Program-made: the position numbers and the translations under genes
Notes under the pieces: model-generated
Told to the model about the DNA's origin: nothing
Seen by the model: only the letters and a program-made list of their open reading frames with translations
Databases searched by the model: none
Assembly: GCA_964434255.1 (NCBI GenBank)
Contig: CAYSUL010000001.1
Location: 27,720 to 91,719 of the forward strand
DNA length: 64,000 nucleotides
Source: an uncultured Candidatus Saccharibacteria bacterium
Lineage (GTDB): Bacteria; Patescibacteriota; Minisyncoccia; Phycocordibacterales; Phycocordibacteraceae
Reading direction: 5' to 3'
Part shown: positions 1 to 64,000 of the stretch, one piece after another
Layout: every line of letters starts with the position of its first letter
How positions within the stretch are numbered: the first letter of the stretch is position 1

Positions 1-339
1 CTTCCCGGCTGGGATATCTCGCTCGTGTTCGCAGGAGAAGCGCGCGCGAAGCACTTGAATGAAGTGCTTCGCAACAAGGACTATGTCCCGAACGTACTCT
101 CGTACCAGTCGGGCCCGAAGTCGGGGGAGATAATCATTTGCCTAAATGAAGCGAAGCGGCAGGCGCCTTCGTTCGACATGAGCTACACGGTTTTCGTCGG
201 ATATCTTTTTATCCACGGCTGCTTCCATTTGGCCGGAAAGCGTCACGGCACTACAATGGAACATCAGGAACGAGCGCTTCTCGCTCGTCTCATCGATATT
301 CCCTCTTCTACTCATGCGACGCATCGCCACCGGCATTGA
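1..339 (+). CDS. ybeY: rRNA maturation endoribonuclease YbeY, 5'-truncated by window edge
   Basis: Frame-1 ORF open from nt 1. C-terminal metal-binding motif HGCFHLAGKRH (H-x3-H-L-x-G-x-x-H) is typical of YbeY. Overlaps ftsA start by 26 nt. Confidence 0.65.
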   Translation, partial: LPGWDISLVFAGEARAKHLNEVLRNKDYVPNVLSYQSGPKSGEIIICLNEAKRQAPSFDMSYTVFVGYLFIHGCFHLAGKRHGTTMEHQERALLARLIDIPSSTHATHRHRH

Positions 340-1480
340 TATCGGCACCCACCACACCAAAGTGGTGGTGGTCGAAGAGGTGCGCACTCCCGAAGGCCCT
401 ATCCTCCGCATCATCGGTACTGGGCTCTCGGAGACCCGTGGGCTGCGCCACGGGTACGTAGTGGACCCGGAGGACGCTTCCGCGAGCATACGGGCCGCAC
501 GCGAGCAGGCGGAGCAGGTAGCGGGGGTGCCAGTGAAGCGCGGGTTCCTCGCTATCGGCGGCATTAGCCTCGATGAGGTGCGAGCCCAGGGCGAGACCGT
601 CATCTCGCGGGCCGACCAGGAGATAACCGAGCTCGATATCGAGAAGACCCGCGAGACCGCGCGCCAGGCCGCTTCCCCTAACTTCCTCAACCGCACCGTC
701 CTGCATGAGATACCGCTCGAGTTCCGGGTGGACGGTTCCAAATCGCTCGGCGAGCCGGTGGGCATGAAGGGCACGCGCCTTGAAGCCGACTATCTTTTCA
801 TAACGTGCCTCTCGCAGCATGCGGACCTTCTCGAGAGCGTTACCGAGTCCGCGGACATCGAGGTCATCGACCGCATGGCATCTCCTCTTGCTGGTTCGTA
901 TGTCACCCTCACCAAGGACCAGAAGATGAAGGGCTGCGTACTTGCGAACATCGGTTCCGAGACCGTTTCCATAGTGGTGTATGACGAGGGACTTCCTGTT
1001 TCCGTAAAAGTGTTCCCCTTGGGCTCTTCCCACATCACTGACGACCTTGCGCTCGGATTCAAGGTATCGCTCGAGGACGCGGAGCGCCTCAAGCTCGGGC
1101 GTTTGTCCGGCAGCATGTACCCACGCCGCAAGGTGGAGGAGATAATCACCGCGCGGTTCCGCATGATATTCGATCTCATCGATAAGCACCTGAAGCAGCT
1201 CGGTCGTGGCCGCACGCTCCCGGCAGGAGTCATCATCTCTGGAGGGGGTGCGGGCCAAGGCCTCATCACCGATATCGCCAAGGGCACGCTCAACCTCCCC
1301 TCCCGTATCGCTGACATGCGCCTCACGACCGATGTGAAGGTCCGTGACGCCACCTGGGCGGTCGCGTACGGCCTCGCGCTCTGGGGACTCACCGGAGACA
1401 CCGAGACGACCACCAAGAAGCGGAGCGCCAAGGATATCTTCAATGGGCTGCAGGGATTCTTCCGTCAGTTCCTTCCCTAG
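314..1480 (+). CDS. ftsA: cell division protein FtsA
   Basis: 388 aa. N-terminus GIDIGTHHTKVVVVE is an actin-like ATPase phosphate-1 motif. Lies directly upstream of ftsZ. Confidence 0.9.
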   Translation: MRRIATGIDIGTHHTKVVVVEEVRTPEGPILRIIGTGLSETRGLRHGYVVDPEDASASIRAAREQAEQVAGVPVKRGFLAIGGISLDEVRAQGETVISRADQEITELDIEKTRETARQAASPNFLNRTVLHEIPLEFRVDGSKSLGEPVGMKGTRLEADYLFITCLSQHADLLESVTESADIEVIDRMASPLAGSYVTLTKDQKMKGCVLANIGSETVSIVVYDEGLPVSVKVFPLGSSHITDDLALGFKVSLEDAERLKLGRLSGSMYPRRKVEEIITARFRMIFDLIDKHLKQLGRGRTLPAGVIISGGGAGQGLITDIAKGTLNLPSRIADMRLTTDVKVRDATWAVAYGLALWGLTGDTETTTKKRSAKDIFNGLQGFFRQFLP

Positions 1481-1487
1481 GTACATC

Positions 1488-1515
1488 TTGCTTTTTCTGT
1501 ATTTCCGTGTATAAT
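1488..1515 (+). promoter_or_regulatory. sigma70-like promoter TTGCTT-N16-TATAAT for the XRE regulator gene
   Basis: -35 at 1488-1493, -10 at 1510-1515. GGTG RBS sits 5 nt before the ATG at 1576. Confidence 0.4.
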
Positions 1516-1575
1516 CATCGCTAGAGGTTCGTGTTCGATTCCTCTGTCTTTCAGATAAAATGAAAAGGTGTATAG

Positions 1576-2010
1576 ATGGCCGACGGTACCGGGATGCGTG
1601 TCATCCCCCAAGTTAACGAAGAAAACGGGCCCGATCCGATCGACGTCGCGGTGGGTCACCGCATCCGTGTCCGGCGTAAGTGGCTCGGCATCAGCCAGAG
1701 CACCCTCGCGGACCATCTGGGCGTCTCGTTCCAGCAAGTCCAGAAGTACGAGCGCGGCGCCAATCGCGTCTCCGCCTCCATGCTGGTGAAGATCGCCCAG
1801 AAGCTCGACACCTCGGTGGGCGAACTGGTCGGCGAGAATGGTGCGCCGAACGGCGACGAGAGCCTGAACAAGAAGCTGGCCATCCCCGGCGCCGTGCAGC
1901 TGCTCGAGGCCTTCGCCGGCCTCCTGCCCCAGCACCGAACCGCGGTCCTGACCCTGACCCGCTCGCTGAACGAAGCGTCCGGCGACGACCAGGTCCGGCG
2001 CGCCCGCTAG
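1576..2010 (+). CDS. XRE-family helix-turn-helix transcriptional regulator
   Basis: 144 aa. HTH segment LGISQSTLADHLGVSFQQVQKYERGANRVSASML is Cro/C1-type. Resembles ~140-aa alphaproteobacterial HTH regulators. Confidence 0.8.
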   Translation: MADGTGMRVIPQVNEENGPDPIDVAVGHRIRVRRKWLGISQSTLADHLGVSFQQVQKYERGANRVSASMLVKIAQKLDTSVGELVGENGAPNGDESLNKKLAIPGAVQLLEAFAGLLPQHRTAVLTLTRSLNEASGDDQVRRAR

Positions 2011-2177
2011 GCGCAAACCACGACAAGACTCATGAAGCGGCGCCCCGGCGCCGCTTCTTCTTTTATATAGCTGCTGCGTCAGGATATGACGTAGATGAAG
2101 GATTCTTTACGACAGAAACAGGATAAAACGCAAATTCCGCGACACAAGCACAGCACGCCTGAAAAAAAAGTCACTAT

Positions 2178-2204
2178 TTGCAAGCCGGTCGCAGCTGGTA
2201 TTAT
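2178..2204 (+). promoter_or_regulatory. possible ftsZ promoter TTGCAA-N15-TATTAT
   Basis: -35 at 2178-2183, -10 at 2199-2204. Spacing is short. Confidence 0.25.
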
Positions 2205-2238
2205 TGCCCCAGTTATTACCGGCCCCTAGATCCCCCTT

Positions 2239-3507
2239 ATGTCAAAGCGCGTAGACCCAGAGATAGAGACGTTCGCCCGCATCCGCGTCGTAGGAACCGG
2301 AGGTTCCGGCTGCAACGCCGTGAATCACATGATCAACTCCAAGGTGAAAGGCGTTGAGTTCATCGCCGTTAACACCGACGCCCAGGACCTTCACCGGTCG
2401 CTCGCCAAGAAGAAGATCCATATCGGCAAGAACCTCACCAAGGGTCTCGGTGCCGGCATGAACCCCGACCTCGGCCGGCGTGCTGCTGAGGAGACCCGCC
2501 AGGAAATCCAGGAGGCGCTCCAGGGTTCCGACATGGTGTTCATCACCTGCGGCATGGGAGGAGGCACCGGAACCGGTGCTGCCCCTACGGTCGCCAAGAT
2601 TGCGAAGGAGCTGGGCGCGCTCACGGTTGCAGTGGTCACCAAGCCGTTCACGTTCGAGGGACTTCAGCGCAAGGAGATCGCGGACCGCGGTCTTGCCGAG
2701 CTTAAGAAGGAAGTCGATGCGTTCATCGTCATCCCGAACGATAAGCTCCTCTCCATTGTGGAAGCGCAGACCACTGCCTCGAGCGCGTTCGCACTCGCCG
2801 ACGAAATACTTCGTCAGGCAGTCGAGGGCGTCTCCGACATCATCACGACGCCAGGAGAGATCAACACGGACTTCAACGACATCAAGGCCATCATGGAAGG
2901 GGCCGGTCCCGCACTCATGGGCATCGGTATCGCGGACGGGGATCGCCGTGCACAGGACGCTGCCGCACAGGCCGTCAATTCCCCACTCCTCGATGTCTCC
3001 ATCACGGGAGCCAAGGGCGTGCTCTTCGTCGTCGCAGGTTCTGACGACCTCGGTATCCTCGAAGTCCAGGAAGCGGCGAAGGTAGTCTCGGATTCGGTTG
3101 ATAAGAACGCGAAGGTCATCTTCGGTATCATGCGCGACGAGAAGCTCAAGAAGGGCCAGATCCGCATCATCGTCATCGCCACCGGATTCCCCGAGGGTGA
3201 GGGTGAGGGTACCCAAGGCGGTATCGAGCGCTCCCTCTTCGCAATGCCCGCAGAGGAACAGCAGGAGGCTCGTGGAAGCATCTTCAATGACATCATGAAG
3301 CGCCCGCAGCCTGCAGCTGAAGAAGTAGTGGTTCCAGTAATCACTATCGAGGACGAGTCCGTCCGCGAGGAGCGACGCGAGCCCGTCGTGACCGCGCAGC
3401 CGCAGAGGCGCGAAGAGGCGAAGCCCCTTACCCCACCCAAGGCCGAGGAGGAAGAGGACGAAGCGTGGGGAGCGATTCCTTCGTTTCTTAGGCGCCACAA
3501 AAAATAG
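2239..3507 (+). CDS. ftsZ: cell division GTPase FtsZ
   Basis: 422 aa. Tubulin signature GGGTGTG, disordered linker, and C-terminal peptide AIPSFLRR. Confidence 0.95.
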   Translation: MSKRVDPEIETFARIRVVGTGGSGCNAVNHMINSKVKGVEFIAVNTDAQDLHRSLAKKKIHIGKNLTKGLGAGMNPDLGRRAAEETRQEIQEALQGSDMVFITCGMGGGTGTGAAPTVAKIAKELGALTVAVVTKPFTFEGLQRKEIADRGLAELKKEVDAFIVIPNDKLLSIVEAQTTASSAFALADEILRQAVEGVSDIITTPGEINTDFNDIKAIMEGAGPALMGIGIADGDRRAQDAAAQAVNSPLLDVSITGAKGVLFVVAGSDDLGILEVQEAAKVVSDSVDKNAKVIFGIMRDEKLKKGQIRIIVIATGFPEGEGEGTQGGIERSLFAMPAEEQQEARGSIFNDIMKRPQPAAEEVVVPVITIEDESVREERREPVVTAQPQRREEAKPLTPPKAEEEEDEAWGAIPSFLRRHKK

Positions 3508-3586
3508 AGGTCCTTGGGATTCCGAATCCCAACCCTGGAAGACCTTTAACGGGTTGGATTCATGACCGTCGCTCCAGCGGAAAGAA

Positions 3587-3620
3587 GAACCCTCGGTAAT
3601 ACGAAGGTTCTTTAGCTGTT
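3587..3620 (+). terminator. stem-loop gaacc(c)tcg/cgaaggttc followed by TTTAGCTGTT
   Basis: Imperfect hairpin 80 nt after the ftsZ stop. Confidence 0.4.
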
Positions 3621-3713
3621 AGGGCACCTTAGTCATTGACTGAGGACAGTATATATGGTATACATGTAATACACACGGTGTGTGTTTCTGCTGCCCTTTC
3701 AAAGGAGAATGTA

Positions 3714-4046
3714 ATGCGTAATCAAGATGTTCGTCACGCACGATGGAATCCGGACGCGATTACCGGGATGTGGAAGTTCGCTCCTGGGGTCGATCCCCAG
3801 ATACTCGCGACACTGGCGCGCGAGTGGAAGGATTCCGCTCCGGACCGGTACAGCGATCTGCATGTTAGAAGCTGGGGTCGCAATCAGTTCGCGATCTGCT
3901 TCACCTACCGTAGCGCGTCCTCGTATCCGATGCGTCTGTACATCAAGAATATCCGAGATATAATCCAGTCCCACTTGAGCAGCTTTCATCTCGAGAAGGA
4001 GCTGATCGGTTGGGATATCACGCAAGGAGCGTGGTATATCGACTGA
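3714..4046 (+). CDS. hypothetical protein
   Basis: ATG at 3714 has an AGGAG RBS (3703-3707) at 6-nt spacing. The ORF track extends it to a TTG at 3636. AT-rich leader. No recognisable domain. Confidence 0.5.
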   Translation: MRNQDVRHARWNPDAITGMWKFAPGVDPQILATLAREWKDSAPDRYSDLHVRSWGRNQFAICFTYRSASSYPMRLYIKNIRDIIQSHLSSFHLEKELIGWDITQGAWYID

Positions 4047-4167
4047 CGCAAGAAATCCAGGGGCCTCGCACAATCCAGTGCGAGGCTCTTAGTTTTCCGA
4101 GATGTTGGTCTTCGTACGAATGTACGCAGGAGCAAGCGGAAAGTCTTTCGGGTATACTGACCGGACT

Positions 4168-5094
4168 ATGCACGATTTGATAATCATCGGAGGCGGGCCA
4201 GCTGGTATCGCCGCAGGGGTATACGCCGCAAGGAAGCGTTTGAAGTCCGTTCTGATCGCAGAGGAGATAGGTGGTCAGTCCACGGTCTCCGAGGGCGTCG
4301 AGAACTGGATAGGGACGGTGAAGATAGCGGGCCCCGATATGGCGAAGTCGTTCCGCGAGCACCTCGATGCGTATAAGGGAGATATCGTAGAAGTCATCGA
4401 AGGCGACCGAGTCGAGAAGCTCGAGAAGGCTGAGGGCGGGTTCATGGTCGCTACGCGCGATGGCAAGTCATTCACGGGACGCACGGTCCTCATCGCGTCG
4501 GGCGCTGGCCGCAAGAAGCTCCATGTCCCAGGAGCCGAGGCGTTCGAGAACAAGGGTGTCACGTACTGCGCCTCCTGCGATGGCCCTCTCTTCGCAGGAC
4601 AGGACGTAGCGGTGGTGGGCGGCGGCAACGCAGGCTTCGAGACTGCCGCGCAGCTCCTCGCGTACTGCAAATCGGTCACGCTCATCCATCGCCGCGATTC
4701 CTTCAAGGCGGACGCCATAACCGTCGAGAAGGTGCTCGCCCACCCGAACATGACCGCGCTCATGGATACCGAGCCGGTTGAAGTGAAGGGCGAGAAGTTC
4801 GTATCCGGGCTCGTGGTTAAGAATGTAAAGACGAGCGAAGTCGCCGAGCTTCCGGTCACCGGCGTGTTCGCTGAGATAGGGGTAATCCCTAATACCGACT
4901 ACGCCAAGGGCGTCGTCGAGCTCGATGAAGTAGGTCGTGTGGTTACGAACCAACGCAACCAGACGACGAGCGTTGAGGGCATTTGGGCCGCGGGCGACGC
5001 GACCGATGAGCTCTATCACCAAAACAACATAGCGGCGGGAGACGCGGTGAAGGCGCTCGAGGATATATACCAGTGGGTGATGCGGAATAAATAG
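4168..5094 (+). CDS. trxB: thioredoxin-disulfide reductase
   Basis: Rossmann motif IIIGGGPAGIAAG and redox-active CASCDG. Second NAD(P) site VVGGGNAG. Start chosen at MHDLIIIGGG. Confidence 0.85.
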   Translation: MHDLIIIGGGPAGIAAGVYAARKRLKSVLIAEEIGGQSTVSEGVENWIGTVKIAGPDMAKSFREHLDAYKGDIVEVIEGDRVEKLEKAEGGFMVATRDGKSFTGRTVLIASGAGRKKLHVPGAEAFENKGVTYCASCDGPLFAGQDVAVVGGGNAGFETAAQLLAYCKSVTLIHRRDSFKADAITVEKVLAHPNMTALMDTEPVEVKGEKFVSGLVVKNVKTSEVAELPVTGVFAEIGVIPNTDYAKGVVELDEVGRVVTNQRNQTTSVEGIWAAGDATDELYHQNNIAAGDAVKALEDIYQWVMRNK

Positions 5095-5110
5095 CCGTAT
5101 GAGGTAAAAG

Positions 5111-5140
5111 AAAAAGCCGCCCCATAAGGACGGTTTTTCT
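5111..5140. terminator. A-tract / imperfect GC hairpin / T-tract
   Basis: aaaaagCCGCCCcataaGGACGGttttt after the trxB stop. Confidence 0.45.
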
Positions 5141-5414
5141 TTGTGGGAGTGAAAGCTTATGCAGCCTCTGCCTCGCCAGTCTCCGTTGCTGCGTCCTCTG
5201 CAGGAGCAGCAACCTCTTCGTCAGTAGCCTCGGGAGCCGCCTCTTCGGTGACCTCACCTTCGGTCTTGATTTCGTCTTCGTTCATGTGTTGTGGAGAATG
5301 GCCCCATATACCCCAGAAGGGAAAAATATAAGGCCATCCAATGCTTAATTGGCTGGCAATTCGACCGATAGCTCAAGTGTACCAAATGTAGAGCTAAAAA
5401 AGCAATGAAGTGGC

Positions 5415-6602
5415 CTATGCCCCATTCATGTCCCAGATGAGGGCGGCGACGTTCCGGGGCTCGCCCGCAAACGGCAAGTGATGATTATCGAAGAACGGCA
5501 TGGAATTACACTCAAGTATCCCGCAGCGTTCCTGCTCGTTCCAGGGGCGGGAGATATCCTCGATGATGAAATCGAGCCCGACGATAGGGGCCTTCAGCAC
5601 TCTCGCTACCTCCTCGAAGAGCGCGATGTTGTATGGATGCACCTCGTCGGTCACGTCTGCGGTCGTTCCTCCTACGCTCCAGTTTATCTTCTGGTGGAGG
5701 ATTACCTTTCTTCCCTTCTCGGGCACAGACTCGAACACGAGGCCTTGCCATGCGAGCTCGGCTTCCGCTGCCTCATCGAGTTGTATTTTATGGAAATACG
5801 GACCTGAGCGCGCAGGATGCGTGTTCGCCTCCTCAACGAGGTCGATGATAGTTCGCGTGCCGTCACCGATAACGTACGGCTGATCGCGCCTAAGGGCGGC
5901 AGCGAACTTGCCGTCCACGACCGTGGCCCGATACACGGGGCCGACGAGCTCCTCCTCGATGACGACGCGAGGCGAGACTTCGTGCGCGATACCGAATGCG
6001 CTCGCGAGCTCTTCCTCGTTCGTTATGTGGAGCGTGGTGTGCCGGGACCCAGAACCCGAGTGAGGCTTCGCTATCGCAGGAGGCGTGAGGGAACGGAATA
6101 TTCTCCTCGCCTGCGCGAGCGTACGGGCATCGCCGCCCTTCGCTACCGGAAGCCCGAGCTTCCTGAAGCGCTTCTTCAGCTCCGCCTTATCATCCATCCA
6201 GTGCACGCGTTCGAGCTCGGACGCGGGGAGTGGTATGCCTTCGAAGACGATCTTCCTCCCGTCCGGAAGCCGGGCGAGGAATATGTTGCGGGGCAGGTTG
6301 AAGAGCCTGAACTCCTGCATCTCTATTCCCCGCTCCCCGGCTTCCCTCCAGAGCATGAGCGCAAGGAGCTGGGTACCGTCATCAGGAGCGGTGACACGCT
6401 TCGCGGCGCCCATAGAGATAAGGAGGTCGAGGAGATGCGGCGTTAGTGCGCGCTCGACGCGCTGTACACCACGCGTGATGAAATTAGATCCTTTCGGTAT
6501 GGGAATGAATCCTGTCGTCAGTTCATCAATCAGGATGCTGAAGTACGTGATGCGGTGATAGACGGCTCCCGACCCGCACTCGACGCATTCCGTTGGCTTC
6601 AT
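5415..6602 (-). CDS. ATP-grasp domain protein (RimK / cyanophycin-synthetase-like ligase)
   Basis: 395 aa. ATP-grasp C-terminal region (ILECNSMPF, LDFII). N-terminal CVECGSG is a possible zinc knuckle. Confidence 0.75.
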   Translation of the reverse strand: MKPTECVECGSGAVYHRITYFSILIDELTTGFIPIPKGSNFITRGVQRVERALTPHLLDLLISMGAAKRVTAPDDGTQLLALMLWREAGERGIEMQEFRLFNLPRNIFLARLPDGRKIVFEGIPLPASELERVHWMDDKAELKKRFRKLGLPVAKGGDARTLAQARRIFRSLTPPAIAKPHSGSGSRHTTLHITNEEELASAFGIAHEVSPRVVIEEELVGPVYRATVVDGKFAAALRRDQPYVIGDGTRTIIDLVEEANTHPARSGPYFHKIQLDEAAEAELAWQGLVFESVPEKGRKVILHQKINWSVGGTTADVTDEVHPYNIALFEEVARVLKAPIVGLDFIIEDISRPWNEQERCGILECNSMPFFDNHHLPFAGEPRNVAALIWDMNGA

Positions 6603-6617
6603 GATGCGCCCGGAATA

Positions 6618-6773
6618 TTACGCTGCGAAGAAAACGCCTAGGTAGTACGGCCAGAGCACGAGCGCGAGGACGCCGGGCCAGAATGCGAGGCCGAGATATC
6701 CGAGAGTGAACAACCAGCCCACTATCCATGCGCCTCCTGAAATGCTGTGATGCTCTATTTTGATTTTTTCCAT
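6618..6773 (-). CDS. 51-aa hydrophobic micro-protein (single TM helix)
   Basis: MEKIKIEHHSISGGAWIVGWLFTLGYLGLAFWPGVLALVLWPYYLGVFFAA. ATG lies 15 nt after the tRNA-Ser 3' end. Stop is 16 nt before the ATP-grasp start. Confidence 0.5.
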   Translation of the reverse strand: MEKIKIEHHSISGGAWIVGWLFTLGYLGLAFWPGVLALVLWPYYLGVFFAA

Positions 6774-6788
6774 ACTCTCAGTATAGCG

Positions 6789-6876
6789 TGGCGGAGGGGG
6801 GGAGATTCGAACTCCCGATACCTTGCGGTATGGTGGTTTTCGAAACCACTGCACTAGGCCACTATGCGACCCCTCC
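6789..6876 (-). tRNA. tRNA-Ser (anticodon CGA), CCA encoded
   Basis: 88 nt. Cloverleaf with long variable arm. Anticodon loop TTCGAAA. T-arm GGGAG-TTCGAAT-CTCCC. The 3' end reads ...CCCCTCC-G-CCA. Confidence 0.9.
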
Positions 6877-6951
6877 CGGAGGCTAACGTTCCGTATCCTA
6901 GCATTTTTGGCTCTAGAAATGTAGGATTTAAAAGTTCCGCCTTCAACAGAA

Positions 6952-7023
6952 GGCTCCATCGTCTAACGGTTAGGACGCGGCCCTTTCACGGCTGAAATCG
7001 GGGTTCGATTCCCCGTGGAGTCA
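6952..7023 (+). tRNA. tRNA-Glu (anticodon TTC)
   Basis: 72 nt. GGCTCCA acceptor, anticodon loop CTTTCAC, T-arm GGGGTTCGATTCCCC. No encoded CCA. Confidence 0.9.
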
Positions 7024-7238
7024 CATAGACAATTACTACGCCTCGACAGAACGATATCGTGCGAAGCAGAAAGGTCCCAAGGTGACTGCATAACACTTGA
7101 CAAAATATTTCACGTATAGTAGTCTACCTAGGTCAACGCAGCGCTGAGTAGTAGCAAGGATCGACTTTCGAATCCAGCCACCTGTCTTTGATGACTTACT
7201 CGCGTGCACTCTCTTACATCGCTATGCCAGAAGGAACC

Positions 7239-7442
7239 ATGGAAGAAGGAGTCATTGCCGGTCTTACCGACAAGGGCTTCGGCTTCATCAAGCGCGAAGG
7301 AGCGGAAAAGGATCTCTTTTTCCACTCCAATGAGCTCAAGAACGTAACGTTCGACGAGCTCCGCGAAGGTGACAAGCTATCGTTCGAACTCGCGGAAGGT
7401 CCGAAAGGACTTTACGCAGCGAACGTCAGCCGCGTCTCCTAA
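7239..7442 (+). CDS. cold-shock protein (CspA family)
   Basis: MEEGVIAGLTDKGFGFIKREG... carries RNP1-like KGFGFI. AAGGAA RBS at 7231-7236. Confidence 0.85.
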   Translation: MEEGVIAGLTDKGFGFIKREGAEKDLFFHSNELKNVTFDELREGDKLSFELAEGPKGLYAANVSRVS

Positions 7443-7447
7443 CCACC

Positions 7448-7471
7448 AGCGCCCCTTCGGGGGCGCTTTTG
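7448..7471 (+). terminator. intrinsic terminator agcgcccc-ttcg-ggggcgct-TTTT
   Basis: Perfect 8-bp GC stem, tetraloop, then a T-run, directly after the csp stop. Confidence 0.85.
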
Positions 7472-7490
7472 GTTCCGGCACCAAACGACT

Positions 7491-7970
7491 ATGGAAGCAA
7501 TCCGCGCTAAGACCGACATCCAAGCGCCTCTTTGGGAGGTGTATGAGATCATGTCCACGCTCGGCGGCCTCCGTAGCTGGCTCACGCGCGATGCACAGGG
7601 CGATCCTGCCAAGGGAGGCACGCTCACGCTCGGGTTCGGTCCCGAGCGGACGATGGTCATGCAGGTTGGTATCGTGCGCAAGAATGCGTACATCTCGTGG
7701 GTACTTACGGACTCTACCTTCCCCGCGTCCGGGTCGGGGCAGAAGACGAAGATAGTATTTCGCCTTTGCGAGGGCGAAGGACGCGGAACGAATGTCGACG
7801 TCGAGCATTCCGGCTGGACCGATACGAACGAGTTCTATCGAGTTAGCGGGTATCTCTGGGAGCAATCCCTCCTGAGCCTCAAGAAAGTGTGCGAGACCGG
7901 GCGCGGCGAACCTATTACGCCCGCAGTGCTCACCACGAAGAAGGCGACGGGATGGTTCCCGGTGATGTAG
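7491..7970 (+). CDS. SRPBCC-superfamily protein (polyketide-cyclase / AHSA1-like fold)
   Basis: 159 aa. Family assignment from overall pattern is tentative. Confidence 0.6.
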   Translation: MEAIRAKTDIQAPLWEVYEIMSTLGGLRSWLTRDAQGDPAKGGTLTLGFGPERTMVMQVGIVRKNAYISWVLTDSTFPASGSGQKTKIVFRLCEGEGRGTNVDVEHSGWTDTNEFYRVSGYLWEQSLLSLKKVCETGRGEPITPAVLTTKKATGWFPVM

Positions 7971-8019
7971 CAGTGCTGGTTGAATCCTGAACCCAAACAC
8001 GGTATTCTGCGGAAGTTCT

Positions 8020-8093
8020 GCGCGGTTAGCTCAGCTGGTTAGAGCGACCCCTTGACGTGGGGTAGGCCGGGGATTCGAATTCCTCACCGCGCA
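8020..8093 (+). tRNA. tRNA-Val (anticodon GAC)
   Basis: 74 nt. GCGCGGT acceptor, D-arm AGCTCAGCTGGTTAGAGC, anticodon loop TTGACGT. No CCA. Confidence 0.9.
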
Positions 8094-8180
8094 CACTTGG
8101 ATAAGTCGACGTAGCTAGTGCTAGTAGTGATACGCTCATATATGGAATTGGCGCCATTGAATTAATACAGGAGAAGTCTG

Positions 8181-8315
8181 ATGCCTTTCGGAAAGTGGAT
8201 CGACAGCTTCACCGGCAACTCGATGGCAGTCGTGTGGGCGCTCGGAGGAGTACTGGTAACTGCTGCCATCATCCTGCCCCTCACTCTCAAACGCGTGCGT
8301 GACCGCCGTCCGTAA
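8181..8315 (+). CDS. 44-aa membrane micro-protein
   Basis: AGGAG RBS 5 nt upstream. MPFGKWIDSFTGNSMAVVWALGGVLVTAAIILPLTLKRVRDRRP. Stop sits in the loop of the downstream hairpin. Confidence 0.5.
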   Translation: MPFGKWIDSFTGNSMAVVWALGGVLVTAAIILPLTLKRVRDRRP

Positions 8316-8324
8316 GGACGGCGG
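8303..8324 (+). terminator. hairpin ccgccgtcc-gtaa-ggacggcgg
   Basis: Perfect 9-bp stem. No T-run follows. Confidence 0.4.
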
Positions 8325-8362
8325 CTTCGCGTTCTCCCTCTAAATACGCTATAAACCTATAT

Positions 8363-9223
8363 ATGGAACGCACGATAGTCCTCTACCACGGCAGCTGCCC
8401 CGACGGGTTCGGCGGAGCGTACGCCGCCTGGAAGAAGTTCGGCGACACCGCGGAATATATTCCCCTGCACCGCGATGCCCCGCCTGCCGATAGCTTCGCG
8501 GGCGCACATCTCTATTTCATAGACTTCACATATACGAAGGACATCATGGATGCGTTCGTGGCGACTGCGGGGAGCGTCACCGTGCTCGACCACCATGACG
8601 GAGTCCAGGATGTCGTTGAATCGATGCCTGAATACCGGTATACCAGCGATCACTCTGGCGCGACCATCGCGTGGGAGTATTTCCACCCAGACACGCCTAC
8701 CCCGCTCCTCCTCCAGTACGTCGAGGACGACGACCTCTTCCGCTTTGCGCTCGCCGAGACACGAGCCGTCCTCTGCTACCTCACCATCCAGCCATATACC
8801 TTCGAGAGCTGGGACCGCATCGTCACGGAGCTCGAAGACATTTCTACCCGAACCCACGTTCTCGCACGCGCGAATATCTATGCCGAGTATTTCGAGCATC
8901 TCGCCAACCTCTCGGTAGAGAAGGCCGACCTTGTGGAGTTCGAGGGGCACCAAGTCTATTTCGCGACCGCGCATCCGCTCAAGCCACTGAAGTCGCTTGT
9001 GGGCAATCTGCTGGCCAAAAAGCACGGACCGTTCGCGCTCGTGGTCTCCGCCCACCCCAAGGGATACGGTGTCTCCATACGCGGTGACGGCTCCATAGAC
9101 GTCGCAGCCATAGCGGAGAAGTATGGCGGCAACGGCCACACCTCGTCTGCAGGTTTCGCTATCCCTGCTGGTAGTCCGGTTCCGTGGACCAAAGTACCTA
9201 AAGATGAAGCTCCTCGCGATTGA
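8363..9223 (+). CDS. DHH/DHHA1-family phosphoesterase (NrnA-like nanoRNase / pAp phosphatase)
   Basis: HGSCPDGFG, DHH (LDHHDG) and GGGH-type (GGNGHTSSAGF) motifs. Confidence 0.8.
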   Translation: MERTIVLYHGSCPDGFGGAYAAWKKFGDTAEYIPLHRDAPPADSFAGAHLYFIDFTYTKDIMDAFVATAGSVTVLDHHDGVQDVVESMPEYRYTSDHSGATIAWEYFHPDTPTPLLLQYVEDDDLFRFALAETRAVLCYLTIQPYTFESWDRIVTELEDISTRTHVLARANIYAEYFEHLANLSVEKADLVEFEGHQVYFATAHPLKPLKSLVGNLLAKKHGPFALVVSAHPKGYGVSIRGDGSIDVAAIAEKYGGNGHTSSAGFAIPAGSPVPWTKVPKDEAPRD

Positions 9224-10382
9224 GACTAGCTGCGACGAGACCGCAATTGCGATACTCGAGTGCGAGGGCGATGAGACTGGCGCGCGCTTCAAGGTGCTCG
9301 GCAATGCGCTCCTGTCGCAGATAGATATACATAAGGAATATGGCGGGGTGTTCCCCGCTCTCGCTAAGCGCGAGCATGCGAAGAATCTCGTTCCTATACT
9401 TTCCTCCGCGCTCGAGGAGGCCGAACTGCTACATGAGGACAAGCAGGCTATACCGAGCGAGCTGCGTGAGAAGCTGGCGGTCCTCCTTGAACGAGAGCCT
9501 GGACTCGGCGAGGCGCTTCTCGCCTTCCTCGATGAATGCGAGATACCGGACATCGATGCGATAGCAGTAACGCATGGCCCGGGCCTCGCCCCTGCGCTTT
9601 GGGTAGGCGTGAACTTCGCGAAGGCGCTCGCGCTCGCGTGGGACAAGCCGCTGGTTGGCGTGAACCATATGGAGGGCCATCTCCTTTCCGCGCTCGCACG
9701 AAGCGATGATGGTGCGCTTTCCATAGATAACGTTTCCCTTCCGGTCGTCGGCCTCCTTATATCGGGCGGGCACACGCAGATTGTTGCTATGAAAGAATGG
9801 TTTGCGTACGAGATAGTCGGCGACACACGCGATGACGCGGTGGGTGAGGCCTTCGATAAGGTGGCACGCATGCTCGACCTTCCATATCCCGGCGGTCCAC
9901 AGATATCGAAGCTCGCAGAAGAAGCGCGCACGAATAACGGAGCGAAGCACTCTGTTCCCTTCCCGCGCCCGATGATGAACGATGATACGTGCGACTTCTC
10001 GTTCTCCGGCCTCAAGACCGCAGTTATGTATCAGCTCAAGAAGATAGCAGGTATCACGGACGAACAGAAGCAAGCCATGGCACGTGAGTTCGAGGACGCG
10101 GTGGCGGACGTACTCTGGAGCAAGACGTCGCGCGCGCTCGTGGAGACCGCCGCACGGACGCTCGTCATAGGAGGAGGGGTGTCAGGGAACGTGCACATAA
10201 AGCGGGTGTTCGAGGAGCGGGTGCAGGAAGAACATCCTGAAGTGACGCTCCGCATCCCTCCGAGGGAGCTCACAACCGACAACGCCATCATGATAGGTAT
10301 GGCGGGATATTTCCGGTACCAGAGCGGGTCACGCGCGGACATAGGGACGCTCGAGGCCGATGGCAACCTGTCGCTCGCCTAG
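9204..10382 (+). CDS. tsaD: tRNA N6-adenosine threonylcarbamoyltransferase TsaD
   Basis: MKLLAIETSCDETAIAI... Kae1/TsaD family. Start chosen at the internal ATG. Confidence 0.9.
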   Translation: MKLLAIETSCDETAIAILECEGDETGARFKVLGNALLSQIDIHKEYGGVFPALAKREHAKNLVPILSSALEEAELLHEDKQAIPSELREKLAVLLEREPGLGEALLAFLDECEIPDIDAIAVTHGPGLAPALWVGVNFAKALALAWDKPLVGVNHMEGHLLSALARSDDGALSIDNVSLPVVGLLISGGHTQIVAMKEWFAYEIVGDTRDDAVGEAFDKVARMLDLPYPGGPQISKLAEEARTNNGAKHSVPFPRPMMNDDTCDFSFSGLKTAVMYQLKKIAGITDEQKQAMAREFEDAVADVLWSKTSRALVETAARTLVIGGGVSGNVHIKRVFEERVQEEHPEVTLRIPPRELTTDNAIMIGMAGYFRYQSGSRADIGTLEADGNLSLA

Positions 10383-10433
10383 AGGGTACTCGGGCGAGAA
10401 ATTACGCCACGTTTCTGTTATAGTCGGGTAATA

Positions 10434-12569
10434 ATGCACGAGAAATTCCTCAAGCCATACGATTCTAAGGCCACCGAGCCCGGCATCTATGCGATGTGGG
10501 AGGAGAGCGGGTACTTCAACCCGGACAACCTGCCTGCCGAGCTCCTCGCGCAGATGGATGGCAAGCCATATACCGTCGTCATGCCGCCCCCGAACGCGAA
10601 CGGTGACCTCCATGCAGGTCACGCGCTCGGCGTTACGCTCCAGGACATATTCACCCGCATGAAGCGTATGCAAGGGTATCGCGCGCTTTGGATACCGGGC
10701 GCTGACCACGCAGGCTTCGAGACTCAAGTGGTATACGAGAAGAAGCTCGAGAAGGAAGGGCGTTCGCGCTTCGGCATGGACCCGAAGGAGCTCTATGCGG
10801 AGATACTCGCCTTCACGCTCGCGAACAAAGCGACGATGCAGAACCAGGTGCGTGCGCTCGGCGCATCCTGCGACTGGTCGCGCGAGAAGTTCACCCTCGA
10901 CCCTGAACTCGTCACGAAGGTGCAGAAGACCTTCGTGAAAATGTTCGAGGATGGTCTCGTGTACCGCGGTGCTCGCACCGTGAACTGGTGCCCGAAGCAC
11001 CAGACCTCCCTTTCTGACATCGAGACCGATTCGGTCGAGGAGACCAGCCCGTTCTATACCTTTAAATACGGTCCTTTCGATATCGGTACGGTGCGCCCCG
11101 AGACCAAGTTCGGCGACAAGTATGTGGTCATGCATCCGGACGATGCGAGGTACAAGGAGTACAAGCACGGCGACACGTTCGAGCTCGAATGGATCAATGG
11201 CCCCATCACGGCGACCGTCATCAAGGACAACGCCATCGACATGGAGTTCGGCACGGGCGTGATGACCATCACCCCCTGGCACTCGCAGGTGGACTTCGAG
11301 ATAGCGAAGAGGCACGGCCTCGATATGGAGCAGATAATCGATTGGCGCGGCAAGCTCCTCCCTGTCGCGGGCGAGTTCGAGGGCATGAAGATAACGGAGG
11401 CGAGGGAAAAGATAGTCGAGAAGCTCAAAGAGAAGGGCCTGCTCGTCTCGGTAGATGATTCCTATAAGAACGTCGTCAAGAAATGCTACAAGTGCCAAGC
11501 GATGATAGAGCCACAGGTGAAGGACCAGTGGTTCGTGAAGATGGCGCCGCTCGCGAACATGGCCATCACCGCAGTGAATAGGGGCGATGTGCACTTCTTC
11601 CCTGAGCACGAAGAGAAGATCTTCCGTCACTGGATGGAGAACACGCTCGACTGGAACATCAGCCGCCAGATAGTCTGGGGTATCCCAATACCGGCGTGGT
11701 TCAAGGACGGGGAGTCGGTCGCGTCAGTCGAAAGCCCCGGAGAAGGATGGGAACAGGACAGCGACACCTTCGATACTTGGTTCTCCTCGGGCCAGTGGCC
11801 GCTCCTCACCACCGGATACCCAGATGGGGATGATTTCCCTACCTACTACCCCACCGCCGTCATGGAGACGGGCCGCGACATCATCTTCTTCTGGGTCGCC
11901 CGCATGATCATCTTCGGCCTCTATCTTACGGACCAAGTACCGTTCCCTACCGTCTACCTCCACGGGCTCGTGAACGATGCGAACGGGAAGAAGATGAGCA
12001 AGTCGAAGGGCAATGTCATCAATCCGCTGACGCTTACCGATAAGTACGGCACCGACGCGCTCCGCATGGCGCTCGTGGTGGGTAACACGCCAGGCACCGA
12101 CCTTGCGCTTAGGGAGGACAAAGTGAAGGGGTGCAAGCACTTCGCTAATAAGCTCTGGAACATCGCGCGCTTCATTCTCGAGAATACGCAGGATGCAGAT
12201 TTGAATGCGGCCCGCACCGAAGCCGACGAAGCACTGATCGCGGAGCTCGCAGCGCTTGCGGACGATGTGACGCTCGACCTAGAGAACTATCGCGTGCACC
12301 TCGCCGCCGAGAAGCTCTACCATTACGCATGGCATCGCCTCGCCGACGAGATACTCGAAGAGTCGAAACCGCTCGTGTTCGGGGAGGATATGCAGCTCGC
12401 AGCCTCGAGGAAGGCCACGCTCCGCTCCCTGCTTACCACTCTCCTTCCGCTCCTTCACCCGATGATGCCGTTCGTAACGGAGGAGATATGGCAGAATGTA
12501 CCGGAGAGTACCGGGTACCTCATGACCACTCCGTGGCCTTCTAAGAATTCTTCGCATGCCAACACTTGA
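10434..12569 (+). CDS. valS: valine--tRNA ligase (short form, 711 aa)
   Basis: HIGH (PPPNANGDLHAGHA) and KMSKS motifs. No C-terminal coiled-coil extension. Confidence 0.95.
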   Translation: MHEKFLKPYDSKATEPGIYAMWEESGYFNPDNLPAELLAQMDGKPYTVVMPPPNANGDLHAGHALGVTLQDIFTRMKRMQGYRALWIPGADHAGFETQVVYEKKLEKEGRSRFGMDPKELYAEILAFTLANKATMQNQVRALGASCDWSREKFTLDPELVTKVQKTFVKMFEDGLVYRGARTVNWCPKHQTSLSDIETDSVEETSPFYTFKYGPFDIGTVRPETKFGDKYVVMHPDDARYKEYKHGDTFELEWINGPITATVIKDNAIDMEFGTGVMTITPWHSQVDFEIAKRHGLDMEQIIDWRGKLLPVAGEFEGMKITEAREKIVEKLKEKGLLVSVDDSYKNVVKKCYKCQAMIEPQVKDQWFVKMAPLANMAITAVNRGDVHFFPEHEEKIFRHWMENTLDWNISRQIVWGIPIPAWFKDGESVASVESPGEGWEQDSDTFDTWFSSGQWPLLTTGYPDGDDFPTYYPTAVMETGRDIIFFWVARMIIFGLYLTDQVPFPTVYLHGLVNDANGKKMSKSKGNVINPLTLTDKYGTDALRMALVVGNTPGTDLALREDKVKGCKHFANKLWNIARFILENTQDADLNAARTEADEALIAELAALADDVTLDLENYRVHLAAEKLYHYAWHRLADEILEESKPLVFGEDMQLAASRKATLRSLLTTLLPLLHPMMPFVTEEIWQNVPESTGYLMTTPWPSKNSSHANT

Positions 12570-13314
12570 GATAGCGCTCTACGCGTTCCTCGGCGGAATA
12601 CTTCCCGCTGTCTTGTGGCTCCATTTCCTCCTTAAGGAGGATGCACGCTGCCCTGAGCCGCGTCCGCTCATCATCTTCGCTATGTTCGCCGGCATGCTTG
12701 CGGTCCCTATCGTGCTTCCGCTCGAGCATTACGCGCGTGCGGTGCTTCCGACCCTCTCTTCCATCGGGCCCCTGTTCGATCGCTTTGCCCTCAACACTTC
12801 CATCGAGCTTCCGGTCATCATCGCGTGGGCGACTATCGAAGAGACGGTGAAATTCGTGCTCGCGGCGCTTCTCATCCTCTGGCGCAAGCAAGTGGATGAG
12901 CCTATCGACCTCATCATCTATATGATATGCGTCGCGCTTGGGTTCGCGGCGCTCGAGAACGCGCTCTTCCTCGTGGCACCGCTCGCGAACGGCGACGTGA
13001 TGCAGACCGTGCTCGCGAACAACCTCCGCTTCGTCGGCGCCACCTTGCTGCACGTCATAGCGTCCTCAACGGTCGGGTTCGCGATGGCGCTCGCGTACAG
13101 GAAGCGCCGGCATGTGCGCCCGCTCGCAGTTGCGCTCGGACTTATCCTTGCTATCGCATTGCATGCCATTTTCAATTTCCTTATAATCAGGGAGACCGCT
13201 TCTCACACCCTTCTCGCCTTCTTGCTGGTGTGGCTCGGCGCTGTGGTCGGATTCGGACTTTTCGAAATACTCCGTTACTCACGCTACAAACGCTTACCAA
13301 AAAATACCTGCTAA
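12556..13314 (+). CDS. PrsW-family intramembrane metalloprotease
   Basis: Polytopic. EETVKF and GFAALEN motifs plus a conserved His region. Confidence 0.7.
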   Translation: MPTLEIALYAFLGGILPAVLWLHFLLKEDARCPEPRPLIIFAMFAGMLAVPIVLPLEHYARAVLPTLSSIGPLFDRFALNTSIELPVIIAWATIEETVKFVLAALLILWRKQVDEPIDLIIYMICVALGFAALENALFLVAPLANGDVMQTVLANNLRFVGATLLHVIASSTVGFAMALAYRKRRHVRPLAVALGLILAIALHAIFNFLIIRETASHTLLAFLLVWLGAVVGFGLFEILRYSRYKRLPKNTC

Positions 13315-13318
13315 TCGT

Positions 13319-13813
13319 ATGAAAAAACGCTCCATCTTCGATCGTCTCGCGGGCACGGTCCCGCTCGACGATTACGATTACGACGATGATGTCCCGGTGC
13401 GCGCACCAGCGCGTTCCATGCAGTCGTCCGCACGCCAGGCAGCGCCTGCGCCCGTGCCGCAGCCTATCGTCGAGGAAGAGAGCGAAGGCCAGCTTCCCGT
13501 CGACGTATATCACACACTGAACGAGATAGTCATCCGCACCTTCGTCGCGGGTGTGCGCCCCGACGACCTCAACGTTTCCATAAGCCGCGACATGGTCGTG
13601 GTCGAGGGGTCCCGCGATGAACGCGACCAGCTCGCCGAGTCCGACTACTTCACCCGTGAGCTCTTCTGGGGCTCGTTCTCCCGCACCATCCTCCTCCCGC
13701 AGGAGATAGATGTGGATATGGCGTCCGCAGGCGCGAAGGACGGGCTTCTCACCATCATCCTTCCGAAGCTGGATAAGACGCGCCAGACGAAACTGAAGGT
13801 TAAGACGACCTAA
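13319..13813 (+). CDS. Hsp20 / alpha-crystallin small heat-shock protein
   Basis: Alpha-crystallin domain pattern (VDVYHT, FSRTILLP, DGLLTIILPK). Confidence 0.85.
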   Translation: MKKRSIFDRLAGTVPLDDYDYDDDVPVRAPARSMQSSARQAAPAPVPQPIVEEESEGQLPVDVYHTLNEIVIRTFVAGVRPDDLNVSISRDMVVVEGSRDERDQLAESDYFTRELFWGSFSRTILLPQEIDVDMASAGAKDGLLTIILPKLDKTRQTKLKVKTT

Positions 13814-13822
13814 CAGCAGAAC

Positions 13823-13844
13823 AAAACCGCCTCGGGCGGTTTTT
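13823..13844. terminator. bidirectional terminator aaaaccgcc-tcg-ggcggtttt
   Basis: Perfect stem flanked by an A-run and a T-run, between convergent genes. Confidence 0.8.
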
Positions 13845-13847
13845 GCT

Positions 13848-14948
13848 TTATCGTATCTCTTCGTGAAGTGGTGGAGGTGATGAGACGCGTTCCACCGTGA
13901 ACGGTATACGCCCTATGGTCTGGCCCTGGAGTGTCTCCACCGATACACGCCACTTCCCGGGAGTCAGGTTCTCCTTCAGGGAATACCCTCGGTATCCTTC
14001 CGCACGACCGCCCGATATCGGGAATGTTATGTGCCCCTCATCCACCCATTTCTTCGCCTTAGCGTCATATCGCTCCCAATGGTGCACGACCGAAGTCGAG
14101 AAGCGTATGGGGGCGAATACGGCTCCGTAGGCGTATGCGGTACTGCCAGCCGTGAGATGCACGGTGATGGGGCGGATATCCCACCAGGGCGGCACTTCTT
14201 CTGCCTGCAGCACGTAGTTCATACCGCTTCTGGCGAGGCCGTGATAGATACCGCCTTCTTTGAGCGTGAGCGGAATGGGTGGCACGACGCCGGTGGCGTA
14301 CGCGCCCGATACCACGAGTACGATTCCTGCTGCAGACATGACCACCGGACGAATGCTCTCGGAAAGTCGCGTTGCTCCTGTTCGCCACAGGAGGTATAGA
14401 AATCCTGCGAACAACGCTACTGCAGCGAGCGTGCTGCCCACGAACGTCCACGGCCCGATGATGTGCAGATAGATAGGAAGCGCGAAGATGGCGTACGCAT
14501 AGAGCGCGAAGAAGAAGAGCACGGTCTGGAAGATAAGATGCTCCCTATACTTACGGAAATACTCGTTCCCTATGAACACGAGCGCGAGTAGGATGATGAA
14601 CGGCCAGGATACGGAAAGCACCGCGCTCTTCGTATAGAAGATGAGGCAGCCCGAGAGGATACCGCCGATGGCGTACTGCCCGCCGAGCGAGAACAGGACG
14701 GCGAGCCCCTGTTCCCAAGGGGATTGTCCTTCGTGCCGTCGCGCGAACAGGACATGGCTTCCGAACGTACACACCGCAGCGAGGGTCAGGTACGCGATGA
14801 AGAAGAAGTTCACGAACGTAACGTCGAGGAGCGTGAACGTGAGGAGGTCGGTGACGAACCCGGCAACGAAAACGATGCCGCCTAAGTGCCGCTCGTTCTT
14901 CTGCGCCCACGCGAGGAGCCTACGCATGCTCCTATGATACTCCGTCAT
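13848..14948 (-). CDS. polytopic membrane protein with C-terminal extracytoplasmic domain (DUF2914-like)
   Basis: 366 aa. About eight TM helices, then a soluble C-terminal domain. Confidence 0.65.
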   Translation of the reverse strand: MTEYHRSMRRLLAWAQKNERHLGGIVFVAGFVTDLLTFTLLDVTFVNFFFIAYLTLAAVCTFGSHVLFARRHEGQSPWEQGLAVLFSLGGQYAIGGILSGCLIFYTKSAVLSVSWPFIILLALVFIGNEYFRKYREHLIFQTVLFFFALYAYAIFALPIYLHIIGPWTFVGSTLAAVALFAGFLYLLWRTGATRLSESIRPVVMSAAGIVLVVSGAYATGVVPPIPLTLKEGGIYHGLARSGMNYVLQAEEVPPWWDIRPITVHLTAGSTAYAYGAVFAPIRFSTSVVHHWERYDAKAKKWVDEGHITFPISGGRAEGYRGYSLKENLTPGKWRVSVETLQGQTIGRIPFTVERVSSPPPLHEEIR

Positions 14949-14960
14949 GGGAGCAATGTG

Positions 14961-15033
14961 TGCTTGGAGGCGGGCTCGAACCGCCGACCCCGCCCTCTTC
15001 AGGGGCGTGCTCTACCAACTGAGCTATCCAAGC
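14961..15033 (-). tRNA. tRNA-Phe (anticodon GAA)
   Basis: 73 nt. GCTTGGATAGCTCAGTTGGTAGAGC..., anticodon loop CTGAAGA. No CCA. Confidence 0.9.
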
Positions 15034-15073
15034 AGTGAGGCCATCCTAACACATCGCTAAGCCCTTTTCACCC

Positions 15074-15373
15074 TTAGGAACCCTCGTATATCGCCTTATA
15101 CTCGTCCATGAGCTTCTTGGCTTCGTCAGGCGAGGGAATGCCGAAAAGGCTCGTTGGAGCGGTGCTGGTGCCGTTCTGAATGCCTGCGAGGAGGGGTCCG
15201 AGATAGGTGGAGAGGAAGAAGAGTGGGACGCCAAGGAGAAGGAGATAGAGGACTATCTTCACCGCGAGGCTTATCGCCGCATCACGACGGATAAGTTTGA
15301 GGAGCTGGTTATTCTCCTTGGCCACCGCGAGATTCTCTTCGAGCAGCTTCTTCAGTTCTCCATCTTCATTCAT
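15074..15373 (-). CDS. hypothetical small membrane protein
   Basis: 99 aa. Central TM helix and coiled N-terminus. Confidence 0.5.
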   Translation of the reverse strand: MNEDGELKKLLEENLAVAKENNQLLKLIRRDAAISLAVKIVLYLLLLGVPLFFLSTYLGPLLAGIQNGTSTAPTSLFGIPSPDEAKKLMDEYKAIYEGS

Positions 15374-15391
15374 GGAGATATTCTAACATTG

Positions 15392-15463
15392 TGCTCTCGC
15401 CAGGAGTCGAACCTGGATTTAAGGTTTAGGAAACCTCCGTTCTATCCATTGAACTACGAGAGC
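15392..15463 (-). tRNA. tRNA-Arg (anticodon CCT)
   Basis: 72 nt. Anticodon loop TTCCTAA, T-arm CCAGGTTCGACTCCTGG. No CCA. Confidence 0.9.
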
Positions 15464-15481
15464 GTATTTGGAGACTAGCAC

Positions 15482-15513
15482 AAAACCCCGCGGCAGTTGA
15501 GCCGCGGGGTTTT
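15482..15513. terminator. bidirectional terminator aaaaccccgcggc-agttga-gccgcggggtttt
   Basis: Perfect 9-bp GC stem with A-run and T-run flanks. Confidence 0.8.
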
Positions 15514-15523
15514 GTGAAAAGGA

Positions 15524-15781
15524 CTAGGCAGCGGGTGCAGGTTCTCCGAGCCCGAGCGTCTCCATGAGGCGCTTCTTGTCGAAGCCGATTATCATCTCAT
15601 CGCCCACATAGATTACCGGCACGCCCATCTGGCCGCTCTTATCTATCATCTCCTGGCGCTTCTCCATGTCAGCGGCGACGTTGTACTCCGTATACGGAAT
15701 ATTGTTCTCCTTGAAGAACTCCTTGCTCATCTGGCAGAAGTGGCAGGTTGGGGTCGTATAAATAGTGACTTGCTTATCCAT
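15524..15781 (-). CDS. glutaredoxin-like protein (NrdH/YruB-like)
   Basis: 85 aa. Thioredoxin fold with CHFC active site near the N-terminus. Confidence 0.75.
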   Translation of the reverse strand: MDKQVTIYTTPTCHFCQMSKEFFKENNIPYTEYNVAADMEKRQEMIDKSGQMGVPVIYVGDEMIIGFDKKRLMETLGLGEPAPAA

Positions 15782-15833
15782 GATTGTTTCTTACTTGTGG
15801 GGGCATTATATCATTTCATGCCTGGGGACAATG

Positions 15834-15904
15834 TGCGGGTACGGGGAATCGGACCCCGATCTCAACCTTGGGAAGGTCGCGTCCTACCACTGAACGATAC
15901 CCGC
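15834..15904 (-). tRNA. tRNA-Gly (anticodon CCC)
   Basis: 71 nt. GCGGGTA acceptor, anticodon loop TTCCCAA, T-arm CGGGGTCCGATTCCCCG. No CCA. Confidence 0.85.
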
Positions 15905-15908
15905 GTGT

Positions 15909-16271
15909 CTACCAAATACCGAACCAGCCGAGGAACTTCTTGTGCCAGGGCAGCTCTACCTTCTCCGTCTCCTCTTCCGGAGGTACGACGATGATAACCT
16001 CTTCACCGGGCTTGGCAACGCCATACGTCTGGCGGAGCGTCGCTTCCTGCCCCCTGTCGGTCGAGAGCTCGGCCATATTAGCCGAGAGCGCCGCCTCACG
16101 GCCCTTGAGCGCCGCGAGCTCGGCCTTGGTCTCGGCCACGGCTTTTCGGGCTATCTCCTCCTTGCGGGCGATACCGAACACGAGCCAGCTGAACCAGAGG
16201 ATGGCGAGCGCGAGCACTATGGCGATCGCGTACTGCCCTGCCTGCTTCTTCCTGCTGGTTCTCCGCGCCAT
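15909..16271 (-). CDS. septum formation initiator (FtsB/DivIC-like) protein
   Basis: N-terminal TM helix then coiled coil. Adjacent to lepA and murJ. Confidence 0.65.
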   Translation of the reverse strand: MARRTSRKKQAGQYAIAIVLALAILWFSWLVFGIARKEEIARKAVAETKAELAALKGREAALSANMAELSTDRGQEATLRQTYGVAKPGEEVIIVVPPEEETEKVELPWHKKFLGWFGIW

Positions 16272-16290
16272 TCCTGGATTATACCAATCT

Positions 16291-18084
16291 CTACCGGTCC
16301 GAATCCTGCACCATCTTCATAAACACCTCCTGCGGTATTTCCATCTTCGCGTGCGCCCCTCGGCGCTTCTTTCCCTTCTTCTGCTTCTCAAGCAGCTTCA
16401 TCTTGCGGGTAATGTCGCCGCCATAGAGATATCCCGTAACGTCCTTGCGGAGCGCGGAAATGCTGCGGGACGCTACGATGCGACCGAGCGCATGCGCCTG
16501 GATTTTCAGCACGAACATCTGGCGCGGCAGTATGTCGTGCAGCTTCTCCACCATACGTTCGCCTTCCTCGACGACGCGGCGGCGGCTCACGACGCGGGCG
16601 AATGCCGGGACCGGCTCCTCAGCGACGAATATCTCGAGCTTCACCACGTCTGCAGGGCGCTCATCAAGGAATTCGTATGAAAGCGAGGCATAGCCCGAAG
16701 AAGCGTTCTTCACCTTGTCGAAGAACCCGCGCATGAGCTCGCGGAGCGGCATCTCGACGGTAAGCTCGATACGGCCATCGAGATGCGTCTCGGTCTCGAG
16801 TACGTTCCCCTCGTGGTCATGGAAAAGCTGGATCATGTTCGAAAGCGAATCCGCAGGCGTGATGAGCGTTACTTTCACCCACGGCTCCTCGATGGACTCG
16901 GTGTCGCCGAACGCCGGGAACTTGGCCGGCGTGTATACCGTCTCCCGTTTCCCTCTCTTATCCGTCACCATGTACGCGATGGTCGGGATGGTGACGATGA
17001 GCTCGAGGTCGAACTCACGCTTCAGGCGCTCCACGATTATCTCCAGGTGGAGCATACCGAGGAAGCCGCAACGGAAGCCGCGACCGAGCACCCCGGACGA
17101 CTCCTCCTCGAACGTGAGCGAGGAATCAGAGAGACGAAGTCGCTCGAGCGATTGCCTGAGCTCCGTGAGGTCGTCCTGGCTTTCAGGATAGATGGAGGCC
17201 CAGACGACCGGGCGTGGGCGCTCGAAGCCTTCGAGGCCCACGGTGCTTCCTGCGTTTGCGATGACCGTATCTCCCACATTCACGACGCCCGCCTCCTTCA
17301 CGCCCGTCACGATGTATCCTATCTCGCCTGCCGACAGGCTCTCGGTCGCAAGTTCGTCCGGCATGAATATACCGGTCTCGAGCACCGTGAAGCGCTCGCC
17401 TGCTGCCGCGAACCGGAGGACATCACCCTTCTTGAAGGTCCCATCGAATACGCGGGCGAACACGGTGATACCGCGATGAGTTGAGTACGAGAAATCGAAG
17501 ATGAGGGCGCGGGGGCCGCCTGCGCTTGGCCTTGGAGCTGGCACGCGAGCAACTATCGCCTCAAGTAAGTCCTCGACACCTTCGCCAGTGCGCCCCGAGA
17601 CTGCAAGAATAGTGTCGGTCTCGATACCGAGCAGGTCCGCGAGCTCGAGCGACACATCATCGACGCGTGCCGCAGGCGAGTCTATCTTCGAGAGCACCGG
17701 AATGATGACGCAGCCAGTTGCTTTGGCCATGCCGAGCGTGGTCAAGGTCTGGGCCTGGATGCCCTGGGTCGAGTCCACGAGCAGGATGACTCCTTCGACC
17801 GCGGAGAGGGCACGCGAGACCTCGTACGCGAAGTCGATGTGGCCCGGGGTGTCGATGAGGTTGAGCACGTATTCCTCTCCGTCCTTCGCGTTGTATTTCA
17901 TGCGCGCCGGCTGCATCTTGATGGTGATACCGCGCTCGCGCTCGAGGTCCATCTTGTCCAGCACCTGGTCACGCATCTTCCGCGCCTCTATCGTTCCGGT
18001 ACGCTCAAGAAGCCGATCCGCAAGGGTCGACTTCCCATGATCAATGTGGGCAATGATACTGAAATTACGAATCCGTTCGGTCAT
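16291..18084 (-). CDS. lepA: elongation factor 4 (LepA)
   Basis: G-domain NFSIIAHIDHGKST, DTPGH, and the LepA C-terminal domain. Start taken at internal ATG MTERIRNF. Confidence 0.95.
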   Translation of the reverse strand: MTERIRNFSIIAHIDHGKSTLADRLLERTGTIEARKMRDQVLDKMDLERERGITIKMQPARMKYNAKDGEEYVLNLIDTPGHIDFAYEVSRALSAVEGVILLVDSTQGIQAQTLTTLGMAKATGCVIIPVLSKIDSPAARVDDVSLELADLLGIETDTILAVSGRTGEGVEDLLEAIVARVPAPRPSAGGPRALIFDFSYSTHRGITVFARVFDGTFKKGDVLRFAAAGERFTVLETGIFMPDELATESLSAGEIGYIVTGVKEAGVVNVGDTVIANAGSTVGLEGFERPRPVVWASIYPESQDDLTELRQSLERLRLSDSSLTFEEESSGVLGRGFRCGFLGMLHLEIIVERLKREFDLELIVTIPTIAYMVTDKRGKRETVYTPAKFPAFGDTESIEEPWVKVTLITPADSLSNMIQLFHDHEGNVLETETHLDGRIELTVEMPLRELMRGFFDKVKNASSGYASLSYEFLDERPADVVKLEIFVAEEPVPAFARVVSRRRVVEEGERMVEKLHDILPRQMFVLKIQAHALGRIVASRSISALRKDVTGYLYGGDITRKMKLLEKQKKGKKRRGAHAKMEIPQEVFMKMVQDSDR

Positions 18085-19747
18085 CGATGAGGGCGCCGTG
18101 AGGCTTAAGCGCACGGGTAGAGGTGATACGGCGCAATGATTCTATGAGGTCCTTGAACTCTTGGTTCGCGAGGAGCGCGAGAACGGCCGCAGACACCGAG
18201 AGACCTACCATACCAGCTATGAGGCCCTCCGCAAAGACGATAGGGAGCGTGGTAAGGGGCGCGAGGGTTCCGAAGTACGCCAGGACGCCGTAGGTAGCGG
18301 ACGCGCCGAGGATGGCCGCCGCAAGCCCCTCCCCGAGAGAACGAGCGAGCATGCTAGCCACGCCTGGAGCGACGCTTCGCAATGTATAGAGCGCTATCGC
18401 CGCCATGGCTATCTGCGCGAGCGTAGCGCCTAGAGCCACCGCGAGCACGCCCGTGCCCGGGACGCCCTCAACGCGCAGCAGCACTTCCATGAAGTAGTTC
18501 ACGGCGGGATACATGTTCACGAGCGTGAGCGTAACGATTGCCGCGAGCACCGACACTACCGCGCCGCCCGCCTGGATGATGAGCGGGTTCCAGGAGCGGC
18601 CCGCAGCATAGAACGCGCGGGAGCACAGGAGTATGAGGCCTTGCGCGATGAGCCCGAAGACGAGGATGGCGAGCACGGCGGCGGTGAGCCTCGTCGCATC
18701 CCAATCGAAGGCGCCTGACCCGAGCACGATACGTACGATATGGGCGCGCAGCACAAGCGCGAGTACCGAAACGATAGCCGACCAGAAGATGATATGGCGC
18801 GCGGCCACGAGCAGCGTCGCCCGGAACTCCTCGTACCGTTTCGCGTTCATATGCTCGGCGAGCACCGGGAACGCCGCGGTCGCATACGCCGCTCCAATGA
18901 GCGAGAGCGGAACCGCCTCGAGGTTACCCGCGAGCGTGAATACAGCAATACTTCCCTCGCCTGTCTGCGCGGCGATAGCAGTCAGGGCGAGCGTCGCAAG
19001 CGCTCCCACACCAAGCGCAAGCGAACGCGGCATGGAGTCGCGCGCCACTGACCACACTATCTTCGGAGAGAAGATGACGGGTCGCGGAAGGAGTCCTGCC
19101 TTCGCCACGAGCGGAACGTGTATCGCAAGATGGAGCACTGCGCCCGCCACAACCCCCCATCCGATACCGATGAGTCCCATCGTCGGATACAGGAAGAGCG
19201 TGCCGCCGATGATGCCGAGGTTGTAGAGCACGGGCGAAAGCGCGAAGAGCACGAAGCGGCGATTCACCTGCGTCACGCTCGTGATGATGCCGGAAAGTCC
19301 GAGCAGAATGGGCTGGATAAGAAGGATGCGTGTGAGCATCACGAACTCGCTAGCGTGCGGGGAGGACTCGAACGTTGGGAACAGTGCGAACAATAGCGTG
19401 GGAGCCACGACTGCGAGCCCCGCGCATATGATGCCACCACCGATGACGAGGAAAGATGCGGTGTGCGACAGCAGCTTCTTCGTCTCCTCTTTGTTCGCAC
19501 CCGCTATGCGCGGAATGAGTACGTACGCGGACACGAGCGACGCCACGATGGCGAAGACAAGGTCCGGAACACGGAACGCGGCGTAGTAGATATCGAGCAT
19601 CTCGCTTGCTCCGAACTGGTGCGCGAACAAGCGGTCGCGCAAGAGCGCTAAGATCTGCGAACCGAACGTGAGGCCGGCAAGCAGGTACGCGGCCTGGTGC
19701 AGGCCGCGTACTGGTGCTGTTATTTTCCGTAGGATGTTTCGAACCAT
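18065..19747 (-). CDS. murJ: lipid II flippase MurJ
   Basis: 560 aa, ~14 TM, MOP/MviN family pattern. Confidence 0.9.
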   Translation of the reverse strand: MVRNILRKITAPVRGLHQAAYLLAGLTFGSQILALLRDRLFAHQFGASEMLDIYYAAFRVPDLVFAIVASLVSAYVLIPRIAGANKEETKKLLSHTASFLVIGGGIICAGLAVVAPTLLFALFPTFESSPHASEFVMLTRILLIQPILLGLSGIITSVTQVNRRFVLFALSPVLYNLGIIGGTLFLYPTMGLIGIGWGVVAGAVLHLAIHVPLVAKAGLLPRPVIFSPKIVWSVARDSMPRSLALGVGALATLALTAIAAQTGEGSIAVFTLAGNLEAVPLSLIGAAYATAAFPVLAEHMNAKRYEEFRATLLVAARHIIFWSAIVSVLALVLRAHIVRIVLGSGAFDWDATRLTAAVLAILVFGLIAQGLILLCSRAFYAAGRSWNPLIIQAGGAVVSVLAAIVTLTLVNMYPAVNYFMEVLLRVEGVPGTGVLAVALGATLAQIAMAAIALYTLRSVAPGVASMLARSLGEGLAAAILGASATYGVLAYFGTLAPLTTLPIVFAEGLIAGMVGLSVSAAVLALLANQEFKDLIESLRRITSTRALKPHGALIDDRTDS

Positions 19748-19788
19748 GACGTACTTTTAGGAACCGGGAGAAGTAGCGCCAGGATGCA

Positions 19789-22200
19789 TTACGGGGTTAC
19801 GGGCGTTGCGGGTATGCCGAGCGCGCCGAGTCTTGAAGGTGGGAATGGATTCTTGCCGGCGCGGAGCTGGGCGAGGTCAGCAGCTACCGCCTGCGCGTTC
19901 GCTTCGGAGAGCGCGGCGACCGACTCAAGGTCCGCTACCGCCTGCGCGTACTGCCCCTTGATAGCGTGCATGACGCCAAGGAAGAAACGCGCGTTCGCAT
20001 ACTGCGGATTGAGCTCTACCGCACGCGCGAGCGCAACGATAGCTCCATCCGTATCGTTGTTCGCGGAACGGAGGATTCCTACCTGGAAGAGCACGACTGG
20101 GTCGTTCGGCGCGAAGTACGCTGCCGCTTCCGCCGCCTGGAGCGCTTCGCGTGCGCGACCCTGCTGCACCTCGAGTTGTGAGAGGAGGAAGATGGCCTGG
20201 GTGTAGTCACGCTTGAGGTTGATGGCGGAGACGAGGCGCTCCTCGGCCGCTGGCGCATTGCCCTGCGCTATCTCGAGCTGCGCAGCGACATATTGCAGTA
20301 CCGGCGAAGTCGGATTGAGGCTTATCGCACGCTCATACGCTGTCTTGGCGTTATCGTACGCGCCCTCGATGCGGAGCGGTACGACCGTCTGGTACACATT
20401 GCCGAGCATCGCCCAGTTCTGGTAGTTATTCGGACCGAGCTTCGTCGCAGTGAGCGCGGCCTGGATGCTTCCGGAGAGCGCGGCCTGGAATGCCTGCTGC
20501 GCGGTAGCGGGTGCGAGCGTGGTGTCGGATGCGACCCGGTTCATGCGCGCGATGCCGACCGCGCTTGCGAGCTGGTACGCCCTATCGCTTGCGGCGAACC
20601 CTATGGAGCGCTCGATGGCGCCGCTCGCCTTTTCGAGGTCGCCCGCAGAGAGCGCCTGCGCGCCGTCGGTATATGCGACTGCCGCGAGGTAGCGCTCGAC
20701 GACGACGTACGCCGCGAGGATGGATGCCAGAAGGAGGAGCGTCAGCGCGAACACGATGACGAAGCCGACCCTCGGATTCTTGGAGAACACGATTCCCCAT
20801 TCGTTCGCACGGCTCGCATGGCGAAGCGATGAGACGAAGAGACCGATGAAGAGGAACCCTATCGAGAGCACAACGGGCCCAGGTACCGTGAATACCGAGA
20901 GCGTGAGCACGTAGAGGCTGGCGACGAACGAGGATACAGCGACGAAACGCATGAACGCGTCCTGCGGCAAGCGGAAGAGGAGCGTACGGACGCCCACGAA
21001 GAGGAAGATGCCAAGAAACGCGAGCCACGCGAGCACACCGACGATGCCAGTCGTCACGAGCGAGGTCGGGATGCTGCCTATACCCGAGATGAAGTCGATG
21101 TTCCAGAAGACGGTGTCATTGATAGCGCGATCCCGGAACTTGAGCCACTGCTCGCCGAACGTGCCGGGGCCCGAACCGAAGAGCGGCGAGGAGGCATAAG
21201 TATGGCTTCCCACCTCAAAGGTCGACTGCCACGACGGACGGACGTCGATGAGATTCGTACCGAATGAGGAGACGAGCGCATTCCCGATGGTAGAACCGCC
21301 AACGATGAAGAAGATGGAAATAGCGAGCGTTATCAAGGGAGCGAGCAGCGAACGGGAGTCCGTGCCGCGTGCTTCTCCTTCGGTCTCGGAGAGAAGGAGC
21401 GCGACACCATCGAGGTCGCTCTCGTCAGAAGACGAGGTGCGGTGGCGCATGATGGCCTCTATGAAGAGCGCGAGCGCGACAAGCGCGATGAGGCTCCATA
21501 TGAGCGGAGAGTTCACCAAGGCGACGATGAGGAGACCGACGGCTCCCGCAACGTAGAGGAGGGTGCGCGTGCGGGGAGCAAGCGTGAGGAGACGTAGGGC
21601 AAGCAGCGTCGTTACCACACCCAGACCGACCACCATGCCGAGGTCAGGGAAGGAACCGATGAGATTCGTCGTCGGCGCCATGAGGCTCGGCGCAAGACGG
21701 CCGACCAGGATGAATACCACTTCAGCGACGAGCACGATGCCGAGCGTGACACCGAGCACACGGAAGAAGGTTCGATATTCCTTGCCGCGACGGAACGCGA
21801 GCGCCGTTAGGCTCGCGATCGCGGCGAGCAGGAGCACGAAGCCGAACGTATCGGTCTCGAGCTCACGACCGAAGAATGCAGCCTCGGCCGAAACTCCGGA
21901 GAAGAGGGTGGAAATCGCGTACGCGAACGGAACGAGCCAGAGCGCACCGAGGAGCACCGGGGGCGGGATAACGATGTTCCCGCGGGTAAGGCGCGCGAGG
22001 ATGAACAGAGCGAGCGCGACAAGGGCTCCTATAGCGAGAATGGAGACCTTCGTATACAGGAACGGGATAATGACTACCGGCTTGAACGGGAATATCATCG
22101 CGATCGCGGCGAGCGCGACCGTGAGCACGATGGCGAGAGTCGCTGCCTTATCGAACGAGAATCTGCGTGCCGCTGCAGATGGTGCTTGGTTTTCTTGCAT
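19789..22200 (-). CDS. O-antigen ligase-like polytopic membrane protein with C-terminal TPR repeats
   Basis: 803 aa. N-terminal multi-TM Wzy/O-antigen-ligase-like region. C-terminal TPR-like repeats. Confidence 0.75.
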   Translation of the reverse strand: MQENQAPSAAARRFSFDKAATLAIVLTVALAAIAMIFPFKPVVIIPFLYTKVSILAIGALVALALFILARLTRGNIVIPPPVLLGALWLVPFAYAISTLFSGVSAEAAFFGRELETDTFGFVLLLAAIASLTALAFRRGKEYRTFFRVLGVTLGIVLVAEVVFILVGRLAPSLMAPTTNLIGSFPDLGMVVGLGVVTTLLALRLLTLAPRTRTLLYVAGAVGLLIVALVNSPLIWSLIALVALALFIEAIMRHRTSSSDESDLDGVALLLSETEGEARGTDSRSLLAPLITLAISIFFIVGGSTIGNALVSSFGTNLIDVRPSWQSTFEVGSHTYASSPLFGSGPGTFGEQWLKFRDRAINDTVFWNIDFISGIGSIPTSLVTTGIVGVLAWLAFLGIFLFVGVRTLLFRLPQDAFMRFVAVSSFVASLYVLTLSVFTVPGPVVLSIGFLFIGLFVSSLRHASRANEWGIVFSKNPRVGFVIVFALTLLLLASILAAYVVVERYLAAVAYTDGAQALSAGDLEKASGAIERSIGFAASDRAYQLASAVGIARMNRVASDTTLAPATAQQAFQAALSGSIQAALTATKLGPNNYQNWAMLGNVYQTVVPLRIEGAYDNAKTAYERAISLNPTSPVLQYVAAQLEIAQGNAPAAEERLVSAINLKRDYTQAIFLLSQLEVQQGRAREALQAAEAAAYFAPNDPVVLFQVGILRSANNDTDGAIVALARAVELNPQYANARFFLGVMHAIKGQYAQAVADLESVAALSEANAQAVAADLAQLRAGKNPFPPSRLGALGIPATPVTP

Positions 22201-22298
22201 GGTTTCCTATTACACAGCCCTACTAATGGACTGATTATAGCTCGGAAGCCCGGCCTGCATCAGGCGGGACTGGGGACGAGTACTTCATGAAGCCGCTA

Positions 22299-22327
22299 TT
22301 TGTGAAAACAGCGTATTATCGTATAAT
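22299..22327 (+). promoter_or_regulatory. rnpB promoter TTGTGA-N17-TATAAT
   Basis: -35 at 22299-22304, -10 at 22322-22327. P1 helix starts ~3 nt downstream. Confidence 0.6.
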
Positions 22328-22329
22328 CC

Positions 22330-22666
22330 TAGCGGACCCAGGTCTGATGATCGCTGCGTATCGCAAGATGCGTAGAGGAAAGTCCGAACACAGGCCGCAT
22401 TCGTGCGGCAGCACGGTAGCGGGTAACGCCCGTCCGCCGTAAGGCGCGAGGTGCGAACAGAGACGTCCGCGGCGAAAGCCAAGGAGGCCCTTCGGGGTCA
22501 GGCCCGCCGAGATGCGGGATTGAAACGGCTAAATCCTTACCACTGTGCAAGGCCGTGCCCTTCGGGGAGCGCCGCTCGAGGCTATCGGTAACGATAGTCC
22601 CAGATAGATGGTCATCGCTCGTGGTCTCCACGAGTACAGAATTCGGCTTATGGCCTGGATCCGCTA
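22330..22666 (+). ncRNA. rnpB: RNase P RNA, bacterial type A
   Basis: P4 strands AGGAAAGTCCGAAC and ACAGAATTCGGCTTA. P1 pairing tagcggacccaggtc / ggcctggatccgcta. Multiple GNRA/UUCG-capped helices. Confidence 0.85.
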
Positions 22667-22675
22667 TACATGAAA

Positions 22676-22700
22676 AGGCTCGCCGCGAGGCGAGTCTTTT
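22676..22700. terminator. terminator gctcgcc-gcga-ggcgag-TCTTTT
   Basis: Directly after rnpB. Shared with the convergent DUF192 gene. Confidence 0.7.
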
Positions 22701-23176
22701 CAATTCCCCTGGTACGAAGAGATATCGAGCTTCGTGCCAGTATCCCACCCATGATCCTTCGCATATCCGGCCCTGGTCTCGAGCGCGAACGAGGCGGGCA
22801 CCGCGGGAGCGAGTACGCTCGGGTAGCTAGCAGGAGAGACCGAGTGCTCGATGTGCACAATGGTCCCGTCGTCCGACAGCCAGACGATATCGATAGCGAA
22901 AAGCATGTCCTTCATCCAGAACCCGTGCTTCGCTGCCTCCTCGAATATGAAAAGCATGCCGTAGTCGTCCGCGATGTCCTTCCTTCCCGAGAGTCCCTGC
23001 ATCCGTTTCTCCTGGGTATCCGCGAGCTCTATCTCGCGCGGAAGCGTTTCCGCCTTGCTGACTACCACATCCGCGGCAGATGATTCCGCTGGCGCATGAA
23101 CACGGGTATAGATAAGGAGCGCGGCGAGTATGACGATTATGAGTGCGAGCCCAGCGATGAGGAGGCGGGTACGCAT
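22700..23176 (-). CDS. DUF192 domain protein
   Basis: 158 aa. N-terminal signal/TM plus DUF192-like core (GLSGRK, DIVWL). Confidence 0.7.
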   Translation of the reverse strand: MRTRLLIAGLALIIVILAALLIYTRVHAPAESSAADVVVSKAETLPREIELADTQEKRMQGLSGRKDIADDYGMLFIFEEAAKHGFWMKDMLFAIDIVWLSDDGTIVHIEHSVSPASYPSVLAPAVPASFALETRAGYAKDHGWDTGTKLDISSYQGN

Positions 23177-23179
23177 ATG

Positions 23180-24163
23180 CTATCCGAGGGGCTCTTCTGG
23201 ATTTGCGCCGATGGTCGGAGGATCGAACACATACCTATCGGCTGCAACGAAGAGTCCGGCCATCATTACGATGAGGAAGCTCGCAGCCAGCACGTGCGGG
23301 ACGTGGTGTCGTTTCAGTTCAAGCCGGGTTACGAATGCGAGGAGTACAAGCAACAACAGCGCGCTCACTACATACAGCGTTCGCAGCAGCATCTTAGGAG
23401 ACGCGGCAACATGAGCAAGCGGAGACGCATACGAAGGTGCATCAGCTTGCGCGATAACGGATGGAGCCTCTGCATTCTCATTCCGTATCGAAGCGGCGGG
23501 AGCGGCGTCGGAAGCTGAGAATTCCGGCTCCCCCGCTGTCTCTCCGAGTACTTCGGTGGTCCCGATGGCGATGTCCTCAGCACCAGCAGGTTCGCTCACT
23601 GCGACCACTACCGGTGCGGCTACCGCAGTCTTGGCTGGGGTACCGAACATCTGCACGACGAACGTCGTCTTCTGTCCTTTGTACGTCCCTACGGCCGTCG
23701 CTATACCTATCTCCGTAAATTTGCCATTGAGTATATTCGCGCGGTGCGTGGGGGAGTCCATCCACGCGTCCTCCACGTCGTCCGAGTCAGTGAAGTCGAC
23801 CGCAAGATTCTCTCCCGCGTACGAGAACGAATACCCAGCCTCCCGGAACCAATGCCACGAGGTTTTTCCGTCGGGTGAATTGTGCGCGAAGTATCCCTTC
23901 TCGGCCATATCGTCCGCTTTGGCTTGTGCAGCCTCGTCGAGAACCGGGTTCCTCGTGAGCATGCCGAGGTCCTCGTCTTTGCGGTCCTCGTTGGCGAGGT
24001 CGACGAGGACCGCAGAGATGACCGCGGCCATGTTTTCCGAGGTGAACATCGTACGTGCGTAGAACGCGGTGGCACCAAGGAGCGCGACAGCGAAGAGCGT
24101 GACCAGGGTCATCCCGATGACGCTGAATACCTGATGGGTGAGGTGTGAGCTCTTCCTTTTCAC
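23180..24163 (-). CDS. CAP/SCP/PR-1 domain protein, membrane anchored
   Basis: CAP-domain motifs HYTQVVW-like and GHNAAY-like segments. N- and C-terminal TM helices. GTG start per ORF track; the internal ATG at 24112 is an alternative. Confidence 0.65.
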   Translation of the reverse strand: MKRKSSHLTHQVFSVIGMTLVTLFAVALLGATAFYARTMFTSENMAAVISAVLVDLANEDRKDEDLGMLTRNPVLDEAAQAKADDMAEKGYFAHNSPDGKTSWHWFREAGYSFSYAGENLAVDFTDSDDVEDAWMDSPTHRANILNGKFTEIGIATAVGTYKGQKTTFVVQMFGTPAKTAVAAPVVVAVSEPAGAEDIAIGTTEVLGETAGEPEFSASDAAPAASIRNENAEAPSVIAQADAPSYASPLAHVAASPKMLLRTLYVVSALLLLVLLAFVTRLELKRHHVPHVLAASFLIVMMAGLFVAADRYVFDPPTIGANPEEPLG

Positions 24164-24241
24164 GGAATTATTTTACCATTCGTTTAGGATACGACAAGAC
24201 CCCGCAAGCGGGGCCTTGTGCATTCCCTCTCTATCGTCCGC

Positions 24242-27200
24242 TTACGGAAGCGGCGGGAATGGCGCGATGTCCGGGCAGTAGATGTCGTTTATCTTCCACT
24301 GCGTCGTCTTGTACACGTAGCCCGTGGAATCATCCGCGTCATGGATGCCTTCTGCGGGATACGGGAACCATGGCTTGAGCACGTCCTCCCAATGCTCCTT
24401 CTGGAAGGCATGGACTGCCGCATCCGTCATGGCTCCGAAGAAGCCGGTGAGCGGTAGACCTGCGGCCATGTGCTCGTTGAGGAACCCTTGGAGCTCAAGA
24501 ACCTCGGTCGCGTCGTTCGCGATGCCCATCCTCATGAAGGTGGACAGAAGCGCGCTGCAGGCAGCATCGGTCGTAGCACCGAGCACCGCTCCTGCCGCCT
24601 TCTTCTTGCTTGAACCTCCACCACCACCTCCACTTGAAGCGATCGTAACCGTGTCATCGTCTGGCGCAATCGGTGTTGGTTCAAAGTCGTACGTAGTGAT
24701 GAGATCGGTCAGTGCAACTACAACTTTATCGAGATACCCGCCGACGCCGGTATCGCTGCCGCTCGTGTCGCCGACGTTCAGCGCGATTACGCGTACGGTT
24801 GAAGAACCAGTACTGAGCGCGTCCATGCCTGCAGGCGATGCTGGGCATGGGTACGGTGACGCAACTCCTGGTGCCCCTGTACGAGTAGTCACGGGATAGC
24901 TCTGCGTCGGATCGAAGGTTACCGTCGTGAATGCGCCGGTCGAACCGGTCACCGGCACAACGCTATAACGGCAGTCGTAGAACTTGGTCGGGCTCGACTC
25001 GCCGAAGTTCGCATAGACGCTCATGTAGAAGTGCTCTTCGACGGTGGCGTCGGGAGCAGCAATCTTGAAATCGTACGAGATGCTATCGATGTCAGCTATC
25101 TGTTCCTGAAGGAAGAGCTCGCCGATGAACTTATCGCACCCAGTTTGATCGACACCTCCCTTACAGTTGCCGTTACTTCCGTCGTAATCGTTAACGATCG
25201 GTTCTACGTAGAGACTACCGCTACCAATCGACGCATTACCGAGAAGGAATGCGAACGGCGACTGTGTCGTGGTATCGCGATTGAACATCCATCCGAGCTG
25301 ATTCTCGCCCGCTGACGTGTTGCCAGTGATGACTATTGTCTGCTCGTCGGGTTCGGTCGGCTCCCCGTCATCGAGAACATCATCGCAATCCTCGTTCACT
25401 ACGATCACATAGCGATCGCTCGTTAGGTCGGTGAATTCCGGCGCTGCGACGGTTATCGTCGTGGTCGCTACTGCATCCGCGTAGGATGTCCCCCACTTGT
25501 AGCCGACGAGGCGGTACTTGTCCGCGACGCACCGCTCTCCGTTCGCGACGACAACCGAGCCATCCGTTACTTCCGAAGTGGTGTAGTCGGCAGGAGCGTC
25601 CATAAGCGCGGTGTTGGCCGCATGCTGGAACGTTGCTCCTCCATGATTATTCCCGAGCACATACGCGCCGCTCGTGGTCGCGCCACCGTTGAGGTTCGCG
25701 GTCGTCCAGGTGGCGGTCATAGGGAAGTCAGGCACATTCGCATTGTCTACGATCTGCCCCGTCGATTCCTCATCCTGGAGGTGCTTGTAGATGTGGACCT
25801 GGAGAGTGGTTGGGTCTGGTTCCTCGTTCGCGTCATCACAATCTTCGTTCACCACGATGACGTAACGGTCGGAGGTGATGTCAGTGAAGGATGGTGCGGT
25901 CGTACTCACCTCATCGTTCTCCGCTTCAAGGAGAGTTGTGCCGGTCTTGTAGCCGACGAGGCGATACTTCCCTGGCGTGCACTGCGCATCGGCCGGAAGA
26001 ACCACACTACCATCGGTCGTTTCCTCGGTCGCGTAGTCAGCAGGTGAGGTCATGGCGCTCGTTGTTGCGCCATAGGTAGGTGCAGCGAGGCTGTAGCTCC
26101 CTGAGCCTGCGCCGAGGTTAGCTGCGTCCCACGAGGAGGTCATTGGGAACGCTGGCGCGCCTGAGCCATCGACTATCTGTTCCGTACCGTTCGCGGTCTC
26201 GAGATACTTCAAGATATATACCTTCAGCATCTCTTGTTCAGGGGGAGTGTCATCGCACTCCGTTCCGTCGATAGTGAGCTTGTAGAGGAGACCGCCAGGA
26301 TTGGTCTGATAGGTTCCGTTCGCGAGCGGGAAGTTATCTACGGTGAACACGAGTGTGTTAGCGCCGACATTGAAGTCGCCCGCGGGGATGGTTATGACGT
26401 CCTGACCGGCAGCGGTGTAGTTCTTCTCCTGCGGATCCGCGCCTATTTCAACGCCGTTCAGCTCTACCGTGTAGCCGTTATCAGCTGCGATGAGGAGCGT
26501 CGAGCTTGCGACTGCCCCATCGAGCCAGAAGGTCTTCGTGAAGGTTTCCGTCTTCCCAATGACCGTATCGGTCGCTGGATCCTCACCCCATATCCAGGAG
26601 GCGCTCTGGATGAGCGCGGTCCACGAGTTATGGATGAAGGTGACGAGCGCGGAGGCGGTACCGCCTTCAAGCGTCGTCGTATCGCTTACAAGGACGCACT
26701 GATCGACTTCCTCCTCCGGCTCCTCGCAGACACCGTTCATTCCCTTGATAGCATCGAGGTCGAAGCCGTCCGCATCATTCTGATGGAGATTAGCGTTCGT
26801 CGTATCGGTGAGCTTCACGTACCGGAACCATGGGAGACCCGTCTCGCTCACGTCGAGGCTGGTACTCCCGCCGGCGCCGTTGCCAGCCTGTTCGGTAAGA
26901 GGGAACCAGGTGCTGCCATCTTGCGACACAGTCACTGTAGCCGTCTCTGACGGGTATATGCCATTCGTTACTTCCTGTACGAGGAGGTCATCCCCTGCAC
27001 TGTCCGGGATGTACGAGTCAAACTCAATGACGATGGAGCCACCGAACCCGAGGCTGAAGAAGGATCCGTCGCTTGCGCCAAGCGCTGCGCTTGGATTCGA
27101 GCGTGCAGGGAGGACTGCACTGCCATTCTTCCGGAGACCTTGATCGGAATCCTCTACCGCATACGCCCAGGCATCACCAGGAACGCACTGCGGAGGCGGA

Positions 27201-28000
27201 GGCGTTCCGCAATCTGTATCATCGATGGTGAGCTTGTACTTGAGACCTGCAGGGTTCTTTGCGGGAGTTCCGCCTACCTGCGCCCAGTTCTTCACGGTGA
27301 AGGCGAGGGTGTGGCTTCCCGCTCCGAGCTCCGCAGCGGAAATGAGTATCGTGTCCTCCTGACCTGCATGGAAGTTGTCTTCGTCGTTCGAGCTCCCGAT
27401 AGGATTCCCATCGAGCGTGACCGCGTACGAATTGTCCGCCGCAATAACGAGCGTACCGCCCGACGAGTCGTCCGTGATGGAGAAGGTCTTCGTGAATACC
27501 TCGGTGACGTCATTGACGGGGTCAGCGATAGGGTTCTCGCCCCATATCCATTTCGCCAGCACATCGACTACCGCGGTCCACCCCGCATTCAAGGGTGACA
27601 CCTCAACGGAGGCATCTCCTCCTTCGAGCGTCGTCGTGTCGCTTAGGATGACGCACTGCGGTCCTTCGTCTATAACAACGGCCGGTTCCACTACCAGTTC
27701 AGCAGCGCGTTCGAGTACCGGTTCTTCCGTCTCTTCTACTATCTCCTCCTCTACGGGAGGAACTACGCTTTCTTCAGGCGGCACGGGTGCTGCATCTACC
27801 GATGGAGTCGGCACCTGTTCTTCTGTCTCCGACACGACCTCTTCTACGACCTCGGTCTCCACCGTAGGAACGATATCGTTCGTCTGCGCGATGGCGATAA
27901 GAGGGAAGTTGGTCGCGACGAGTGCGAACATCAAAAGGCCAGCATTGAAAGCCGCAAAGGTTTTGCGGAGTGCCGGCATGCGAGCATCATTCTTTTTCAT
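24242..28000 (-). CDS. 1252-aa secreted/surface protein with duplicated ~150-aa modules and C-terminal peptidoglycan-binding domain
   Basis: Start taken at MKKNDARMPALRK with signal/TM. Two divergent internal module pairs. C-terminal PG_binding_1-like segment ATEVLELQGFLNEH...AVHAFQKEHW. Confidence 0.75.
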   Translation of the reverse strand: MKKNDARMPALRKTFAAFNAGLLMFALVATNFPLIAIAQTNDIVPTVETEVVEEVVSETEEQVPTPSVDAAPVPPEESVVPPVEEEIVEETEEPVLERAAELVVEPAVVIDEGPQCVILSDTTTLEGGDASVEVSPLNAGWTAVVDVLAKWIWGENPIADPVNDVTEVFTKTFSITDDSSGGTLVIAADNSYAVTLDGNPIGSSNDEDNFHAGQEDTILISAAELGAGSHTLAFTVKNWAQVGGTPAKNPAGLKYKLTIDDTDCGTPPPPQCVPGDAWAYAVEDSDQGLRKNGSAVLPARSNPSAALGASDGSFFSLGFGGSIVIEFDSYIPDSAGDDLLVQEVTNGIYPSETATVTVSQDGSTWFPLTEQAGNGAGGSTSLDVSETGLPWFRYVKLTDTTNANLHQNDADGFDLDAIKGMNGVCEEPEEEVDQCVLVSDTTTLEGGTASALVTFIHNSWTALIQSASWIWGEDPATDTVIGKTETFTKTFWLDGAVASSTLLIAADNGYTVELNGVEIGADPQEKNYTAAGQDVITIPAGDFNVGANTLVFTVDNFPLANGTYQTNPGGLLYKLTIDGTECDDTPPEQEMLKVYILKYLETANGTEQIVDGSGAPAFPMTSSWDAANLGAGSGSYSLAAPTYGATTSAMTSPADYATEETTDGSVVLPADAQCTPGKYRLVGYKTGTTLLEAENDEVSTTAPSFTDITSDRYVIVVNEDCDDANEEPDPTTLQVHIYKHLQDEESTGQIVDNANVPDFPMTATWTTANLNGGATTSGAYVLGNNHGGATFQHAANTALMDAPADYTTSEVTDGSVVVANGERCVADKYRLVGYKWGTSYADAVATTTITVAAPEFTDLTSDRYVIVVNEDCDDVLDDGEPTEPDEQTIVITGNTSAGENQLGWMFNRDTTTQSPFAFLLGNASIGSGSLYVEPIVNDYDGSNGNCKGGVDQTGCDKFIGELFLQEQIADIDSISYDFKIAAPDATVEEHFYMSVYANFGESSPTKFYDCRYSVVPVTGSTGAFTTVTFDPTQSYPVTTRTGAPGVASPYPCPASPAGMDALSTGSSTVRVIALNVGDTSGSDTGVGGYLDKVVVALTDLITTYDFEPTPIAPDDDTVTIASSGGGGGGSSKKKAAGAVLGATTDAACSALLSTFMRMGIANDATEVLELQGFLNEHMAAGLPLTGFFGAMTDAAVHAFQKEHWEDVLKPWFPYPAEGIHDADDSTGYVYKTTQWKINDIYCPDIAPFPPLP

Positions 28001-28260
28001 GGGTAATGGATTAAGTGCGCACGTGTATGAAGCGCTTGATAAAAATCCTGTTGCGCGAGCCCCTCGCGCCGAACTTCCCCGCATCCATAGAAAATAGATG
28101 CCGTACCATGTGTACCTAGCATGAATAGTGGCACTCGATATATGAGGCGTCAATGAAGTCAAGAACTGTTGACAACCTGTGGATATGCTCCAGGCTGCTG
28201 ATTCTGCATACTGAATCGACTAAAAGCCCGTAGCAATGCTACAGGCCTTTAGATTCGTTG

Positions 28261-28345
28261 CGGAGGCGGAGAGATTCGAACTCTCGGAACCTTTCGGTTC
28301 ACACGCTTTCCAAGCGTGCGCACTAGACCGCTATGCGACGCCTCC
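28261..28345 (-). tRNA. tRNA-Ser (anticodon GGA)
   Basis: 85 nt. Long variable arm, anticodon loop TTGGAAA, T-arm GAGAGTTCGAATCTCTC. No CCA. Confidence 0.9.
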
Positions 28346-28375
28346 GGGTAGTGCTGTTATAGCACAAAACGTTAA

Positions 28376-28399
28376 GGGCGGCGCTGAATTGCGCCGCCC
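28376..28399 (-). terminator. hairpin gggcggcgc-tgaatt-gcgccgccc
   Basis: Perfect 9-bp stem immediately 3' of the minus-strand ORF 28408..28668. T-rich on the minus-strand side. Confidence 0.5.
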
Positions 28400-28407
28400 T
28401 GTCCTCG

Positions 28408-28668
28408 TTATTTGATTCGAACGGTGTCGATGCGTTCCCCTCGATGCTTACGATGCCGCGGCGGAGCGCCATGATGGCAGCTATTGCCGTACTGGGTACC
28501 GCCGGACCGGGCCAGGGCTTCAGGCGTCACGCCCGCGCCATGCTCGTAGAAATTGTCCTGCTGTTTCCGATGGAAACGCTGGAAACGAGCCGTATGCTCT
28601 TCCTGCGAAACCCCCTCGAACTCATCCACGTTCATCTCGACCCCATTCACCCTGATCGTGTTAGACAC
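28408..28668 (-). CDS. hypothetical protein (GTG start)
   Basis: 86 aa. High GC3 typical of host genes. GAGGGGA RBS-like upstream. Confidence 0.4.
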   Translation of the reverse strand: MSNTIRVNGVEMNVDEFEGVSQEEHTARFQRFHRKQQDNFYEHGAGVTPEALARSGGTQYGNSCHHGAPPRHRKHRGERIDTVRIK

Positions 28669-28726
28669 TAATGATCTCCCCTCTAAAGCCAGCCAGCACT
28701 ATCGCACGCTAAATCATTAAAGTCAA

Positions 28727-29623
28727 TTACTCCGCTCGTGTCGTTCCGAGGAGCTTCTTGATGCGATCCTCGATAGGTGGGTGGGTCGCGAAGAGCTTGT
28801 TCGTGAAGCTTGAAGCTCGGGCTCCGAACGGGTTCCCTATGAACAGGTGCGCAGTCGCGTGGTTCGCGCTCTTCATCGGAGCCGCATAGCTACCAATCTT
28901 CCCGAGCGCGGAAGCGAGACCCTCCGGATAGCGGGTGAGGAGCGCGCCCGAGGAGTCCGCGAGGTATTCACGACGGCGGGAAATAGCGAGCTGTATGAGC
29001 TGGGCCGCGATAGGAGCAAGAATGATGCCCACGATAGCGAGTACGGCGAGGAGCGCGCCACCCTTACCGCTGTCACGGTCGCCTCCTCCGAACATGCTCA
29101 TGCGAAGGAAGATGTCGGCGATGATGGCAAGGAATCCGGCGAGTACGACCGCCACCGTCATCACGAGCATGTCCTTGTTCTTCACGTGCGAGAGTTCGTG
29201 CGCGATGACGCCCTCGAGCTCAGTGCGGTCGAGCACGGCGAGGAGACCCGTGGTCGCGACGACAACCGCGTGCTTCTCGTCGCGTCCGGTCGCGAACGCG
29301 TTCGGTGCTGCATCATCTATCACATACAGCTTCGGCATGGGGAGCCCTGCCGTTATGGCGAGATTCTCCGTGACCGTATAGAGGTCGAAGTATTCCGCGC
29401 GCGTCGCGGGCTTCGCGCTCGTCATCGAGAGCACGAGCTTGTCCGAGAACCAGTAGCTCCCCACGTTCATGAGAACGGAGAAGATGACGGCGCCGTAGAG
29501 GATGGCCGGCGAGCCGTAGTACCAGGAGATGGCCCAACCCACCGCTATGACGAGCAGGAAGAAGCCGAGCATGAGTGCCCAGGTCTTGAAGACGTTGCGT
29601 GAGCGTTCTTGGTAGAGATTCAT
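28727..29623 (-). CDS. htpX: zinc metalloprotease HtpX (M48)
   Basis: HELSH zinc motif. N-terminal TM helices. Confidence 0.9.
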   Translation of the reverse strand: MNLYQERSRNVFKTWALMLGFFLLVIAVGWAISWYYGSPAILYGAVIFSVLMNVGSYWFSDKLVLSMTSAKPATRAEYFDLYTVTENLAITAGLPMPKLYVIDDAAPNAFATGRDEKHAVVVATTGLLAVLDRTELEGVIAHELSHVKNKDMLVMTVAVVLAGFLAIIADIFLRMSMFGGGDRDSGKGGALLAVLAIVGIILAPIAAQLIQLAISRRREYLADSSGALLTRYPEGLASALGKIGSYAAPMKSANHATAHLFIGNPFGARASSFTNKLFATHPPIEDRIKKLLGTTRAE

Positions 29624-29660
29624 GGAATGCAGTGACGCGGTGCGAACGCGCGTCTTACGA

Positions 29661-30221
29661 TTAGAAGGAAACCTTCACTGGCTCGCGAGCGGCTGACTCG
29701 CTGTCCGCGAGCTCGAAGAGCTCCATCTGCTTGAAGCCGAAGCTACCTGCGATGACGTTGCCGGGGAATTGCTCGATGGCAGTGTTGAGCGTCTGGACGT
29801 TCGTGTTGTAGAAGCGACGGGAGGCCATGACCTTGTTCTCGGTGTCGGAGAGCTCGCGCTGGAGCTCAAGGAAGTTGGTGTTCGCCTTGAGGTCAGGATA
29901 CGCCTCGGACACTGCGAAGAGGGACTTGAGCGCTCCGGTGAGCATGTTCTCCGCCTGTGCGTGCTCGCCTACCGTCTGCGCGCCCATGGCTGCAGTGCGC
30001 GCTTCCGTAACTTTCGCGAGCGTCTGGCTCTCGTGCGCTGCGTATCCCTTCACCGTCTCGATGAGGTTCGGGATGAGGTCATAGCGGCGCTTCATCTGGA
30101 CCTCGATATCCGACCACGCTTCCTTAGCGCGATTGCGGAGCGATACGAACCCGTTGAACGCGACGATTGCCCAGAGCACGATGAGGGCGAGGATGCCCAG
30201 AACGATATAAAGTATGGTCAT
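29661..30221 (-). CDS. lemA: LemA family protein
   Basis: N-terminal TM then LemA domain. Paired with htpX. Start at internal ATG MTILYIV. Confidence 0.85.
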   Translation of the reverse strand: MTILYIVLGILALIVLWAIVAFNGFVSLRNRAKEAWSDIEVQMKRRYDLIPNLIETVKGYAAHESQTLAKVTEARTAAMGAQTVGEHAQAENMLTGALKSLFAVSEAYPDLKANTNFLELQRELSDTENKVMASRRFYNTNVQTLNTAIEQFPGNVIAGSFGFKQMELFELADSESAAREPVKVSF

Positions 30222-30320
30222 ATACCTATAGTATAGCGGATTGCAGAAAGCGCTCAATAGTTGCCTAAAGATGAGCTCGGCGCTATTGTCCGGGCAGGTA
30301 GCAGGAAGAGGAAACGCGAG

Positions 30321-30488
30321 ATGAACGAAGAGAAAGCAGCGGCCATGGTCCTCGGCGCAGGCGCGGCCCTTATATGCCTCGCAGCCAGTGCGCTATACGA
30401 AGGAGGGAAGGCACTCGCACGCGCCTTCCACCTTGCGACGAAGGCTTCGTCCGAGGAACTTAAGCGGGCAAGCACTAAATCTTCATAG
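30321..30488 (+). CDS. hypothetical 55-aa protein
   Basis: Internal ATG with GAGGAAA upstream. Followed by a perfect hairpin terminator. Confidence 0.3.
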   Translation: MNEEKAAAMVLGAGAALICLAASALYEGGKALARAFHLATKASSEELKRASTKSS

Positions 30489-30492
30489 CGCC

Positions 30493-30516
30493 GTCGCGGA
30501 CCCCGGGGTCCGCGAC
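30493..30516 (+). terminator. palindrome gtcgcggacccc/ggggtccgcgac then TTTT
   Basis: 24-nt perfect palindrome. Confidence 0.6.
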
Positions 30517-30621
30517 GAATCGTTTTATCCACTTCTAGATCATCATGCCCCGGCTCGCTCTGTGGAGCATCCCTACTAGGCAGCGCGTTCCCTTCGTTCC
30601 CGCTGAATAGGGAACTGAACG

Positions 30622-30654
30622 AAAGTGCCGCGGTCCCATGACGGATCGCGGCAC
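30622..30654 (-). terminator. groEL terminator gtgccgcg...cgcggcac
   Basis: 8-bp GC stem with T-rich flank on the minus strand, 20 nt past the groEL stop. Confidence 0.55.
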
Positions 30655-30673
30655 TCGTCTTTCGTTATTCTGA

Positions 30674-32326
<1,653 letters not shown>

Positions 32327-32347
32327 TTAGTAGGGAAGTCGACTCTG

Positions 32348-32650
32348 TTAAATGATCGCGAGGATGCTGGATTCGGAGAGGATGTAGTACTCCGTGCCGT
32401 CTATCTTCACTTCGTCGAAGCCGTATTTGGAGAAGAGGACGGTATCACCGATCTTAACGGTCATGGGGAGGAGGTCGCCGTCTTCATATTTGCCTCCGCC
32501 GACTGCAACGACTACCCCACGCTCCGGCTTTTCTCGGCTGGCCGAGTCCGGGATGATGATGCCTGATGCGGAGACTTCTTCACGAGAGGCGGGTTTGACG
32601 ACCACGCGGTCGTGAAGCGGTTGGATGGAAAGTTTTTCTGCTTTTACCAT
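32348..32650 (-). CDS. groS: co-chaperonin GroES
   Basis: 100 aa immediately upstream of groEL. Confidence 0.95.
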   Translation of the reverse strand: MVKAEKLSIQPLHDRVVVKPASREEVSASGIIIPDSASREKPERGVVVAVGGGKYEDGDLLPMTVKIGDTVLFSKYGFDEVKIDGTEYYILSESSILAII

Positions 32651-32701
32651 AAAGAAAAGGTATCGCTTAGGCGGTTAGTAACGAGTGAACATGAATTCCC
32701 T

Positions 32702-32727
32702 TTTTAACGCGCAAAACGGCGTTAAAA
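32702..32727. promoter_or_regulatory. perfect 9-8-9 inverted repeat TTTTAACGC-N8-GCGTTAAAA in the groES 5' leader (non-CIRCE operator candidate)
   Basis: Lies between the predicted groES promoter and the start codon, where CIRCE normally sits. No TTAGCACTC-N9-GAGTGCTAA is present. Confidence 0.5.
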
Positions 32728-32738
32728 GTTATCCACAG

Positions 32739-32766
32739 TGTATATGAATTCATTGTGCACCGTCAA
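32739..32766 (-). promoter_or_regulatory. groES promoter TTGACG-N16-TATACA (minus strand)
   Basis: -35 at 32761-32766, -10 at 32739-32744 on the minus strand. Confidence 0.5.
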
Positions 32767-32913
32767 ACATAAAGAAAAGCTGGATTTTTACCCGCACGAA
32801 CTAACTCAACGGCTATTTGACAACAACTTATGATAGATGTGCAATATCAGTCCCGGGAGAGGTGGATTCTTTTTTGCATTTTCTAGATACGGATGCTAAC
32901 GTAGGGCCTACAG

Positions 32914-33144
32914 ATGGAGACTCTAACGGCAGCACTGCCCTACGTACAGATAGCCCTCTCCGTGCTCCTCATTCTCGGCATCGTGCTGCAGAATCGTGGC
33001 GCTTCCCTTGGGGGGGCTTTCGGAGGCGATAATTTCTCATCGACCTTCTACAAGCGTCGTGGCGCGGAGAAATTCCTTTTCAACGCGACTATCGTCATCG
33101 CTATCCTTTTCGTAGCTGCAGCCGTCGCTGGTTTCCTCATTTAA
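32914..33144 (+). CDS. secG: preprotein translocase subunit SecG
   Basis: 76 aa. Two TM helices flank the Gly-rich loop GASLGGAFGG. Confidence 0.75.
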   Translation: METLTAALPYVQIALSVLLILGIVLQNRGASLGGAFGGDNFSSTFYKRRGAEKFLFNATIVIAILFVAAAVAGFLI

Positions 33145-33154
33145 GGACACCCTT

Positions 33155-34876
33155 ATGGAGCGGTTCTCTCGCTTCCCTACTACCTTCCCATCGTTCCAGA
33201 AGCCGGCGGCAATGTCCCGGTTCTTTTCGCATATCCGTAAGCTCCCACCGGGCGACAAGCTGGTAGCGAGCATCCTCGCGCTTGCGGTGGTCATAAGCTG
33301 CCTCGCAGGCATACGTGAGCTCCAGAAAACATTCCTCGTCGAGCAGCCAGCTCACGGCGGAACCCTCATCGAAGGGATGGTGGGTGCTCCACGCTTCGTG
33401 AATCCCCTTCTCGCGCTCACCGACGCCGACCGCGATCTCACCATGCTCACCTACGCGGGGCTCATGGGCATATCCGCTACCGGCGAGCTCACTCCAGTTC
33501 TAGCCGAGAGCTACACCATATCGGAGGACGGCAAGACGTATACGTTCATCATCCGCCAGCACGCGAAATTCTCGGACAATACGCCCGTGACCGCCGAAGA
33601 CGTCGTATTCACCGTCGAGAAAGCCCAGGACCCTACGCTCAAGTCCCCTGAGTACGCGAACTGGGCGAACATACGCGCCGAGGTAGTGGACTCGCGCACG
33701 GTGCGCTTCACGCTCCCGCAGGCGTACGCGCCGTTCATCGAGGACACCACGCTCGGCATACTCCCTTCCAGGCTCTGGAGGAATGTGCCCAACGACCAGT
33801 TCCCCTTCTCCCCTCTTATGGAGCGCCCGGTAGCGGCGGGCCCGTTCCGCGTCACGAACGTGCTGCGTGATGGGAACGGCGTCATCAAGGAATACGACCT
33901 CGTCGCCTTCAAGGGATACGCGACGGGACGTCCATATCTCGACGGTATCCACTTCAAGTTCTTTAGCTCCCCTTCCGATCTTTCGTCTGCGGTTCGCCGC
34001 GGCGCAATTGAAAGCGCGTACGGGGTCGCGAAGGACGGTGCGCTGCGCGCGCCCTACGCACGCGTGTTCGGGGTGTTCTATAACCCGGACAAACAGCCCA
34101 TCTTCGAGAACAAGGAGGTGCGCGAGGCGCTCTCGGTCGCCATCAATCGCGACAACATCGTGAATACGCTGCTTGGCGGGTACGCGACGCCGCTCACGGG
34201 ACCACTTCCTCCTGAAGGCGCTGATACGTTCGAACCCTCAGTGCTTCCTGACCCCGCTACCCGCATAGAGGCTGCGCGCCTCATTCTGGACGAAGGTGGC
34301 TGGGACTACGAGGAGGGTGTGGGATGGACGAAGGGAGAGACCGCGATGCCTACCATCACGCTCCGTACCTCGAGCGTCGCCGAGCTGAAGCTCATCGCTT
34401 CTTCGGTGCAGGCGGATTGGGAGCTGCTCGGAATACCGGTCGCGCTTGAGCTCTATGAGCCGGGCAGCCTCACCCAGGAAGTCATACGGCCACGCGAATA
34501 TGACGCCCTTCTCTTCGGTGAAGTGGTGGGACGCGACCGCGACCTCTTCGCGTTCTGGCACTCAAGCCAGCGCCGGGACCCGGGGCTCAATGTCGCACTC
34601 TATGCGAACGAGACCGTGGATGCGCTTCTCACGAAGGCACGCATGCAGAGCGATACGGAAGCTGCGCATGCCGATATCGTGCGTGCGGCTGGGCTTATCG
34701 CAGCTGACTATCCAGCCGCCTTTACGCATGCGCCCGACTTCCTGTATGCTGTACCTAAGGACCTTAAGGGCATCGTGCTTCCGCAAATAACGTCGCCCTC
34801 TGACCGTTTCGCAACGGTCGCGAGCTGGCATCGGTATACTGAATTCGTGTGGCCAATCTTAGTGAGTAGCAAGTAG
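33155..34876 (+). CDS. ABC transporter substrate-binding protein, family 5 (peptide/nickel type)
   Basis: 573 aa. N-terminal TM/signal. SBP_bac_5-like pattern. Confidence 0.8.
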   Translation: MERFSRFPTTFPSFQKPAAMSRFFSHIRKLPPGDKLVASILALAVVISCLAGIRELQKTFLVEQPAHGGTLIEGMVGAPRFVNPLLALTDADRDLTMLTYAGLMGISATGELTPVLAESYTISEDGKTYTFIIRQHAKFSDNTPVTAEDVVFTVEKAQDPTLKSPEYANWANIRAEVVDSRTVRFTLPQAYAPFIEDTTLGILPSRLWRNVPNDQFPFSPLMERPVAAGPFRVTNVLRDGNGVIKEYDLVAFKGYATGRPYLDGIHFKFFSSPSDLSSAVRRGAIESAYGVAKDGALRAPYARVFGVFYNPDKQPIFENKEVREALSVAINRDNIVNTLLGGYATPLTGPLPPEGADTFEPSVLPDPATRIEAARLILDEGGWDYEEGVGWTKGETAMPTITLRTSSVAELKLIASSVQADWELLGIPVALELYEPGSLTQEVIRPREYDALLFGEVVGRDRDLFAFWHSSQRRDPGLNVALYANETVDALLTKARMQSDTEAAHADIVRAAGLIAADYPAAFTHAPDFLYAVPKDLKGIVLPQITSPSDRFATVASWHRYTEFVWPILVSSK

Positions 34877-34961
34877 TAGGTTAAGCGACCTCTCGCTTCC
34901 CGTGCCTACTGCTCTCTACTTGGTAGGAAATTAATTATCCTGTTCTAAATCATTCATCGTT

Positions 34962-36923
34962 ATGTCTCCATCACCTGCTCCCGCTCCTGCGCCAGCTCCG
35001 GCTCCCCGGAACCCGCAAGGAAGCAACCAACCGGCGCGTCCTCCTCGTAGCGAGGGCCCGCGCGAACCACGCCGAGAGGGCGACGCACCACGCGGTCGCG
35101 GTTCTCGCGGCGGTCGTGGCGGCGCCGGTGGCGGCGAGCGCCCTGGTCGCGTATCGCGCCAGATCCGCCGCACGCTCCGTCGTCCGTCGGGTCCCTCCCA
35201 GGCGACCACTCAAGCAAAAGCCGTTCCTGACTACTTCCCTGCCAAGCCCGCAGAAGGCGTTGTGCGTATCGTCCCCTTGGGCGGCGTCGAGGAAGTCGGC
35301 CGCAACATGTTCACCGTCGAAACCAACGGCGACATATTCATATTCGATGTAGGATTCCAGTTCACGTCCGAGGACACTTCTCCAGGCGTCGACTACATTC
35401 TCCCGAACACGAGCTATCTCGAGAAGAACCAGGACCGCGTGCGCGGCGTGTTCATCACGCACGGTCACCTCGACCACATCGGCGGTATCCCGTTCCTCAT
35501 GAACCGTTTCGGCAATCCGCCTATCTACACGCAGAACCTCACTGCGGTGATGATAGCCAAGCGCCAGGAGGAGTACCCTGATATGCCGAAGCCGAATCTC
35601 GTCGTCGTCGAAGTGGGCCAGACCATGACCATCGGTTCTACCAAGGTGCAGTTCTTCCCCGTCACGCACTCCATCCCGGACTCGATGGGTATCGCTATCG
35701 AGACGCCGCACGGAAACGTCGTCGTCACCGGTGACCTCAAGCTCGACCACGAGAACGGCATCCCTACCGAGAAGGAAGTGAAGACGTGGGGCCATCTCGC
35801 CTCGCAGAAGAACCTCTTCTTCATCGCGGACTCGACCAACGCGGAGCGCGATGGGTTCTCGGTGCCTGAGCGCAAAGTGCACGAGACGCTCGAGAACATC
35901 ATCAAGACGGTCCAGGGCCGCCTCATCATCGGTACCTTCGCCTCGCAGTTCGAGCGCATGATCCGCATCATCGAGATATCGGAATCGCTCGGCAAGAAGA
36001 TAGTCACCGAGGGCCGCTCCATCAAGACGAACCTCGAGATAGCGCAGAAGACGGGCCTTCTTAACATCAAGAAGGAAACGCTCATCAGCGCGCAGGAAAT
36101 CGGTGACTACCCTCCCGACAAGGTGGTTATTCTTGCAACTGGTGCCCAGGGCGAGGAGTTCGCTGCCCTCATGCGCATAGCGACGAAGCAGCATAAGAAC
36201 ATCACCCTCACGAACAAGGACACCATCGTGCTCTCGTCCTCGGTCATTCCGGGCAACGAGATATCGGTGCAGCGCCTGAAGGACAACCTGTACCGCAATG
36301 GCGTTACGCTCATCCACTACCGCTCATCCGATGTGCACTCGACCGGGCACGGCAACACCGGCGAGCTCATCTGGATTAACCAGCAGGTGAACGCGAAGTT
36401 CTTCATGCCCGCCTACGGCTACTACTCGATGACCGCCAGCCACGCCAAGGCCATCGAGCAGGCCGGACGCCCGCGCGAGAGCATTGTCGTCGCTGACAAC
36501 GGTACCGTCATCGATATCGAGGACGGAGAGCGCCTCAACGTCCACAAGCAGAAAGTGCCATCCGCACCGCTCGTGGTCGACGGCTTCTCCATCGGGGATA
36601 TGCAGGAAGTGGTCATCCGTGACCGCCAGATGCTCGCGAAGGACGGTATGTTCGTGATCATCGCGACGGTGAACCTCAAGACCGGAAAGCTTCGTAAGTC
36701 CCCGGATATCATTTCCCGTGGCTTCGTGTACCTGCGCGAGAGCCAGGACATGCTCAACCAGGCACGACTTCTCATCAAGAAGACGGTTGAGGACTCGACG
36801 CAGGGCATGAACCCAGTCGACCTCGACTACGTGAAGAATGCACTCTCCGACACCATGGCGGGCTATCTCTTCGCGAGGACGAATAAGGCACCGATGGTCA
36901 TTCCGGTGTTGATCGGGGTCTAG
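34962..36923 (+). CDS. rnj: ribonuclease J with ~100-aa Pro/Ala- and Arg/Gly-rich N-terminal extension
   Basis: Metallo-beta-lactamase HGHLDHIGG, beta-CASP and C-terminal domain. Confidence 0.9.
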   Translation: MSPSPAPAPAPAPAPRNPQGSNQPARPPRSEGPREPRREGDAPRGRGSRGGRGGAGGGERPGRVSRQIRRTLRRPSGPSQATTQAKAVPDYFPAKPAEGVVRIVPLGGVEEVGRNMFTVETNGDIFIFDVGFQFTSEDTSPGVDYILPNTSYLEKNQDRVRGVFITHGHLDHIGGIPFLMNRFGNPPIYTQNLTAVMIAKRQEEYPDMPKPNLVVVEVGQTMTIGSTKVQFFPVTHSIPDSMGIAIETPHGNVVVTGDLKLDHENGIPTEKEVKTWGHLASQKNLFFIADSTNAERDGFSVPERKVHETLENIIKTVQGRLIIGTFASQFERMIRIIEISESLGKKIVTEGRSIKTNLEIAQKTGLLNIKKETLISAQEIGDYPPDKVVILATGAQGEEFAALMRIATKQHKNITLTNKDTIVLSSSVIPGNEISVQRLKDNLYRNGVTLIHYRSSDVHSTGHGNTGELIWINQQVNAKFFMPAYGYYSMTASHAKAIEQAGRPRESIVVADNGTVIDIEDGERLNVHKQKVPSAPLVVDGFSIGDMQEVVIRDRQMLAKDGMFVIIATVNLKTGKLRKSPDIISRGFVYLRESQDMLNQARLLIKKTVEDSTQGMNPVDLDYVKNALSDTMAGYLFARTNKAPMVIPVLIGV

Positions 36924-36946
36924 ATCAGTCCATCGTTTCGATCGAA

Positions 36947-36978
36947 GCAAACCGCCGCGCTTTCGCGCGGCGGTTTGC
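36947..36978 (+). terminator. terminator gcaaaccgccgcgc-tttc-gcgcggcggtttgc-TTTC
   Basis: Perfect 14-bp stem after the rnj stop. Confidence 0.8.
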
Positions 36979-37000
36979 TTTCATCTATTGTTCAGTGCGA

Positions 37001-38221
37001 ATGATACAATTTCTGCACATGCAACCGCGGCAAGTACTGTGGCTCGGCAATTTCTTCTCGGCCGCGCACTTCTTCCTCATCATCTACATAGTCGGGCCGT
37101 ATCTCGAAACGCTCATTGGCGTCGCGGGAGCTGGGCTCGTCATAACGATGGGAGCGGTCATTACACTCCTCATCTTCCCGATCATGCCGCGACTGGTCGC
37201 GAAGCGCGGTGCGAAACGCATCGCTATCGCCCTCGCCTTCTTCCAGGCGGTCGTGCTCACCATACTCGCAGGAAGTCCTTCGGCAGGGATCGCGATAGCG
37301 TGCGTCGCGCTCGCCTGCGCGACCTCTCCCCTTCTCGCGTATCAGCTCGACCTCCTGCTCGAAGCGACCGTAAAGGAAGAGGGTTCGACCGGACGCGTGC
37401 GCACTGCATTCATGACGGTCGGTAGCCTCGCGCTCGTGCTTGCGCCGCTTATGGTGGGCCTTCTCCTTGATGGGACGAACCGGTACGACCTCGTATTCTT
37501 CGCAGCGGCCGTTTCCCTCACCCCGTTCATCATGCTCTTCCTGGTGGAGCGCATACCGGAGGGCCTGCCGCCTCACGGGAGCAAGATAGCAGCGGTATTC
37601 ACCTGTATGTGGGGGGATAGGGATTTCCGGGCCGTCGCCTTCTCGTACGGCCTCTTGCAGGTATTCTTCCATCTCGCCCCGCTCTATATCCCCATCTACC
37701 TCCACACCGTGCTTGGCATGCCGTGGGACCAGCTCGGCTGGATGTTCGCCATCATGGTGCTCCCGTTCGTGTTCCTCGAGTACCCTGCGGGATATCTCGC
37801 TGACCGGTACTTCGGCGATCGGCTCCTTCTGGTCGCGGGATTCATCATCATGGGCCTGGCATTCGCAGCGTTCACCTTCGTTGACGCCGCGACGCCGCTC
37901 GTCGTCATCCTCGCTATCTTGGTGCTCACCCGCATTGGTGCGGCGCTCGCCGAAGCGATGGTGGAGGGGCACTTCTTCAGGCGTGTGTCGGAGCGCGACC
38001 CCAATACGGTGAGCGTGTTCCGCATGATGCGTCCGGGGGGCGCGCTCGTCGCGCCCTTGCTTGGGAGCATCTTCCTCATCCTCGGTGGCTACAGCATGCT
38101 CTTCTTCGTGCTCGGTCTTGCCATTGCGTTCGCCGGCACGGTGATGGGGCTGCGCGTCCAGGACACCCGCTACCCGGGAAGGGAGAATCTCGTTCCTGTC
38201 CTTGCTACCAAACCTTCCTGA
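37001..38221 (+). CDS. MFS transporter
   Basis: ~12 TM helices. ORF track begins at GTG 36995; first ATG is 37001. Confidence 0.8.
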   Translation: MIQFLHMQPRQVLWLGNFFSAAHFFLIIYIVGPYLETLIGVAGAGLVITMGAVITLLIFPIMPRLVAKRGAKRIAIALAFFQAVVLTILAGSPSAGIAIACVALACATSPLLAYQLDLLLEATVKEEGSTGRVRTAFMTVGSLALVLAPLMVGLLLDGTNRYDLVFFAAAVSLTPFIMLFLVERIPEGLPPHGSKIAAVFTCMWGDRDFRAVAFSYGLLQVFFHLAPLYIPIYLHTVLGMPWDQLGWMFAIMVLPFVFLEYPAGYLADRYFGDRLLLVAGFIIMGLAFAAFTFVDAATPLVVILAILVLTRIGAALAEAMVEGHFFRRVSERDPNTVSVFRMMRPGGALVAPLLGSIFLILGGYSMLFFVLGLAIAFAGTVMGLRVQDTRYPGRENLVPVLATKPS

Positions 38222-38979
38222 ACGAGCTTTACGAGGGCGGATTCCATTTGCGGTCGGCGTTCTGTTCCAAGAAGTCCCGTAAGGGCTTTCTTTGTTTGGG
38301 TTCCTGACAGAAGGGCTCGGAGTACGGCGCCACGCGCTTGGCGTTCTGAACCCTCGAACTTGGATTGCCTCGTATATCCTTTCGCTCTCGAGTTGATGCG
38401 GACACCGCTACGCTTCAGGTGCGAGCCATAGTCCATGAGCGCGGCATACCATTCGCGCGCCTTCCCTTTTGGATACGCCCTTGTTAGTACCTCGAGTACT
38501 TCTTTATCTGAAACTGTCTCCTGCTCCGGAAAGAAATGGTGCGTGACGGCCGTGCGGATATTTGTTTCTATGAAAATACTGTCTGCGTTCGCGGAGAATG
38601 CCGCGACCGCACGAGCGGTGTATGGACCGACTCCCGGGAGTGTTTCGAGCGTTACGGCGTCAGTCGGCATCTTGCCCTTGTGCTCACGTACGACCACTTT
38701 CGCCGCTTCATGCAGCATCTTGGCGCGACGATTGTATCCAAGTCCTTGCCACTGGCGTAGGACGGAGGAAAGAGGCGCTTTCGCGAGTGCAGCGATCGTC
38801 GGGAATTCCTTGAGGAAGTTCTTATAGTATGGAATGACGCGCTCTACCTGCGTCTGCTGAAGCATTACTTCGGAGACGAGGATACGGTATGCATCCGTAG
38901 TCTTTCGCCATGGCAGGTCATGCCTGCCATGCGTGCGGTAGTGCTTCCAGACGAGAGCCCTAAAGGTTGATGGTGTCAT
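38170..38979 (-). CDS. HhH-GPD DNA glycosylase, MutY/EndoIII-like catalytic domain without Fe-S cysteines
   Basis: LPGVGPYTARAV helix-hairpin-helix plus a catalytic Asp region. No cysteine quartet. The 3' end overlaps the MFS gene by 52 nt. Confidence 0.7.
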   Translation of the reverse strand: MTPSTFRALVWKHYRTHGRHDLPWRKTTDAYRILVSEVMLQQTQVERVIPYYKNFLKEFPTIAALAKAPLSSVLRQWQGLGYNRRAKMLHEAAKVVVREHKGKMPTDAVTLETLPGVGPYTARAVAAFSANADSIFIETNIRTAVTHHFFPEQETVSDKEVLEVLTRAYPKGKAREWYAALMDYGSHLKRSGVRINSRAKGYTRQSKFEGSERQARGAVLRALLSGTQTKKALTGLLGTERRPQMESALVKLVQEGLVARTGTRFSLPG

Positions 38980-39214
38980 CCTCCGAAGTGTCCGTAACTG
39001 GCTTCGAAGCGACCGGAGTTATGAGTGGCTCTGAAGGCACGATGAAGATTCCGAGGATGTAGGCGATGATTCCGGGGAAAACACCGGTAAGGACGGTGAT
39101 TATCGTGTAGACAAGTCGGATAGCGTTGGCATCGACGTTCAGGTACTCGCCCGCCCCGCCGCAGAGCCCTCCGATTATCCTATCCGTTCGGCTTCTGTAG
39201 AGTTTCTTGGTCAT
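38960..39214 (-). CDS. PspC-domain protein
   Basis: RIIGGLCGGAGEYLNVDANAIRLVY then a TM helix. Confidence 0.75.
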   Translation of the reverse strand: MTKKLYRSRTDRIIGGLCGGAGEYLNVDANAIRLVYTIITVLTGVFPGIIAYILGIFIVPSEPLITPVASKPVTDTSEDDTINL

Positions 39215-39255
39215 GGGGGCATTATACGGAATTACTGAGGGAAGCGGAATCGCGG

Positions 39256-39274
39256 CCTGGGACGATGCTGGAAC
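39256..39274 (+). repeat. L-type repeat copy A (CCTGGGACGATGCTGGAAC)
   Basis: Member of a 5-copy family. Followed by a 33-nt leader almost identical to the one after copy C. Confidence 0.7.
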
Positions 39275-39322
39275 CCTTATGCAATCTATGTTAGGTTCTG
39301 TCTAGACTGAATGGAGGCGGAT

Positions 39323-39697
39323 ATGAATATCCCAATCGGTACTCGCCTGGGCGTGGCGCCCAGCCTTCTTGCCCAAATCCTTGCCGGCTTTACTGGTAAG
39401 CCCCCGCCGATTCGCACCGGCAGCGTGGTGTACCGGGAAATCGGCGAGCGGAGCAAGCTACCCCTGTACACCCTGGCGTTCGACGATGGTAGCACTGACT
39501 GCTATTTCGAATCTCAGATGATCATTCCCGAGACTTGCGTGTGCGGGACCCAAATGGATGAGGTCTGCTTCATCGACGGAACCGACAACTGTCTCGCCTG
39601 CCACGAGCTACATGTGATGGAACAGACTGGCGCAGGGGTTGTCTTTTCTCCAGCTCATAAACGTCGGGCATTCAATCTCGTCCGCCCCGAAAAGTGA
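39323..39697 (+). CDS. hypothetical zinc-ribbon protein (cargo of module A)
   Basis: GGAGG RBS 5 nt before the ATG. Cysteine pairs C-x-C...C-x2-C suggest a zinc ribbon. Confidence 0.55.
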   Translation: MNIPIGTRLGVAPSLLAQILAGFTGKPPPIRTGSVVYREIGERSKLPLYTLAFDDGSTDCYFESQMIIPETCVCGTQMDEVCFIDGTDNCLACHELHVMEQTGAGVVFSPAHKRRAFNLVRPEK

Positions 39698-39711
39698 GAC
39701 CACCCACAGAG

Positions 39712-39737
39712 CCACCCGACCCTGTCGGGTGGTTTTT
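39712..39737 (+). terminator. terminator ccacccgac-cct-gtcgggtgg-TTTTTGTTTT
   Basis: Perfect 9-bp stem plus a long T-run. Confidence 0.85.
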
Positions 39738-39746
39738 GTTTTACCA

Positions 39747-39771
39747 CTGGCAGACTAGGCCTCGAATCTAC
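39747..39771 (+). repeat. R-type repeat copy 1 (CTGGCAGACTAGGCCTCGAATCTAC)
   Basis: tRNA-3'-end-like. Overlaps the stop codon of the convergent HAD gene. Confidence 0.7.
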
Positions 39772-40460
39772 ATCTCATAAATCACATCCTTCCTCTCCAC
39801 CACGACTGGCCAGCCATGCTTCTTCGCATGCCGATAGAGAAGACGGTTCGGATTGAACGCGACCGGGTTCTCGACCATCGTAAGCATGGAGATATCACTC
39901 TCGGTGTCCCCTACCCCATAGGAATTCTTGAAGGTGAGGTTCTCCTTCTCGACCGCGCGCTTGAGTACCGCACTCTTGTTCATGATGAGATGCTCGTCCG
40001 CTATCTCGCCGGTGAAGCGGTTACTGGCCCCTGTCTCGTAGAACGTGCCATAGGACTTGTGGAACCCGAGCTCGTACGCGAATCCGTCCACGATGAACTT
40101 CGGCGAGTGCGAGATGGCAAGGAGGAAGTATCCCTTCGCCTTCAAATCATCGACGAGATCGCGGGTATAGCGATACGTCCTGTCCTTCTTGGCTTCAATT
40201 ATCTCGCCTGCTACGTCAGCAACATCGCCATACGGCGCCCCCTTCGCATGCTTACCGAACGCCTGCACTACTTTCTTTATAAAAGGCTCGTACTCCCCTT
40301 TTCTGTTCAACCATTCGAGCTGCGAGGTCTCATAGCTCTTCCGGGCGTCTGCCGGGAATATCTCTCGCTTGATCAGCTCCTCGACGAGCTCTATGAGGAG
40401 CGAGGAGCGGAAGAGTGTGCCGTCTATATCGAATACCGCGACGGGCTGCTGCTTTTCCAT
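39768..40460 (-). CDS. HAD-superfamily hydrolase (phosphoserine-phosphatase-like, HAD-IB)
   Basis: DIDGTL motif I. Cap domain. Motifs III/IV GDTESD. Confidence 0.85.
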   Translation of the reverse strand: MEKQQPVAVFDIDGTLFRSSLLIELVEELIKREIFPADARKSYETSQLEWLNRKGEYEPFIKKVVQAFGKHAKGAPYGDVADVAGEIIEAKKDRTYRYTRDLVDDLKAKGYFLLAISHSPKFIVDGFAYELGFHKSYGTFYETGASNRFTGEIADEHLIMNKSAVLKRAVEKENLTFKNSYGVGDTESDISMLTMVENPVAFNPNRLLYRHAKKHGWPVVVERKDVIYEM

Positions 40461-40493
40461 GCCTCCATGGTACCTCTACTGCGGAAAAGGAAA

Positions 40494-40513
40494 AGCGCCT
40501 CCGAAGAGACGCT
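40494..40513 (-). terminator. minus-strand hairpin agcgtctc-ttcg-gaggcgct then TTTTCCTTTTCC
   Basis: Forms with a G-U pair only in the minus-strand transcript. Ends 34 nt upstream of the HAD start. Confidence 0.5.
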
Positions 40514-40765
40514 GTTTCGCACGAAAGGACCGGCCCCAGCCCTTTAGCTTCCACCGAAGTAGCAAATAATGCGCCGGAGCGCTGATATGCCCTTGACCGC
40601 ACTCCTTTAGGCTGCAGGGCGCACCTTTTATCCCGGGGTATGGGAGGTGCAACAATGTAGACACACGGGAGTGTGAACGGCCAACCCCTTGAGCTTTCAC
40701 TGTGTCGGGTTGGTTCAAGGACTGGGACCTGGACCGATGCTACTCCTGACGCGCGCCCGCGTCAA

Positions 40766-41449
40766 TCACTTCGCCTTAGGCCAGACAAGAGCAGCCGGAG
40801 ACCATATCTTCGTCAACGGATGATCCTCGCAAGCGTGCGGGATAGCGTTGCAGACGTAGCGGCCATACAGCACGAGGCCGTTATTCACGTACCGCCAATC
40901 TTTCTTCGGCACTAAAGCCTCGAGCTCCTTCGATATCTTCGTGAGCTCGGTGGAATCGGATAGGTCGAAGCGAATAGCGAAGCGCCGTACGTGCGTATCG
41001 GTCGGTATGCCATCCCAGATGTTATACAGCTCGCCGAGCACCACATGCGCGGTCTTGTACGCGACCCCTGGAAGTTTCGTCAGCTCTGGCTCGGTCTTGG
41101 GCACCTCTCCACCGAATTCATCGAGAAGGAGCCGTGCGGAACTTAAGATGTATTTCGTCTTGCTCTGATGGAACGTGATGCTCGAGGTCTCGCGGGAGAA
41201 TACGCCAGGGTCTGCGTCCGCAAAATCCTGAACGGTTTGGTATTTCTTGAAAAGCGTATCGGTGACTGCGTTCACTTTCTTATCCGTGCACTGCGCAGAA
41301 AGAATGACGGCGACCACCAGCTGGAACGGGGTGGAATAGTTGAGCTCTGTCTTGGGGATGGGATAGGTCTTCTTGAGATACGCGAGTATCTTCCCCATCC
41401 GCTCCTTTCGCTCCTCGAACTTGGGGTCGAGCATCGGAAGTTGGCTCAT
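40766..41449 (-). CDS. nth: endonuclease III
   Basis: HhH-GPD with a C-terminal C-x6-C-x2-C-x5-C Fe-S motif. Confidence 0.9.
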   Translation of the reverse strand: MSQLPMLDPKFEERKERMGKILAYLKKTYPIPKTELNYSTPFQLVVAVILSAQCTDKKVNAVTDTLFKKYQTVQDFADADPGVFSRETSSITFHQSKTKYILSSARLLLDEFGGEVPKTEPELTKLPGVAYKTAHVVLGELYNIWDGIPTDTHVRRFAIRFDLSDSTELTKISKELEALVPKKDWRYVNNGLVLYGRYVCNAIPHACEDHPLTKIWSPAALVWPKAK

Positions 41450-41455
41450 AGGCTT

Positions 41456-41923
41456 CTAAGCGAGCTCACGGAGGTCGGCAAGCACTTCTTCTGCATGTTT
41501 TTCCGGCTTCACTCCCTCATACACCTTCAGTATGGTTCCGTCAGACCCTACAAGGAACGAAGTGCGGAATATTCCATCGTATTCACGGCCCATGAACTTC
41601 TTCCTTCCCCATACGTCGTATGCGTTCACTACTTTCCTGTCCTCGTCCGCAAGCAGCGGGAACATAAGACCATGCTTCTCCACGAACTTCTTGTGGCTCT
41701 TTACGCTATCGGCCGATATACCGAGCACCACTGCCTTGAGCTTCTTGAAATCAGGTTCCGCGTCGCGTATGGCGCACGCCTGCTTGGTACAGCCTGGCGT
41801 ATCGTCCTTCGGATAGAAATAGATGAGAACGGGCTTGCCGCGATAGCTTGAGAGCGTGTGCGGGGTGCCATCCTGGTCGAGAAGCGTAAAGTCCGGAGCC
41901 TGCGCTCCTACTTTCGGCATCAT
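41456..41923 (-). CDS. bcp: thiol peroxidase / peroxiredoxin Bcp
   Basis: FTPGCT peroxidatic cysteine motif. Start taken at MMPKVG. Confidence 0.85.
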   Translation of the reverse strand: MMPKVGAQAPDFTLLDQDGTPHTLSSYRGKPVLIYFYPKDDTPGCTKQACAIRDAEPDFKKLKAVVLGISADSVKSHKKFVEKHGLMFPLLADEDRKVVNAYDVWGRKKFMGREYDGIFRTSFLVGSDGTILKVYEGVKPEKHAEEVLADLRELA

Positions 41924-43068
41924 AGCTCCACCTCGTCGCTGCGGGAGAACGCGAAGCCGTACGCGATAGCGACTATCGCGCCGATAGCGGCAGCGGAGAG
42001 CACGAGTACGAACACCTTGCCCACGACCGGAATGATACCGACGAGATACAACACGAACATGCCGAGTACGGCGCCACGCCACGAGACGCCCTGTCGCTTG
42101 AAGAGGCCGCGCATGAGCGCTGCACCGGCGAGTATGCCTGCGTACAGATACCCAACGAGAAGAAGCGAGAGGTATGCGAGCAGGAGCAGGAGCGCGACCA
42201 CCGTTCCCACGAACGAGATGAGGAGCAGGATGATGAGCGCGGGAGTTGCGACCGTGACCGCGAACCCAAGAAGGGCGAACAGTACGAAATGCCTTGGGGA
42301 ACGTGCGAGCACGCGCTCGGTCACCCGGCTCGTGAAGCGCGGGAAGAGACCGGCAAGGAGGCCGGCGGCGATAACTGCAGCGATTACGCTCGCGACGAAG
42401 AAGACGCCCGCGCCTGCGATAGCGAACCGCTTCGCTTCTTCGACCGTCGGGAGGTATGCGGAAGCACCGGTGTACACCACTCCCCCATCGACCGCGGTCG
42501 ACGCAGGGACTCCTGCCTGCTGCGGTGCATTGTATTTAAGTACACCATGGATGCGCGTGCCCTCTCCGAGCGTAAGGCGTTCCGAGGCGACCACCTCAAC
42601 GTCGCCCAGGTATTCACCCGCCAGATACACGTCACCCCCATAGATGACCACGGGACCGGTAGCGCCATTCTCGAGGCGAACGCTCGCGCCTGCGATGCGT
42701 GTCGAGGAGGCGGTACCAGTGACTACGACAGAGCCTCCTGCAAGCATGAGGTCGCCACCGATAGTGTCCTCGATGATGATGCGTCCACCAGCTGCGCGCA
42801 CATCGCCCGCGACCGGCCGCTTGAGGTCAATCGTTCCCCCTGCAAGCGTCGCGTCGCCCGCGACCGCTGCTGAAAGGGTGAGTGTTCCTCCTGCCGCAAG
42901 AACGTCCCCACCAATCGGTGCGGATACGTTCACGTCGGTACCTGTCAGGTACGCGTTATCCGCTATGGGCTCCGAGATGACTAGTGTACGGTCGGTACGC
43001 ACCGTGGACGCCAGCGTTATGCCCGGAATGACGAGGAGGAGTGCAAGCGCTAGCAGTCGACGCTTCAT
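41920..43068 (-). CDS. bactofilin-like (polymer-forming cytoskeletal) repeat protein with C-terminal multi-TM region
   Basis: Signal peptide. Repeated GGDV/AGG beta-helical motifs. About six C-terminal TM helices. Confidence 0.65.
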   Translation of the reverse strand: MKRRLLALALLLVIPGITLASTVRTDRTLVISEPIADNAYLTGTDVNVSAPIGGDVLAAGGTLTLSAAVAGDATLAGGTIDLKRPVAGDVRAAGGRIIIEDTIGGDLMLAGGSVVVTGTASSTRIAGASVRLENGATGPVVIYGGDVYLAGEYLGDVEVVASERLTLGEGTRIHGVLKYNAPQQAGVPASTAVDGGVVYTGASAYLPTVEEAKRFAIAGAGVFFVASVIAAVIAAGLLAGLFPRFTSRVTERVLARSPRHFVLFALLGFAVTVATPALIILLLISFVGTVVALLLLLAYLSLLLVGYLYAGILAGAALMRGLFKRQGVSWRGAVLGMFVLYLVGIIPVVGKVFVLVLSAAAIGAIVAIAYGFAFSRSDEVEL

Positions 43069-43072
43069 AGGT

Positions 43073-43546
43073 TCAGGATACCACAGGGCGTATGGGGGTG
43101 AGTTTTGCACGTCCGGGGGCGTGCCTTGCCCACAACCTAAGAGCAATAAGGCATATAAGGGCCGCTATGACCGCCGACGCGATGCAGTAGATGCACAACG
43201 CCTTGATGAGGGCGAACTGGATGAAGAGGAATGCTAAGGATGCAATGAGGCCGAGCACGCCGAGTACCGCGACCGCCTGGTAGAGCGGGTGGTGGGTGCG
43301 GACGAAGAGGATCGCGACAAGGACAAAAAGGAAGCAATAGAAGATGACGCCGTAGAGCGCGAGCGGCAGCCCGAAGAGCTTCGAGTAAGGACTCTGCGCA
43401 ACGATATTGCAGCCATCGAGCACCGCACCCACGTCGCAGAAGAGCGCAGCTCCCTGGAATGCAGAAAGAGTGAGGTACCACGCATCTGCTATGCCGAGGA
43501 ATGCGAGGACGAGCAATGTCACGAGTAGCCCGTTACGGGTGTTCAT
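43073..43546 (-). CDS. vitamin K epoxide reductase (VKOR) family protein
   Basis: Polytopic. CxxC CIYC in a TM helix plus loop cysteines. Confidence 0.8.
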   Translation of the reverse strand: MNTRNGLLVTLLVLAFLGIADAWYLTLSAFQGAALFCDVGAVLDGCNIVAQSPYSKLFGLPLALYGVIFYCFLFVLVAILFVRTHHPLYQAVAVLGVLGLIASLAFLFIQFALIKALCIYCIASAVIAALICLIALRLWARHAPGRAKLTPIRPVVS

Positions 43547-43598
43547 CAAGCTATCGTAGCCTGCGGACGTATGAGCGGCAAATGGGTATACTTGTGCC

Positions 43599-43994
43599 AT
43601 GGAACCGATGCCGCAGACGGATGAGGAGTGGCGCGAGAAGCTCTCGCCCGAAGAATACCGAGTGCTCCGGGAGCGCGAGACGGAGGCTCCTTTCTCGGGC
43701 GCGTACGTAGAGAATCATGAGGAGGGCGTATACCGCTGCAAAGCGTGCGGGAACCTCCTATTCACCTCTGACCAGAAGTTCGACTCGGGCACCGGCTGGC
43801 CATCGTTCACCGATCCTGCGGTGGCGGAGAACGTGGGCACGCGTCCCGACGACACATACGGCATGCACCGCACCGAGGTGTACTGCAAGAAATGCGACGG
43901 CCATCTGGGTCACGTATTCAATGACGGCCCAGCTGAAGCAGGCGGCAAGCGGTATTGCATCAATTCCGTCTGCCTAGCCTTCGAGAAGGAATAA
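43599..43994 (+). CDS. msrB: peptide-methionine (R)-S-oxide reductase MsrB
   Basis: SelR domain. Two CxxC zinc pairs. Catalytic RYCINS. Confidence 0.9.
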   Translation: MEPMPQTDEEWREKLSPEEYRVLRERETEAPFSGAYVENHEEGVYRCKACGNLLFTSDQKFDSGTGWPSFTDPAVAENVGTRPDDTYGMHRTEVYCKKCDGHLGHVFNDGPAEAGGKRYCINSVCLAFEKE

Positions 43995-44000
43995 CGAGTG

Positions 44001-44033
44001 AGGCACCATCCGTATCTGGTACGAATGGTGCCT
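44001..44033. terminator. hairpin aggcaccat...atggtgcct between convergent msrB and gcrA
   Basis: Perfect 9-bp stem. No T-run. Confidence 0.4.
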
Positions 44034-44039
44034 GAATCA

Positions 44040-44546
44040 CTAGATATATCGCTGGAGTGAACGGGCGAGCTCGTTCGTGCGAGTTCGCCTCTTGGTCTGC
44101 GCCGGTTGATACGCCACGCGAGCGTGCTCCAGGCAGTACGGCCCATCGTCCTGCCGCCTTCCGCAGAAAGTGAAGCCGTCGGTGAATGGGTCGCCGATAG
44201 GCCATTTGCACATGTGAGCGTCGAGCGTGAGGATGGTCGCCGTGCCCGGAGCTTCCTCGACATACTGCACCGGCGCCGGGATGGGCGCGGTGGCGACAAT
44301 CGGAGCAGGCTCAGCGACACGCCGACGTGCGACAGACGCTGCAGCCGGACGGGGCGAACGCGGTGCCTTGAACACGGGCCGGGCCGGTTTCGATGGCGTC
44401 GCACGACCCGAAAGCCCGAGCCGGTGGACTTTGCCGATGACAGCGTTGCGCGTCACGCCGCCCAACTGTTTAGCTATCTGGTCTCCAGAGAGACCGTCCT
44501 GCCAGAGCTTCTTGAGACTCTCTACGCGTTCGTCGGTCCAACCCAT
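44040..44546 (-). CDS. gcrA: GcrA-family cell-cycle transcriptional regulator
   Basis: N-terminus MGWTDERVESLKKLWQDGLSGDQIAKQLGGVTRNAVIGKVHRLGLSGR matches the GcrA DNA-binding domain almost residue for residue. C-terminal CKWPIGDP...FTFCG motif. Confidence 0.8.
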   Translation of the reverse strand: MGWTDERVESLKKLWQDGLSGDQIAKQLGGVTRNAVIGKVHRLGLSGRATPSKPARPVFKAPRSPRPAAASVARRRVAEPAPIVATAPIPAPVQYVEEAPGTATILTLDAHMCKWPIGDPFTDGFTFCGRRQDDGPYCLEHARVAYQPAQTKRRTRTNELARSLQRYI

Positions 44547-44673
44547 GATCTTCCCTTTCCCGCCGCTGGCGGTTCCGTGAGGAATGAATGTCTAGAAACT
44601 GCTTTCTCTTCCCTTCCGGAGCGGATTATATGACGCCTCGACAAATCGCTATCAACAGGAGCTAATGATGAGC

Positions 44674-45633
44674 TTAGGTGCAGCCCATCGTTGTCGCTCC
44701 GTCCTTCCTCATCCCTACGTTAGTTTCCGCATATCGTACATAGGTCTCGCCTTCCGCTTTCGTGAATATTGCGGTGACCGCGAGCCCGCAACGCACGCTC
44801 GGTTCCCAATACTGATCGAATACGAAATTGCCGAGGGAGTAATACACGCGGGTGCTGCCGATATCCTCCACCTCCCCCACAACATGCGAGTGCGTGCCGA
44901 TGATGAGGTCCGCTCCTGCGTTCGCGAATGCTCGTGCGAGCTCGCGTACTCGTACGGGTGGAGCGGTCTCATACTCATTTCCCCAATGCGCAAGCACGAT
45001 TACAGCGTCCGCACTCTGCACCGCGTCGCTTTCAAGCGCCTGGCGGGCACGCGCAGAATCCCCGCCCACGAAGTCGCTATACGAAACGAACGCGAGGCGC
45101 ACACCGTTCACCTCTTGTACTACCGGCTCGATAGAGTCTCCGGTCGGGTCGCCGATATACTCGATGCCTGCACCAGACAGGTATTTGGTGGTCGAGCGCA
45201 CGCCATCGGCTCCGAAGTCCTTGATATGGTTGTTGCCTATCGAGACGAGGTCGAAGCCGTAATCGAGCAGGAGCTTCCGTACGCTCGAGGCGAACGTGAA
45301 GCGCATGTTGGTAAGCTCTCCGATCTGGGTACCCTGCGACTGCGATAGGTTATCCGTTATCGGGCCTTCCAGGTTCCCGACGTTCATATCGGCTTCCGAC
45401 AGAAGCCGCTCGACGCCGCCGAGCACATGAGCATTCCCATTCCGCGCGAGCACGGTACGGATATACCGGTCGAACATCATATCGCCCACGAACAGGACCG
45501 TCGCGGTCTTTATCTCCTCTTTCTTCTGGAAGATCCTGGCTTGGCTAGTCTCTACCGTCTGTGAGCTGAGCATGAAAAGCGTGAGGCTGAACGCCCCAGC
45601 GAATATGAGGAGTATGGTTCCGACCCTCTTCAT
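44674..45633 (-). CDS. capA: CapA-family metallophosphatase (poly-gamma-glutamate synthesis-type)
   Basis: N-terminal TM. Calcineurin-like phosphoesterase motifs (GDMMFDR, GNNH). Confidence 0.75.
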   Translation of the reverse strand: MKRVGTILLIFAGAFSLTLFMLSSQTVETSQARIFQKKEEIKTATVLFVGDMMFDRYIRTVLARNGNAHVLGGVERLLSEADMNVGNLEGPITDNLSQSQGTQIGELTNMRFTFASSVRKLLLDYGFDLVSIGNNHIKDFGADGVRSTTKYLSGAGIEYIGDPTGDSIEPVVQEVNGVRLAFVSYSDFVGGDSARARQALESDAVQSADAVIVLAHWGNEYETAPPVRVRELARAFANAGADLIIGTHSHVVGEVEDIGSTRVYYSLGNFVFDQYWEPSVRCGLAVTAIFTKAEGETYVRYAETNVGMRKDGATTMGCT

Positions 45634-45655
45634 ACACTGATGATACAGTAGGCGG

Positions 45656-46195
45656 ATGAAGGAGGTAGCGATGTTCGGTGGAGGATGCTTCTGGTGTACG
45701 GAAGCGGTATTCAAGATGATGAAAGGAGTGACTGCGGTCGCGCCGGGCTACGCAGGCGGGCACACGAAGAACCCGACCTATGAACAGGTATCGACTGGAG
45801 AGACCGGCCATGCCGAGGTCATCCGTATAGAATACGACCCCGCGGTGGTAGCGTATCGCACGCTCCTCACCATATTCTTCGCTTCGCATGATGCGACGCA
45901 GTTGAATCAGCAGGGCAATGATATAGGCACCCAGTACCGCTCTGCGGTGTTCCCTACGACGCCTAAGCAAAACATTGAGACCGAAGCGTTCATTCGCGAG
46001 CTCGAAGCCTCGAGCACGGACGGCGACCCGATAGTAACCACCATAGAAGAGAACGCGGTCTTCTATCCTGCCGAGGAGTACCACAGGGACTATTTCGAGA
46101 ACCATCCCGAGCAGGCGTACTGCCAGATAGTGATAGCGCCGAAGCTCCAGAAGGTGCAGAAGGTGTACGCAGAGCTTCTCTCGCAACCTTCCTAG
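45656..46195 (+). CDS. msrA: peptide-methionine (S)-S-oxide reductase MsrA
   Basis: GGGCFWC active site. Confidence 0.9.
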   Translation: MKEVAMFGGGCFWCTEAVFKMMKGVTAVAPGYAGGHTKNPTYEQVSTGETGHAEVIRIEYDPAVVAYRTLLTIFFASHDATQLNQQGNDIGTQYRSAVFPTTPKQNIETEAFIRELEASSTDGDPIVTTIEENAVFYPAEEYHRDYFENHPEQAYCQIVIAPKLQKVQKVYAELLSQPS

Positions 46196-46310
46196 GCGGG
46201 CGAGTGTTCTAGGAGATAGGAAGATCTTTGACAGCCGGAACATCGTCGCGCGCAGAAATGCGAGCGAGGTCCAACATACGCGCCTTTACTCGAACTCTAA
46301 CGCAACGAAT

Positions 46311-46556
46311 ATGACTATATTCCGCGCTCTCGGTCTCTTGGTGCTTATCTTGGTCCTGCAATCGATGGTTCCTGCTATATGGAGCGAACTCGAGGCTACT
46401 ATCATCGCGTTCTTGCACGGTGCACGCATATCAGCTGGCGTCGCGACGAGTATTGCTGCTTCTGCTGGAAGCACCAACCTATCCGTCCCGCTCTCCGCTA
46501 TGCCCTTCACCACCCCGCCCTTCCCCCTTCCGCAAGCCGCGTATACCAACCTCTAA
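46311..46556 (+). CDS. possible small secreted protein (81 aa)
   Basis: N-terminal signal-like helix and Pro-rich C-terminus. Atypical third-position usage and no RBS. Two tandem hairpins follow. Confidence 0.3.
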   Translation: MTIFRALGLLVLILVLQSMVPAIWSELEATIIAFLHGARISAGVATSIAASAGSTNLSVPLSAMPFTTPPFPLPQAAYTNL

Positions 46557-46574
46557 CTCTCTCCCGTCGCCTAA

Positions 46575-46640
46575 GCCAATTCCTCGGGATTGGCTTTCGT
46601 ATTTCCATAAGAAGAAAGCCGCTCCAGGGAGCGGCTTTCT
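46575..46640 (+). terminator. two tandem hairpins (gccaattcc-tcg-gggattggc; agaaagccgctcc-aggga-gcggctttct)
   Basis: The second is a perfect 13-bp stem followed by TCTTG. Confidence 0.55.
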
Positions 46641-46785
46641 TCTTGCATCAGACGAATTGTTTACGGCTTAGTTGTAAAAATGCTACATCACAAGTGATGG
46701 AGGTAAGCCGTAAACAGCTCGTCTCATACGCACGATTACATAAAAGATATCATATATCCTTTTGCAAGTCAACAGCCCCCCGGTA

Positions 46786-46805
46786 GGCTCGGACGGTGTT
46801 GGAAC
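46786..46805 (+). repeat. L-type repeat copy E, degenerate solo copy (GGCTCGGACGGTGTTGGAAC)
   Basis: 15/19 identity to the L core. Precedes the candidate sRNA region. Confidence 0.45.
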
Positions 46806-47005
46806 CTTGATTTGTCTTAGAATCTCTATACTCTAACCTCGGGTGTTCGGGCAACACAATTGGCTAGCCCAAACGTGGCCATTAGTTCCTGCGCAGGCAG
46901 GAGCTGGTCTCAGAAGTAGCGATTAGCTACCACAAGGTGACGAACTCAATACCTGAGAAACGCTGACAGAGATCATTCCTCGACTTTTGGTGCTCGAACA
47001 CTTCC

Positions 47006-47032
47006 AGACCACTTCATGTGGTCTTTCTTTTT
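47006..47032 (+). terminator. terminator agaccac-ttcat-gtggtct-TTCTTTTTG
   Basis: Perfect 7-bp stem plus a T-run, 13 nt before repeat L-B. Confidence 0.8.
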
Positions 47033-47044
47033 GCGTACTAAAGT

Positions 47045-47073
47045 CTGCTGGGGGTCTGGGACGATGTTGGAAC
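47045..47073 (+). repeat. L-type repeat copy B (CTGCTGGGGGTCTGGGACGATGTTGGAAC)
   Basis: Core sits inside a GGGGTC...GACCCC hairpin (47051-47090). Confidence 0.7.
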
Positions 47074-47102
47074 TTCACTAATACGACCCCATGACCCGAT
47101 AG

Positions 47103-47130
47103 TTGATAAATATAGACATTTGTGTTATAA
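47103..47130 (+). promoter_or_regulatory. AT-rich promoter TTGATA-N16-TTATAA for the module B gene
   Basis: -35 at 47103-47108, -10 at 47125-47130. AGGAG RBS at 47152-47156, 7 nt before the ATG. Confidence 0.45.
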
Positions 47131-47163
47131 AGACAAAAGTGATGCATCGCTAGGAGACGTCTA

Positions 47164-47571
47164 ATGGAAGAGGTTCCCTCTCGCTCTTTTCTGGTCTTCA
47201 GGACCTTTCCTGACACCTGGGAATTGCCGGGTGAATACAGCAATGTACTTGAGAAGCATCTTTGTTCTATCCCAACGGAACTAATACTTCCGTGGCCGGT
47301 CAACATTTGCCCCAGAAATATTGGGGATGAGATCTGCTTCTCGAGCATGTTGACCCCGTATGCCGACTTCGTGGTGGAGAAGTTTGAGTACATCTACAGT
47401 CGCAAGAAAGGGGTTACTCAGTGGGTTCGTTTAAGACCTACTGAGGACGGCATGGACTTTAACCTCAACACGCTGCTTCACGCAGCCGATGAGGGGTTCC
47501 TGTTCGAATCTGAAGTCCCAATTTCACGAGTGTTGTACGACGCCGGCCTTCGACACACGGCCGTCGGATGA
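47164..47571 (+). CDS. hypothetical protein (cargo of module B), ~50% GC
   Basis: 135 aa. Strong RBS. Lower GC than host genes. No recognisable domain. Confidence 0.55.
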   Translation: MEEVPSRSFLVFRTFPDTWELPGEYSNVLEKHLCSIPTELILPWPVNICPRNIGDEICFSSMLTPYADFVVEKFEYIYSRKKGVTQWVRLRPTEDGMDFNLNTLLHAADEGFLFESEVPISRVLYDAGLRHTAVG

Positions 47572-47616
47572 CATTGCAGCAGCCCTCACACTTCGATGAT
47601 GTGGGGGCTTTAATAT

Positions 47617-47642
47617 TGCTGGCAGACTAGGGATCGAACCTA
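47617..47642 (+). repeat. R-type repeat copy 2 (TGCTGGCAGACTAGGGATCGAACCTA)
   Basis: tRNA-3'-end-like. Its CTA is the stop codon of the convergent metallopeptidase gene. Confidence 0.7.
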
Positions 47643-48043
47643 TTTGTCCCCTCCTCCTCCCGACCCTGCACATGCGGCTCATCCATGCCGAAATAGTGGC
47701 CGAGCTCATGCCAGATAGTTTCGCGTATCACGATGCGTATCGCATCCCGGAATTCCCTATCCATCTCTTCTGCCTCTTCGATGATAGGTAGCCGATAGAG
47801 CGTGATGGTGTCCGGCATGGTGCCACCAATGCCATACTCGCTGCCGCGCTCCGAGAGCGGAACGCCATGATACAGACCGAGCAGGGTCTCTTCGTGTTCG
47901 AGCCCCTCTTCCTTCCTAACTTCTTCGCTCAGCTCGTCCTCGATCAGAAGCGCGACGTTCTTCACCGACCGCTCGAATCGCTCCGGCACCTTCTTCCACT
48001 CCTCTGCGGCTATCGCCTCGAATTCACGTATATCCATGTCCAT
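47627..48043 (-). CDS. zincin-like metallopeptidase-family protein (DUF1025-like)
   Basis: 138 aa with HExxH motif WHELGHY. Confidence 0.75.
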   Translation of the reverse strand: MDMDIREFEAIAAEEWKKVPERFERSVKNVALLIEDELSEEVRKEEGLEHEETLLGLYHGVPLSERGSEYGIGGTMPDTITLYRLPIIEEAEEMDREFRDAIRIVIRETIWHELGHYFGMDEPHVQGREEEGTNRFDP

Positions 48044-48061
48044 AGTTTATACTCCATACAC

Positions 48062-48724
48062 ATGAATATCCGCCACGCCAAGATAAGTGAGCAGCTCGGG
48101 GTCGTAGGCCTGCTCGTCACTATCGGTGCACTCGTCCTCATCGCGTTCTTCGTCGATATGGAAGCGCTCAAGGCGTATGTGCTCGCATCAGGCCCGTTCG
48201 CACCGCTCGTATTCATACTCCTGAAAGCATCGACGGTCATCATCGCCCCGCTATCGGGCGCCCCGCTCTACCCTATCGTCGGACTCTTCTTCGGGTTCTG
48301 GCCCGGCTTCCTCTACGTGCTCATCGGTGACTTCCTCGGGTACACGGGCGCGTTCTTCCTCGCCCGCAAGTTCGGGTACCCCTTCGTGCGCAAGATGATA
48401 GCCGGGAACGAGCACGGTCTCCTGTCCCGCGTCGTATCGCACGTGGGCACGGTGAAGGGCTTCATCCATATGTGCCTCACTTGCTTCGCGCTTCCCGAAC
48501 TCATCTCGTACGGCACTGGCCTCTCCCGTCTCCCCTACCCGATATTCATCTCCGTATTGCTTCCGCTCTCGGCAGTGATGTCCGCGACGCTCGTCCTCTT
48601 CGGATCGCTCCTCGACTTCTCCGAGGGCTCGCTCCTCATCACCATCGGTATGCCGCTCGTTGGCGGCGTCATCATCGCTATCGGCGGATACCTCTTCCTT
48701 CGCGGAGTGAACGAGAAGGTCTAG
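48062..48724 (+). CDS. TVP38/TMEM64 (DedA-like) family membrane protein
   Basis: Start at internal ATG MNIRHAK. About six TM helices. Conserved GDFLGY-like segment. Confidence 0.75.
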   Translation: MNIRHAKISEQLGVVGLLVTIGALVLIAFFVDMEALKAYVLASGPFAPLVFILLKASTVIIAPLSGAPLYPIVGLFFGFWPGFLYVLIGDFLGYTGAFFLARKFGYPFVRKMIAGNEHGLLSRVVSHVGTVKGFIHMCLTCFALPELISYGTGLSRLPYPIFISVLLPLSAVMSATLVLFGSLLDFSEGSLLITIGMPLVGGVIIAIGGYLFLRGVNEKV

Positions 48725-48912
48725 GAAGCCGCTTCTTCGCTTAGAGGAGCAGGTTGCGTCATCATCTCATCGAGTTCGGCCTTGATGGCGTTCTCGAATG
48801 CCTTCATCTGGTACCTGGTCCCGAGCCAGAACCCAAGCGCGAACACTAGGACGAAGAGCACGATAGCGACTGCCTGCGAGTACCAGTTCACAGTGTTCCA
48901 TTCGATTTTCAT
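48721..48912 (-). CDS. hypothetical 63-aa membrane protein
   Basis: Single TM helix. No clear RBS. Confidence 0.35.
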   Translation of the reverse strand: MKIEWNTVNWYSQAVAIVLFVLVFALGFWLGTRYQMKAFENAIKAELDEMMTQPAPLSEEAAS

Positions 48913-48935
48913 ATCTTGGAGTATAGCGTAATAGC

Positions 48936-48962
48936 AAAACGACCTCCTAAGAGGTCGTTTTT
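48936..48962. terminator. bidirectional terminator aaaacgacctc-ctaa-gaggtcgtttt
   Basis: Perfect stem with A-run and T-run flanks. Confidence 0.8.
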
Positions 48963-48982
48963 GCGTAGGACAGCTTCGTGGG

Positions 48983-49708
48983 TTACTTCAACTCTGCGTC
49001 TATCAGCGCCGCGACCGATGCGAACGGCTGCGCGCCCGCGAGAAGCGTCTTGCCGATTATCATCGCCGGGGTGCCAGTGACGCCCAGCGCAGAACCTTCC
49101 GTACGGTCAGCTGCGATAGCTTCCGAGTACTTAGCGCGGTTGGATGCAACGAGCGCCGCAACGCGGTCCCCATCGATGCCAGCTACGCCGCGGGTAAGCG
49201 TATCGACGCTCTTCTCATCGCCGAAGCCTCCATGCTCCTCATCCTGCGCGACGAACATCGCCTTGTACCATTCGTAATAGAGCTCGGGATGCGCCTCCCA
49301 TACAGCACGGGAGTAGAGCGCGCCTGATTCTGAATCAGGCCCGAGGAACTGGAAGTCCTTGACGAGGATCTTCACCTTTCCGGTCGCGACATACGTGTCG
49401 TATATCTGCACCATCGCTGTCTGCTCGAACTGCTTGCAGAACGGGCACTGGTAATCGAACCAGTACGCCATGACGACCGGTGCGTTCTTATCGCCCAGGA
49501 ACGGCCCGTTATCCTTCACGTCCTTGATGTTAACCGCCTTCGCTACCTGCTCTCCAGGCTGGGAAGGTAGCGCATCTCCGCGACCGAATGCGAACGCACC
49601 TGCGATGATAAGCGCGCCCACGATGACCGCGATAGGGGTCATGTACTTCTCCAAGAACGAACCAGTATCTGCTTTTTCCATATAAGTATTACGCCCTTTT
49701 ATTTCCAA
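48983..49708 (-). CDS. DsbA-like thiol:disulfide oxidoreductase, membrane anchored
   Basis: CPFC active site in a thioredoxin fold. N-terminal TM helix. TTG start per ORF track; ATG 49681 is an alternative. Confidence 0.8.
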   Translation of the reverse strand: MEIKGRNTYMEKADTGSFLEKYMTPIAVIVGALIIAGAFAFGRGDALPSQPGEQVAKAVNIKDVKDNGPFLGDKNAPVVMAYWFDYQCPFCKQFEQTAMVQIYDTYVATGKVKILVKDFQFLGPDSESGALYSRAVWEAHPELYYEWYKAMFVAQDEEHGGFGDEKSVDTLTRGVAGIDGDRVAALVASNRAKYSEAIAADRTEGSALGVTGTPAMIIGKTLLAGAQPFASVAALIDAELK

Positions 49709-49724
49709 TAGCCTTCAGTATAGC

Positions 49725-49756
49725 AAAAACCCCAGGCTGCATAGCCTGGGGTTTTT
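49725..49756. terminator. bidirectional terminator aaaaaccccaggct-gcat-agcctggggttttt
   Basis: Perfect 14-bp stem. Confidence 0.85.
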
Positions 49757-49775
49757 GAGCACTTAGAGGGACCGA

Positions 49776-51185
49776 TTACGAGATGAACGTAAGCGCCTTC
49801 CCGCCCATGCCAGCACGACCGGTACGGCCGATACGGTGGGTGTAATCCTCGTAGGTGCCCGGCAAGTCGAAGTTGATGACGTGCGTCACTCCCGAGATGT
49901 CGAGACCACGAGCCGCGACGTCGGTTGCCACGAGCACGCGCACATGCGACTGCTTGAAGAGCCCAAGGGCCTTCTGGCGCGCGGAGTGCGTCTTGTTGCC
50001 GTGGATGGAGTCGGCTTTTATGCCGGCCTGGCGAAGATCCTTCGCGAGGCGCTCCACGCCGTGCTTGGTGCGTCCGAAGACAAGCACGCGCTCCATGTCA
50101 GGAGCCTGGAGAAGCTCGATGAGCTTCGTAAGCTTCTGGGCAGGAGGAACGCGCACGACGTCCTGGTCGATAGTGTGCGAGGTCTCGCGGGTCTTCACCG
50201 AAATGCGGACCGGGTCCTTGAGGAATTCGCCGATGAGGCGCTCGATATCCTTCGACAGCGTTGCCGAGAAGAAGAGCGTGTGACGGACGTTCCGCATGAA
50301 TCCCATAATGAAACGCATGTCGTTGATGAATCCCATGTCGAGCATGCGATCGGCCTCATCGAGGACGACGGTACCGAAGTCGGAGAGGTCGAGCTCCCTG
50401 CGCTCCATGATGTCCTTGAGGCGTCCCGGCGTGCCGATGACGAAGGATGGGTTGCGACGGAGTACGCGTATCTGCGGAGAGATGTTGGCACCTCCCACAA
50501 TCGTCACCGAGTTTAGCTGGAGGCCCTTGGCGAAGCCGAAGAACTCCTGCTCGATCTGGATAGCGAGCTCGCGCGTCGGTACCATGATGAGCACGCGCTC
50601 ATTCTGGCCGAGTGCACGGAACTTGAGCACCTTATCGATGAGCGGAATGAGGAATGCCGCTGTCTTACCAGTACCCGTGTTCGCAAGACCGACCACATCG
50701 AGTCCCTTGAGGACGTGCGGTATGGACTCGTCCTGGATAGGGGTCGGGGTGACATATCCCTTGGCCGCGATGTTCGCCTTGAGGCGCTCATCGATAGCGA
50801 AGCCTGCGAATGCGTGCTCGGGTACGTACGCCTCTACCTCTTCAGGAGCTGAAGCCTTATTAATAAGCTTATTCAGGTCGACGTTCATCTCCTGGAATCC
50901 CCGCTTACCGCCGGAGCGGTTCGAGGAACCGCCGCCACGAGGGCCACGGTCGAACGAAGGGCGAGATGAGGACGAGGGGCCACGAGAGCCGCCACCGCCA
51001 CGAGGCGGTCCGAAACTACGCTGAGGGCGACGCGGGGCGCCGTTCGCAAGAGCGAACTGCATGCCCGCTTCGTACGCGTTGCTTGCGCCACCACGGCTTG
51101 AACCGCTGCGGCTAGGACGAGGGCCTGAGCCACCCGACCGATTGCCTCCACGCTTATCGCGCGAAGAGAAATTACTATTTTGCAT
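49776..51185 (-). CDS. DEAD-box ATP-dependent RNA helicase with ~100-aa RG/RGG-rich N-terminal tail
   Basis: Q motif, GTGKT, DEAD, SAT and HRIGRTGR motifs. Confidence 0.9.
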   Translation of the reverse strand: MQNSNFSSRDKRGGNRSGGSGPRPSRSGSSRGGASNAYEAGMQFALANGAPRRPQRSFGPPRGGGGSRGPSSSSRPSFDRGPRGGGSSNRSGGKRGFQEMNVDLNKLINKASAPEEVEAYVPEHAFAGFAIDERLKANIAAKGYVTPTPIQDESIPHVLKGLDVVGLANTGTGKTAAFLIPLIDKVLKFRALGQNERVLIMVPTRELAIQIEQEFFGFAKGLQLNSVTIVGGANISPQIRVLRRNPSFVIGTPGRLKDIMERRELDLSDFGTVVLDEADRMLDMGFINDMRFIMGFMRNVRHTLFFSATLSKDIERLIGEFLKDPVRISVKTRETSHTIDQDVVRVPPAQKLTKLIELLQAPDMERVLVFGRTKHGVERLAKDLRQAGIKADSIHGNKTHSARQKALGLFKQSHVRVLVATDVAARGLDISGVTHVINFDLPGTYEDYTHRIGRTGRAGMGGKALTFIS

Positions 51186-51424
51186 GTATGTATCTGTTTG
51201 AACGAGAGCGCTGGCGCTCTTCGTGTTGAGTAATCAACCGTCCTCGAGAGTTTCAAGCCGATGCGCTTTCCGCTTTGGCTGGTCCTGATGAGTTTGCTCT
51301 CAAGACGTCAAACAATATGGAGTAACCGTTGTGGAGGAACTATAGCACTTCCCTCCTTATTTTGCAAGGCGTGGAGACAAATGACGCCCCGCCCGAAAGC
51401 AGGGCGAGGCGTCGAATCAGGTAC

Positions 51425-51970
51425 CTAAGCGACCTCAAACACGGGCCAGTTGTGCCCGCTTATCCCGTATCCCGCCCACGAGCACTCGAGCGTACGCCGG
51501 ATCCCGTTATATGCGATACGGAAATTGCGACGTTCGCTCTCATGGTCGTATACGATCGGGACGAAGAGGCTGAATCCGGATTCGCTATGGAGCTTGAACC
51601 GGTCTATGGGAAGATTAGGATGCGCTGCCGAGATGCCGAGGCATGTGTGAACGCACGCAGGCACCAATCCCTCCTTCTGGCCCCATGCGAGAGGATCATC
51701 GAGATACGTGTGGCTGCCGAGTCCATAGTTGAGCAAGACAAGCGGTCGTCCTGCCTTCCTATCCTGGCAGCACGCCCCGGCTCCCTCCCACGTGCGGGAA
51801 CGGCACGAGGCTTCGGTGCTAGGCGCTCCAAGCGAGACGAGCTCGTCGAAAGCATCCCATTCGGGCATTTCCGGGCACAGCATCACGAGGATGCGGCCGG
51901 AAGCTGGTGCAGTTACCTGGCTTTTCGCTCTGCGGAGCAGTTGCTCAGGCGTTAGCGGAACGTCCGTCAT
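51425..51970 (-). CDS. hypothetical protein
   Basis: 181 aa. AGGAG RBS upstream. Cys-rich. No family recognised. Confidence 0.55.
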   Translation of the reverse strand: MTDVPLTPEQLLRRAKSQVTAPASGRILVMLCPEMPEWDAFDELVSLGAPSTEASCRSRTWEGAGACCQDRKAGRPLVLLNYGLGSHTYLDDPLAWGQKEGLVPACVHTCLGISAAHPNLPIDRFKLHSESGFSLFVPIVYDHESERRNFRIAYNGIRRTLECSWAGYGISGHNWPVFEVA

Positions 51971-52161
51971 TACATGCTCCTACATGAGGGTGAACGTGTC
52001 GAAGAGCGCAGCTCTATGCCATAGAACTCCTCCTTCTGGCCGGATGTTACCACCCTCACCTAAAAACAACGAGACACCGCTATGGCGGTGTCTGTTCGTA
52101 TCTACTTATGCAAGTCTATGTCAGCTGTAGTTTCGCCCGCGTGCGGGCCCGCACCAATTCC

Positions 52162-52314
52162 CTAGGCGATAGGGTTCCGTCCCTGGATGAGGCGGACGAG
52201 AACCATGATGACCGCGACGACGAGAAGCAGGTGGATGAATCCGCCAAGCGTGTAGCTCGTCACGAGACCGAGAAGCCAGAGCACGAGAAGTATCACTGCG
52301 ATGGTATAGAACAT
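52162..52314 (-). CDS. lmo0937-family small membrane protein (50 aa)
   Basis: MFYTIAVILLVLWLLGLVTSYTLGGFIHLLLVVAVIMVLVRLIQGRNPIA. A palindrome gtgcgggcccgcac lies just 3' of the gene. Not in the ORF track (below 60 aa). Confidence 0.6.
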   Translation of the reverse strand: MFYTIAVILLVLWLLGLVTSYTLGGFIHLLLVVAVIMVLVRLIQGRNPIA

Positions 52315-52409
52315 GGAATTTCGTTAGTGACTGGTAATCCTCATACCGTATGAAAAACAACCTAGAGAAATGATGAAGGGCGCTTCCCGGAGGAAACGCC
52401 CCTATCGAC

Positions 52410-52778
52410 CTACTGGCCGACTGCGACTGTATCGGCGAAAAGAAGACCATGGATGACCGGATGACTCATCGGATCCGCCCGGGTCTCGGCGACCAGCTTG
52501 GGACCGTAGGCTTTCCTAACTCGAGCGCGTTGCTCGACCGTGAGAGTAACGGGCCAGGTCGGGATCGATACGCCACGCCCATCGGGCGCGAGCAGATTCT
52601 GGACGAAGAGCCGGCTCATCATATTGGCACTGCTGGCGCGGATAGGGGGCGACGGCTTCCCGTCCGCGCACGTGAAGTACATAGACTTGACCCTCACCTG
52701 CTGTTCTTTGAGCGGCGGCTGCATGCGCCACTGATGCATGATGGCCTCGATGCAGTTCTCGAACGACTGCGTTCCCAT
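52410..52778 (-). CDS. hypothetical protein
   Basis: 122 aa. AAGGGA RBS about 8 nt upstream. Confidence 0.45.
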   Translation of the reverse strand: MGTQSFENCIEAIMHQWRMQPPLKEQQVRVKSMYFTCADGKPSPPIRASSANMMSRLFVQNLLAPDGRGVSIPTWPVTLTVEQRARVRKAYGPKLVAETRADPMSHPVIHGLLFADTVAVGQ

Positions 52779-52860
52779 GACTGTATTCCCTTCTGTGCCC
52801 GTACGTGGCTGTGAAATCTGGACGTACCCTACCAGAAACCGCTACCCGCCACAATGAGAA

Positions 52861-52880
52861 AGGCCGGGAGGTCCCGGCCT
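52861..52880. terminator. typA terminator aggccggg-aggt-cccggcct
   Basis: Perfect 8-bp stem 6 nt after the typA stop. T-rich flank on the minus strand. Confidence 0.65.
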
Positions 52881-52885
52881 TTGCT

Positions 52886-54670
52886 CTAGCGGCGATTCTT
52901 CGAACGATCGCTCTCGGTGAGCCCCTGCTTACGCAGACGCACCGAAAGTGGCGTTATCTCGAGATACTCGTCATCCGTCATGACCTCAAGACCGCGCTCG
53001 ATGCTGAGAGTGAACGCGGGGACCAGGTTGATGGCTTCATCCATACCGGACGAACGGACGTTGCTCTGGTTCTTTCCCTTGGTAGGGTTCACGACCATCT
53101 CTTCTCCCTTCGAAGTGTTGCCCACCACCATACCTTCATAGACTTCGGTAGCCGGGGTGATATAGAGGACGCCGCGCTCCTGCATGCCCCAAAGCGCATA
53201 GCCGAGCGCCTTGCCGGTTGCCATGGAAATCATGGAGCCCACCTGGCGCTTCTTTATCTCGCCTGCGTACGGCTTGAAGCCGAGCACGCGCGTTGAAAGT
53301 ATTCCCTCGCCCTTGGTGTCGACGACGAACTGGTTGCGATACCCAAGAAGGCCGCGGGTAGGACCTTCGAGTGTGAGGCGCACCGTGTCGCCGTGCTGCA
53401 CAAGGTTCATGAGCACGAATGCGCGAGTACCGAGGCGCTCGATGATGGAGCCCTGGAACTCGGTCGGAGTATCGATAGTGACTTCCTCGTATGGCTCGAG
53501 CTTCTGGCCCTCTTCCTCGCGGATGATTACCTGCGGCTGGGAGACCTGCATCTCGTATCCTGCGCGGCGCATGTTCTCGAGGAGGATGGCGATGTGGAGC
53601 TCGCCGCGGCCCGAGACCTTGAAGGCGTCAGGGGACACGAAGTCCACCTTGAGTCCCACGTTCACTTCGAGCTCGCGCTCGAGGTATTCGCGAAGCTGGC
53701 GGCTCGTCACGTACTTCCCTTCGCGGCCCGCGAACGGTGAATTATTCACGAGGAAGTTCACGGTGATGGTCGGCTCATCAATAGCGATTGCTGGCATCGG
53801 CTCCATAGCAGGGTCGGTAGTGATGGTCTCTCCGATGAATACGTCAGGAAGACCTGCGACGATCACGATGTCGCCTGCGGACGCTTCCGTAGCTTCAACG
53901 CGCTCAAGACCCTTGAAGGTGAATATCTTCGTCGTCTTTCCGTTACGCGCAGTGCCGTCAGGCTTCTTCACGATGACGTTCTGTCCCGGAGTGATGGTTC
54001 CTTCGTACACGCGGCAGATGGCGAGGCGGCCGAGGAAGTTATCGTACGCGAGATTGAATGACTGGAGCTTGAGGGGCTTGGCCTCGTCTCCTGCTGCTGA
54101 AGCTGCAGGCACGTTCTCAAGAACGGTATCGAGAAGCGGCTCGAGGTTCACGCGCTCGTCGTCGAGCTTCTTCATAGCAACGCCCTCGCGACCGATGGCA
54201 TATACCACTTTGAAGTCGGACTGCTCATCGCTTGCTCCGAGCTCGAGGAAGAGTTCGAGCACCTGCTCTTCAGCACGATCGGGATCTGCTGCTGGCTTGT
54301 CTATCTTATTCAGAACGACGATAGGCTTGAGCCCGAGCTCGAGTGACTTCTTGAGTACGAAACGGGTCTGCGGCATGGGGCCTTCCTGCGCGTCGACGAT
54401 GAGGAGCACGGAGTCGATGGAACGGAGCACACGCTCAACTTCCGAACCGAAGTCGGAGTGGCCTGGGGTGTCGACGATGTTTATCTTCGTTCCCTTGTAC
54501 TCCACCGAGGCGTTCTTGGAGTAGATGGTGATGCCGCGCTCGTGCTCGAGTGCGTTACTGTCCATGGACACGCCAGCAGCTGCCGCGCCGGTTTCCTTGA
54601 GGATGGCGTCGGTCAGCGTGGTCTTTCCGTGGTCCACGTGGGCGATGATGGCGATATTCCGGGTTTCCAT
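52886..54670 (-). CDS. typA: translational GTPase TypA/BipA
   Basis: AIIAHVDHGKTTL, DTPGH, NKID G-motifs. 594 aa. Confidence 0.95.
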   Translation of the reverse strand: METRNIAIIAHVDHGKTTLTDAILKETGAAAAGVSMDSNALEHERGITIYSKNASVEYKGTKINIVDTPGHSDFGSEVERVLRSIDSVLLIVDAQEGPMPQTRFVLKKSLELGLKPIVVLNKIDKPAADPDRAEEQVLELFLELGASDEQSDFKVVYAIGREGVAMKKLDDERVNLEPLLDTVLENVPAASAAGDEAKPLKLQSFNLAYDNFLGRLAICRVYEGTITPGQNVIVKKPDGTARNGKTTKIFTFKGLERVEATEASAGDIVIVAGLPDVFIGETITTDPAMEPMPAIAIDEPTITVNFLVNNSPFAGREGKYVTSRQLREYLERELEVNVGLKVDFVSPDAFKVSGRGELHIAILLENMRRAGYEMQVSQPQVIIREEEGQKLEPYEEVTIDTPTEFQGSIIERLGTRAFVLMNLVQHGDTVRLTLEGPTRGLLGYRNQFVVDTKGEGILSTRVLGFKPYAGEIKKRQVGSMISMATGKALGYALWGMQERGVLYITPATEVYEGMVVGNTSKGEEMVVNPTKGKNQSNVRSSGMDEAINLVPAFTLSIERGLEVMTDDEYLEITPLSVRLRKQGLTESDRSKNRR

Positions 54671-54774
54671 ATGACGAATCTGGCTTGCGAATAAAATAAA
54701 AAGGCCCCACGGGCAATTGAAAATAGAATACCTTTATATAGATGAAGCGTCAATCATCCTCAGGCGACGAATCC

Positions 54775-54806
54775 CTGCTGCTGAGAGTCCGGGACGATGT
54801 TGGAAC
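54775..54806 (+). repeat. L-type repeat copy C (CTGCTGCTGAGAGTCCGGGACGATGTTGGAAC)
   Basis: Followed by a leader CTCTTATGCAATGCATGGTAGGTTCTGTCTAGAC, near-identical to the one after copy A. Confidence 0.7.
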
Positions 54807-54857
54807 TCTTATGCAATGCATGGTAGGTTCTGTCTAGACACATTCAGGAGAACGTTA

Positions 54858-55151
54858 ATGCCCTCAGGAAACCGAAAGCAGTGGTTGCTCGGGAGTGCTA
54901 CTCCCACATTCCCTGCACGCTTCTGCTCCACCTCTGAAGGAAGGCGGATGTTCCCGGACATTCTCCAAGATGCCTTCGGGCTCAAGAGCATCACAGGCTT
55001 TCATCGCTACGGACGAACGCTCGGTGCGATTATCCCCATCGAGGCCGTTCGGCTTCTCGCCGGCTATCCGGATGCGGTGGACGACGATACGAAGGTCCGC
55101 ATTCGGAACGCAGCCCTGAACCTCCTCGAGGGACAAGGTGATCTACGTTGA
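54858..55151 (+). CDS. hypothetical protein, possible Phd/YefM-like antitoxin fold (cargo of module C)
   Basis: AGGAGA RBS 6 nt upstream. KSITGFHRYGRTLGAIIPIEAVRLL resembles the antitoxin beta-strand region. No toxin partner seen. Confidence 0.45.
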   Translation: MPSGNRKQWLLGSATPTFPARFCSTSEGRRMFPDILQDAFGLKSITGFHRYGRTLGAIIPIEAVRLLAGYPDAVDDDTKVRIRNAALNLLEGQGDLR

Positions 55152-55191
55152 TGGAAGAACCTCACACTCCGCGCCCTGAAAGCGCGGAGTT

Positions 55192-55221
55192 CTTGCTGAG
55201 GGTCTGGGACGATGTTGGAAC
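55192..55221 (+). repeat. L-type repeat copy D (CTTGCTGAGGGTCTGGGACGATGTTGGAAC)
   Basis: Starts 41 nt after the module C gene. Boundary of the AT-rich islet. Confidence 0.7.
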
Positions 55222-55223
55222 TC

Positions 55224-55706
55224 TTACACTCCGATTTGAGGAACCGCGCCCGCCATATACAGAAACATATAAATCAGGAGGACAATGAAAAAACCGATGG
55301 CAAGAAGTTTTCTATTCATTTCTTTACTTTGTACAAACCAGATATGCTTCCAAAATTTATCGTTAGCCCTTTTTGAGAGAAGAACTATCAATCCAAGCAC
55401 AATGGACAGAAACGCAACTACCGGAAGTATGGCTACCAATGCAAGACCCAAAAAACTCAGTGGAGGATAGTTACTTACAATCAGACCTGCACTCAAGAAC
55501 ATTACTCCAAGCAGAAGAGACCGTGCAGGATTTAGATAGCGATAATACCAATAATCTTTCCCGAAACTATCGTCACCTGATTCTCCCTCTTTAGCCGTTA
55601 AATCTGATGTCCACTCCTTATAGAATTTTCTTGAGAAAAACATTGCAAAGCCATAATAGATAGCAGCCACGCCAGTTGCAATTAAGAAGAGTGGAAACCA
55701 GGTCAT
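55224..55706 (-). CDS. hypothetical polytopic membrane protein in ~40% GC islet
   Basis: 160 aa, about four TM helices. The last 8 codons read into the sequence just after repeat L-D. Confidence 0.5.
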   Translation of the reverse strand: MTWFPLFLIATGVAAIYYGFAMFFSRKFYKEWTSDLTAKEGESGDDSFGKDYWYYRYLNPARSLLLGVMFLSAGLIVSNYPPLSFLGLALVAILPVVAFLSIVLGLIVLLSKRANDKFWKHIWFVQSKEMNRKLLAIGFFIVLLIYMFLYMAGAVPQIGV

Positions 55707-55739
55707 ATAAGAAGTATATCGCCTGCAGGATGAGTCCGT

Positions 55740-55765
55740 CCTGGGAGACTAGGTATCGAACCTAC
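55740..55765 (+). repeat. R-type repeat copy 3 (CCTGGGAGACTAGGTATCGAACCTAC)
   Basis: tRNA-3'-end-like hairpin taggt-atcga-accta. Its CTA is the stop codon of mltG. Confidence 0.7.
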
Positions 55766-56763
55766 CGCAAATACGTATCAACGTTCCTCAACTGCCCCGC
55801 ATAGCTCTCGGAGCAGTGTATTACCCCATCCATATCATGGAGGTAGTAGAGGCAGTCAGTATTCTCCGGCTCAAGTACGGCTTTGATGGAAGCGAGGCTC
55901 GGATTAGCAATAGGGTGCGGCGGGAGCCCCGCGTATTTATACGTATTGAATGGAGAGTCGATGTATTTATCATCCTTGGTAGGTGCCGGCCACCAATTCC
56001 CCTTCTTCCCGCGGATGTACTGGAAGGTAGCGTCCACCTGGAGACGCATGCCGGTATCGAGACGATTCCACATAATTCCTGCAACGAGCGCCTTGTCGTT
56101 CTTCGCTGACTCGCGCTCGACGAGCGACGCCATGGTGATGAGCTCGTTCCAGGAGAGGTCCATGTCGGCAGCTTGCTCGGCATACGGTGCGAATACTTCC
56201 TCGAACCGGCCACGCAACCGCTGCGCCACCTGTTCCGGCGATTGGTCCGACGCGATGAGATAGGTGTCGCCGAAGTAAACGCCCTCGATGAGGGTGGCGT
56301 CAGGCGCCGTATCGACCGTCACCCATTTCTCCACCTGCTCATCGGTCCATCCGAGCTTCTTCTGCAAGAGTTCCGCTATCTGCTCCTTACGGAGACCGGG
56401 AGGAATGGTTACCCACGCAAGGTATGGAGGACGCGCGAACGCTTCTGCGAGAGTCCACGCGTCCTGGCTCCGGCTTATCTTGTACCCTCCTTCCACGATG
56501 TCCTCGTGGCCCGTTATCGCATATGCCATACGGAACGCGAGCTCGCTCTTTATGAAATTCAATTCCTTGAGGCCGCTCGCCACTTCCGCGATAGGAGTGT
56601 CCGGATTAACGATGAATTCCTCGGGCTCCGCGTACTGCGCAACCGGCCCGAACATGTTGGAGTAGATAAGGAGGAATACAACGATGAAGGCAACTGCACC
56701 TATGCCCCAGAGGATGAGCGCGCGACGCATATCCCGCTTGGGTCGATAGAACGGAAACTGCAT
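55762..56763 (-). CDS. mltG: endolytic murein transglycosylase MltG (YceG-like)
   Basis: N-terminal TM. YceG domain. Confidence 0.9.
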   Translation of the reverse strand: MQFPFYRPKRDMRRALILWGIGAVAFIVVFLLIYSNMFGPVAQYAEPEEFIVNPDTPIAEVASGLKELNFIKSELAFRMAYAITGHEDIVEGGYKISRSQDAWTLAEAFARPPYLAWVTIPPGLRKEQIAELLQKKLGWTDEQVEKWVTVDTAPDATLIEGVYFGDTYLIASDQSPEQVAQRLRGRFEEVFAPYAEQAADMDLSWNELITMASLVERESAKNDKALVAGIMWNRLDTGMRLQVDATFQYIRGKKGNWWPAPTKDDKYIDSPFNTYKYAGLPPHPIANPSLASIKAVLEPENTDCLYYLHDMDGVIHCSESYAGQLRNVDTYLR

Positions 56764-56780
56764 ATTCTACCCATTGTACC

Positions 56781-58451
56781 TTATCCCTTTTCTCCGTAGA
56801 GAACGCGGGCCAATTTCAGGTCATCGTACGTATATTTCCCTTTGAGTTTCGTGTATATCGGCGCCAGCTTCTCGCTCCCCACCGCTTTCATCGCGACGAA
56901 TATCTTCGGGAGCCCGTCGATTATGGCTTCAGGCAGCAAATCCTGTACCTCATCCGTGGTTATGCGTCCCGCTTCCTTCAGCTTCTGCAGGTGGTCTGCA
57001 ATGGTGCCGAGCGTGAGCCCGCGGAGCGCGTTGATGTCATTGATGGTCTTCCCTTCCTTGAGGAGGTCGTACGTCTCGTCATACGTGCTGCGCTTCACTT
57101 TCGCGATGGACGCGTCACGCACTTCAAGAGAGCCGCCTGACGCTTTTATGAAATTCTGTTCCATCGTCGTACGCTCCTCGCTTTCTTCAAGGAGACCGAA
57201 CGCAACGGCAGCTTGTTCGGATAGTTCGCGGAAGAGCTTGTCCTTAGCAGCCACTCCCGGGTGCACATTGAGCGCGTTCTCGTTCCATCCGAGAAGGGAG
57301 AGCCCAGCGAGCGTACGCACGCGCGAGAGCGCGACATATCCCTGTCCGTATTCGAATGAGCGTGAAAGATCCATCGCCGCAGCGTCCATGCTCATTCCCT
57401 GGCTCTTATGCACCGTGATGGCCCACGCAAGACGGAGCGGCACCTGCATTATCTTGGCGCGCGCCTTGCCGCCTTCCTCTACCGCCCACTCCGCGGGCGC
57501 TATCGTTATCACCCTCCCGTCGCGGGTCTCTATCATCGGGTAGCTGGTGCCGCGCTCGAAGCCCGTGATTATACCGAGCGTCCCGTTCGCATATCCCGCT
57601 ATAGGATTGTTCTTCGTCGCCATAACGACCGCGCCTTCCTTGAGCACTAAAGTCTCGGGCGAGAGGCAGCCACGCTTAAGGCCTTCGATGAGCATGGGAG
57701 CTCCTTGCCCCGTCATGGTGAAGCGCTTCCCATTCCCTGGAAGCGCCGCGAGCTTCCCTTCGTTTATCCGGTCCACGTCCGCGTTGTGCGTATACAGCTG
57801 GGGAATGTCCTCGTCGAGCCCTTCGCCATCGGTCTCGCGCGCCGTGATGAGCGAGACGTGCGTATGGTCCCAGGAGCTCGTGCGTATGGCGCCGAGGAGA
57901 TCGAGGAATGCACCATCTTCCTGACGATGCTGCTCGTGCAGGTAGCAGATGATGGGGTTGAGCGCGGGCCACGCGGGACTCTCGAACGCGAACGCTGAGG
58001 GTCGTCCCACCTTCCCGATTGGAGGGAGCTGGAAGAAGTCACCCACGAGAACCACTTGCATGCCGCCGAACGGTTCTTCGCGCCTTCGGACTTCTTTAGC
58101 GACCGCGTCCACCATCGTGAGCACGTCGCCCGAGAGCATGGAGACCTCATCGATGATGAGCACGTCGGTGCGCTGTATGCGCTTCACCACGTGCTCTTTC
58201 TGCGAGACGCGCTCGAGAAGGTCCGCGGTGAGGCGCTCCGCGATACCGATGCCGCTCCAGGAGTGGATGGTCACGCCATGAATGTGGGTCGCAGCGATGC
58301 CGGTCGATGCCGTTATGGATGGCTCGATGGCGTGCGAGCGCAGCCACTTCACATACTCATTGATGGTATGCGTCTTGCCGCTTCCGGGCTCCCCCGTAAG
58401 GAATACGTTCGCTCCGGTCTTGAGTACTTGCAGCGCTTCGCCTTGAGTCAT
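56781..58451 (-). CDS. PIF1/RecD-like ATP-dependent DNA helicase with C-terminal HhH domain
   Basis: Walker A GEPGSGKTH. DEVSM Walker B. C-terminal helix-hairpin-helix region. Confidence 0.8.
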   Translation of the reverse strand: MTQGEALQVLKTGANVFLTGEPGSGKTHTINEYVKWLRSHAIEPSITASTGIAATHIHGVTIHSWSGIGIAERLTADLLERVSQKEHVVKRIQRTDVLIIDEVSMLSGDVLTMVDAVAKEVRRREEPFGGMQVVLVGDFFQLPPIGKVGRPSAFAFESPAWPALNPIICYLHEQHRQEDGAFLDLLGAIRTSSWDHTHVSLITARETDGEGLDEDIPQLYTHNADVDRINEGKLAALPGNGKRFTMTGQGAPMLIEGLKRGCLSPETLVLKEGAVVMATKNNPIAGYANGTLGIITGFERGTSYPMIETRDGRVITIAPAEWAVEEGGKARAKIMQVPLRLAWAITVHKSQGMSMDAAAMDLSRSFEYGQGYVALSRVRTLAGLSLLGWNENALNVHPGVAAKDKLFRELSEQAAVAFGLLEESEERTTMEQNFIKASGGSLEVRDASIAKVKRSTYDETYDLLKEGKTINDINALRGLTLGTIADHLQKLKEAGRITTDEVQDLLPEAIIDGLPKIFVAMKAVGSEKLAPIYTKLKGKYTYDDLKLARVLYGEKG

Positions 58452-58696
58452 CCACCGATACTACCAGACCCCGCGCTCGAGGGCCTGGAGTGAAGATAAA
58501 ATAAATATGAAACGCCTCGCCCGTGATGAGCGCTACCTTCCCGAAGAGCTTTCCGCTCCCCTCGTAGCATTCCCTCTTATCCTCGGGCGCAGGCCGCATG
58601 GACGTTGTCCTTGCTTCTGCGGTGGAATCTTCGACTTGCGTTCGAAATTACGATTCCGCATCCACCCATACTCCCCTATGCATGGTGAAGTGCGAG

Positions 58697-61369
58697 TTAA
58701 CGACCCATGCGCGCGAACAGCTTGCGTATCTCTTCTACGACTACGATAGGAAGCGCTGCCATGAGGATGAGTTTCCACTCATCGAGCGAGAGCGGCACGG
58801 TGTGGAGCACTCCCTGGAGGAACGGGGTGTATACCGCGAATATCTGGAGTATGACGACTACCGTCGTTGCACCGATGAGGTATGGGTTGCTAAACGGATT
58901 CATAGCAAATATCGAACGCGTCTCCGAGCGGCAGTTCCAGGCGTTGTACCACTGGAGCACTGCGAGCACTGAAAGCGAGATGGTGAGCGCCTTCGGGAGG
59001 CCTTCGGAGAGATGCATGCCGAAGAGCACGAGCGTGACGACCGCCATCGTCGTCGCCATGAGCGCCATACGCAGGAACATCGACTTATCGATGAGGTATT
59101 TGCCGGGCATGGTGAACTTGCGGGCCATAAGGTTCTTCTCCTTGGGCTCCATAGCAAGCGCTACATCGAGGAAGCCATCGGTCACGAAGTTGAGCCAGAT
59201 GATCTGCGCGGGGAGCACAGGGAGCGGATAGCTGACGACGAGCGCTCCGGTGATGGCGAGCGTCTCGCCGGCCGAGGTGGAGAAGAGATAGAGCGCGACG
59301 CGGCGAATGCTCTGGTATATGCCGCGGCCCTCCTCGACCGCAGCCACAATGCTGCCGAAGTCGTCATCGAGAAGAACGATGTCAGCTGCTTCCTTCGCGA
59401 CCTCCGTTCCTATCTTCCCCATAGCGACACCGAGATCGGCAGCGACCAAAGAAGGCGCATCGTTAATCCCGTCGCCCGTCATCGCGATGGTGAGACCCTT
59501 CGCTCTATACGCCCTGATGATGCGGAGCTTGTGCTCGGGCGTGACGCGCGCGAACACGGTCACCGAGGTAAGCGTATCGATGAGCGTCGCCTCGTCCATA
59601 TCATCCATCTCCGTTCCTGTGAGCACGCCATCCCCTTCGTTCCATATGCCGGCTTCCTTGGCTACCGCGCGCGCGGTCGCGACGTGATCCCCCGTTATCA
59701 TCACCACCTTGATACCCGCATCGTGGGCTGCGAGAAGCGCACTACGCACCTCAGGCTTCAGGCCATCGCGTATCCCGAAGAAGCCGAGGAACGTGAGCTT
59801 GTCCACATGCTCGGGAGAGAGCGCTTCGTGCACGCCATTTCTCTCCGCGTATGCAAGCACGCGGAATCCGTCTTCCGAGAGACGGAGCATCAGTGCTTCG
59901 AGCTCTCCGCGCTTCTCCGCAGTCATTACGTGTTCGCTCCCGTTCGCCCGCACCATGCTTGAACGAGAAAGGATGTGCTCGGGCGCGCCCGTCACCGAAA
60001 GAGCGCCGCCACGAGCGCCTGCGTGGACCGCTGCGTGGAAGCGGAGCTCCGAGGTGAACGGAAGCTCGAACAAGGGCGGTGACTCCCGCTCAAGATCCTC
60101 CTTCTGGAACCCGAGCTTACGAGCGAGCACGATGAGCGCCGCTTCCGTCGGGTCGCCCGCGACTCTCCAGAGCTTGCGCTCTTCGTCGTACACGACGCGC
60201 GCGGTCGAGGTGTATGCGGCTATCTTCCCTGCAGAGAGGAGCTCGGGATGGTTCGCAGCGACTATCGAAGCGTTGTCGAGAAGCACGTCACCGGTTGGGG
60301 CATATCCCGCGCCCGTGACGTCGAAGAGCTTCCCTTCCGCATATACCTTCTGGACTATCATCTCGTTCTTCGTGATCGTCCCCGTCTTATCCACCGCAAT
60401 GACCGCCGCCTGTCCGAGTGCTTCGACGGCCTGGAGATTCTTCACGAGCGCATTGCGCTTGCTCATGCGCCAGACTCCGGACGCGAGCACTAAAGTCATG
60501 ACGATAGGAAGGCCCTCGGGAATGATGGAGACCGCAAGCGTGACGACCGTCGCGAACATCTCGTCCAGCGGGTGCCCCTGCAGGTACCCGAGCACGAACA
60601 GGAATGCACTGATGAGGAGAACGACGACGATTATCGCCCTGGAGAGGCGACGGATACTCGCCTGGAGCGGTATCTCGGTCGAAGCACCCGACAGTTCCTT
60701 CGCGATAGAGCCGAGGATGGTGCTCGTCCCGGTCGCGACCACGAGCGCCTGTCCGGTGCCTGCAGCGATGTTCGTTCCCTTGAACGCCATGTTGAGCTGG
60801 TCGCCAAGCGTGAGCTCGGTGTCGGCAAGCGCATGGACGTCCTTCTCGACCGGAACGGACTCACCGGTGAGCGCGGACTCGTCTATGCGTAGGCCACGCG
60901 CGGAGAGGATGCGGGCATCCGCTGCGACCTTGCCGCCCTCCGAGAATATGAGGATGTCGCCCGGCACCACTTCGCGGTCAGGGATCAAGAGTTCGCGACC
61001 GTCGCGCAACACCGTCGCTTCGGTGGTGGCGTACGACTTAAGGGCACGCAGCGTATTCTGCGCCTTCCCTTCCTGGATAGTCCCGACGATGGCGTTGAAG
61101 AAAAGTATCGCGAGGATGATGTACGCATCGACCGGGTCTTCGGTGAAATACACGATTGCCGCGGCACCCAGGAGTATATAGATGAGCGGACTTGCGAACT
61201 GGCGGAGGAAGATGATGAGGATGCTGTCCGGCCTGGCTTCTGGGAGCGCGTTCGCGCCATGGGTCGCAAGACGCTCCTTCGCAACAGCTGTCGCAAGACC
61301 ATGCTCGCTCGCTTCGAGCTGTTCTTCGACCTGTTCCTTGGGGAGCGCGTACCAGCGCATTGACTGCAT
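58697..61369 (-). CDS. cation-transporting P-type ATPase (P2-type, Ca/Mg-ATPase-like)
   Basis: DKTGTIT phosphorylation site, TGDHVATA, GDGINDAPSL, 10 TM helices. Confidence 0.9.
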   Translation of the reverse strand: MQSMRWYALPKEQVEEQLEASEHGLATAVAKERLATHGANALPEARPDSILIIFLRQFASPLIYILLGAAAIVYFTEDPVDAYIILAILFFNAIVGTIQEGKAQNTLRALKSYATTEATVLRDGRELLIPDREVVPGDILIFSEGGKVAADARILSARGLRIDESALTGESVPVEKDVHALADTELTLGDQLNMAFKGTNIAAGTGQALVVATGTSTILGSIAKELSGASTEIPLQASIRRLSRAIIVVVLLISAFLFVLGYLQGHPLDEMFATVVTLAVSIIPEGLPIVMTLVLASGVWRMSKRNALVKNLQAVEALGQAAVIAVDKTGTITKNEMIVQKVYAEGKLFDVTGAGYAPTGDVLLDNASIVAANHPELLSAGKIAAYTSTARVVYDEERKLWRVAGDPTEAALIVLARKLGFQKEDLERESPPLFELPFTSELRFHAAVHAGARGGALSVTGAPEHILSRSSMVRANGSEHVMTAEKRGELEALMLRLSEDGFRVLAYAERNGVHEALSPEHVDKLTFLGFFGIRDGLKPEVRSALLAAHDAGIKVVMITGDHVATARAVAKEAGIWNEGDGVLTGTEMDDMDEATLIDTLTSVTVFARVTPEHKLRIIRAYRAKGLTIAMTGDGINDAPSLVAADLGVAMGKIGTEVAKEAADIVLLDDDFGSIVAAVEEGRGIYQSIRRVALYLFSTSAGETLAITGALVVSYPLPVLPAQIIWLNFVTDGFLDVALAMEPKEKNLMARKFTMPGKYLIDKSMFLRMALMATTMAVVTLVLFGMHLSEGLPKALTISLSVLAVLQWYNAWNCRSETRSIFAMNPFSNPYLIGATTVVVILQIFAVYTPFLQGVLHTVPLSLDEWKLILMAALPIVVVEEIRKLFARMGR

Positions 61370-61480
61370 TCCCTCATTGTCGCCTATGCACTGAGGAAAA
61401 TCTACCGAAGCTCATTGAAAAACGGCGTGCGTGTGGTACATTTGACTTATATTCAAAAGTGATACACAATACGCAGGCAT

Positions 61481-63079
61481 ATGCAGTCTCTCGTCAACCT
61501 TCTACGCCGTACGGCGCTTCGGACGCGCACGTTCGGAGACGCTTCATGGCGTCGCTATCGCGGCCTCAAGAAGTGGCAGCAAATAGCTGTCGCTATTCTT
61601 CTTGCCGTCCTTCTCATAGCAGGCATCACGCTCTTGCGTCAGGACGGTGCGCACGACGCCGGCAACCAGCTCCGCACCGTGACGCTTGCGACCGTCGGTG
61701 AGCTTTCAGGACAGGGTGCCTCTGTCAGCATCCTCGGTACCGTGCGCTCGATAACCGAAGCGGACATCCTCGCGCAGTCAGGCGGGACCGTACGGAGCGT
61801 GAACGCCAAGCTCGGCGGGAGTGTTCCTGCAGGCTTCGTCATCGCGAGCCTTGAGAACGCGAGCGAACGTGCTGCGGTCCTTCAGGCCGAGGGTTCGTAC
61901 GAAAGCGCGCTCGCCGCACGCTCCATAACCCAGGTCCAGGCAGCTAATACCGGAGAATCGCTCGAGGAGGCGGAAACCTCGGCCCGCAACACGTATCGCA
62001 CTGCGTACACGACTCTCGACAGCATGGTGGCGAACGAGGCGCAGAGCTTCTTCGGCGGCTCCTCCGTAAGCCCGACCGTACTCGTTTCCTCTGGCTCAGA
62101 CAATGCGCTCAAGAACGAGTTCATAGCGCTTAGGCGCGAGATGCAGTCGTGGCGGTACGCCCTGGATGCGTCCGGCACGAAGAATCCGGAAGTCCTCCTT
62201 GCCGACGCGGAGCGCATAGCCAACCGCGCCTCAATTTTCCTAGTAGACCTTGCTCGCGTGGCCGCACAGACCAACTCGGGCGCGACCGCTACCCAAAAAG
62301 CGAATCTTGCAGCCGCCCGCGCGGATGTGGACGGCCTCCTCGCGACCCTATCGGCTGAACGCGATGCGTTGCGTGCAGCGCAGGCAGCAGCAGCCGTCGC
62401 GAGCCACCAGACAGATTCGAGAAGCGGCGAGGTCGCGAGCGCGGACGCATCGGTCAAGACCGCACTCGGGGTGCTGCGCGGCGCGCAGGCGCAGCTCGAG
62501 AAGACCGTAGTGCGCGCTCCTATCGGCGGCCAGGTGAACTTCCTTCCTATACGAGTCGGCGACTACGTCACCGCATTCACGCACGTCGCGACCGTTGCCC
62601 AGAACGGCGCGCTCGAGATAGTCGCGTACGTGGGTGAGGACGACCGCGCGCTCCTTGCGGCAGGCACTAAAGTCACCGTCGAGGACGATATCCCCGGTAT
62701 CGTAACGTCCATAGCGCCCGCGCTTGATCCAACTACCAAGCTCATAGAGGTGCATGTAGCGGTCGATGCAGCGAGCGCAGGAGGAATAGTGAACGGCCAG
62801 TCGGTTCGCATCGCGCTTCCGAACCAGGCACCGAAGAAGGAAGAGGTAGGCACCGTTAGCGGCCCCTCGCTCCTTCCCCTTTCTGCAGTGAAGCTTTCAG
62901 GCGACAAGCGCATCATCTTCACCATCGATGAGGAGGGCGCGCTCGTGGCGAACGAAGTCGAAGTCCTCGAAGTCCGTGGCGACCGTATAGAGGTGCGGAC
63001 CAATCTCCCGCTCGAGCTGCGTATCGTCACCGACGCGCGCGGGCTCGCCGCAGGCCAGAAGGTAACCATCGCTCCGTAA
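61481..63079 (+). CDS. efflux RND-transporter periplasmic adaptor (membrane fusion protein)
   Basis: N-terminal TM. Long coiled-coil. Beta-barrel and MP domains. Confidence 0.75.
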   Translation: MQSLVNLLRRTALRTRTFGDASWRRYRGLKKWQQIAVAILLAVLLIAGITLLRQDGAHDAGNQLRTVTLATVGELSGQGASVSILGTVRSITEADILAQSGGTVRSVNAKLGGSVPAGFVIASLENASERAAVLQAEGSYESALAARSITQVQAANTGESLEEAETSARNTYRTAYTTLDSMVANEAQSFFGGSSVSPTVLVSSGSDNALKNEFIALRREMQSWRYALDASGTKNPEVLLADAERIANRASIFLVDLARVAAQTNSGATATQKANLAAARADVDGLLATLSAERDALRAAQAAAAVASHQTDSRSGEVASADASVKTALGVLRGAQAQLEKTVVRAPIGGQVNFLPIRVGDYVTAFTHVATVAQNGALEIVAYVGEDDRALLAAGTKVTVEDDIPGIVTSIAPALDPTTKLIEVHVAVDAASAGGIVNGQSVRIALPNQAPKKEEVGTVSGPSLLPLSAVKLSGDKRIIFTIDEEGALVANEVEVLEVRGDRIEVRTNLPLELRIVTDARGLAAGQKVTIAP

Positions 63080-63085
63080 CGATGC

Positions 63086-64000
63086 ATGACGAAGTTCTGG
63101 CTCTTCTTCATCCATAAGCACCACTTCACCATCCTGATGGGAGCGGTGCTCGTGCTTGCGGGCGCATACGCCGCAGCCGCCATACCGAAGGAGTCCTCTC
63201 CGGAGATACAGATACCTATCGGTATCGTTACCACCGTTCTTCCGGGTGCCTCGAGCGAGGATGTCGAGCGCCTTATCACGAATAAGATAGAGGACCGGGT
63301 GCTCGGTGTGGAGAACGTCACGAAGGTGACCTCCACGTCAGGCGAGGGCGTCTCTTCGATTACGGTCGAGTTCGCGGCCTCGGCTGATATCGATAAGTCC
63401 ATCCAGCTCCTCAAGGACGAGGTGGACAAGGTGAGCCCGGAGCTTCCGAGCGAGGCCGAGGATCCCTCGGTGACCGATGTGAATTTCGCGGACCAGCCTA
63501 TCATCATCGCCTCGATCTCGGGCGAACTCACCCCTGCAGAGCTCACCGCAGTCGGTACGATAGTGAAGGACGAGCTTGAGCGCGTGCCGAGCGTCTCCTC
63601 TGTCGCGCTTTCTGGAGTCCGCGAGCGCCAGGTGGACGTCATCGTCGAGCAGTCCAAGCTCCGTCAGTACGGACTTTCCCTTTCCGACGTTACGAACGCG
63701 ATACGCGCATCGGGCGTGGCGTCCCCACTCGGCTCCATCACCGTCGACAATATCGCGTACGCAGTGCGGCTCGAGGCGGGGCTTTCGAACACGGAACAGG
63801 TCGGAAGCGTAGCGCTCGCAGGACCCGCGGGCAGTGTGCTCCACGTACGGGACGTCGCGAAAGTGGTCGACGGGCTCGAGGATGCGGTCACTCATTCGCG
63901 CGTCTCGGTCGAAGGGGCGCCATCCGCGCCCGCGCTTTCTATATCAGTATTCAAGAGTAGGGGCGGCAACGTGGTCGAGATGGGCGACAAGGTTAAGGAA
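63086..64000 (+). CDS. efflux RND transporter permease (AcrB-like), 3'-truncated by window edge
   Basis: MTKFWLFFIHK... N-terminal TM then a periplasmic porter-domain pattern. Open to the end of the window. Confidence 0.8.
   Translation, partial: MTKFWLFFIHKHHFTILMGAVLVLAGAYAAAAIPKESSPEIQIPIGIVTTVLPGASSEDVERLITNKIEDRVLGVENVTKVTSTSGEGVSSITVEFAASADIDKSIQLLKDEVDKVSPELPSEAEDPSVTDVNFADQPIIIASISGELTPAELTAVGTIVKDELERVPSVSSVALSGVRERQVDVIVEQSKLRQYGLSLSDVTNAIRASGVASPLGSITVDNIAYAVRLEAGLSNTEQVGSVALAGPAGSVLHVRDVAKVVDGLEDAVTHSRVSVEGAPSAPALSISVFKSRGGNVVEMGDKVKE

Follow-up and report, generated by a model that had tools for sequence, protein, structure and literature searches.

A probable integron-like gene-capture system widespread in ultra-small Patescibacteria (CPR)

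Introduction

Sedentary chromosomal integrons (IntI, attI, attC) hold small cassettes, mostly of one gene and each provided with a recombination site, in a polar array that has one distinct chromosomal site at its proximal end. The cassettes are excised and inserted precisely at a short core (GTTRRRY), their cargo is hugely diverse and mostly of unknown function, the majority of the genes are co-oriented with the upstream source of transcription, and conservation of the landing site attI is one-sided. The attC site is an imperfect palindrome (R''-L''...L'-R') that folds as single-stranded DNA and keeps its structure while its sequence varies, and an integrase gene is found beside the array. 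IMEX elements, among them the CTX and TLC arrays in Vibrio, use host Xer at the 28-bp dif site, in which 11-bp arms flank a 6-bp centre and of which a replicon has one functional copy. Tycheposons of Prochlorococcus have the 3' portion of a tRNA gene as their target, carry an integrase and have partial tRNA copies between them (10.1101/2020.12.28.424599).

Here we describe arrays built from two short sequences, L and R, which came to attention in a 64 kb stretch of DNA, referred to below as the window. A preliminary description, made from the letters alone, had read L and R as direct repeats that bracket single-gene modules, with R as a cassette end, and had proposed a site-specific cassette system mobilised in trans, either integron- or MITE-like. 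In the literature, neither the motif nor cassette arrays of this type in CPR were found described.

Results

Repeat copies and cargo in the window

The L core GGGACGATGTTGGAAC was matched five times in the window with at most 2 mismatches (starts at 39259, 46790, 47058, 54791 and 55206) against 0.04 matches expected, and the R motif three times (39748, 47620 and 55742) against 0 expected. With all matches on the plus strand and far above chance, the five L and three R copies reported earlier are real, and a PWM scan of both strands of the window gave no additional copy of either (Table 1). The only sequence common to L and R is the core (T)TGCTGG, to which L adds the conserved arm GTCTGGGACGATGTTGGAAC. 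Their direct orientation was as described, with a length difference of 5 nt instead of the ~6-nt indel given before. The prefix CTGCTG, previously ascribed to every L, is restricted to L3-L5; L1 and L2, each first in its array, have a degenerate core.

Table 1. Sites and cargo of arrays 1 to 3 (positions in the window)
Feature	Position	Strand	Description
L1	39245..39282	+	sole L of array 1; arm GGGACGATGCTGGAAC kept, TGCTGG core degenerate; PWM 31
L1 long-form extension	TTATGCAAT..TAGGTTCTGTCTAGAC, to 39307	+	
Cargo 1 ORF	39323..39697	+	124 aa from MNIP; no Pfam family
R1	39742..39770	+	orphan tRNA-Gln 3' end copy; core variant CACTGG
L2	46776..46813	+	first L of array 2; core and arm degenerate; PWM 22
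Cassette A cargo	46806..47034	+	structured RNA-like stretch, z = -2.8; no convincing ORF
L3	47044..47081	+	perfect core TGCTGG at 47046-47051; arm GGGTCTGGGACGATGTTGGAAC; PWM 48
Cassette 2	47052..47622	+	putative mobile unit, 571 bp including one core copy
Cargo 2 ORF	47164..47571	+	135 aa; no Pfam family; hairpin next at ~47581-47609
R2	47614..47642	+	orphan tRNA-Gln 3' end copy; perfect core TGCTGG at 47617-47622; PWM 47
L4	54777..54814	+	first L of array 3; core variant TGCTGA; long-form extension to 54839
Cargo 3a ORF	54858..55151	+	97 aa; no Pfam family; hairpin next at ~55167-55190
L5	55192..55229	+	core variant TGCTGA; PWM 47
Cargo 3b ORF	55224..55706	-	160 aa predicted membrane protein, low G+C
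R3	55736..55764	+	orphan tRNA-Gln 3' end copy; core variant TCCTGG

The order L, cargo, R held at all loci. One or two small ORFs had been claimed for each, yet locus 2 consists of one ORF-less cassette (cassette A) and one ORF cassette. The cassette A cargo is closed by a terminator-like hairpin (47006-47024) and matched no Rfam family; ORF-less cassettes as a group gave neither a common guide-like RNA family nor an Rfam match. The cargo 1 gene, which was also called as 124 aa in contig L243, is followed by an intrinsic-terminator-like hairpin at 39708-39736. Cargo 3b runs counter to L and shares the orientation of the upstream mltG gene.

R corresponds to the 3' end of tRNA-Gln

The reverse complement of R had been likened to a tRNA 3' half. 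We show that it is the 3' end of tRNA-Gln (~nt 49-73), comprising the discriminator base, the acceptor 3' strand and the T-arm, and that the reverse complements of R1-R3 align to this portion of real tRNA-Gln genes. In the genome loci from other Patescibacteria surveyed below, 16 of the 54 R sites are the end of an ARAGORN-called tRNA-Gln gene; in these cases the terminal part of the tRNA gene holds the attachment site, and the gene stays whole. At R1-R3, ARAGORN and Rfam found no whole tRNA, only nt ~49-73 being present.

The window R sites are all orphan copies of 24-29 nt, fused to the stop codons of convergent housekeeping genes, in agreement with the earlier observation that R abuts or overlaps such codons. 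The terminal CTA of R1 is the TAG stop of a HAD hydrolase gene (39768-40460, minus strand) and that of R3 the TAG stop of a YceG/MltG gene (55762-56763, minus strand), while R2 supplies the last codons and the stop, at the inner CTAG (47627-47629), of a zincin-like gene (47627-48043, minus strand). The T-arm hairpin is missing from many orphan copies.

L-R arrays across Patescibacteria

A search of related genomes for both motifs, which had been suggested as a check, revealed L...L-R arrays across Patescibacteria. The survey comprised 238 fetched loci (118 genome loci and 120 metagenome loci), in which the order L-L-...-L-R was strict and arrays reached up to 10 cassettes, with a median cassette of 549 nt. 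The genome loci held 297 L and 54 R sites, the metagenome loci 247 L and 30 R. There were 49 + 27 terminal L-to-R junctions, and an L less than 1 kb after an R was seen in one case only. Units of 170-1100 nt had clean borders at one 6-7 nt core. The L arm (~22 nt) was exact in hundreds of sites over many Patescibacteria lineages, and L was near-identical between distant genomes. The core of the distal first L was decayed (p = 5e-4), as expected where a junction no longer recombines.

Matches in other sources were rejected. Those of a 19-mer in Rhodobacterales genomes were single and core-only, without R or arrays, and were judged unrelated. A phage or plasmid parent element was discarded as well: the L 16-mer gave single core-only matches in viral contigs, at about chance level and without arrays, and R matched either complete tRNA-Gln genes there or att fragments of prophages whose hosts are unrelated.

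The cargo was very diverse, with Pfam families including His_Phos_1, DAGK, S66 peptidase, NYN, HD and methyltransferase, and genes were almost never common to two cassettes (only four pairs among 236 cassettes). Cargo genes occurred in both orientations, 110 on the minus and 56 on the plus strand among clear cases, indicating that L is not their promoter. This bears on the possibility that the two are expression signals instead of recombination sites, with L acting as promoter or operator and R forming part of a terminator or of the convergent gene's 3' processing signal. In the window, L is found upstream of three plus-strand ORFs, terminator-like hairpins precede R, TTGGAA resembles a -35 hexamer, and R would provide the mRNA 3' end of the convergent gene with a tRNA-like T-arm. 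Nevertheless, most clear cassette genes lie opposite to the L strand, with Pfam support, the spacing of L1-L5 to -10-like hexamers is not conserved, and a sigma-70 promoter scan showed no excess (9 found vs. 9.4 expected). The inconsistent spacing, the scan and the genes on both strands led us to reject a sigma-70, ECF or sigma-54 promoter as the main role of L; a secondary promoter role of the long-form L extension is possible. An expression-signal pair also leaves the precise presence/absence polymorphism and the core-bounded homology described below without explanation, which makes this reading extremely improbable.

Only one side of the core is conserved, the 3' end of the cassette showing no conservation. 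We determined that folding of L yields -4.1 kcal/mol for the top and -1.0 kcal/mol for the bottom strand vs. -6.8 and -3.9 kcal/mol for shuffled sequences, which fold more strongly; L is thus conserved by sequence rather than by structure. Hairpins at cassette ends track gene orientation, are terminator-like and are absent from many cassettes. These data are relevant to a movement as single-stranded DNA by an HUH-type enzyme like those of IS200/IS605 or IS91 elements, with insertion 3' of CCAGCA(A) in tRNA orientation and units that end in CCAGCA(A) too. Such a mode would agree with one-sided conservation that, in tRNA orientation, is 5' of the point of cleavage, with the precise and seamless excision, and with the presence of neither target duplications nor inverted repeats. 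It is hard to reconcile with an L that has no hairpin potential and is less stable than its shuffles, or with the loss of the R T-arm hairpin in many orphans, and no TnpA- or Rep-like gene was seen with seeds that would not detect one. The subterminal hairpins that TnpA recognises at both ends of IS200/IS605-derived palindrome-associated elements have no counterpart here, and we consider an HUH mechanism very unlikely.

Evidence for cassette mobility

Empty sites at orthologous loci had been named as a further check. As shown by L239 and L241, two independent groundwater assemblies from different samples, cassette 2 can be precisely absent: the L3 left flank is joined by TGCTGG to the right half of R2 (GTACTAAAGTC-TGCTGG-CAGACTAGGG), with exactly 571 bp deleted and the crossover positioned in the core. 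Because the identity of L3 and R2 at the junction extends over 6 nt only, the empty site cannot be put down to collapse of repeats by the assembler or to homology of the RecA type, and it cannot be chimeric.

An identical cassette 2, with borders TGCTGG and ...GAACCTA, lies beside another gene, ychF, in contigs L008 and L010, and in L009 its upstream neighbour differs. These three contigs have low coverage, however, and their junctions, situated in repeats of 27-33 nt, may be chimeric. In four between-species cassette pairs (79-88% identity) homology ends at TTGCTGG on both sides, and one of these cassettes has an L after it in L047 and an R in L095. Among the window's arrays, polymorphism was observed only in array 2, which has perfect cores in L3 and R2, and concerns one cassette in the population; arrays 1 and 3, with core variants, showed none in the available contigs.

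Exchange without any dedicated recombinase was considered here, by natural transformation and homologous or short-homology exchange with the conserved 30-38 nt L as anchors. Genes for competence and type IV pili are present in CPR bacteria, the near-identity of L between distant genomes would suit such anchors, and the seed screen (below) detected no linked recombinase. However, the excision seen is L x R over only 6 identical bases, strict polarity with one terminal R, and an R that mimics a tRNA, would not be expected, and selection for homology alone does not explain a fixed arm sequence. This route therefore appears unlikely.

The same observations weigh on a passive origin, in which integrative elements targeting tRNA-Gln have decayed to single genes, L is a degenerate displaced tRNA end, the arrays are immobile and the polymorphism reflects ordinary deletion. 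That R is the tRNA-Gln 3' end is consistent with it, tandem accretion at tRNA genes being well known from tycheposon islands, as are the decay of distal sites, the partial duplications of tRNA-Gln present in L016 and L064, and the outcome of the integrase seed screen. Yet the L arm is not a tRNA copy, and drift would not preserve a specific 22 nt exactly in hundreds of sites; units of 170-1100 nt with clean borders at a 6-7 nt core are unlike decayed islands; the deletion in L239/L241 runs exactly from core to core; and the same cassettes are found in different arrays. We regard a decayed, immobile origin as quite improbable.

Search for a recombinase

XerD, IntI1, Cre, lambda Int and CPR Xer were used as phmmer seeds against 3154 ORFs of at least 100 aa (238 loci and the window); they cover a few tyrosine and serine recombinases rather than DDE, HUH or IS110-type enzymes. 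In agreement with what had been stated before, no recombinase was detected in the window, either with these seeds (ORFs of at least 100 aa) or by Pfam on a subset of 30 ORFs. Several long window ORFs without a Pfam match were, on inspection, antisense artefacts, ATP-grasp-like or a membrane protein. In ~1.5 Mb of array flanks this limited seed set found a single Xer-like (tyrosine recombinase) gene, at the distal end of the array in L031. Clustering of the flanking ORFs gave housekeeping families only and no recombinase family, and a weak resolvase-like match near arrays proved to be the YchF GTPase. As far as these seeds and Pfam families reach, any recombinase acting on the arrays would be unlinked to them.

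Discussion

The empty site and the loss of homology at the cores indicate that L is a cassette-borne recombination site and R a chromosomal landing site, working in an integron-like way. We put the probability that the arrays are mobile gene cassettes maintained by site-specific recombination, with these roles of L and R, at about 80%. The site-specific, trans-mobilised cassette system of the preliminary description is borne out by the empty site in the shared core and by the L...L-R arrays across Patescibacteria. The mobile unit would not be a module bracketed by L and R but the L arm, the cargo and one core copy, and R, taken before as the cassette end, would belong to the chromosome.

In the mechanism that we propose, R, the 3' end of tRNA-Gln or, as in the window, an old orphan copy fused to a housekeeping stop codon, would be the landing site, and a cassette would comprise one L, i.e. 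the core (T)TGCTGG followed by the ~22-nt arm, and then the cargo. Recombination of a circular cassette with R inside the core would leave L distal and regenerate R beside the tRNA or gene, so that repeated insertions would build the polar L-L-...-L-R array. Recombination of L with R, or of L with L, would excise a cassette precisely, and for cassette 2 the predicted circle junction is ...GGGGGCTTTAATAT-TGCTGG-GGGTCTGGGACGATG; no junction of this circular kind was seen. Read in the tRNA direction, the layout is that of a landing site followed by genes that each have their site after them, as attI is followed by ORF-attC units. As most cassette genes run in the tRNA direction, they could be expressed by transcription that reads through from the tRNA or from the gene upstream; cassettes that face the other way, three of the four ORF cassettes in the window among them, probably rely on a promoter-like leader and a terminator of their own.

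Our guess as to the enzyme is an unlinked chromosomal tyrosine recombinase acting in trans. Counting against the cassette model, besides the outcome of the recombinase search, one-sided core conservation is unusual for the core sites of classical tyrosine or serine recombinases, and the 5-nt insertion between the L and R arms is awkward for a single binding mode. The origin of orphan R copies at the stop codons of many genes has no account in the cassette model.

The arrays resemble integrons in their polarity, in the small, mostly single-gene cassettes with a site each, in the core-bounded, precise insertion and excision beside one distinct primary site at the proximal end, in the hugely diverse cargo of mostly unknown function, in the co-orientation of most genes with the upstream transcription source and in the one-sided conservation of the landing site. 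In contrast to attC, L is a fixed duplex sequence and no imperfect palindrome; the core is (T)TGCTGG, the landing site is the tRNA-Gln 3' end or its copy, a genome has several landing sites (in the window, three in 17 kb), about one third of the cassettes are inverted and self-expressed, and the seed screen of the 238 loci and the window detected no integrase gene beside the arrays. Given that no attC-type hairpin can form in L and that a linked integrase is missing, the system is not an integron, and the former comparison is valid in function only, not as family membership. The MITE half of that comparison does not fit, since the ends are direct, without terminal inverted repeats, and no target-site duplication is seen; the single common TGCTGG is a conserved site core and not a randomly duplicated target.

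With tycheposons the arrays have in common that the 3' part of a tRNA is targeted and regenerated after insertion, that newcomers push older units outward and that populations are heterogeneous for presence/absence. They differ in that the units are 0.2-1.9 kb, have no integrase in or beside them and are separated by a non-tRNA L arm rather than by displaced partial tRNAs, and in that orphan fragments at the stops of protein genes serve as landing sites in many cases. IMEX elements share the integrase-less tandem units, the reliance on a chromosomal recombinase in trans, as presumed here, and the functional site regenerated at one end; L and R, judged by eye, do not seem dif-like, and three R sites within 17 kb of the window argue against a dif (dimer-resolution) function.

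On balance, we lean towards the view that Patescibacteria possess a second, independently evolved integron-like platform, in which cassettes carry a 30-nt duplex site that recombines with a tRNA-Gln acceptor/T-arm mimic, several conserved landing pads per genome lie at housekeeping stops (mltG, ychF, alaS, M23 peptidase and others), and the unlinked recombinase is possibly of a new type. This suggests more than one origin of integron-style gene capture, from different molecular parts, and points to a recombinase recognising a short fixed 30-nt site, which could serve as a tool. The defined L and R sites are searchable in any genome or metagenome, and, much as attC primers are used with integrons, the two motifs offer a direct way to sequence the cassette pool of CPR selectively.

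CPR/Patescibacteria account for a large share of bacterial diversity, with genomes of ~1 Mb and few recognised mobile elements, and the route by which they gain accessory genes is an open question that the cassette system may address. It would give CPR a phylum-wide modular pool of single-gene cassettes and, if the reading is true, would be the chief way in which such small genomes take up and reshuffle accessory genes.

Organization of L and R sites

The two repeat families named in the preliminary description, L (read here as cassette-borne sites, core TGCTGG plus arm) and R (read here as landing sites), were confirmed: in the 64-kb window the L core GGGACGATGTTGGAAC gave five matches at ≤2 mismatches, all on the + strand, vs. 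0.04 expected, and the R motif three vs. 0 expected. A repeat search of the window also recovered both families, extended the R motif to CTGGSAGACTAGGnnTCGAAyCTA and revealed a longer stretch, of 49 nt, common to L1 and L4. For detection of further copies, PWMs were derived from 287 L and 53 R sites; neither these nor a mismatch-tolerant search found any in the 64-kb window. The window (~58% G+C) carries housekeeping genes, seven tRNAs and one RNase P RNA, and holds three arrays.

The L 19-mer, scanned against one genome per species, matched at least 118 stretches vs. ~9 expected by chance, and among the matches listed almost all were in metagenome-assembled genomes of Patescibacteria/CPR. Matches in Rhodobacterales, occurring once per genome in many genomes inside a conserved region, were set aside as unrelated-looking, being core-only (PWM about 33) and devoid of R and arrays. 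PWM scans of the 118 listed genome loci located 297 L and 54 R sites (two or more in 80 loci) in the order L-L-...-L-R on a single strand. Terminal L-to-R junctions numbered 49, and R was never followed by an L within 1 kb. The 120 further metagenome loci contributed 247 L, 30 R and 27 L-to-R junctions, with one exception to this order; their arrays reached ten L sites. Cassettes had a median length of 549 nt (5–95% range 288–1103; extremes 169 and 1864).

Features of the arrays and related loci (L followed by three digits denotes a fetched locus; pad, orphan R at a host gene)
Feature	Position or loci	Strand	Description
Array 1	window		L1, 124-aa ORF, terminator-like hairpin, R1
R1	window		CTA is the TAG stop of the opposite-strand HAD hydrolase gene
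Array 2	window		degenerate L2, 230-nt structured stretch, L3, 135-aa ORF, hairpin, R2
ORF-less cassette of array 2	46806-47034	+	no convincing ORF; terminator-like hairpin at end
R2	window		opposite-strand Zincin_1 gene enters R2 and stops at its inner CTAG
Array 3	window		L4, 97-aa ORF, hairpin, L5, 160-aa membrane-protein ORF (minus strand), R3
R3	window		CTA provides the YceG/MltG stop codon
Xer-like tyrosine recombinase gene	L031 3520-4200	minus of locus	sole one seen near any array
mltG pad	window, L023, L102
ychF pad	L095, L099, L101, L008/L010
M23 peptidase pad	five loci
alaS pad	two loci
HI0933-like flavoprotein pad	two loci
lexA pad	one locus
udg pad	one locus
Core-only Rhodobacterales loci	L014, L017, L035, L041, L042, L054, L066, L070, L079, L082, L085, L086, L090 and others

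R sites and the 3′ end of tRNA-Gln

R-type sites in the listed loci often run on into ...CCTAGATTCACGGCTTCAAAGGCCGCTGTCCTAC, which in reverse complement is tRNA-Gln(UUG), and of the 54 R sites in the 118 genome loci ARAGORN placed 16 within tRNA-Gln genes. The reverse complements of R1–R3 aligned to approximately nt 49–73 of tRNA-Gln genes, that is the T-arm, the acceptor 3′ strand and the discriminator base; the earlier impression of a tRNA 3′ half was therefore exact. R1–R3 are orphan fragments of tRNA-Gln.

Of 38 orphan R sites, 20 had the stop of a convergent ORF (≥80 codons) at −1 to +2 nt after TCGAAC, and the stop was TAG in 22 of the 27 having any convergent ORF within 300 nt. In the window, the last four codons (R-F-D-P) and the stop of the zincin-like gene come from inside R2 (47627-47642), so that a housekeeping gene receives coding sequence from a landing site. 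The close joining of stop codons to orphan R sites is probably due to deletions that trimmed the intervening DNA as far as the functional edge of R, a position matching the GAAC edge of L. Pad-bearing host genes recur between species, which makes the orphan pads old and inherited vertically, next to arrays that vary. At L064 (7040-7200) and L016 (6280-6600) a tandem partial tRNA-Gln copy (D-loop to 3′ end) lies beside the intact gene, the 27-nt spacer between them (..AGCGAGTGAGTGAAATGTGCTG) being conserved in these two different genomes. Such duplications may be a clue to the origin of orphan R, or the trace of another integration event.

Mobility of cassettes

Public assemblies were searched with the cargo-2 and zincin proteins, which led to contigs from the Hainich groundwater site, mostly colinear with the window. 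Two of them from different samples, L239 and L241, are empty sites for cassette 2 (the L3–R2 unit): precisely 47052-47616 is absent and the junction reads ...GTACTAAAGTC-TGCTGG-CAGACTAGGGATCGAACCTA..., i.e. the L3 left flank, one core and the R2 right half. The sequence common to L3 and R2 at the junction comprises six bases only, so neither assembly collapse nor ordinary homologous recombination accounts for it. L008 and L010 also contain cassette 2 (100% identity, TGCTGG through GAACCTA), but there it adjoins another gene, identified as ychF (product ending ...HHS) by comparison with L095 and L099, and L009 has another neighbor upstream of L3. These three contigs may be chimeric, because of low coverage and junctions in 27–33-nt repeats.

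Between species, only four pairs were shared among 236 cassettes (79–88% identity), and in every pair the homology ends at TTGCTGG on both sides; for one of them the next site is L in L047 and R-ychF in L095. The empty site and these homology limits show that the mobile unit is the L arm, the cargo and one core copy, and the crossover takes place inside the core common to L and R. The proposed site-specific cassette system is supported and sharpened.

Across 24 complete arrays, L sites in the first (distal) position scored lower than other L sites (median PWM score 41.8 vs. 49.5, p = 5e-4), mainly from loss of the core half of the site, and L1 and L2 conform to this. In the window, a perfect TGCTGG on the proximal site pair occurs in array 2 only, also the sole polymorphic array; arrays 1 and 3 carry the variants CACTGG, TGCTGA and TCCTGG and showed no presence/absence polymorphism in available contigs. 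With three arrays only, it is suggestive that core perfection tracks polymorphism.

Cargo and expression

None of the cargo proteins of the window's arrays matched Pfam. In a sample of ten cassette ORFs nine had solid Pfam domains, mostly on the minus strand, including histidine phosphatase, serine hydrolase, DAGK, methyltransferase, HD, S66 LD-carboxypeptidase, AAA/STAND and NYN. Over cassette 3b G+C falls to 0.48 (55001-56000) vs. ~0.58 window-wide, which fits a foreign origin of its cargo gene. The ORF-less cassette of array 2 folds on the + strand with an MFE of −72 kcal/mol (z = −2.8), matches no Rfam family and is related to none of 24 further cassettes lacking an ORF; a cassette-borne small RNA may be encoded here. 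A 36-nt near-perfect palindrome (46609-46644) follows the terminator of a small ORF and precedes L2; this long hairpin is seen as an inverted self-match in BLAST and gives weak, sub-threshold sRNA-like Rfam matches.

Relative to L, the clearly longer ORF was on the minus strand in 110 cassettes and on the plus strand in 56; ORFs for which a second cassette has a diverged homologue were divided 13 vs. 13. L is thus not simply a promoter, as cassette genes lie on both strands, minus being commoner. Plus-oriented cassettes often have a conserved leader after L (TTATGCAAT...TAGGTTCTGTCYAGA), and 15 of 16 clear leader-bearing cases were plus-oriented. This leader (yTTATGCAAT..TAGGTTCTGTCYAGA), present at 39275-39307 (L1), at 54807-39 (L4) and in L022, L047, L060 and L118, is probably a portable promoter or 5′-UTR module. 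The distal portion of the leader (TAGGTTC...CTAGAC) looks like a T-arm in inverted orientation. Read in the tRNA direction, the majority layout is a landing site followed by genes, each then with its own site, and the tRNA or the upstream gene could be the transcription source.

Search for the recombinase

Within the window, neither Pfam, run on 30 ORFs, nor seed searches of the ORFs of at least 100 aa turned up a recombinase. The seeds were XerD, IntI1, Cre, lambda Int, CPR Xer, gamma-delta resolvase and Hin, with DDE-, HUH- and IS110-type enzymes outside the set. The genes flanking the arrays are housekeeping genes, and in ~1.5 Mb of flanks the seeds detected one Xer-like gene (L031), not above expectation for housekeeping Xer; its TAG is fused directly to the first (distal) L. 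The second cassette of L031 has a good TTGACA-N17-TATGCT promoter and then ~250 nt with neither ORF nor Rfam match. No arrays were found in viral contigs. L has no hairpin potential and is therefore a duplex, sequence-specific site, with conservation confined to one side of the core. Our favored guess is that the cassettes would be moved in trans by a tyrosine recombinase unlinked to the arrays; an HUH-type or a homology-driven route is possible.

Comparison with known systems

Of the earlier integron- or MITE-like comparison, the first half holds in function, whereas the cassettes failed the defining tests of MITE/IS elements and of IS200/IS605 derivatives. A landing site followed by genes each with its own site follows integron logic, and one-sided core conservation is shared with attI. 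Unlike integrons, the arrays have no adjacent intI, and L is a duplex site that lacks the hairpin structure of attC. In contrast to self-encoded tRNA islands and tycheposons (10.1101/2020.12.28.424599), the cassettes carry no integrase and the separators are not tRNA copies. Full-text literature, mostly outside subscription journals, held no description of the L/R motif or of such CPR arrays; these may have been described earlier, and the enzyme and the logic of the sites may well be new. Functionally, the arrays capture genes in the manner of integrons or of tandem tRNA islands.

Follow-up and report, generated by a model that had tools for sequence, protein, structure and literature searches.

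We describe an integron-like cassette system of the ultra-small Patescibacteria (CPR), for which a literature search by sequence strings and keywords yielded no description of either its repeat, here called L, or the cassettes. Module A, a short insert between two host genes in the 64-kb stretch of DNA analysed here (the window), is probably a non-autonomous cassette of this system, which on the evidence of sequence would be a Patescibacteria-wide form of site-specific recombination in which one family of large serine recombinases (LSRs) acts in trans. The first-pass annotation had read module A as a unit bounded by an L and an R repeat. Its boundaries stand, and it had missed that R is a 3′ fragment of tRNA-Gln, that L and R are related half-sites, that arrays occur phylum-wide and that an LSR family is tied to the sites.

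Module A lies between pspC and a HAD hydrolase gene

Module A comprises an L repeat, a 31-nt leader, a 124-aa Cys-rich open reading frame (ORF), a terminator and an R repeat (Table 1). Each had been proposed in the first-pass annotation and each was found in place, including the ORF and the hairpin with T tail at the end of the module. Pfam matches of the flanking genes bear out the proposed position between the PspC gene and the 3′ end of the HAD gene, whose stop codon (39768–39770, the CTA closing R-A) directly adjoins R-A. Degeneracy in L-A is confined to the left half and core (ggaatcgcggcct versus consensus TTGCTGGCnGTCT). The arm of R-A corresponds in reverse complement to the 3′ end of tRNA-Gln, with three mismatches to the R consensus, and the R-A repeat (CTGGCAGACTAGGCCTCGAAT, 39747–39767; repeat family D19) has sister copies beginning at 47619 and 55741. 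The exact 16-mer L pattern occurs four times in the window; allowing up to three mismatches gives six matches against 1.1 expected, a number reached by none of 100 shuffles.

The pspC–HAD locus differs among relatives. Where the HAD gene is 80–90% identical, the HAD|pspC junction holds 22 nt or other inserts, with neither L nor R; the 22-nt spacer is found in one of these relatives and the other inserts in others, and in locus L230 the HAD|pspC site is empty and has no R. On this comparison module A is lineage-specific.

Searches of Pfam and PHROGs with four cargo proteins of the window, including the 124-aa protein of module A (cargo A), gave no match. Residues C72, C74, C90, C93 and H94, the cysteines and first histidine of the zinc-knuckle-like CxC...CxxCHEL motif, are nearly invariant across 12 homologues of cargo A. 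The predicted structure (pLDDT 83.6) had no fold match reaching E < 0.01. Homologues elsewhere keep a degenerate L and the leader in other genomic contexts, by which measure cargo A travels together with both.

Two sister arrays, B and C, lie in the same window (Table 1). The populations of origin include the SRR13723393-97 runs and Hainich groundwater assemblies, in which contigs identical to arrays B and C occur. The R of array B overlaps the last codons of a Zincin_1 gene and that of array C adjoins the stop codon of YceG/MltG; in all three arrays of the window R is a stand-alone copy. ARAGORN found no tRNA at R, and on the same result we rejected a split or permuted minus-strand tRNA composed of R and neighbouring sequence. 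Rfam, at its gathering threshold and at E ≤ 5, returned nothing at the modules.

Table 1. Features of module A, its host flanks and the sister arrays of the window
Feature	Coordinates	Strand	Description
pspC, host gene on left flank of module A	38960–39214	−	PspC PF04024, E 1.4e-19
L-A site	39246–39280	+	attP-type right arm (CTGGGACGATGCTGGAAC + CCTTAT) intact in comparison with the 391-copy consensus
L-A core	39259–39274		GGGACGATGCTGGAAC
Leader	39269–39307	+	Portable promoter-like module; promoter role putative
RBS	39313–39317	+	GGAGG, 5 nt upstream of cargo ATG
Cargo gene, 124 aa	39323–39697	+	N-terminal small beta-barrel and conserved C-terminal CxC...CxxCHEL zinc-knuckle-like motif
Intrinsic terminator of cargo gene	39708–39746	+	13-bp stem (39708–39736), then T tail
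R-A site	39744–39767	+	Core CTGG and attB-type arm CAGACTAGGCCTCGAAT
HAD-IB hydrolase, host gene	39768–40460	−	PF12710, E 2.3e-18
Array B, cassette 1	46777–47035	+	Weak L (core from 46790), then a non-coding, structured, terminator-ended segment
Array B, cassette 2	47045–47639	+	L 47045–47079, 135-aa ORF 47164–47571, terminator, R 47616–47639
Array C, cassette 1	54778–55192	+	L 54778–54812, leader 54807–54839, 97-aa ORF 54858–55151, terminator
Array C, cassette 2	55193–55761	+	L 55193–55227, R 55738–55761; 160-aa membrane ORF 55224–55706 on minus strand

L repeats form arrays across Patescibacteria

The consensus of L, TTGCTGGCnGTCTGGGACGATGTTGGAACyTTTnT, is drawn from 391 distinct copies at about 180 Patescibacteria loci, over which conservation ends sharply at −13 and +21. 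A 20-mer of L retrieves 69 genome loci, all but a few of them in records labelled Patescibacteria or CPR and some under other labels, and a 21-mer retrieves 116 metagenome loci. We judged one locus in Ralstonia (L065) and two in metagenomes (L201 and L221) to be coincidental, like the matches on viral contigs, all 34 of which go back to a single conserved high-GC phage gene whose product coincidentally includes ..VWDDVGTF... BLAST of L against plasmid and phage collections gave no match.

L sites stand in tandem arrays of the same orientation, with up to 11 L, and each array closes with a single R. The 136 site-to-site spacings measured in the genome loci and the window have a median of 595 bp (5–95% range 277–1494 bp). 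Among 287 unique cassettes, an ORF takes up at least 40% of the length in 241, and these ORFs fall into 211 clusters; ORFans and small 'housecleaning' enzymes predominate in the cargo. In 158 of the 241 the ORF runs on the opposite strand, which puts L at its 3′ side there. By eye, promoter- and terminator-like sequences were noticed in many cassettes, as an impression and not a count. Orthologous arrays occupy conserved positions with differing contents, and the same cassette (75% identity) precedes R in one locus (L045) and L in another (L137). We found no LSR or Rep pseudogene fragments among the cassette ORFs, and no excised circles, since none of the contigs had terminal overlaps. An attC-like fold was rejected for L, whose minimum free energy of 0 to −0.3 kcal/mol is no better than that of shuffles.

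R matches the 3′ end of tRNA-Gln

In reverse complement, R corresponds to the last ~21 nt of tRNA-Gln, and it occurs either within a real tRNA-Gln gene or as a stand-alone copy. Consistent with this identity, 46 of the 63 tRNAs in L loci are tRNA-Gln, on the opposite strand and downstream of L. One end of an array is a tRNA-Gln or an R; what the L end has in common with the tRNA end is limited to the core and the spaced motifs. Across genomes, stand-alone R copies are closer to one another than to the local tRNA-Gln, and they abut a host stop codon, at an offset of 20–22 nt, in 13 of the 19 cases with a detectable adjacent ORF, these 19 being drawn from 37 sites not flagged as tRNA.

L and R resemble attP- and attB-type half-sites

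An empty and an occupied version of one locus, with flanks 91% identical, locate the crossover. The empty locus (L026) reads CAGTTT|GCTGGCAGACCAAGGATCGAAC|TACGC, with a lone R, and its occupied orthologue (L021) reads CAGTTT|GCTGGGTGTCTGGGACGATGTTGGAAC, a 364-bp cassette, and then ATTGCTAGCAGACTAGGGATCAAAC|TACGC, with one R. This comparison of lone R with L, 364 bp and R places the crossover in GCTGG. A crossover in the T-loop, at the GAAC end, was rejected because R and L can each follow one and the same cassette, and the junctions of this pair contradict it too. No target-site duplication was seen at the junctions and the element ends are in direct orientation, on which grounds we also rejected a MITE or DDE-type transposon.

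L can be written as GCTGG + CnGTCTGGG-ACGAT-GTTGGAAC, with 22 nt from GCTGG to GAAC, and R as GCTGG (core GC-TG-GC) + CAGACTAGG-GATCGAAC, with 17 nt between the same points. A proximal and a distal motif are common to both, the distal one being set exactly 5 bp further inward in R. In serine integrase sites, likewise, the distal motif of attB is displaced inward by 5 bp in comparison with attP (Rutherford et al. 2013, PMC3783163), and by this match L looks like an attP-type and R like an attB-type half-site. The site core TGC-TG-GCA is a dyad whose central dinucleotide appears to be TG. At a canonical LSR site, dimers bind to two half-sites. In the cassette sites the left half-site is not conserved, being only T-rich beyond 3 nt, and its symmetry with the right arm stops at TGC|TG|GCA. 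The left arm of the autonomous elements described below is conserved as LSR coding sequence (..APKNGDL..ML) and is weakly symmetric with the right arm.

Elements encoding large serine recombinases share the ends of the cassettes

Clustering of flanking ORFs brought out LSRs, with the motif YCRKSS. Three independent elements of 3.9–6 kb begin with L, and each encodes an LSR (Resolvase + Recombinase + Zn_ribbon_recom) adjoining a rolling-circle Rep of the HUH type (PF23343). The 3′ end of the LSR gene overlaps the right end of the element, which is a full tRNA-Gln in one (L051) and a stand-alone R in another (L206); in the third (L143) it overlaps a divergent R/L-like site. Among the 120 best LSR homologues, at least 39 terminate in a translated tRNA-Gln arm (..LPDRDSN/..LPDLDSNQD..). 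Two others finish exactly with ..AVWDDVGT.., the translation of GCnGTCTGGGACGATGTTGGAACT, and about seven further ones with a close variant of it. The recombinase genes thus run into both arms.

The window contains no recombinase gene and most arrays adjoin none, and the model accordingly assumes that the enzyme acts in trans. In the window, neither a motif scan nor phmmer detected an intI tyrosine recombinase. A tyrosine recombinase or Xer was rejected as the enzyme, since an Xer-like gene adjoins a single array (L006) among ~185 loci, and a dif-like 11-6-11 Xer site was rejected after inspection of the L consensus, which has no inverted arms.

A leader that may serve as a portable promoter

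The first-pass annotation had put the leader of module A at about 90% identity with the copy that follows the L of array C. Realignment upholds the conservation of repeat and leader, at 90% over 49 nt including L (39259–39307 versus 54791–54839; repeat family D17), and the 31-nt leader pattern occurs exactly twice in the window against none expected. The two cargo genes downstream are unrelated, as had been stated, with no BLASTP alignment at E ≤ 100. By eye the leader reads TGGAAC-17 nt-TAGGTT with TGn before TAGGTT, the sigma-70 criterion being a spacing of 16–18 nt: the −35-like TGGAAC (39269–39274) lies inside L and is followed by TG (39289–39290), the −10-like TAGGTT (39292–39297) and a conserved CTGTCTAGAC (39298–39307). 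The extended −10 (TGnTAGGTT) would thus take the TGGAAC of L as its −35. A sigma-54 or ECF promoter reading of L was rejected, because the GG/GC spacing misses that of sigma-54 by one base and the RpoE type would need a shorter spacer.

The leader recurs after L in at least nine other genomes, before ORFs with unrelated N-termini and always with an RBS and ATG 10–25 nt further on. It accompanies about 13 of 176 L copies, and in 13 copies it is conserved in that position. It had been proposed to be either a promoter or 5′-UTR element or the arm of a recombination site; its recurrence before RBS and ATG favours the former, and the arm is L, not the leader. We infer that the leader behaves like a portable promoter, a role put no more strongly because a simple consensus sigma-70 scan did not call it. 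Each cassette would be self-contained for expression, in module A through leader, RBS, the 124-aa zinc-knuckle-like protein and terminator in that order.

Proposed mechanism and alternatives

In the mechanism that we propose, the extreme 3′ end of the tRNA-Gln gene would be the natural chromosomal target (attB) of these LSRs, and L the attP-type half-site borne on mobile DNA. A circular cassette with one L would recombine with R, leaving L at the far side and regenerating R beside the tRNA or host gene, and repeated rounds of insertion would build arrays of the form L-cassette-L-cassette-...-R. The circle junction of an excised cassette would read ..TTGCTGG-CnGTCTGGGACG... Because the left halves are degenerate, L × R would formally be attP × attB for insertion and excision alike. 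Pairing of L with L should be disallowed, a prohibition that would account for many L and exactly one R per array. Like this prohibition, catalysis of the L/R reaction by the LSRs and mobilisation of the cassettes in trans are steps that we infer. Module A would occupy a stand-alone R that adjoins the HAD stop codon. With no LSR in the window and a decayed L-A core, the current copy is probably fixed, and having lost that core it may never move again.

A fuller version of this proposal is a phylum-wide, LSR-based, integron-like capture system with a one-sided L, insertion at tRNA-Gln or at several 21-nt R pads after host stop codons, and recombination of L with R only. We hold it tentatively, at slightly less than an even chance. 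If only L × R is allowed, insertion and excision would be the same reaction and no directionality factor would be needed.

The same arrays might be decayed leftovers of full-size, integrase-carrying elements that, like tycheposons or prophages, inserted repeatedly at tRNA-Gln, with the cassettes themselves immobile. Full-size LSR and Rep elements with the same ends do exist, L-A is degenerate, and islands of Prochlorococcus show tandem accretion with partial tRNA repeats (10.1101/2020.12.28.424599). We nevertheless think this unlikely: cassette sizes are tight around 600 bp, most hold a single ORF, no LSR or Rep pseudogene fragments were found among the cassette ORFs, L is near-perfect over its 391 copies, and genomes 91% identical differ by a 364-bp cassette with a precise junction. 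Alternatively, the L...R unit could be a two-ended non-autonomous transposon that inserts whole after stop codons, for example through a TnpX/TndX-type serine 'transposase' acting on a circular R|L joint. We regard this as quite improbable, given the lone R at the empty site, the one R rather than two in its occupied orthologue, the one cassette that precedes R in one locus and L in another, the single R of every array and the lack of a visible target-site duplication, although the R-less empty HAD|pspC site, the stand-alone R copies that abut stop codons at an offset of 20–22 nt and the closer likeness of those copies to each other than to the local tRNA-Gln would all suit such a transposon.

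That nothing is mobile, with L and leader merely the shared promoter or operator of a small-gene regulon and R an unrelated 3′ element, is very improbable and already largely refuted. It would fit the TTGGAA of L, which in the leader class is spaced from TGnTAGGTT as a −35 would be, and the promoter-like sequences just after L in many cassettes, but the leader is rare among L copies, most cassette ORFs (158 of 241) face the other way with L at their 3′ side, arrays terminate in tRNA-Gln, LSR genes run into both arms, and one locus exists in empty and occupied form. Exchange of cassettes solely by homologous recombination after natural DNA uptake, with L/R or the flanking genes as homology arms, has hardly any probability. 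Arms of 28–35 nt are marginal substrates for RecA, and the 5-bp attP/attB offset, the strict one-R rule and the overlap of LSR genes with sites would be left unaccounted for. What speaks for such exchange is that arrays lie at conserved orthologous positions with different contents and that Saccharibacteria are reported to be naturally competent (PMC10187176).

Discussion

Read as LSR-driven cassette exchange, the L/R system has much in common with the large serine integrases of A118, Bxb1 and phiC31 (PMC3783163), which have the same Resolvase, Recombinase and zinc-ribbon architecture. Their sites, too, have short arms (here ~35 and 22 nt), a small core dyad around a non-palindromic dinucleotide, and common proximal and distal motifs with the distal one exactly 5 bp inward in the attB-type site. 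Unlike those systems, the cassettes conserve only one half-site; there are hundreds of tiny integrase-less cassettes, arrays, and several stand-alone attB copies per genome; and no recombination directionality factor is evident.

The tycheposons of Prochlorococcus also target tRNA genes, using tyrosine or large serine recombinases and carrying replication genes, and accrete in tandem, leaving partial tRNA repeats and cargo (10.1101/2020.12.28.424599). Tycheposons bring their own integrase, whereas no recombinase is encoded by module A or by the other small cassettes; the tycheposon repeats are simple fragments of tRNA, and no arrays of mini-cassettes with a distinct attP-type repeat are reported for them.

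Like integrons, to which it would be equivalent in function, the system has ordered arrays of mostly single-gene cassettes of ~0.5–1 kb on a fixed platform, a hugely diverse and ORFan-rich cargo, and sites that are homogeneous within a genome. The cargo resembles enzyme families common in chromosomal integrons. Unlike integrons, the arrays have no IntI beside them, L is a 35-nt non-folding site as against the 55–140-nt hairpin of attC, cassettes have putative promoters of their own and lie in both orientations, and the recombination is probably of the serine and not the tyrosine type. In SCC and SCCmec of staphylococci, Ccr large serine recombinases integrate at the 3′ end of a conserved gene, composite elements form tandem arrays with short direct repeats, and recombinase-less cassettes are presumably mobilised in trans, all of which has its parallel here. 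SCC elements measure 10–60 kb, target the coding end of rlmH and occupy one locus per genome, whereas the cassettes here are ~0.6 kb long and use a tRNA-derived site.

Patescibacteria have tiny, streamlined genomes, and we found no description of the source of their strain-variable genes. A conserved cassette system, with hundreds of copies and several arrays per genome, would explain much of this variability, and if the fuller capture reading is true it would be a main route by which accessory genes, and possibly non-coding RNAs, turn over in these minimal genomes. Whether serine-integrase reactions on one-sided half-sites can run in both directions with no directionality factor is a further question that the system poses. 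Its recombinase/att pairs, compact and naturally matched (35 nt for L, 21 nt for R and ~490 aa for the recombinases), may serve as genetic tools in a tool-poor lineage, and L and R would be simple markers for recently acquired genes in metagenome-assembled CPR genomes.

Architecture of Module A and its sister arrays

Module A, the cassette at 39256-39771, consists of an L repeat core, a leader, a ribosome-binding site and ORF, a terminator and an R repeat, all found in the order that the first-pass annotation had given. Domain searches place it between pspC and the 3' end of a HAD-IB hydrolase gene, the position claimed for it, and the HAD stop codon (CTA) follows its R repeat, R-A, immediately. 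Computational re-alignment of leader and repeat recovered the copies at counts above expectation: the L 16-mer pattern has four exact copies in the window and six at up to three mismatches (1.1 expected), and the leader pattern occurs twice (0 expected). The repeats are far beyond chance expectation. Positions 39259-39307 (L plus leader) and 54791-54839 are 90% identical over 49 nt, in agreement with the value of about 90% put forward for the copy at 54807-54839, and the two cargo proteins behind the common leader, in Module A and array C, are indeed unrelated.

Features of Module A, of the window and of retrieved loci
Feature	Position	Strand	Basis
L-A core, GGGACGATGCTGGAAC	39259-39274	+	sequence
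Leader, CCTTATGCAATCTATGTTAGGTTCTGTCTAGAC	directly after L-A core, to 39307	+	sequence
Putative -35, TGGAAC of L	39269-39274
Putative extended -10, TGn-TAGGTT	39289-39297
RBS, GGAGG	5 nt ahead of ATG at 39323	+	sequence
Cargo ORF, 124 codons	39323-39697	+	ORF call
Terminator, 13-bp stem then T tail	39708-39736 (stem)	+	terminator scan
R-A repeat, CTGGCAGACTAGGCCTCGAAT	39747-39767	+	sequence
Host-gene stops at window R sites	39768, 47627, 55762
TATAAT-like box (CCGTATAATGCCCCC-ATG) upstream of pspC	39215-39232	-
First cassette of array B	46806-47035	+
Shared block, L059	~2000-2200
Shared block, L178	~600-900	rc
Shared block, L006	4220-4400	rc
Shared block, L182	3200-3400	rc
Four consecutive small ORFs between nth and HAD, L233	304-2429
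LSR fragment overlapping a tRNA-Ala gene, L049	1-1367 (oriented)

The window holds three cassette loci in identical orientation. Array A has one cassette. In array B a weak L with a non-coding segment precedes a cassette of L, a 135-aa ORF and R; in array C the first cassette is made up of L, leader and a 97-aa ORF, and the second of L, a 160-aa membrane ORF encoded on the opposite strand, and R. Module A comprises just one cassette, which is non-autonomous and sits at a stand-alone R. In L-A the right (P') arm is almost intact, with one T replaced by C, and both the core and the left half have degenerated (ggaatcgcggcct versus TTGCTGGCnGTCT). R-A differs from the R consensus at three positions. 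Module A can probably no longer be excised.

No ORF is present in the first cassette of array B, which closes with a terminator. The predicted fold of this cassette (MFE -69.7 kcal/mol, z -3.6) lies well below shuffled controls, no Rfam match was found, and we consider it a candidate cassette-borne small RNA. Upstream of pspC, a TATAAT-like box ends 6 nt before the start codon and no RBS precedes that codon, so the mRNA may be leaderless; the orthologues L226, L228 and L230 keep this box as GTATAC/GATATACT.

Comparative evidence for insertion at R

Comparison of an empty with an occupied locus gave a precise difference between flanks that are 91% identical: L026 reads ...CAGTTT GCTGGCAGACCAAGGATCGAAC TACGC..., and L021 reads ...CAGTTT GCTGGGTGTCTGGGACGATGTTGGAAC [364-bp cassette] ATTGCTAGCAGACTAGGGATCAAAC TACGC.... 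A lone R is thus an empty site; after insertion, R lies beside the host gene and L at the opposite end, with the exchange point in or next to GCTGG. At a second orthologous array the same pair holds one versus at least three cassettes, and in four species (L011, L045, L059 and L060) arrays behind the stop codon of the same gene have unrelated contents. One cassette, conserved between L045 and L137 at 75% identity, has R behind it in the former and L in the latter, so the downstream arm does not travel with the cassette. No circular intermediates were seen among contigs.

We also carried out the synteny comparison proposed for the pspC-HAD junction and found that the locus is not identical in relatives. 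Those with 80-90% identical HAD genes retain the order nth-HAD-pspC-nth-MFS, and the HAD-pspC interval holds 22 nt in L230, a 62-aa membrane gene in L228, a 133-aa gene in L226 and L227 and a 226-aa gene in L233, with neither L nor R between HAD and pspC in any of the five. This makes the Module A cassette specific to its lineage and the junction a hot spot. The four small ORFs between nth and HAD in L233 have no L or R sites and no Pfam matches, and may mark a further variable spot of another type.

Cassette arrays across Patescibacteria

An exact 20-mer from L matched 69 loci in one-genome-per-species bacteria, labelled as Patescibacteria lineages in all but a few records, which are labelled otherwise; labels include Paceibacteria, Parcubacteria, Moranbacteria, Kaiser-, Wolfe-, Nomura- and Amesbacteria and 'Saccharibacteria'. 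A 21-mer matched 116 metagenome loci. The 391 distinct copies give the consensus TTGCTGGCnGTCTGGGACGATGTTGGAACyTTTnT, and conservation stops abruptly on both sides. Such exact-pattern scans are polluted by a high-GC conserved phage gene encoding ..VWDDVGTFDG.., whose coding sequence contains the 19-21-mer of L by coincidence; we rejected these matches (L070-L103, L201 and L221) as true L sites and assume the same of the Ralstonia hit L065.

Copies within a locus form tandem arrays of one orientation, with up to 11 L at a median spacing of 595 bp (5-95% range 277-1494 bp; n=136, genome loci and window). One dominant ORF (median 146 aa) occupies 241 of 287 unique cassettes, on the strand opposite to L in 158 and on the same strand in 83; the other 46 have none. 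Clustering of the 241 proteins gave 211 groups. Among 148 scanned, the majority had no Pfam match, and the domains found include NUDIX (10), HAD, SDR, histidine phosphatase, NYN, glyoxalase and GNAT. Cassettes of different genomes also have in common non-coding-looking blocks that are 75-90% identical, for example ATGCTTCGGCAGCCATAGAGGGTTCCAGCCCCGTAAGCGGTA...GAGTAAGCTTGTGCAAGTGCGCAC; TTGACA/TATGCT promoter-like sequences upstream of them suggest further cassette-borne ncRNAs.

R derives from tRNA-Gln

In sequence, R corresponds to the 3' end of tRNA-Gln. This gene accounts for 46 of 63 tRNA genes in L-containing loci, each on the opposite strand and downstream of the last L, and the reverse complements of window R copies (TAGGTTCGATCCCTAGTCTGCCAG, TAGGTTCGATACCTAGTCTCCCAG) match the tRNA end (...CTAGGTTCGATCCCTAGTCTCCCAGC) at 23 of 24 positions. 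Arrays terminate in a complete tRNA-Gln or, more commonly among the loci examined (about 40 distinct cases), in a stand-alone 21-nt copy, CTGGCAGAsTAGGkATCGAAC. A convergent ORF was detectable at 19 of 37 R sites not flagged as tRNA, and at 13 of these 19 the host gene's stop codon directly abuts the site, beginning 20-22 nt away from the start of R. Window arrays A and C show this arrangement, and in array B the last codons of the host gene overlap R. The reverse strand of R has TAG in two frames.

Stand-alone R copies are more alike to one another than to the local tRNA-Gln. They could represent genome streamlining down to a minimal functional half-site; another possibility is that R reached new loci by a two-ended, transposon-like first insertion.

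L and R resemble serine-integrase half-sites

After GCTGG, L reads CnGTCTGGG-ACGAT-GTTGGAAC (22 nt) and R reads CAGACTAGG-GATCGAAC (17 nt), with a proximal 9-mer and a distal 8-mer in common, the latter exactly 5 bp nearer the centre in R. In attB the distal motif is likewise shifted 5 bp toward the centre relative to attP, and recombination is confined to the attP x attB pairing (Rutherford et al., PMC3783163). L and R fit this half-site rule, and given the shared motifs and the 5-bp shift we read the right arm of L as P' and that of R as B'. TGC-TG-GCA, the core, forms a small dyad about a non-palindromic TG, the likely crossover dinucleotide, in agreement with the empty and occupied junctions.

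The left halves of cassette sites are merely T-rich. If they are functionally neutral, L x R would be an attP x attB-type reaction that inserts a circle, and the same reaction would delete everything from an L to the terminal R. The pairing L x L would not be permitted, which would account for many L and exactly one R, always at the array end. We infer this restriction to L x R.

A recombinase family bears the sites

No recombinase gene lies in the 64-kb window or beside most arrays. Clustering all flanking ORFs uncovered a family of large serine recombinases (LSRs) of about 490 aa. Three independent elements start with L and carry an HUH rolling-circle Rep (PF23343), then an LSR with Resolvase, Recombinase and Zn_ribbon_recom domains. 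The last LSR codons overlap the right end, a full tRNA-Gln in L051 (identical to L191) and a stand-alone R in L206; in L143 (identical to L162) the LSR 3' end extends into a divergent R/L-like site, GTTGCTGACTGTCACGGTCATGAAC.

The family comprises 2325 proteins at E<=1e-30, its named members coming from Patescibacteria. The C-termini are diagnostic, with a conserved ..APKNGDLxxML followed by site-derived residues. In at least 39 of the best 120 homologues these are ..PDRDSNPD.. or ..PDLDSNQD..SYH, which corresponds in sequence to tRNA-Gln read through on the other strand; in 2 of the best 120 the exact continuation is ..AVWDDVGT.., the translation of the L arm GCnGTCTGGGACGATGTTGGAACT, with close variants in about 7 more. 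The LSR gene thus crosses the site in both integrated (B') and attP-like (P') configurations. The tRNA-Ala overlap of a related LSR fragment in L049 hints that sister elements target other tRNAs. For many homologues (P0134-P0253) the contig is only about 4-6 kb long, which is also the size of elements of the L051 and L206 type; such contigs could be episomal or repeated copies assembling separately.

Leader and cargo of Module A

The leader follows L in at least nine other genomes and in about 13 of 176 L copies; an RBS and ATG come 10-25 nt downstream of it, and the ORFs behind it have unrelated N-termini. Its TGn-TAGGTT may form an extended -10 with TGGAAC of L as -35 (17-nt spacer); a simple consensus promoter scan did not call the leader, so this role stays putative.

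Among 1.8 billion representatives the cargo protein has only 12 detectable relatives, some of them the C-terminal part alone, with a nearly invariant motif, CxCGT...CxxCHEL..M..TG. An alignment-based model (pLDDT 83.6) has a small N-terminal beta-barrel and a Cys-rich C-terminus; a search of solved structures gave no significant match (best E 0.011, TM ~0.35), the non-significant ones being SH3/Tudor-like barrels. Cargo homologues in other genomes retain a degenerate L and leader upstream in unrelated contexts, which supports transfer of L, leader and cargo as a whole unit.

Relation to known systems

SCC elements use Ccr LSRs, target the 3' end of a conserved gene and form tandem arrays of recombinase-less cassettes. 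The cassette system behaves alike in its target at a gene end and its tandem recombinase-less cassettes, and resembles large serine integrases in chemistry and site logic. Tycheposons, which are tRNA-targeted, integrative and replicative, are similar in behaviour. Integrons are similar in function, but the system has neither IntI nor a folding attC and so is not an integron; nor does it have the defining features of a MITE. Full-text literature searches by sequence and keyword found no published description of the repeat or the system. We regard the system as mini-cassette arrays, occurring across Patescibacteria, on one-sided LSR half-sites of tRNA-Gln origin.

Follow-up and report, generated by a model that had tools for sequence, protein, structure and literature searches.

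The gcrA gene described here lies on the minus strand of the window, by which we mean the whole 64-kb stretch of DNA that was analyzed, and it is located inside a redox-repair cluster (MsrA, MsrB, VKOR, Bcp, and DsbA). It is carried by a 679-nt insert between two genes of the Patescibacteria (CPR) type, and the insert and its flanks are arranged as follows.

43599..43994, plus strand: msrB (SelR domain, PF01641), the flank convergent with gcrA, which adjoins gcrA in each of the three CPR carriers.
43995..44673, no strand assigned: the whole single-gene insert of 679 nt (upstream region, gcrA, and hairpin), bounded by the PGA_cap and msrB stop codons.
44040..44546, minus strand: the gcrA coding sequence (168 aa), an ATG to TAG open reading frame with Pfam, NCBIfam, and PDB 7ye1_G matches.
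44674..45633, minus strand: PGA_cap (CapA-like, PF09587), the flank used as synteny anchor, whose best relative (87% identity) is found in the related locus L006.

Judged by its sequence, the product certainly belongs to the GcrA family. In Pfam it scored 187.6 bits with PF07750, against a cut-off of 26.9, and the alignment ran from position 1 to position 154 of the 155-position model; C. crescentus GcrA (PDB 7ye1_G) aligned with it end to end at 251 bits in phmmer. Chance matches would lie far lower than this. Against the NCBIfam equivalog NF050816 ('cell cycle sigma 70 cofactor GcrA') it scored 277.2 bits, marginally below the cut-off of 280, and thus equivalog (same-function) status was formally just missed. 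The preliminary description of this DNA had recognized a GcrA-family protein from a GcrA-like N-terminus and a C-terminal CKWPIGDP motif, and these full-length matches bore it out: 40 of the first 45 residues are the same as in C. crescentus GcrA when counted on the phmmer alignment, and CKWPIGDP is present inside an intact zinc finger.

The genome that carries the gene was characterized by the relatives of its flanking genes. All PGA_cap relatives of at least 38% identity came from Patescibacteria/Paceibacterota/Kaiserbacteria-type MAGs, one of which is labeled, doubtfully, as 'Pseudomonadales'. Nitrospirota were represented by two MAGs, and these only at 36-37% identity. The gene order MsrA-PGA_cap-MsrB-VKOR-DUF8173-Bcp was conserved across the loci L006-L010, and the flanking proteins of the window showed 87-98% identity to those of L006. 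By these sequence relationships the genome is a member of the Patescibacteria/CPR, and the earlier statement that the window is not alphaproteobacterial was correct, as was the remark that its tRNAs lack an encoded CCA, which holds for six of the seven tRNAs in the window. Such a CPR host is an ultra-small, genome-reduced, groundwater-type bacterium.

An identity of about 80% to Caulobacterales GcrA is unexpected in CPR and might reflect an assembly or binning artefact, in which a gcrA fragment of Caulobacterales was mis-joined to a CPR contig; moreover, four of five matching Logan contigs stop at one point inside msrB (43776/43778), a hint of a branch in the assembly graph. However, these five Logan contigs, each from a single run, match window positions 43776-48343 at 99.6-100% identity and span both junctions, and the same gcrA arrangement was found in two CPR genomes from other sites and studies, with several assemblies each, including independent assemblies of the L010-type locus. 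The composition of the gene is also host-like: the GC3 of the window gcrA is 0.70, inside the window gene range of 0.64-0.79, and the CPR copies have values of 0.64-0.71, whereas the donor-type gcrA genes measured ranged from 0.75 to 0.97 (n=3), with 0.89-0.97 in two of the three. In addition, the non-coding DNA both upstream and downstream of the gene is CPR-specific. An artefact therefore has a vanishingly small probability and is effectively refuted, and the chimeric contig that the preliminary description had named beforehand as speaking against a transfer is excluded by the five single-run assemblies. These results showed that gcrA is physically part of a CPR chromosome.

The same slot next to msrB was occupied by gcrA in two further CPR genomes, Hainich H51-bin099 (L010) and Hanford C7867-008, whose GcrA proteins both have 74-75% identity to the window copy, and the borders of the insert were identical in L010 and the window. 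At L006, L007, L008, and L009, PGA_cap and msrB abut or overlap, and gcrA is missing. L006 is the nearest relative of the window, and gcrA was lost from at least this one close relative. The assembly of H51-bin099 corresponds to GCA_964366495.1 or JBBTXR01, and that of L006 to JAZKIU01. The shared slot in two other genomes, together with the absence from L006, therefore indicated that the inheritance of gcrA has been partly vertical inside a small group of CPR. The neighborhood is thus conserved in related genomes to the extent of the PGA_cap/msrB slot, with msrB as the constant neighbor of all three carriers, and this small group is not the broad, vertically inherited non-alphaproteobacterial clade that would have spoken against a transfer.

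The non-coding parts of the insert were compared between the window and L010, and the following features were observed.

43996..44038, no strand assigned: strong hairpin (inverted repeat) between the convergent gcrA and msrB, predicted -25.3 kcal/mol, z -6.1.
44547..44673, minus strand: upstream non-coding region of the insert, 127 nt.
44553-44563, minus strand: block GCGGGAAAGGG, purine-rich and ribosome-binding-site-like, kept between the window and L010.
44567-44576, minus strand: block GGAACCGCCA, kept between the window and L010.
44625-44630, minus strand: promoter-like TATAAT, ending 78 nt before the gcrA ATG.
44636-44645, minus strand: block TTTGTCGAGG, kept between the window and L010.
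44649-44658, minus strand: block CTGTTGATAG, kept between the window and L010.
44650-44655, minus strand: promoter-like TTGATA, with a 19-nt spacer to TATAAT.

The upstream blocks were conserved although synonymous divergence between the window and L010 is saturated, and the upstream DNA of the insert could not be aligned to that of Caulobacterales gcrA. TTGATA and TATAAT form a candidate promoter, with transcription predicted to begin about 70 nt upstream of the gcrA ATG; a strict consensus promoter scan of the insert gave no match because the 19-nt spacer is non-canonical. A 5' stem-loop upstream of the gcrA ATG was not significant (z 0.0 and +1.5). The hairpin has a counterpart in L010 (predicted -28.6 kcal/mol, z -6.3) with compensatory substitutions, and it is likely a bidirectional transcription terminator that lacks a T-run, which is also why a terminator scan of the insert gave no match.

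Selection on the gene was evident from the comparison of the window with L010, in which gcrA showed a pS of 0.66, a dS of about 1.6, and a dN/dS of about 0.13, and the flanking genes a pS of 0.68-0.79. The DNA-binding domain had a pN of only 0.05-0.07 in all comparisons. The sigma-interacting domain changes 2-5 times faster, with a pN of 0.21 between CPR copies versus 0.044 between two Caulobacterales, and a pN/pS of about 0.3. These results showed that purifying selection has maintained an intact gcrA in at least two divergent CPR species, and a third divergent species has probably kept it in the same way. A non-functional relic of transfer, awaiting deletion, would fit with the clean loss of gcrA from L006 and with the fact that partner genes were not found in the window and about 1.3 Mb of CPR loci. 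Yet three divergent genomes carry an uninterrupted reading frame despite saturated synonymous sites, the low dN/dS is accompanied by a near-invariant DNA-binding domain, and conservation extends to the upstream blocks and to the hairpin, in which substitutions compensate each other, so that we regard a relic as highly improbable.

C. crescentus GcrA is a sigma70 cofactor that reads m6A-methylated GANTC. Its structures (PDB 7ye1/7ye2, 5yix, and 5yiv/5yiw/5z7i) were used as references, and the window protein was divided as follows.

Residues 1-45: DNA-binding domain.
Residues about 46-99: Pro/Ala/Arg-rich linker.
Residues about 100-151: sigma70-interacting zinc-finger domain.
Residues 152-168: basic C-terminal tail.

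The residues of GcrA that read bases and form the m6A pocket are R33, N34, I37, G38, H41, and R42 (PMC5887438); in the alignment with C. crescentus, all of them, and K39 as well, were unchanged in the window protein. The zinc finger is formed by C113, C128, C138, and H141, an exact C-X14-C-X9-C-X2-H. Mutagenesis of C. crescentus GcrA identified K119, W120, D124, G129, F130, F132, Y142, and Y151 as sigma70 contacts, and the window equivalents K114, W115, D119, G124, F125, F127, Y137, and Y146 were all conserved (8/8). The basic tail has been kept.

Two backbone contacts of the DNA-binding domain, A21 and S22 (PMC5887438), were replaced in the window protein.

44481..44486, minus strand: Gly21-Asp22 codons, in place of the near-invariant Ala21-Ser22, two phosphate-backbone contacts.

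This 'GD' pair was limited to the window copy, its 99% twin P0001, and L010, and occurred in none of 228 other close GcrAs, in which A21 is present in about 100% and S22 in 100%. It was also absent from all 79 viral homologues with an aligned N-terminus, and a degenerate DNA probe for GLSGDQIAKQ gave the L010 contig again and nothing else from the metagenome collection, and no match among viral contigs. As far as these comparisons go, G21/D22 is a CPR-specific replacement, present in the window and L010 and not in C7867-008.

Outside the DNA-binding domain, residues whose invariance in Caulobacterales is 92-100% have been exchanged in the window copy (P74R, R94Q, G109D, K153R, and R165Q), and the zinc loop is X9 in the window, X8 in L010, and X10 in C7867-008. 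The position of C. crescentus G129 differs in both L010 and C7867-008. We considered whether the Asn of L010 at this position is disruptive and rejected this, as Caulobacterales themselves have N, S, or G there. The uneven distribution of changes could mean that only DNA binding has been retained in CPR, with the sigma link lost and its domain decaying, so that GcrA would serve, for instance, in repression, as a nucleoid-associated protein, or in the sensing of methylated or foreign DNA. The near-invariant DNA-binding domain fits this, as do the changes gathered in the linker, sigma-interacting domain, and tail, even at near-invariant sites, and the zinc-finger-loop indels in two of the three CPR copies. 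The surface of sigma70 bound by GcrA comprises region 1.2/2.1 plus a lineage-specific non-conserved region of alphaproteobacterial sigma70, and the CPR sigma factor may lack the latter part of this binding surface. In contrast, the window copy has lost none of its zinc ligands or of the sigma contacts validated by mutation, the pN/pS remains near 0.3 instead of 1 in the sigma-interacting domain, and none of the CPR copies is truncated after the DNA-binding domain; the G129 position, at which L010 and C7867-008 differ, varies among Caulobacterales too. Taken together, a protein reduced to DNA binding appears rather unlikely, though it deserves to be kept in mind.

The origin of the gene was addressed from its closest relatives, which were chromosomal gcrA genes of Phenylobacterium-like Caulobacterales with 79-82% protein identity to the window copy; the named relatives among the matches belonged to Phenylobacterium. 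In three of these (P0003, P0011, and P0125), gcrA lies in the canonical alphaproteobacterial context, argD-argF / ABC-2 ... gcrA-xseA. Another relative, P0123, which is on a contig of GC 0.69 with an ABC-2 neighbor, encodes a GcrA with 85-88% identity to the L010 and C7867-008 copies. The donor of the CPR gcrA is thus, on sequence similarity, a probable Phenylobacterium-like Caulobacteraceae type. The horizontal acquisition from Alphaproteobacteria that had been suspected is borne out by the CPR host, the Caulobacterales nearest relatives, and the empty sites in related genomes.

The protein phylogeny, based on NJ trees with bootstrapping, did not recover monophyly of the CPR GcrAs (12 of 100 and 0 of 60 replicates) and placed the window copy apart from the L010 and C7867-008 copies. 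A site-by-site analysis traced the conflict to positions with two or three states, at which Caulobacterales are polymorphic; thus, we regard the NJ tree as uninformative and not as proof of separate origins. In C7867-008, gcrA is compositionally foreign, with a GC3 of 0.70 compared with 0.43 +/- 0.04 for its neighbors (z 6.6). This composition and the tree conflict therefore leave room for more than one transfer, or for an allele replacement.

The preliminary description had also regarded gcrA as possibly phage-borne, and a prophage or other mobile element infecting CPR might have carried it as cargo. GcrA homologues are common on viral contigs, with 120 confirmed relatives in IMG/VR, and of the 79 viral homologues whose N-terminus could be aligned, 60 had the R-N-I-G-K-H-R DNA-contact set. 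However, viral GcrAs had only 32-62% identity to the window copy (60-62% for the best of 80 homologues), compared with 79-82% for chromosomal Caulobacterales, so that a phage origin is unsupported, and G21/D22 was absent from viral contigs. A CcrM-like methyltransferase adjoins gcrA in 15 viral loci, whereas no CPR locus has one beside it. The insert measures no more than 679 nt; no integrase, phage gene, or tRNA adjoins it, and no target-site duplication, terminal repeats, or terminal inverted repeats were found around it, while its neighbors are conserved CPR housekeeping and redox genes. A cargo gene of this kind is accordingly very unlikely.

Potential partners of GcrA were searched in the window, which shows about 64 kb of the genome, and in the fetched CPR loci, and the following negatives refer to this DNA. 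Pfam scans of about 40 window ORFs gave no methyltransferase, and no CcrM-like methyltransferase was found in the 64-kb window and about 1.3 Mb of related CPR loci with the DPPY motif or a CcrM tblastn probe, which did detect methyltransferases in the 15 viral loci. Likewise, searches with Pfam, motif regex, and tblastn gave no sigma-factor gene (rpoD) in the 64-kb window or in the CPR loci that were fetched, about 1.3 Mb. The alphaproteobacterial circuit (CtrA, DnaA, and CcrM) and the canonical gcrA neighborhood were absent around the window gcrA.

A co-option of gcrA with an N6-adenine methyltransferase elsewhere in the genome had been suggested, and the distribution of GANTC sites gave this no clear support. 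The observed to expected ratio of GANTC in the window was 0.87 under an order-3 Markov model and 0.85 under synonymous-codon shuffling, mid-range among palindromes of the same form, compared with 0.58 (Markov) and 0.22-0.45 (mononucleotide model) in two Caulobacterales loci. Intergenic DNA, 19.2% of the sequence, held 23.6% of the sites, and neither Caulobacterales-like avoidance nor intergenic enrichment of GANTC was seen in the window. A two-fold GANTC depletion obtained by dinucleotide shuffling was rejected and replaced by the synonymous-codon result, because CTNAG, TCNGA, and the gcrA-less L006 were equally 'depleted' under that null. One weak hint of a GANTC signature came from the exact consensus YGAKTCG: in coding DNA it occurred 10 times where 25.1 were expected (z -3.5), and among 16 flank variants its two forms showed the strongest depletion. 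However, site density is no different in L006, which has no gcrA.

These results indicated that gcrA is a real and domesticated horizontal acquisition, and its mode of action in CPR is what we infer from the conserved residues and the pattern of constraint. As a whole, we consider it reasonably probable that a bona fide Caulobacterales gcrA was captured by a CPR lineage and retained as a DNA reader and sigma cofactor. An oxic-groundwater lineage of Parcubacteria/Paceibacteria would have taken gcrA from a Phenylobacterium-like Caulobacterales chromosome, and the gene would have come, or been reshaped, as a 679-nt single-gene cassette between the convergent PGA_cap and msrB, equipped with an upstream region of its own that is specific to CPR and with a hairpin resembling a terminator. 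The CPR GcrA may still recognize DNA of the GANTC/YGAKTCG type in a sequence-specific manner, with m6A pockets; the constraint on its DNA-binding domain equals that in Caulobacterales, and all published base and methyl-pocket residues have been kept. The CCCH zinc-finger domain would most likely still dock on the primary sigma factor and thereby modulate transcription initiation in CPR. The faster change of the sigma-interacting domain, and the altered loop lengths of the other two CPR copies, suggest either a re-fitting to the CPR sigma factor or a partial relaxation.

A different possibility is that the target of GcrA is not the CPR genes but a host cell. CPR bacteria living on Caulobacterales would have taken gcrA from their host and would use it against or with that host, either by perturbing S-phase transcription of the host or by recognizing host-type methylated GANTC DNA that was taken up. 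The donor is specifically Phenylobacterium-like Caulobacterales, and the window copy has kept all residues that contact Caulobacter sigma70 and methylated GANTC, yet there is neither a GANTC signature nor a methyltransferase in reach; furthermore, the gene-tree conflict and the un-ameliorated C7867-008 copy would fit repeated DNA flow from Caulobacterales to CPR. A precedent for a parasite-encoded GcrA is given by phiCbK-like phages, for which an alteration of the replicative state of the host has been proposed (PMC3556154). However, the protein has no signal peptide or recognizable secretion tag, its N-terminus being the DNA-binding domain itself, and no delivery system lies near gcrA. The sigma-interacting domain drifts in CPR (X8/X9/X10; pN 0.21 vs 0.044), which is the opposite of what would be expected with a near-invariant alphaproteobacterial sigma70 as target, and a host association of this CPR clade is not known. 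We thus consider a host-directed function unlikely.

A more specific form of this idea is, in our view, less probable still: gcrA would mark a physical association of the Parcubacteria clade with Caulobacterales hosts, in which a host-compatible GcrA is used as an effector or DNA-uptake reader and the allele is refreshed by repeated host gene flow. If this were true, a delivered GcrA might mis-time the expression of S-phase and division genes of the host, by analogy with phiCbK-type phages, and a GcrA reader might recognize host-type m6A-GANTC DNA during uptake. Repeated gene flow would then explain why the CPR copies are each closer to some Phenylobacterium GcrA than to each other, and also the un-ameliorated copy of C7867-008.

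The presence of gcrA under purifying selection in genome-reduced CPR shows that a sigma-factor cofactor can be transferred between phyla and kept there, which raises the question of what GcrA binds where the primary sigma factor is very different. The specific donor, a Phenylobacterium-like Caulobacteraceae, is a testable lead to the host or a close ecological partner of this CPR clade. In addition, three carriers, one recent loss, and several empty-site relatives amount to a natural experiment on the indispensable parts of GcrA; so far in CPR, the DNA-binding domain appears fixed and the sigma-binding domain malleable.

The locus is not a new kind of system, and GcrA is already annotated in databases for two Patescibacteria MAGs, C7867-008 and H51-bin099_1; a literature search found no paper discussing GcrA in Patescibacteria/CPR. 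In the literature, GcrA counts as a cell-cycle and epigenetic regulator that is a hallmark of Alphaproteobacteria (for example PMC7987155) and also of some of their phages. Compared with C. crescentus GcrA, the window protein has the same 45-residue DNA-binding domain, unstructured Pro/Ala-rich linker, CCCH zinc-finger domain, and basic tail, and identical base, methyl-pocket, zinc, and mutagenesis-shown sigma70 contacts. It differs by A21G, S22D, P74R, R94Q, G109D, K153R, and R165Q, by a CPR host whose sequenced relatives have genomes well under 1 Mb, by a position between PGA_cap and msrB instead of argD-argF ... gcrA-xseA, by a different upstream region, and by the lack of an evident CcrM, CtrA, or DnaA circuit nearby. 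Phage GcrAs (phiCbK-like and IMG/VR) belong to the same Pfam family, usually keep the DNA-contact set, and set a precedent for a GcrA that is encoded elsewhere than on an alphaproteobacterial chromosome and is used by a parasite; however, they have 32-62% identity to the window copy, often lie adjacent to a CcrM-like methyltransferase, and never carry G21/D22. The gcrA genes of Phenylobacterium-like bacteria have the canonical context, whereas the CPR copies have CPR flanks and change faster outside the DNA-binding domain. 'Parcubacteria bacterium C7867-008' (GCA_001189215.1) has gcrA in the syntenic slot next to msrB, but it is a different species (flanking proteins 50-80% identity) that keeps A21/S22, has a zinc loop of X10, and has no PGA_cap upstream. 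H51-bin099_1 ('Patescibacteria group bacterium') is likewise a different species, with flanking proteins of 55-85% identity and a zinc loop of X8, and has the same msrB slot, G21/D22, and shared non-coding flanks.

The window gene is a genuine gcrA that CPR bacteria acquired by horizontal transfer and domesticated. It adds a new member to a known family, in a phylum where none was expected. Its product covered the whole Pfam GcrA model (PF07750, 187.6 bits), scored 277.2 bits against NF050816, the NCBIfam equivalog model for the 'cell cycle sigma 70 cofactor GcrA', slightly below the strict cut-off of 280, and aligned over the full length of C. crescentus GcrA (cryo-EM entry 7ye1; 251 bits). 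The GcrA-like N-terminus and CKWPIGDP motif reported in the preliminary description were both present. GcrA in CPR is already in databases as an unremarked annotation in two MAGs; our literature search found no paper joining GcrA with Patescibacteria or CPR. The gene and its accompanying elements were as follows:

44040-44546, minus strand: gcrA, ATG to TAG, 168 aa
127-nt stretch before the gcrA start: upstream region of the insert
43996-44038: strong hairpin, -25.3 kcal/mol, z -6.1

A 175-aa ORF antisense to gcrA (44106-44633, plus strand) is longer than gcrA and was the choice of a naive longest-ORF picker; it was rejected as a gene, being an artefact of high GC content.

To assess the host, we took PGA_cap, the gene next to gcrA, as the anchor of a search in which each GTDB species was represented by one genome. 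The close relatives of PGA_cap were all Patescibacteria/Paceibacterota/Kaiserbacteria-type MAGs (one with a doubtful 'Pseudomonadales' label), the top match being the related CPR locus L006 (87% identity, on a 640-kb contig); two Nitrospirota MAGs reached only 36-37% identity. The gene content (FtsZ, MurJ, ValRS, LepA, GroES/EL, RNase J, YceG, RNase P RNA, and many ORFs without a Pfam match) is also consistent with a CPR genome, in agreement with the earlier view that the window is not alphaproteobacterial. A chimeric contig was excluded, because five independent single-run Logan assemblies (SRR13723392-97) encoded the exact GcrA protein and matched window positions 43776-48343 at 99.6-100% nucleotide identity, spanning both gcrA junctions. 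The GC3 of gcrA (0.70) and its codon usage fell inside the range of the other window genes. Four independent unitig-level Logan contigs (L001, L003, L004, and L005) stopped at one point in msrB (43776/43778), away from the gcrA border, which suggests strain variation or a k-mer common to another organism.

The stop codons of PGA_cap and msrB, at 44674 and 43994, enclose the 679-nt insert, and no repeats, integrase, or tRNA were found in its flanks. In the closest relative, L006, these two stop codons overlap and gcrA is absent; in the more distant CPR loci L007, L008, and L009, PGA_cap directly abuts msrB, likewise without gcrA. Thus, the empty site is the ancestral state. The surrounding region (41456-49708) is a conserved oxidative-damage/disulfide cluster (Bcp peroxiredoxin, VKOR, MsrB, MsrA, and DsbA-like thioredoxin), compatible with an oxic-habitat CPR lineage; cytochrome bo3 oxidase and ATP synthase have been reported in the related genome C7867-008 (Nelson & Stegen). 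In H51-bin099, an extra 405-aa ORF without a Pfam match lies between msrA and PGA_cap (L010 8754-9971, plus strand; L172 7694-8911) and is missing from the window and L006; therefore, the locus has received other insertions too.

gcrA was not confined to the window: it also lay in the same slot beside msrB in two further CPR genomes. In Patescibacteria H51-bin099_1 from Hainich groundwater (L010), both slot and borders were identical, and the upstream region shared with the window the blocks CTGTTGATAG, TTTGTCGAGG, GGAACCGCCA, and GCGGGAAAGGG and a TATAAT/TATACT element 19 nt past TTGATA; none of this common DNA was alignable with Caulobacterales gcrA upstream regions. The hairpin was also common to both, with compensatory changes, as was the unique state Gly21-Asp22, a position that is Ala-Ser in 228 other close GcrAs (A about 100%, S 100%); none of the 79 viral homologues whose N-terminus could be aligned carried Gly21-Asp22. 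The third case came to light when the L010 protein served as the query: in Parcubacteria bacterium C7867-008, a Hanford aquifer genome (Nelson & Stegen 2015, where GcrA is nowhere mentioned), gcrA is again convergent with msrB, followed by VKOR, a DUF8173 membrane protein, and Bcp.

Besides a 99% twin, the nearest database proteins showed 79-82% identity to the window GcrA, and the named ones belonged to Phenylobacterium. We inspected the genomic context of four of these nearest relatives: P0003, P0011, and P0125 lay on high-GC contigs in the canonical alphaproteobacterial order (argD-argF, ABC-2 ... gcrA-xseA-DUF2093-M23), and P0123 (contig GC 0.69, gcrA GC3 0.97) had the ABC-2 neighbour of that context. 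Among 80 viral homologues, the top ones reached 60-62% identity. From the contexts inspected and this lower viral maximum, we concluded that the donor was a Caulobacterales chromosome and not a known phage. Horizontal acquisition, as first proposed, was thereby supported, but the suggestion of a phage-borne gene was not upheld, as no integrase or repeats flank the insert either.

Between the window and L010, gcrA showed a pS of 0.66 (dS about 1.6) and a dN/dS of about 0.13, and the flanking genes a pS of 0.68-0.79; thus, under purifying selection, gcrA has changed at about the same pace as the genes around it. The grouping given by the flanks is ((window, L006), L010), and therefore gcrA was lost in L006. 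For the window and L010, the shared flanks and the common G21/D22 state give good support to a single insertion. NJ trees did not unite the CPR copies: L010 and C7867-008 fell with one Phenylobacterium-like subgroup (P0122-P0127), apart from the copy in the window. Homoplasy is a sufficient explanation, since the window branch is long and the conflict comes from two- or three-state positions at which Caulobacterales themselves are polymorphic. A second transfer or allele replacement may have involved C7867-008, whose distance from the window equals that of the gcrA-less L007-L009 and whose gcrA is compositionally foreign (GC3 0.70 vs 0.43 +/- 0.04, z 6.6). One insertion beside msrB, followed by losses, is the reading we prefer.

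Compared with the structural literature (PMC5887438, PMC9976885), the window GcrA keeps all base-contacting and m6A-pocket residues (R33, N34, I37, G38, H41, and R42), K39, the exactly spaced CCCH zinc ligands, a basic C-terminal patch, and all sigma70 contacts validated by mutagenesis. The CPR-specific changes A21G/S22D affect two phosphate-backbone contacts, and the introduced Asp plausibly lowers non-specific DNA affinity. The DNA-binding domain showed a pN of 0.05-0.07 in every comparison, equal to that among Caulobacterales, whereas the sigma-interacting domain showed 0.21 between CPR copies versus 0.044 between two Caulobacterales. Each CPR copy carried private substitutions at sites 92-100% invariant in Caulobacterales, and the copies differed in the length of the zinc-finger loop (window X9, L010 X8, C7867-008 X10). 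Most likely, GcrA would read GANTC-type DNA in a methylation-sensitive way and keep its docking on the primary sigma factor, the sigma-docking domain being in the course of adaptation to a different partner. The leading alternatives are that it acts by DNA binding alone, or that its target is a Caulobacterales host.

GANTC in the window showed neither a Caulobacterales-like signature (O/E 0.87 under an order-3 Markov model and 0.85 when synonymous codons were shuffled) nor intergenic enrichment. The GcrA consensus YGAKTCG was modestly depleted in coding DNA (10 observed vs 25.1 expected, z -3.5), and its two forms were the most depleted among 16 flank variants; because the site is equally dense in L006, which lacks gcrA, this is only a hint. 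By synonymous-codon shuffling, GATC was strongly avoided in window coding regions (85 observed vs 265 expected, O/E 0.32, z -14), as was CTNAG (O/E 0.48, z -6.4), which suggests that the pressure comes from GATC-specific and DdeI-like (CTNAG) restriction systems and not from GANTC.

Elsewhere in the window, a bacterial class A RNase P RNA (22334-22666, plus strand; 120.3 bits vs a gathering score of 100) overlaps a spurious minus-strand 139-aa ORF (22329-22748). The most atypical codon usage belonged to a conserved 382-aa membrane protein (41920-43068, minus strand; L172 11456-12604, where the orthologue matches Pfam DUF8173) with Gly/Asp/Val/Ala-rich 'GGDV..AGG' repeats and a GC2 (0.69) above GC1 (0.49), yet it is 97% identical in L006 and syntenic across the clade. 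Two stretches of lower GC (46200-47860 and 54670-55710; about 0.52 vs about 0.58), with no convincing ORFs or Pfam matches, are further candidates for foreign or non-coding DNA; a 160-aa ORF at 55224-55706 has a GC3 of just 0.38. Four large ORFs with host-like GC3 matched no Pfam family at E <= 1e-3, as is typical of CPR 'dark' proteins:

24242-28162, minus strand: ORF of 1306 aa
8357-10015, minus strand: ORF of 552 aa
5415-6602, minus strand: ORF of 395 aa
308-1486, minus strand: ORF of 392 aa

Neither a DNA methyltransferase nor a sigma factor was found in the 64-kb window or across about 1.3 Mb of sequence from related CPR loci; the CcrM probe works, since in 15 viral loci it did detect a methyltransferase next to gcrA. 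On IMG/VR contigs with GcrA homologues (L097, L123-L126, and L133 among these 15 loci), gcrA and a CcrM-like N6-adenine methyltransferase are often no more than about 5 kb apart, and the two look like a phage-borne reader-plus-writer pair. The CPR gcrA loci, with no such adjacent methyltransferase, differ in this respect from the viral GcrA loci.
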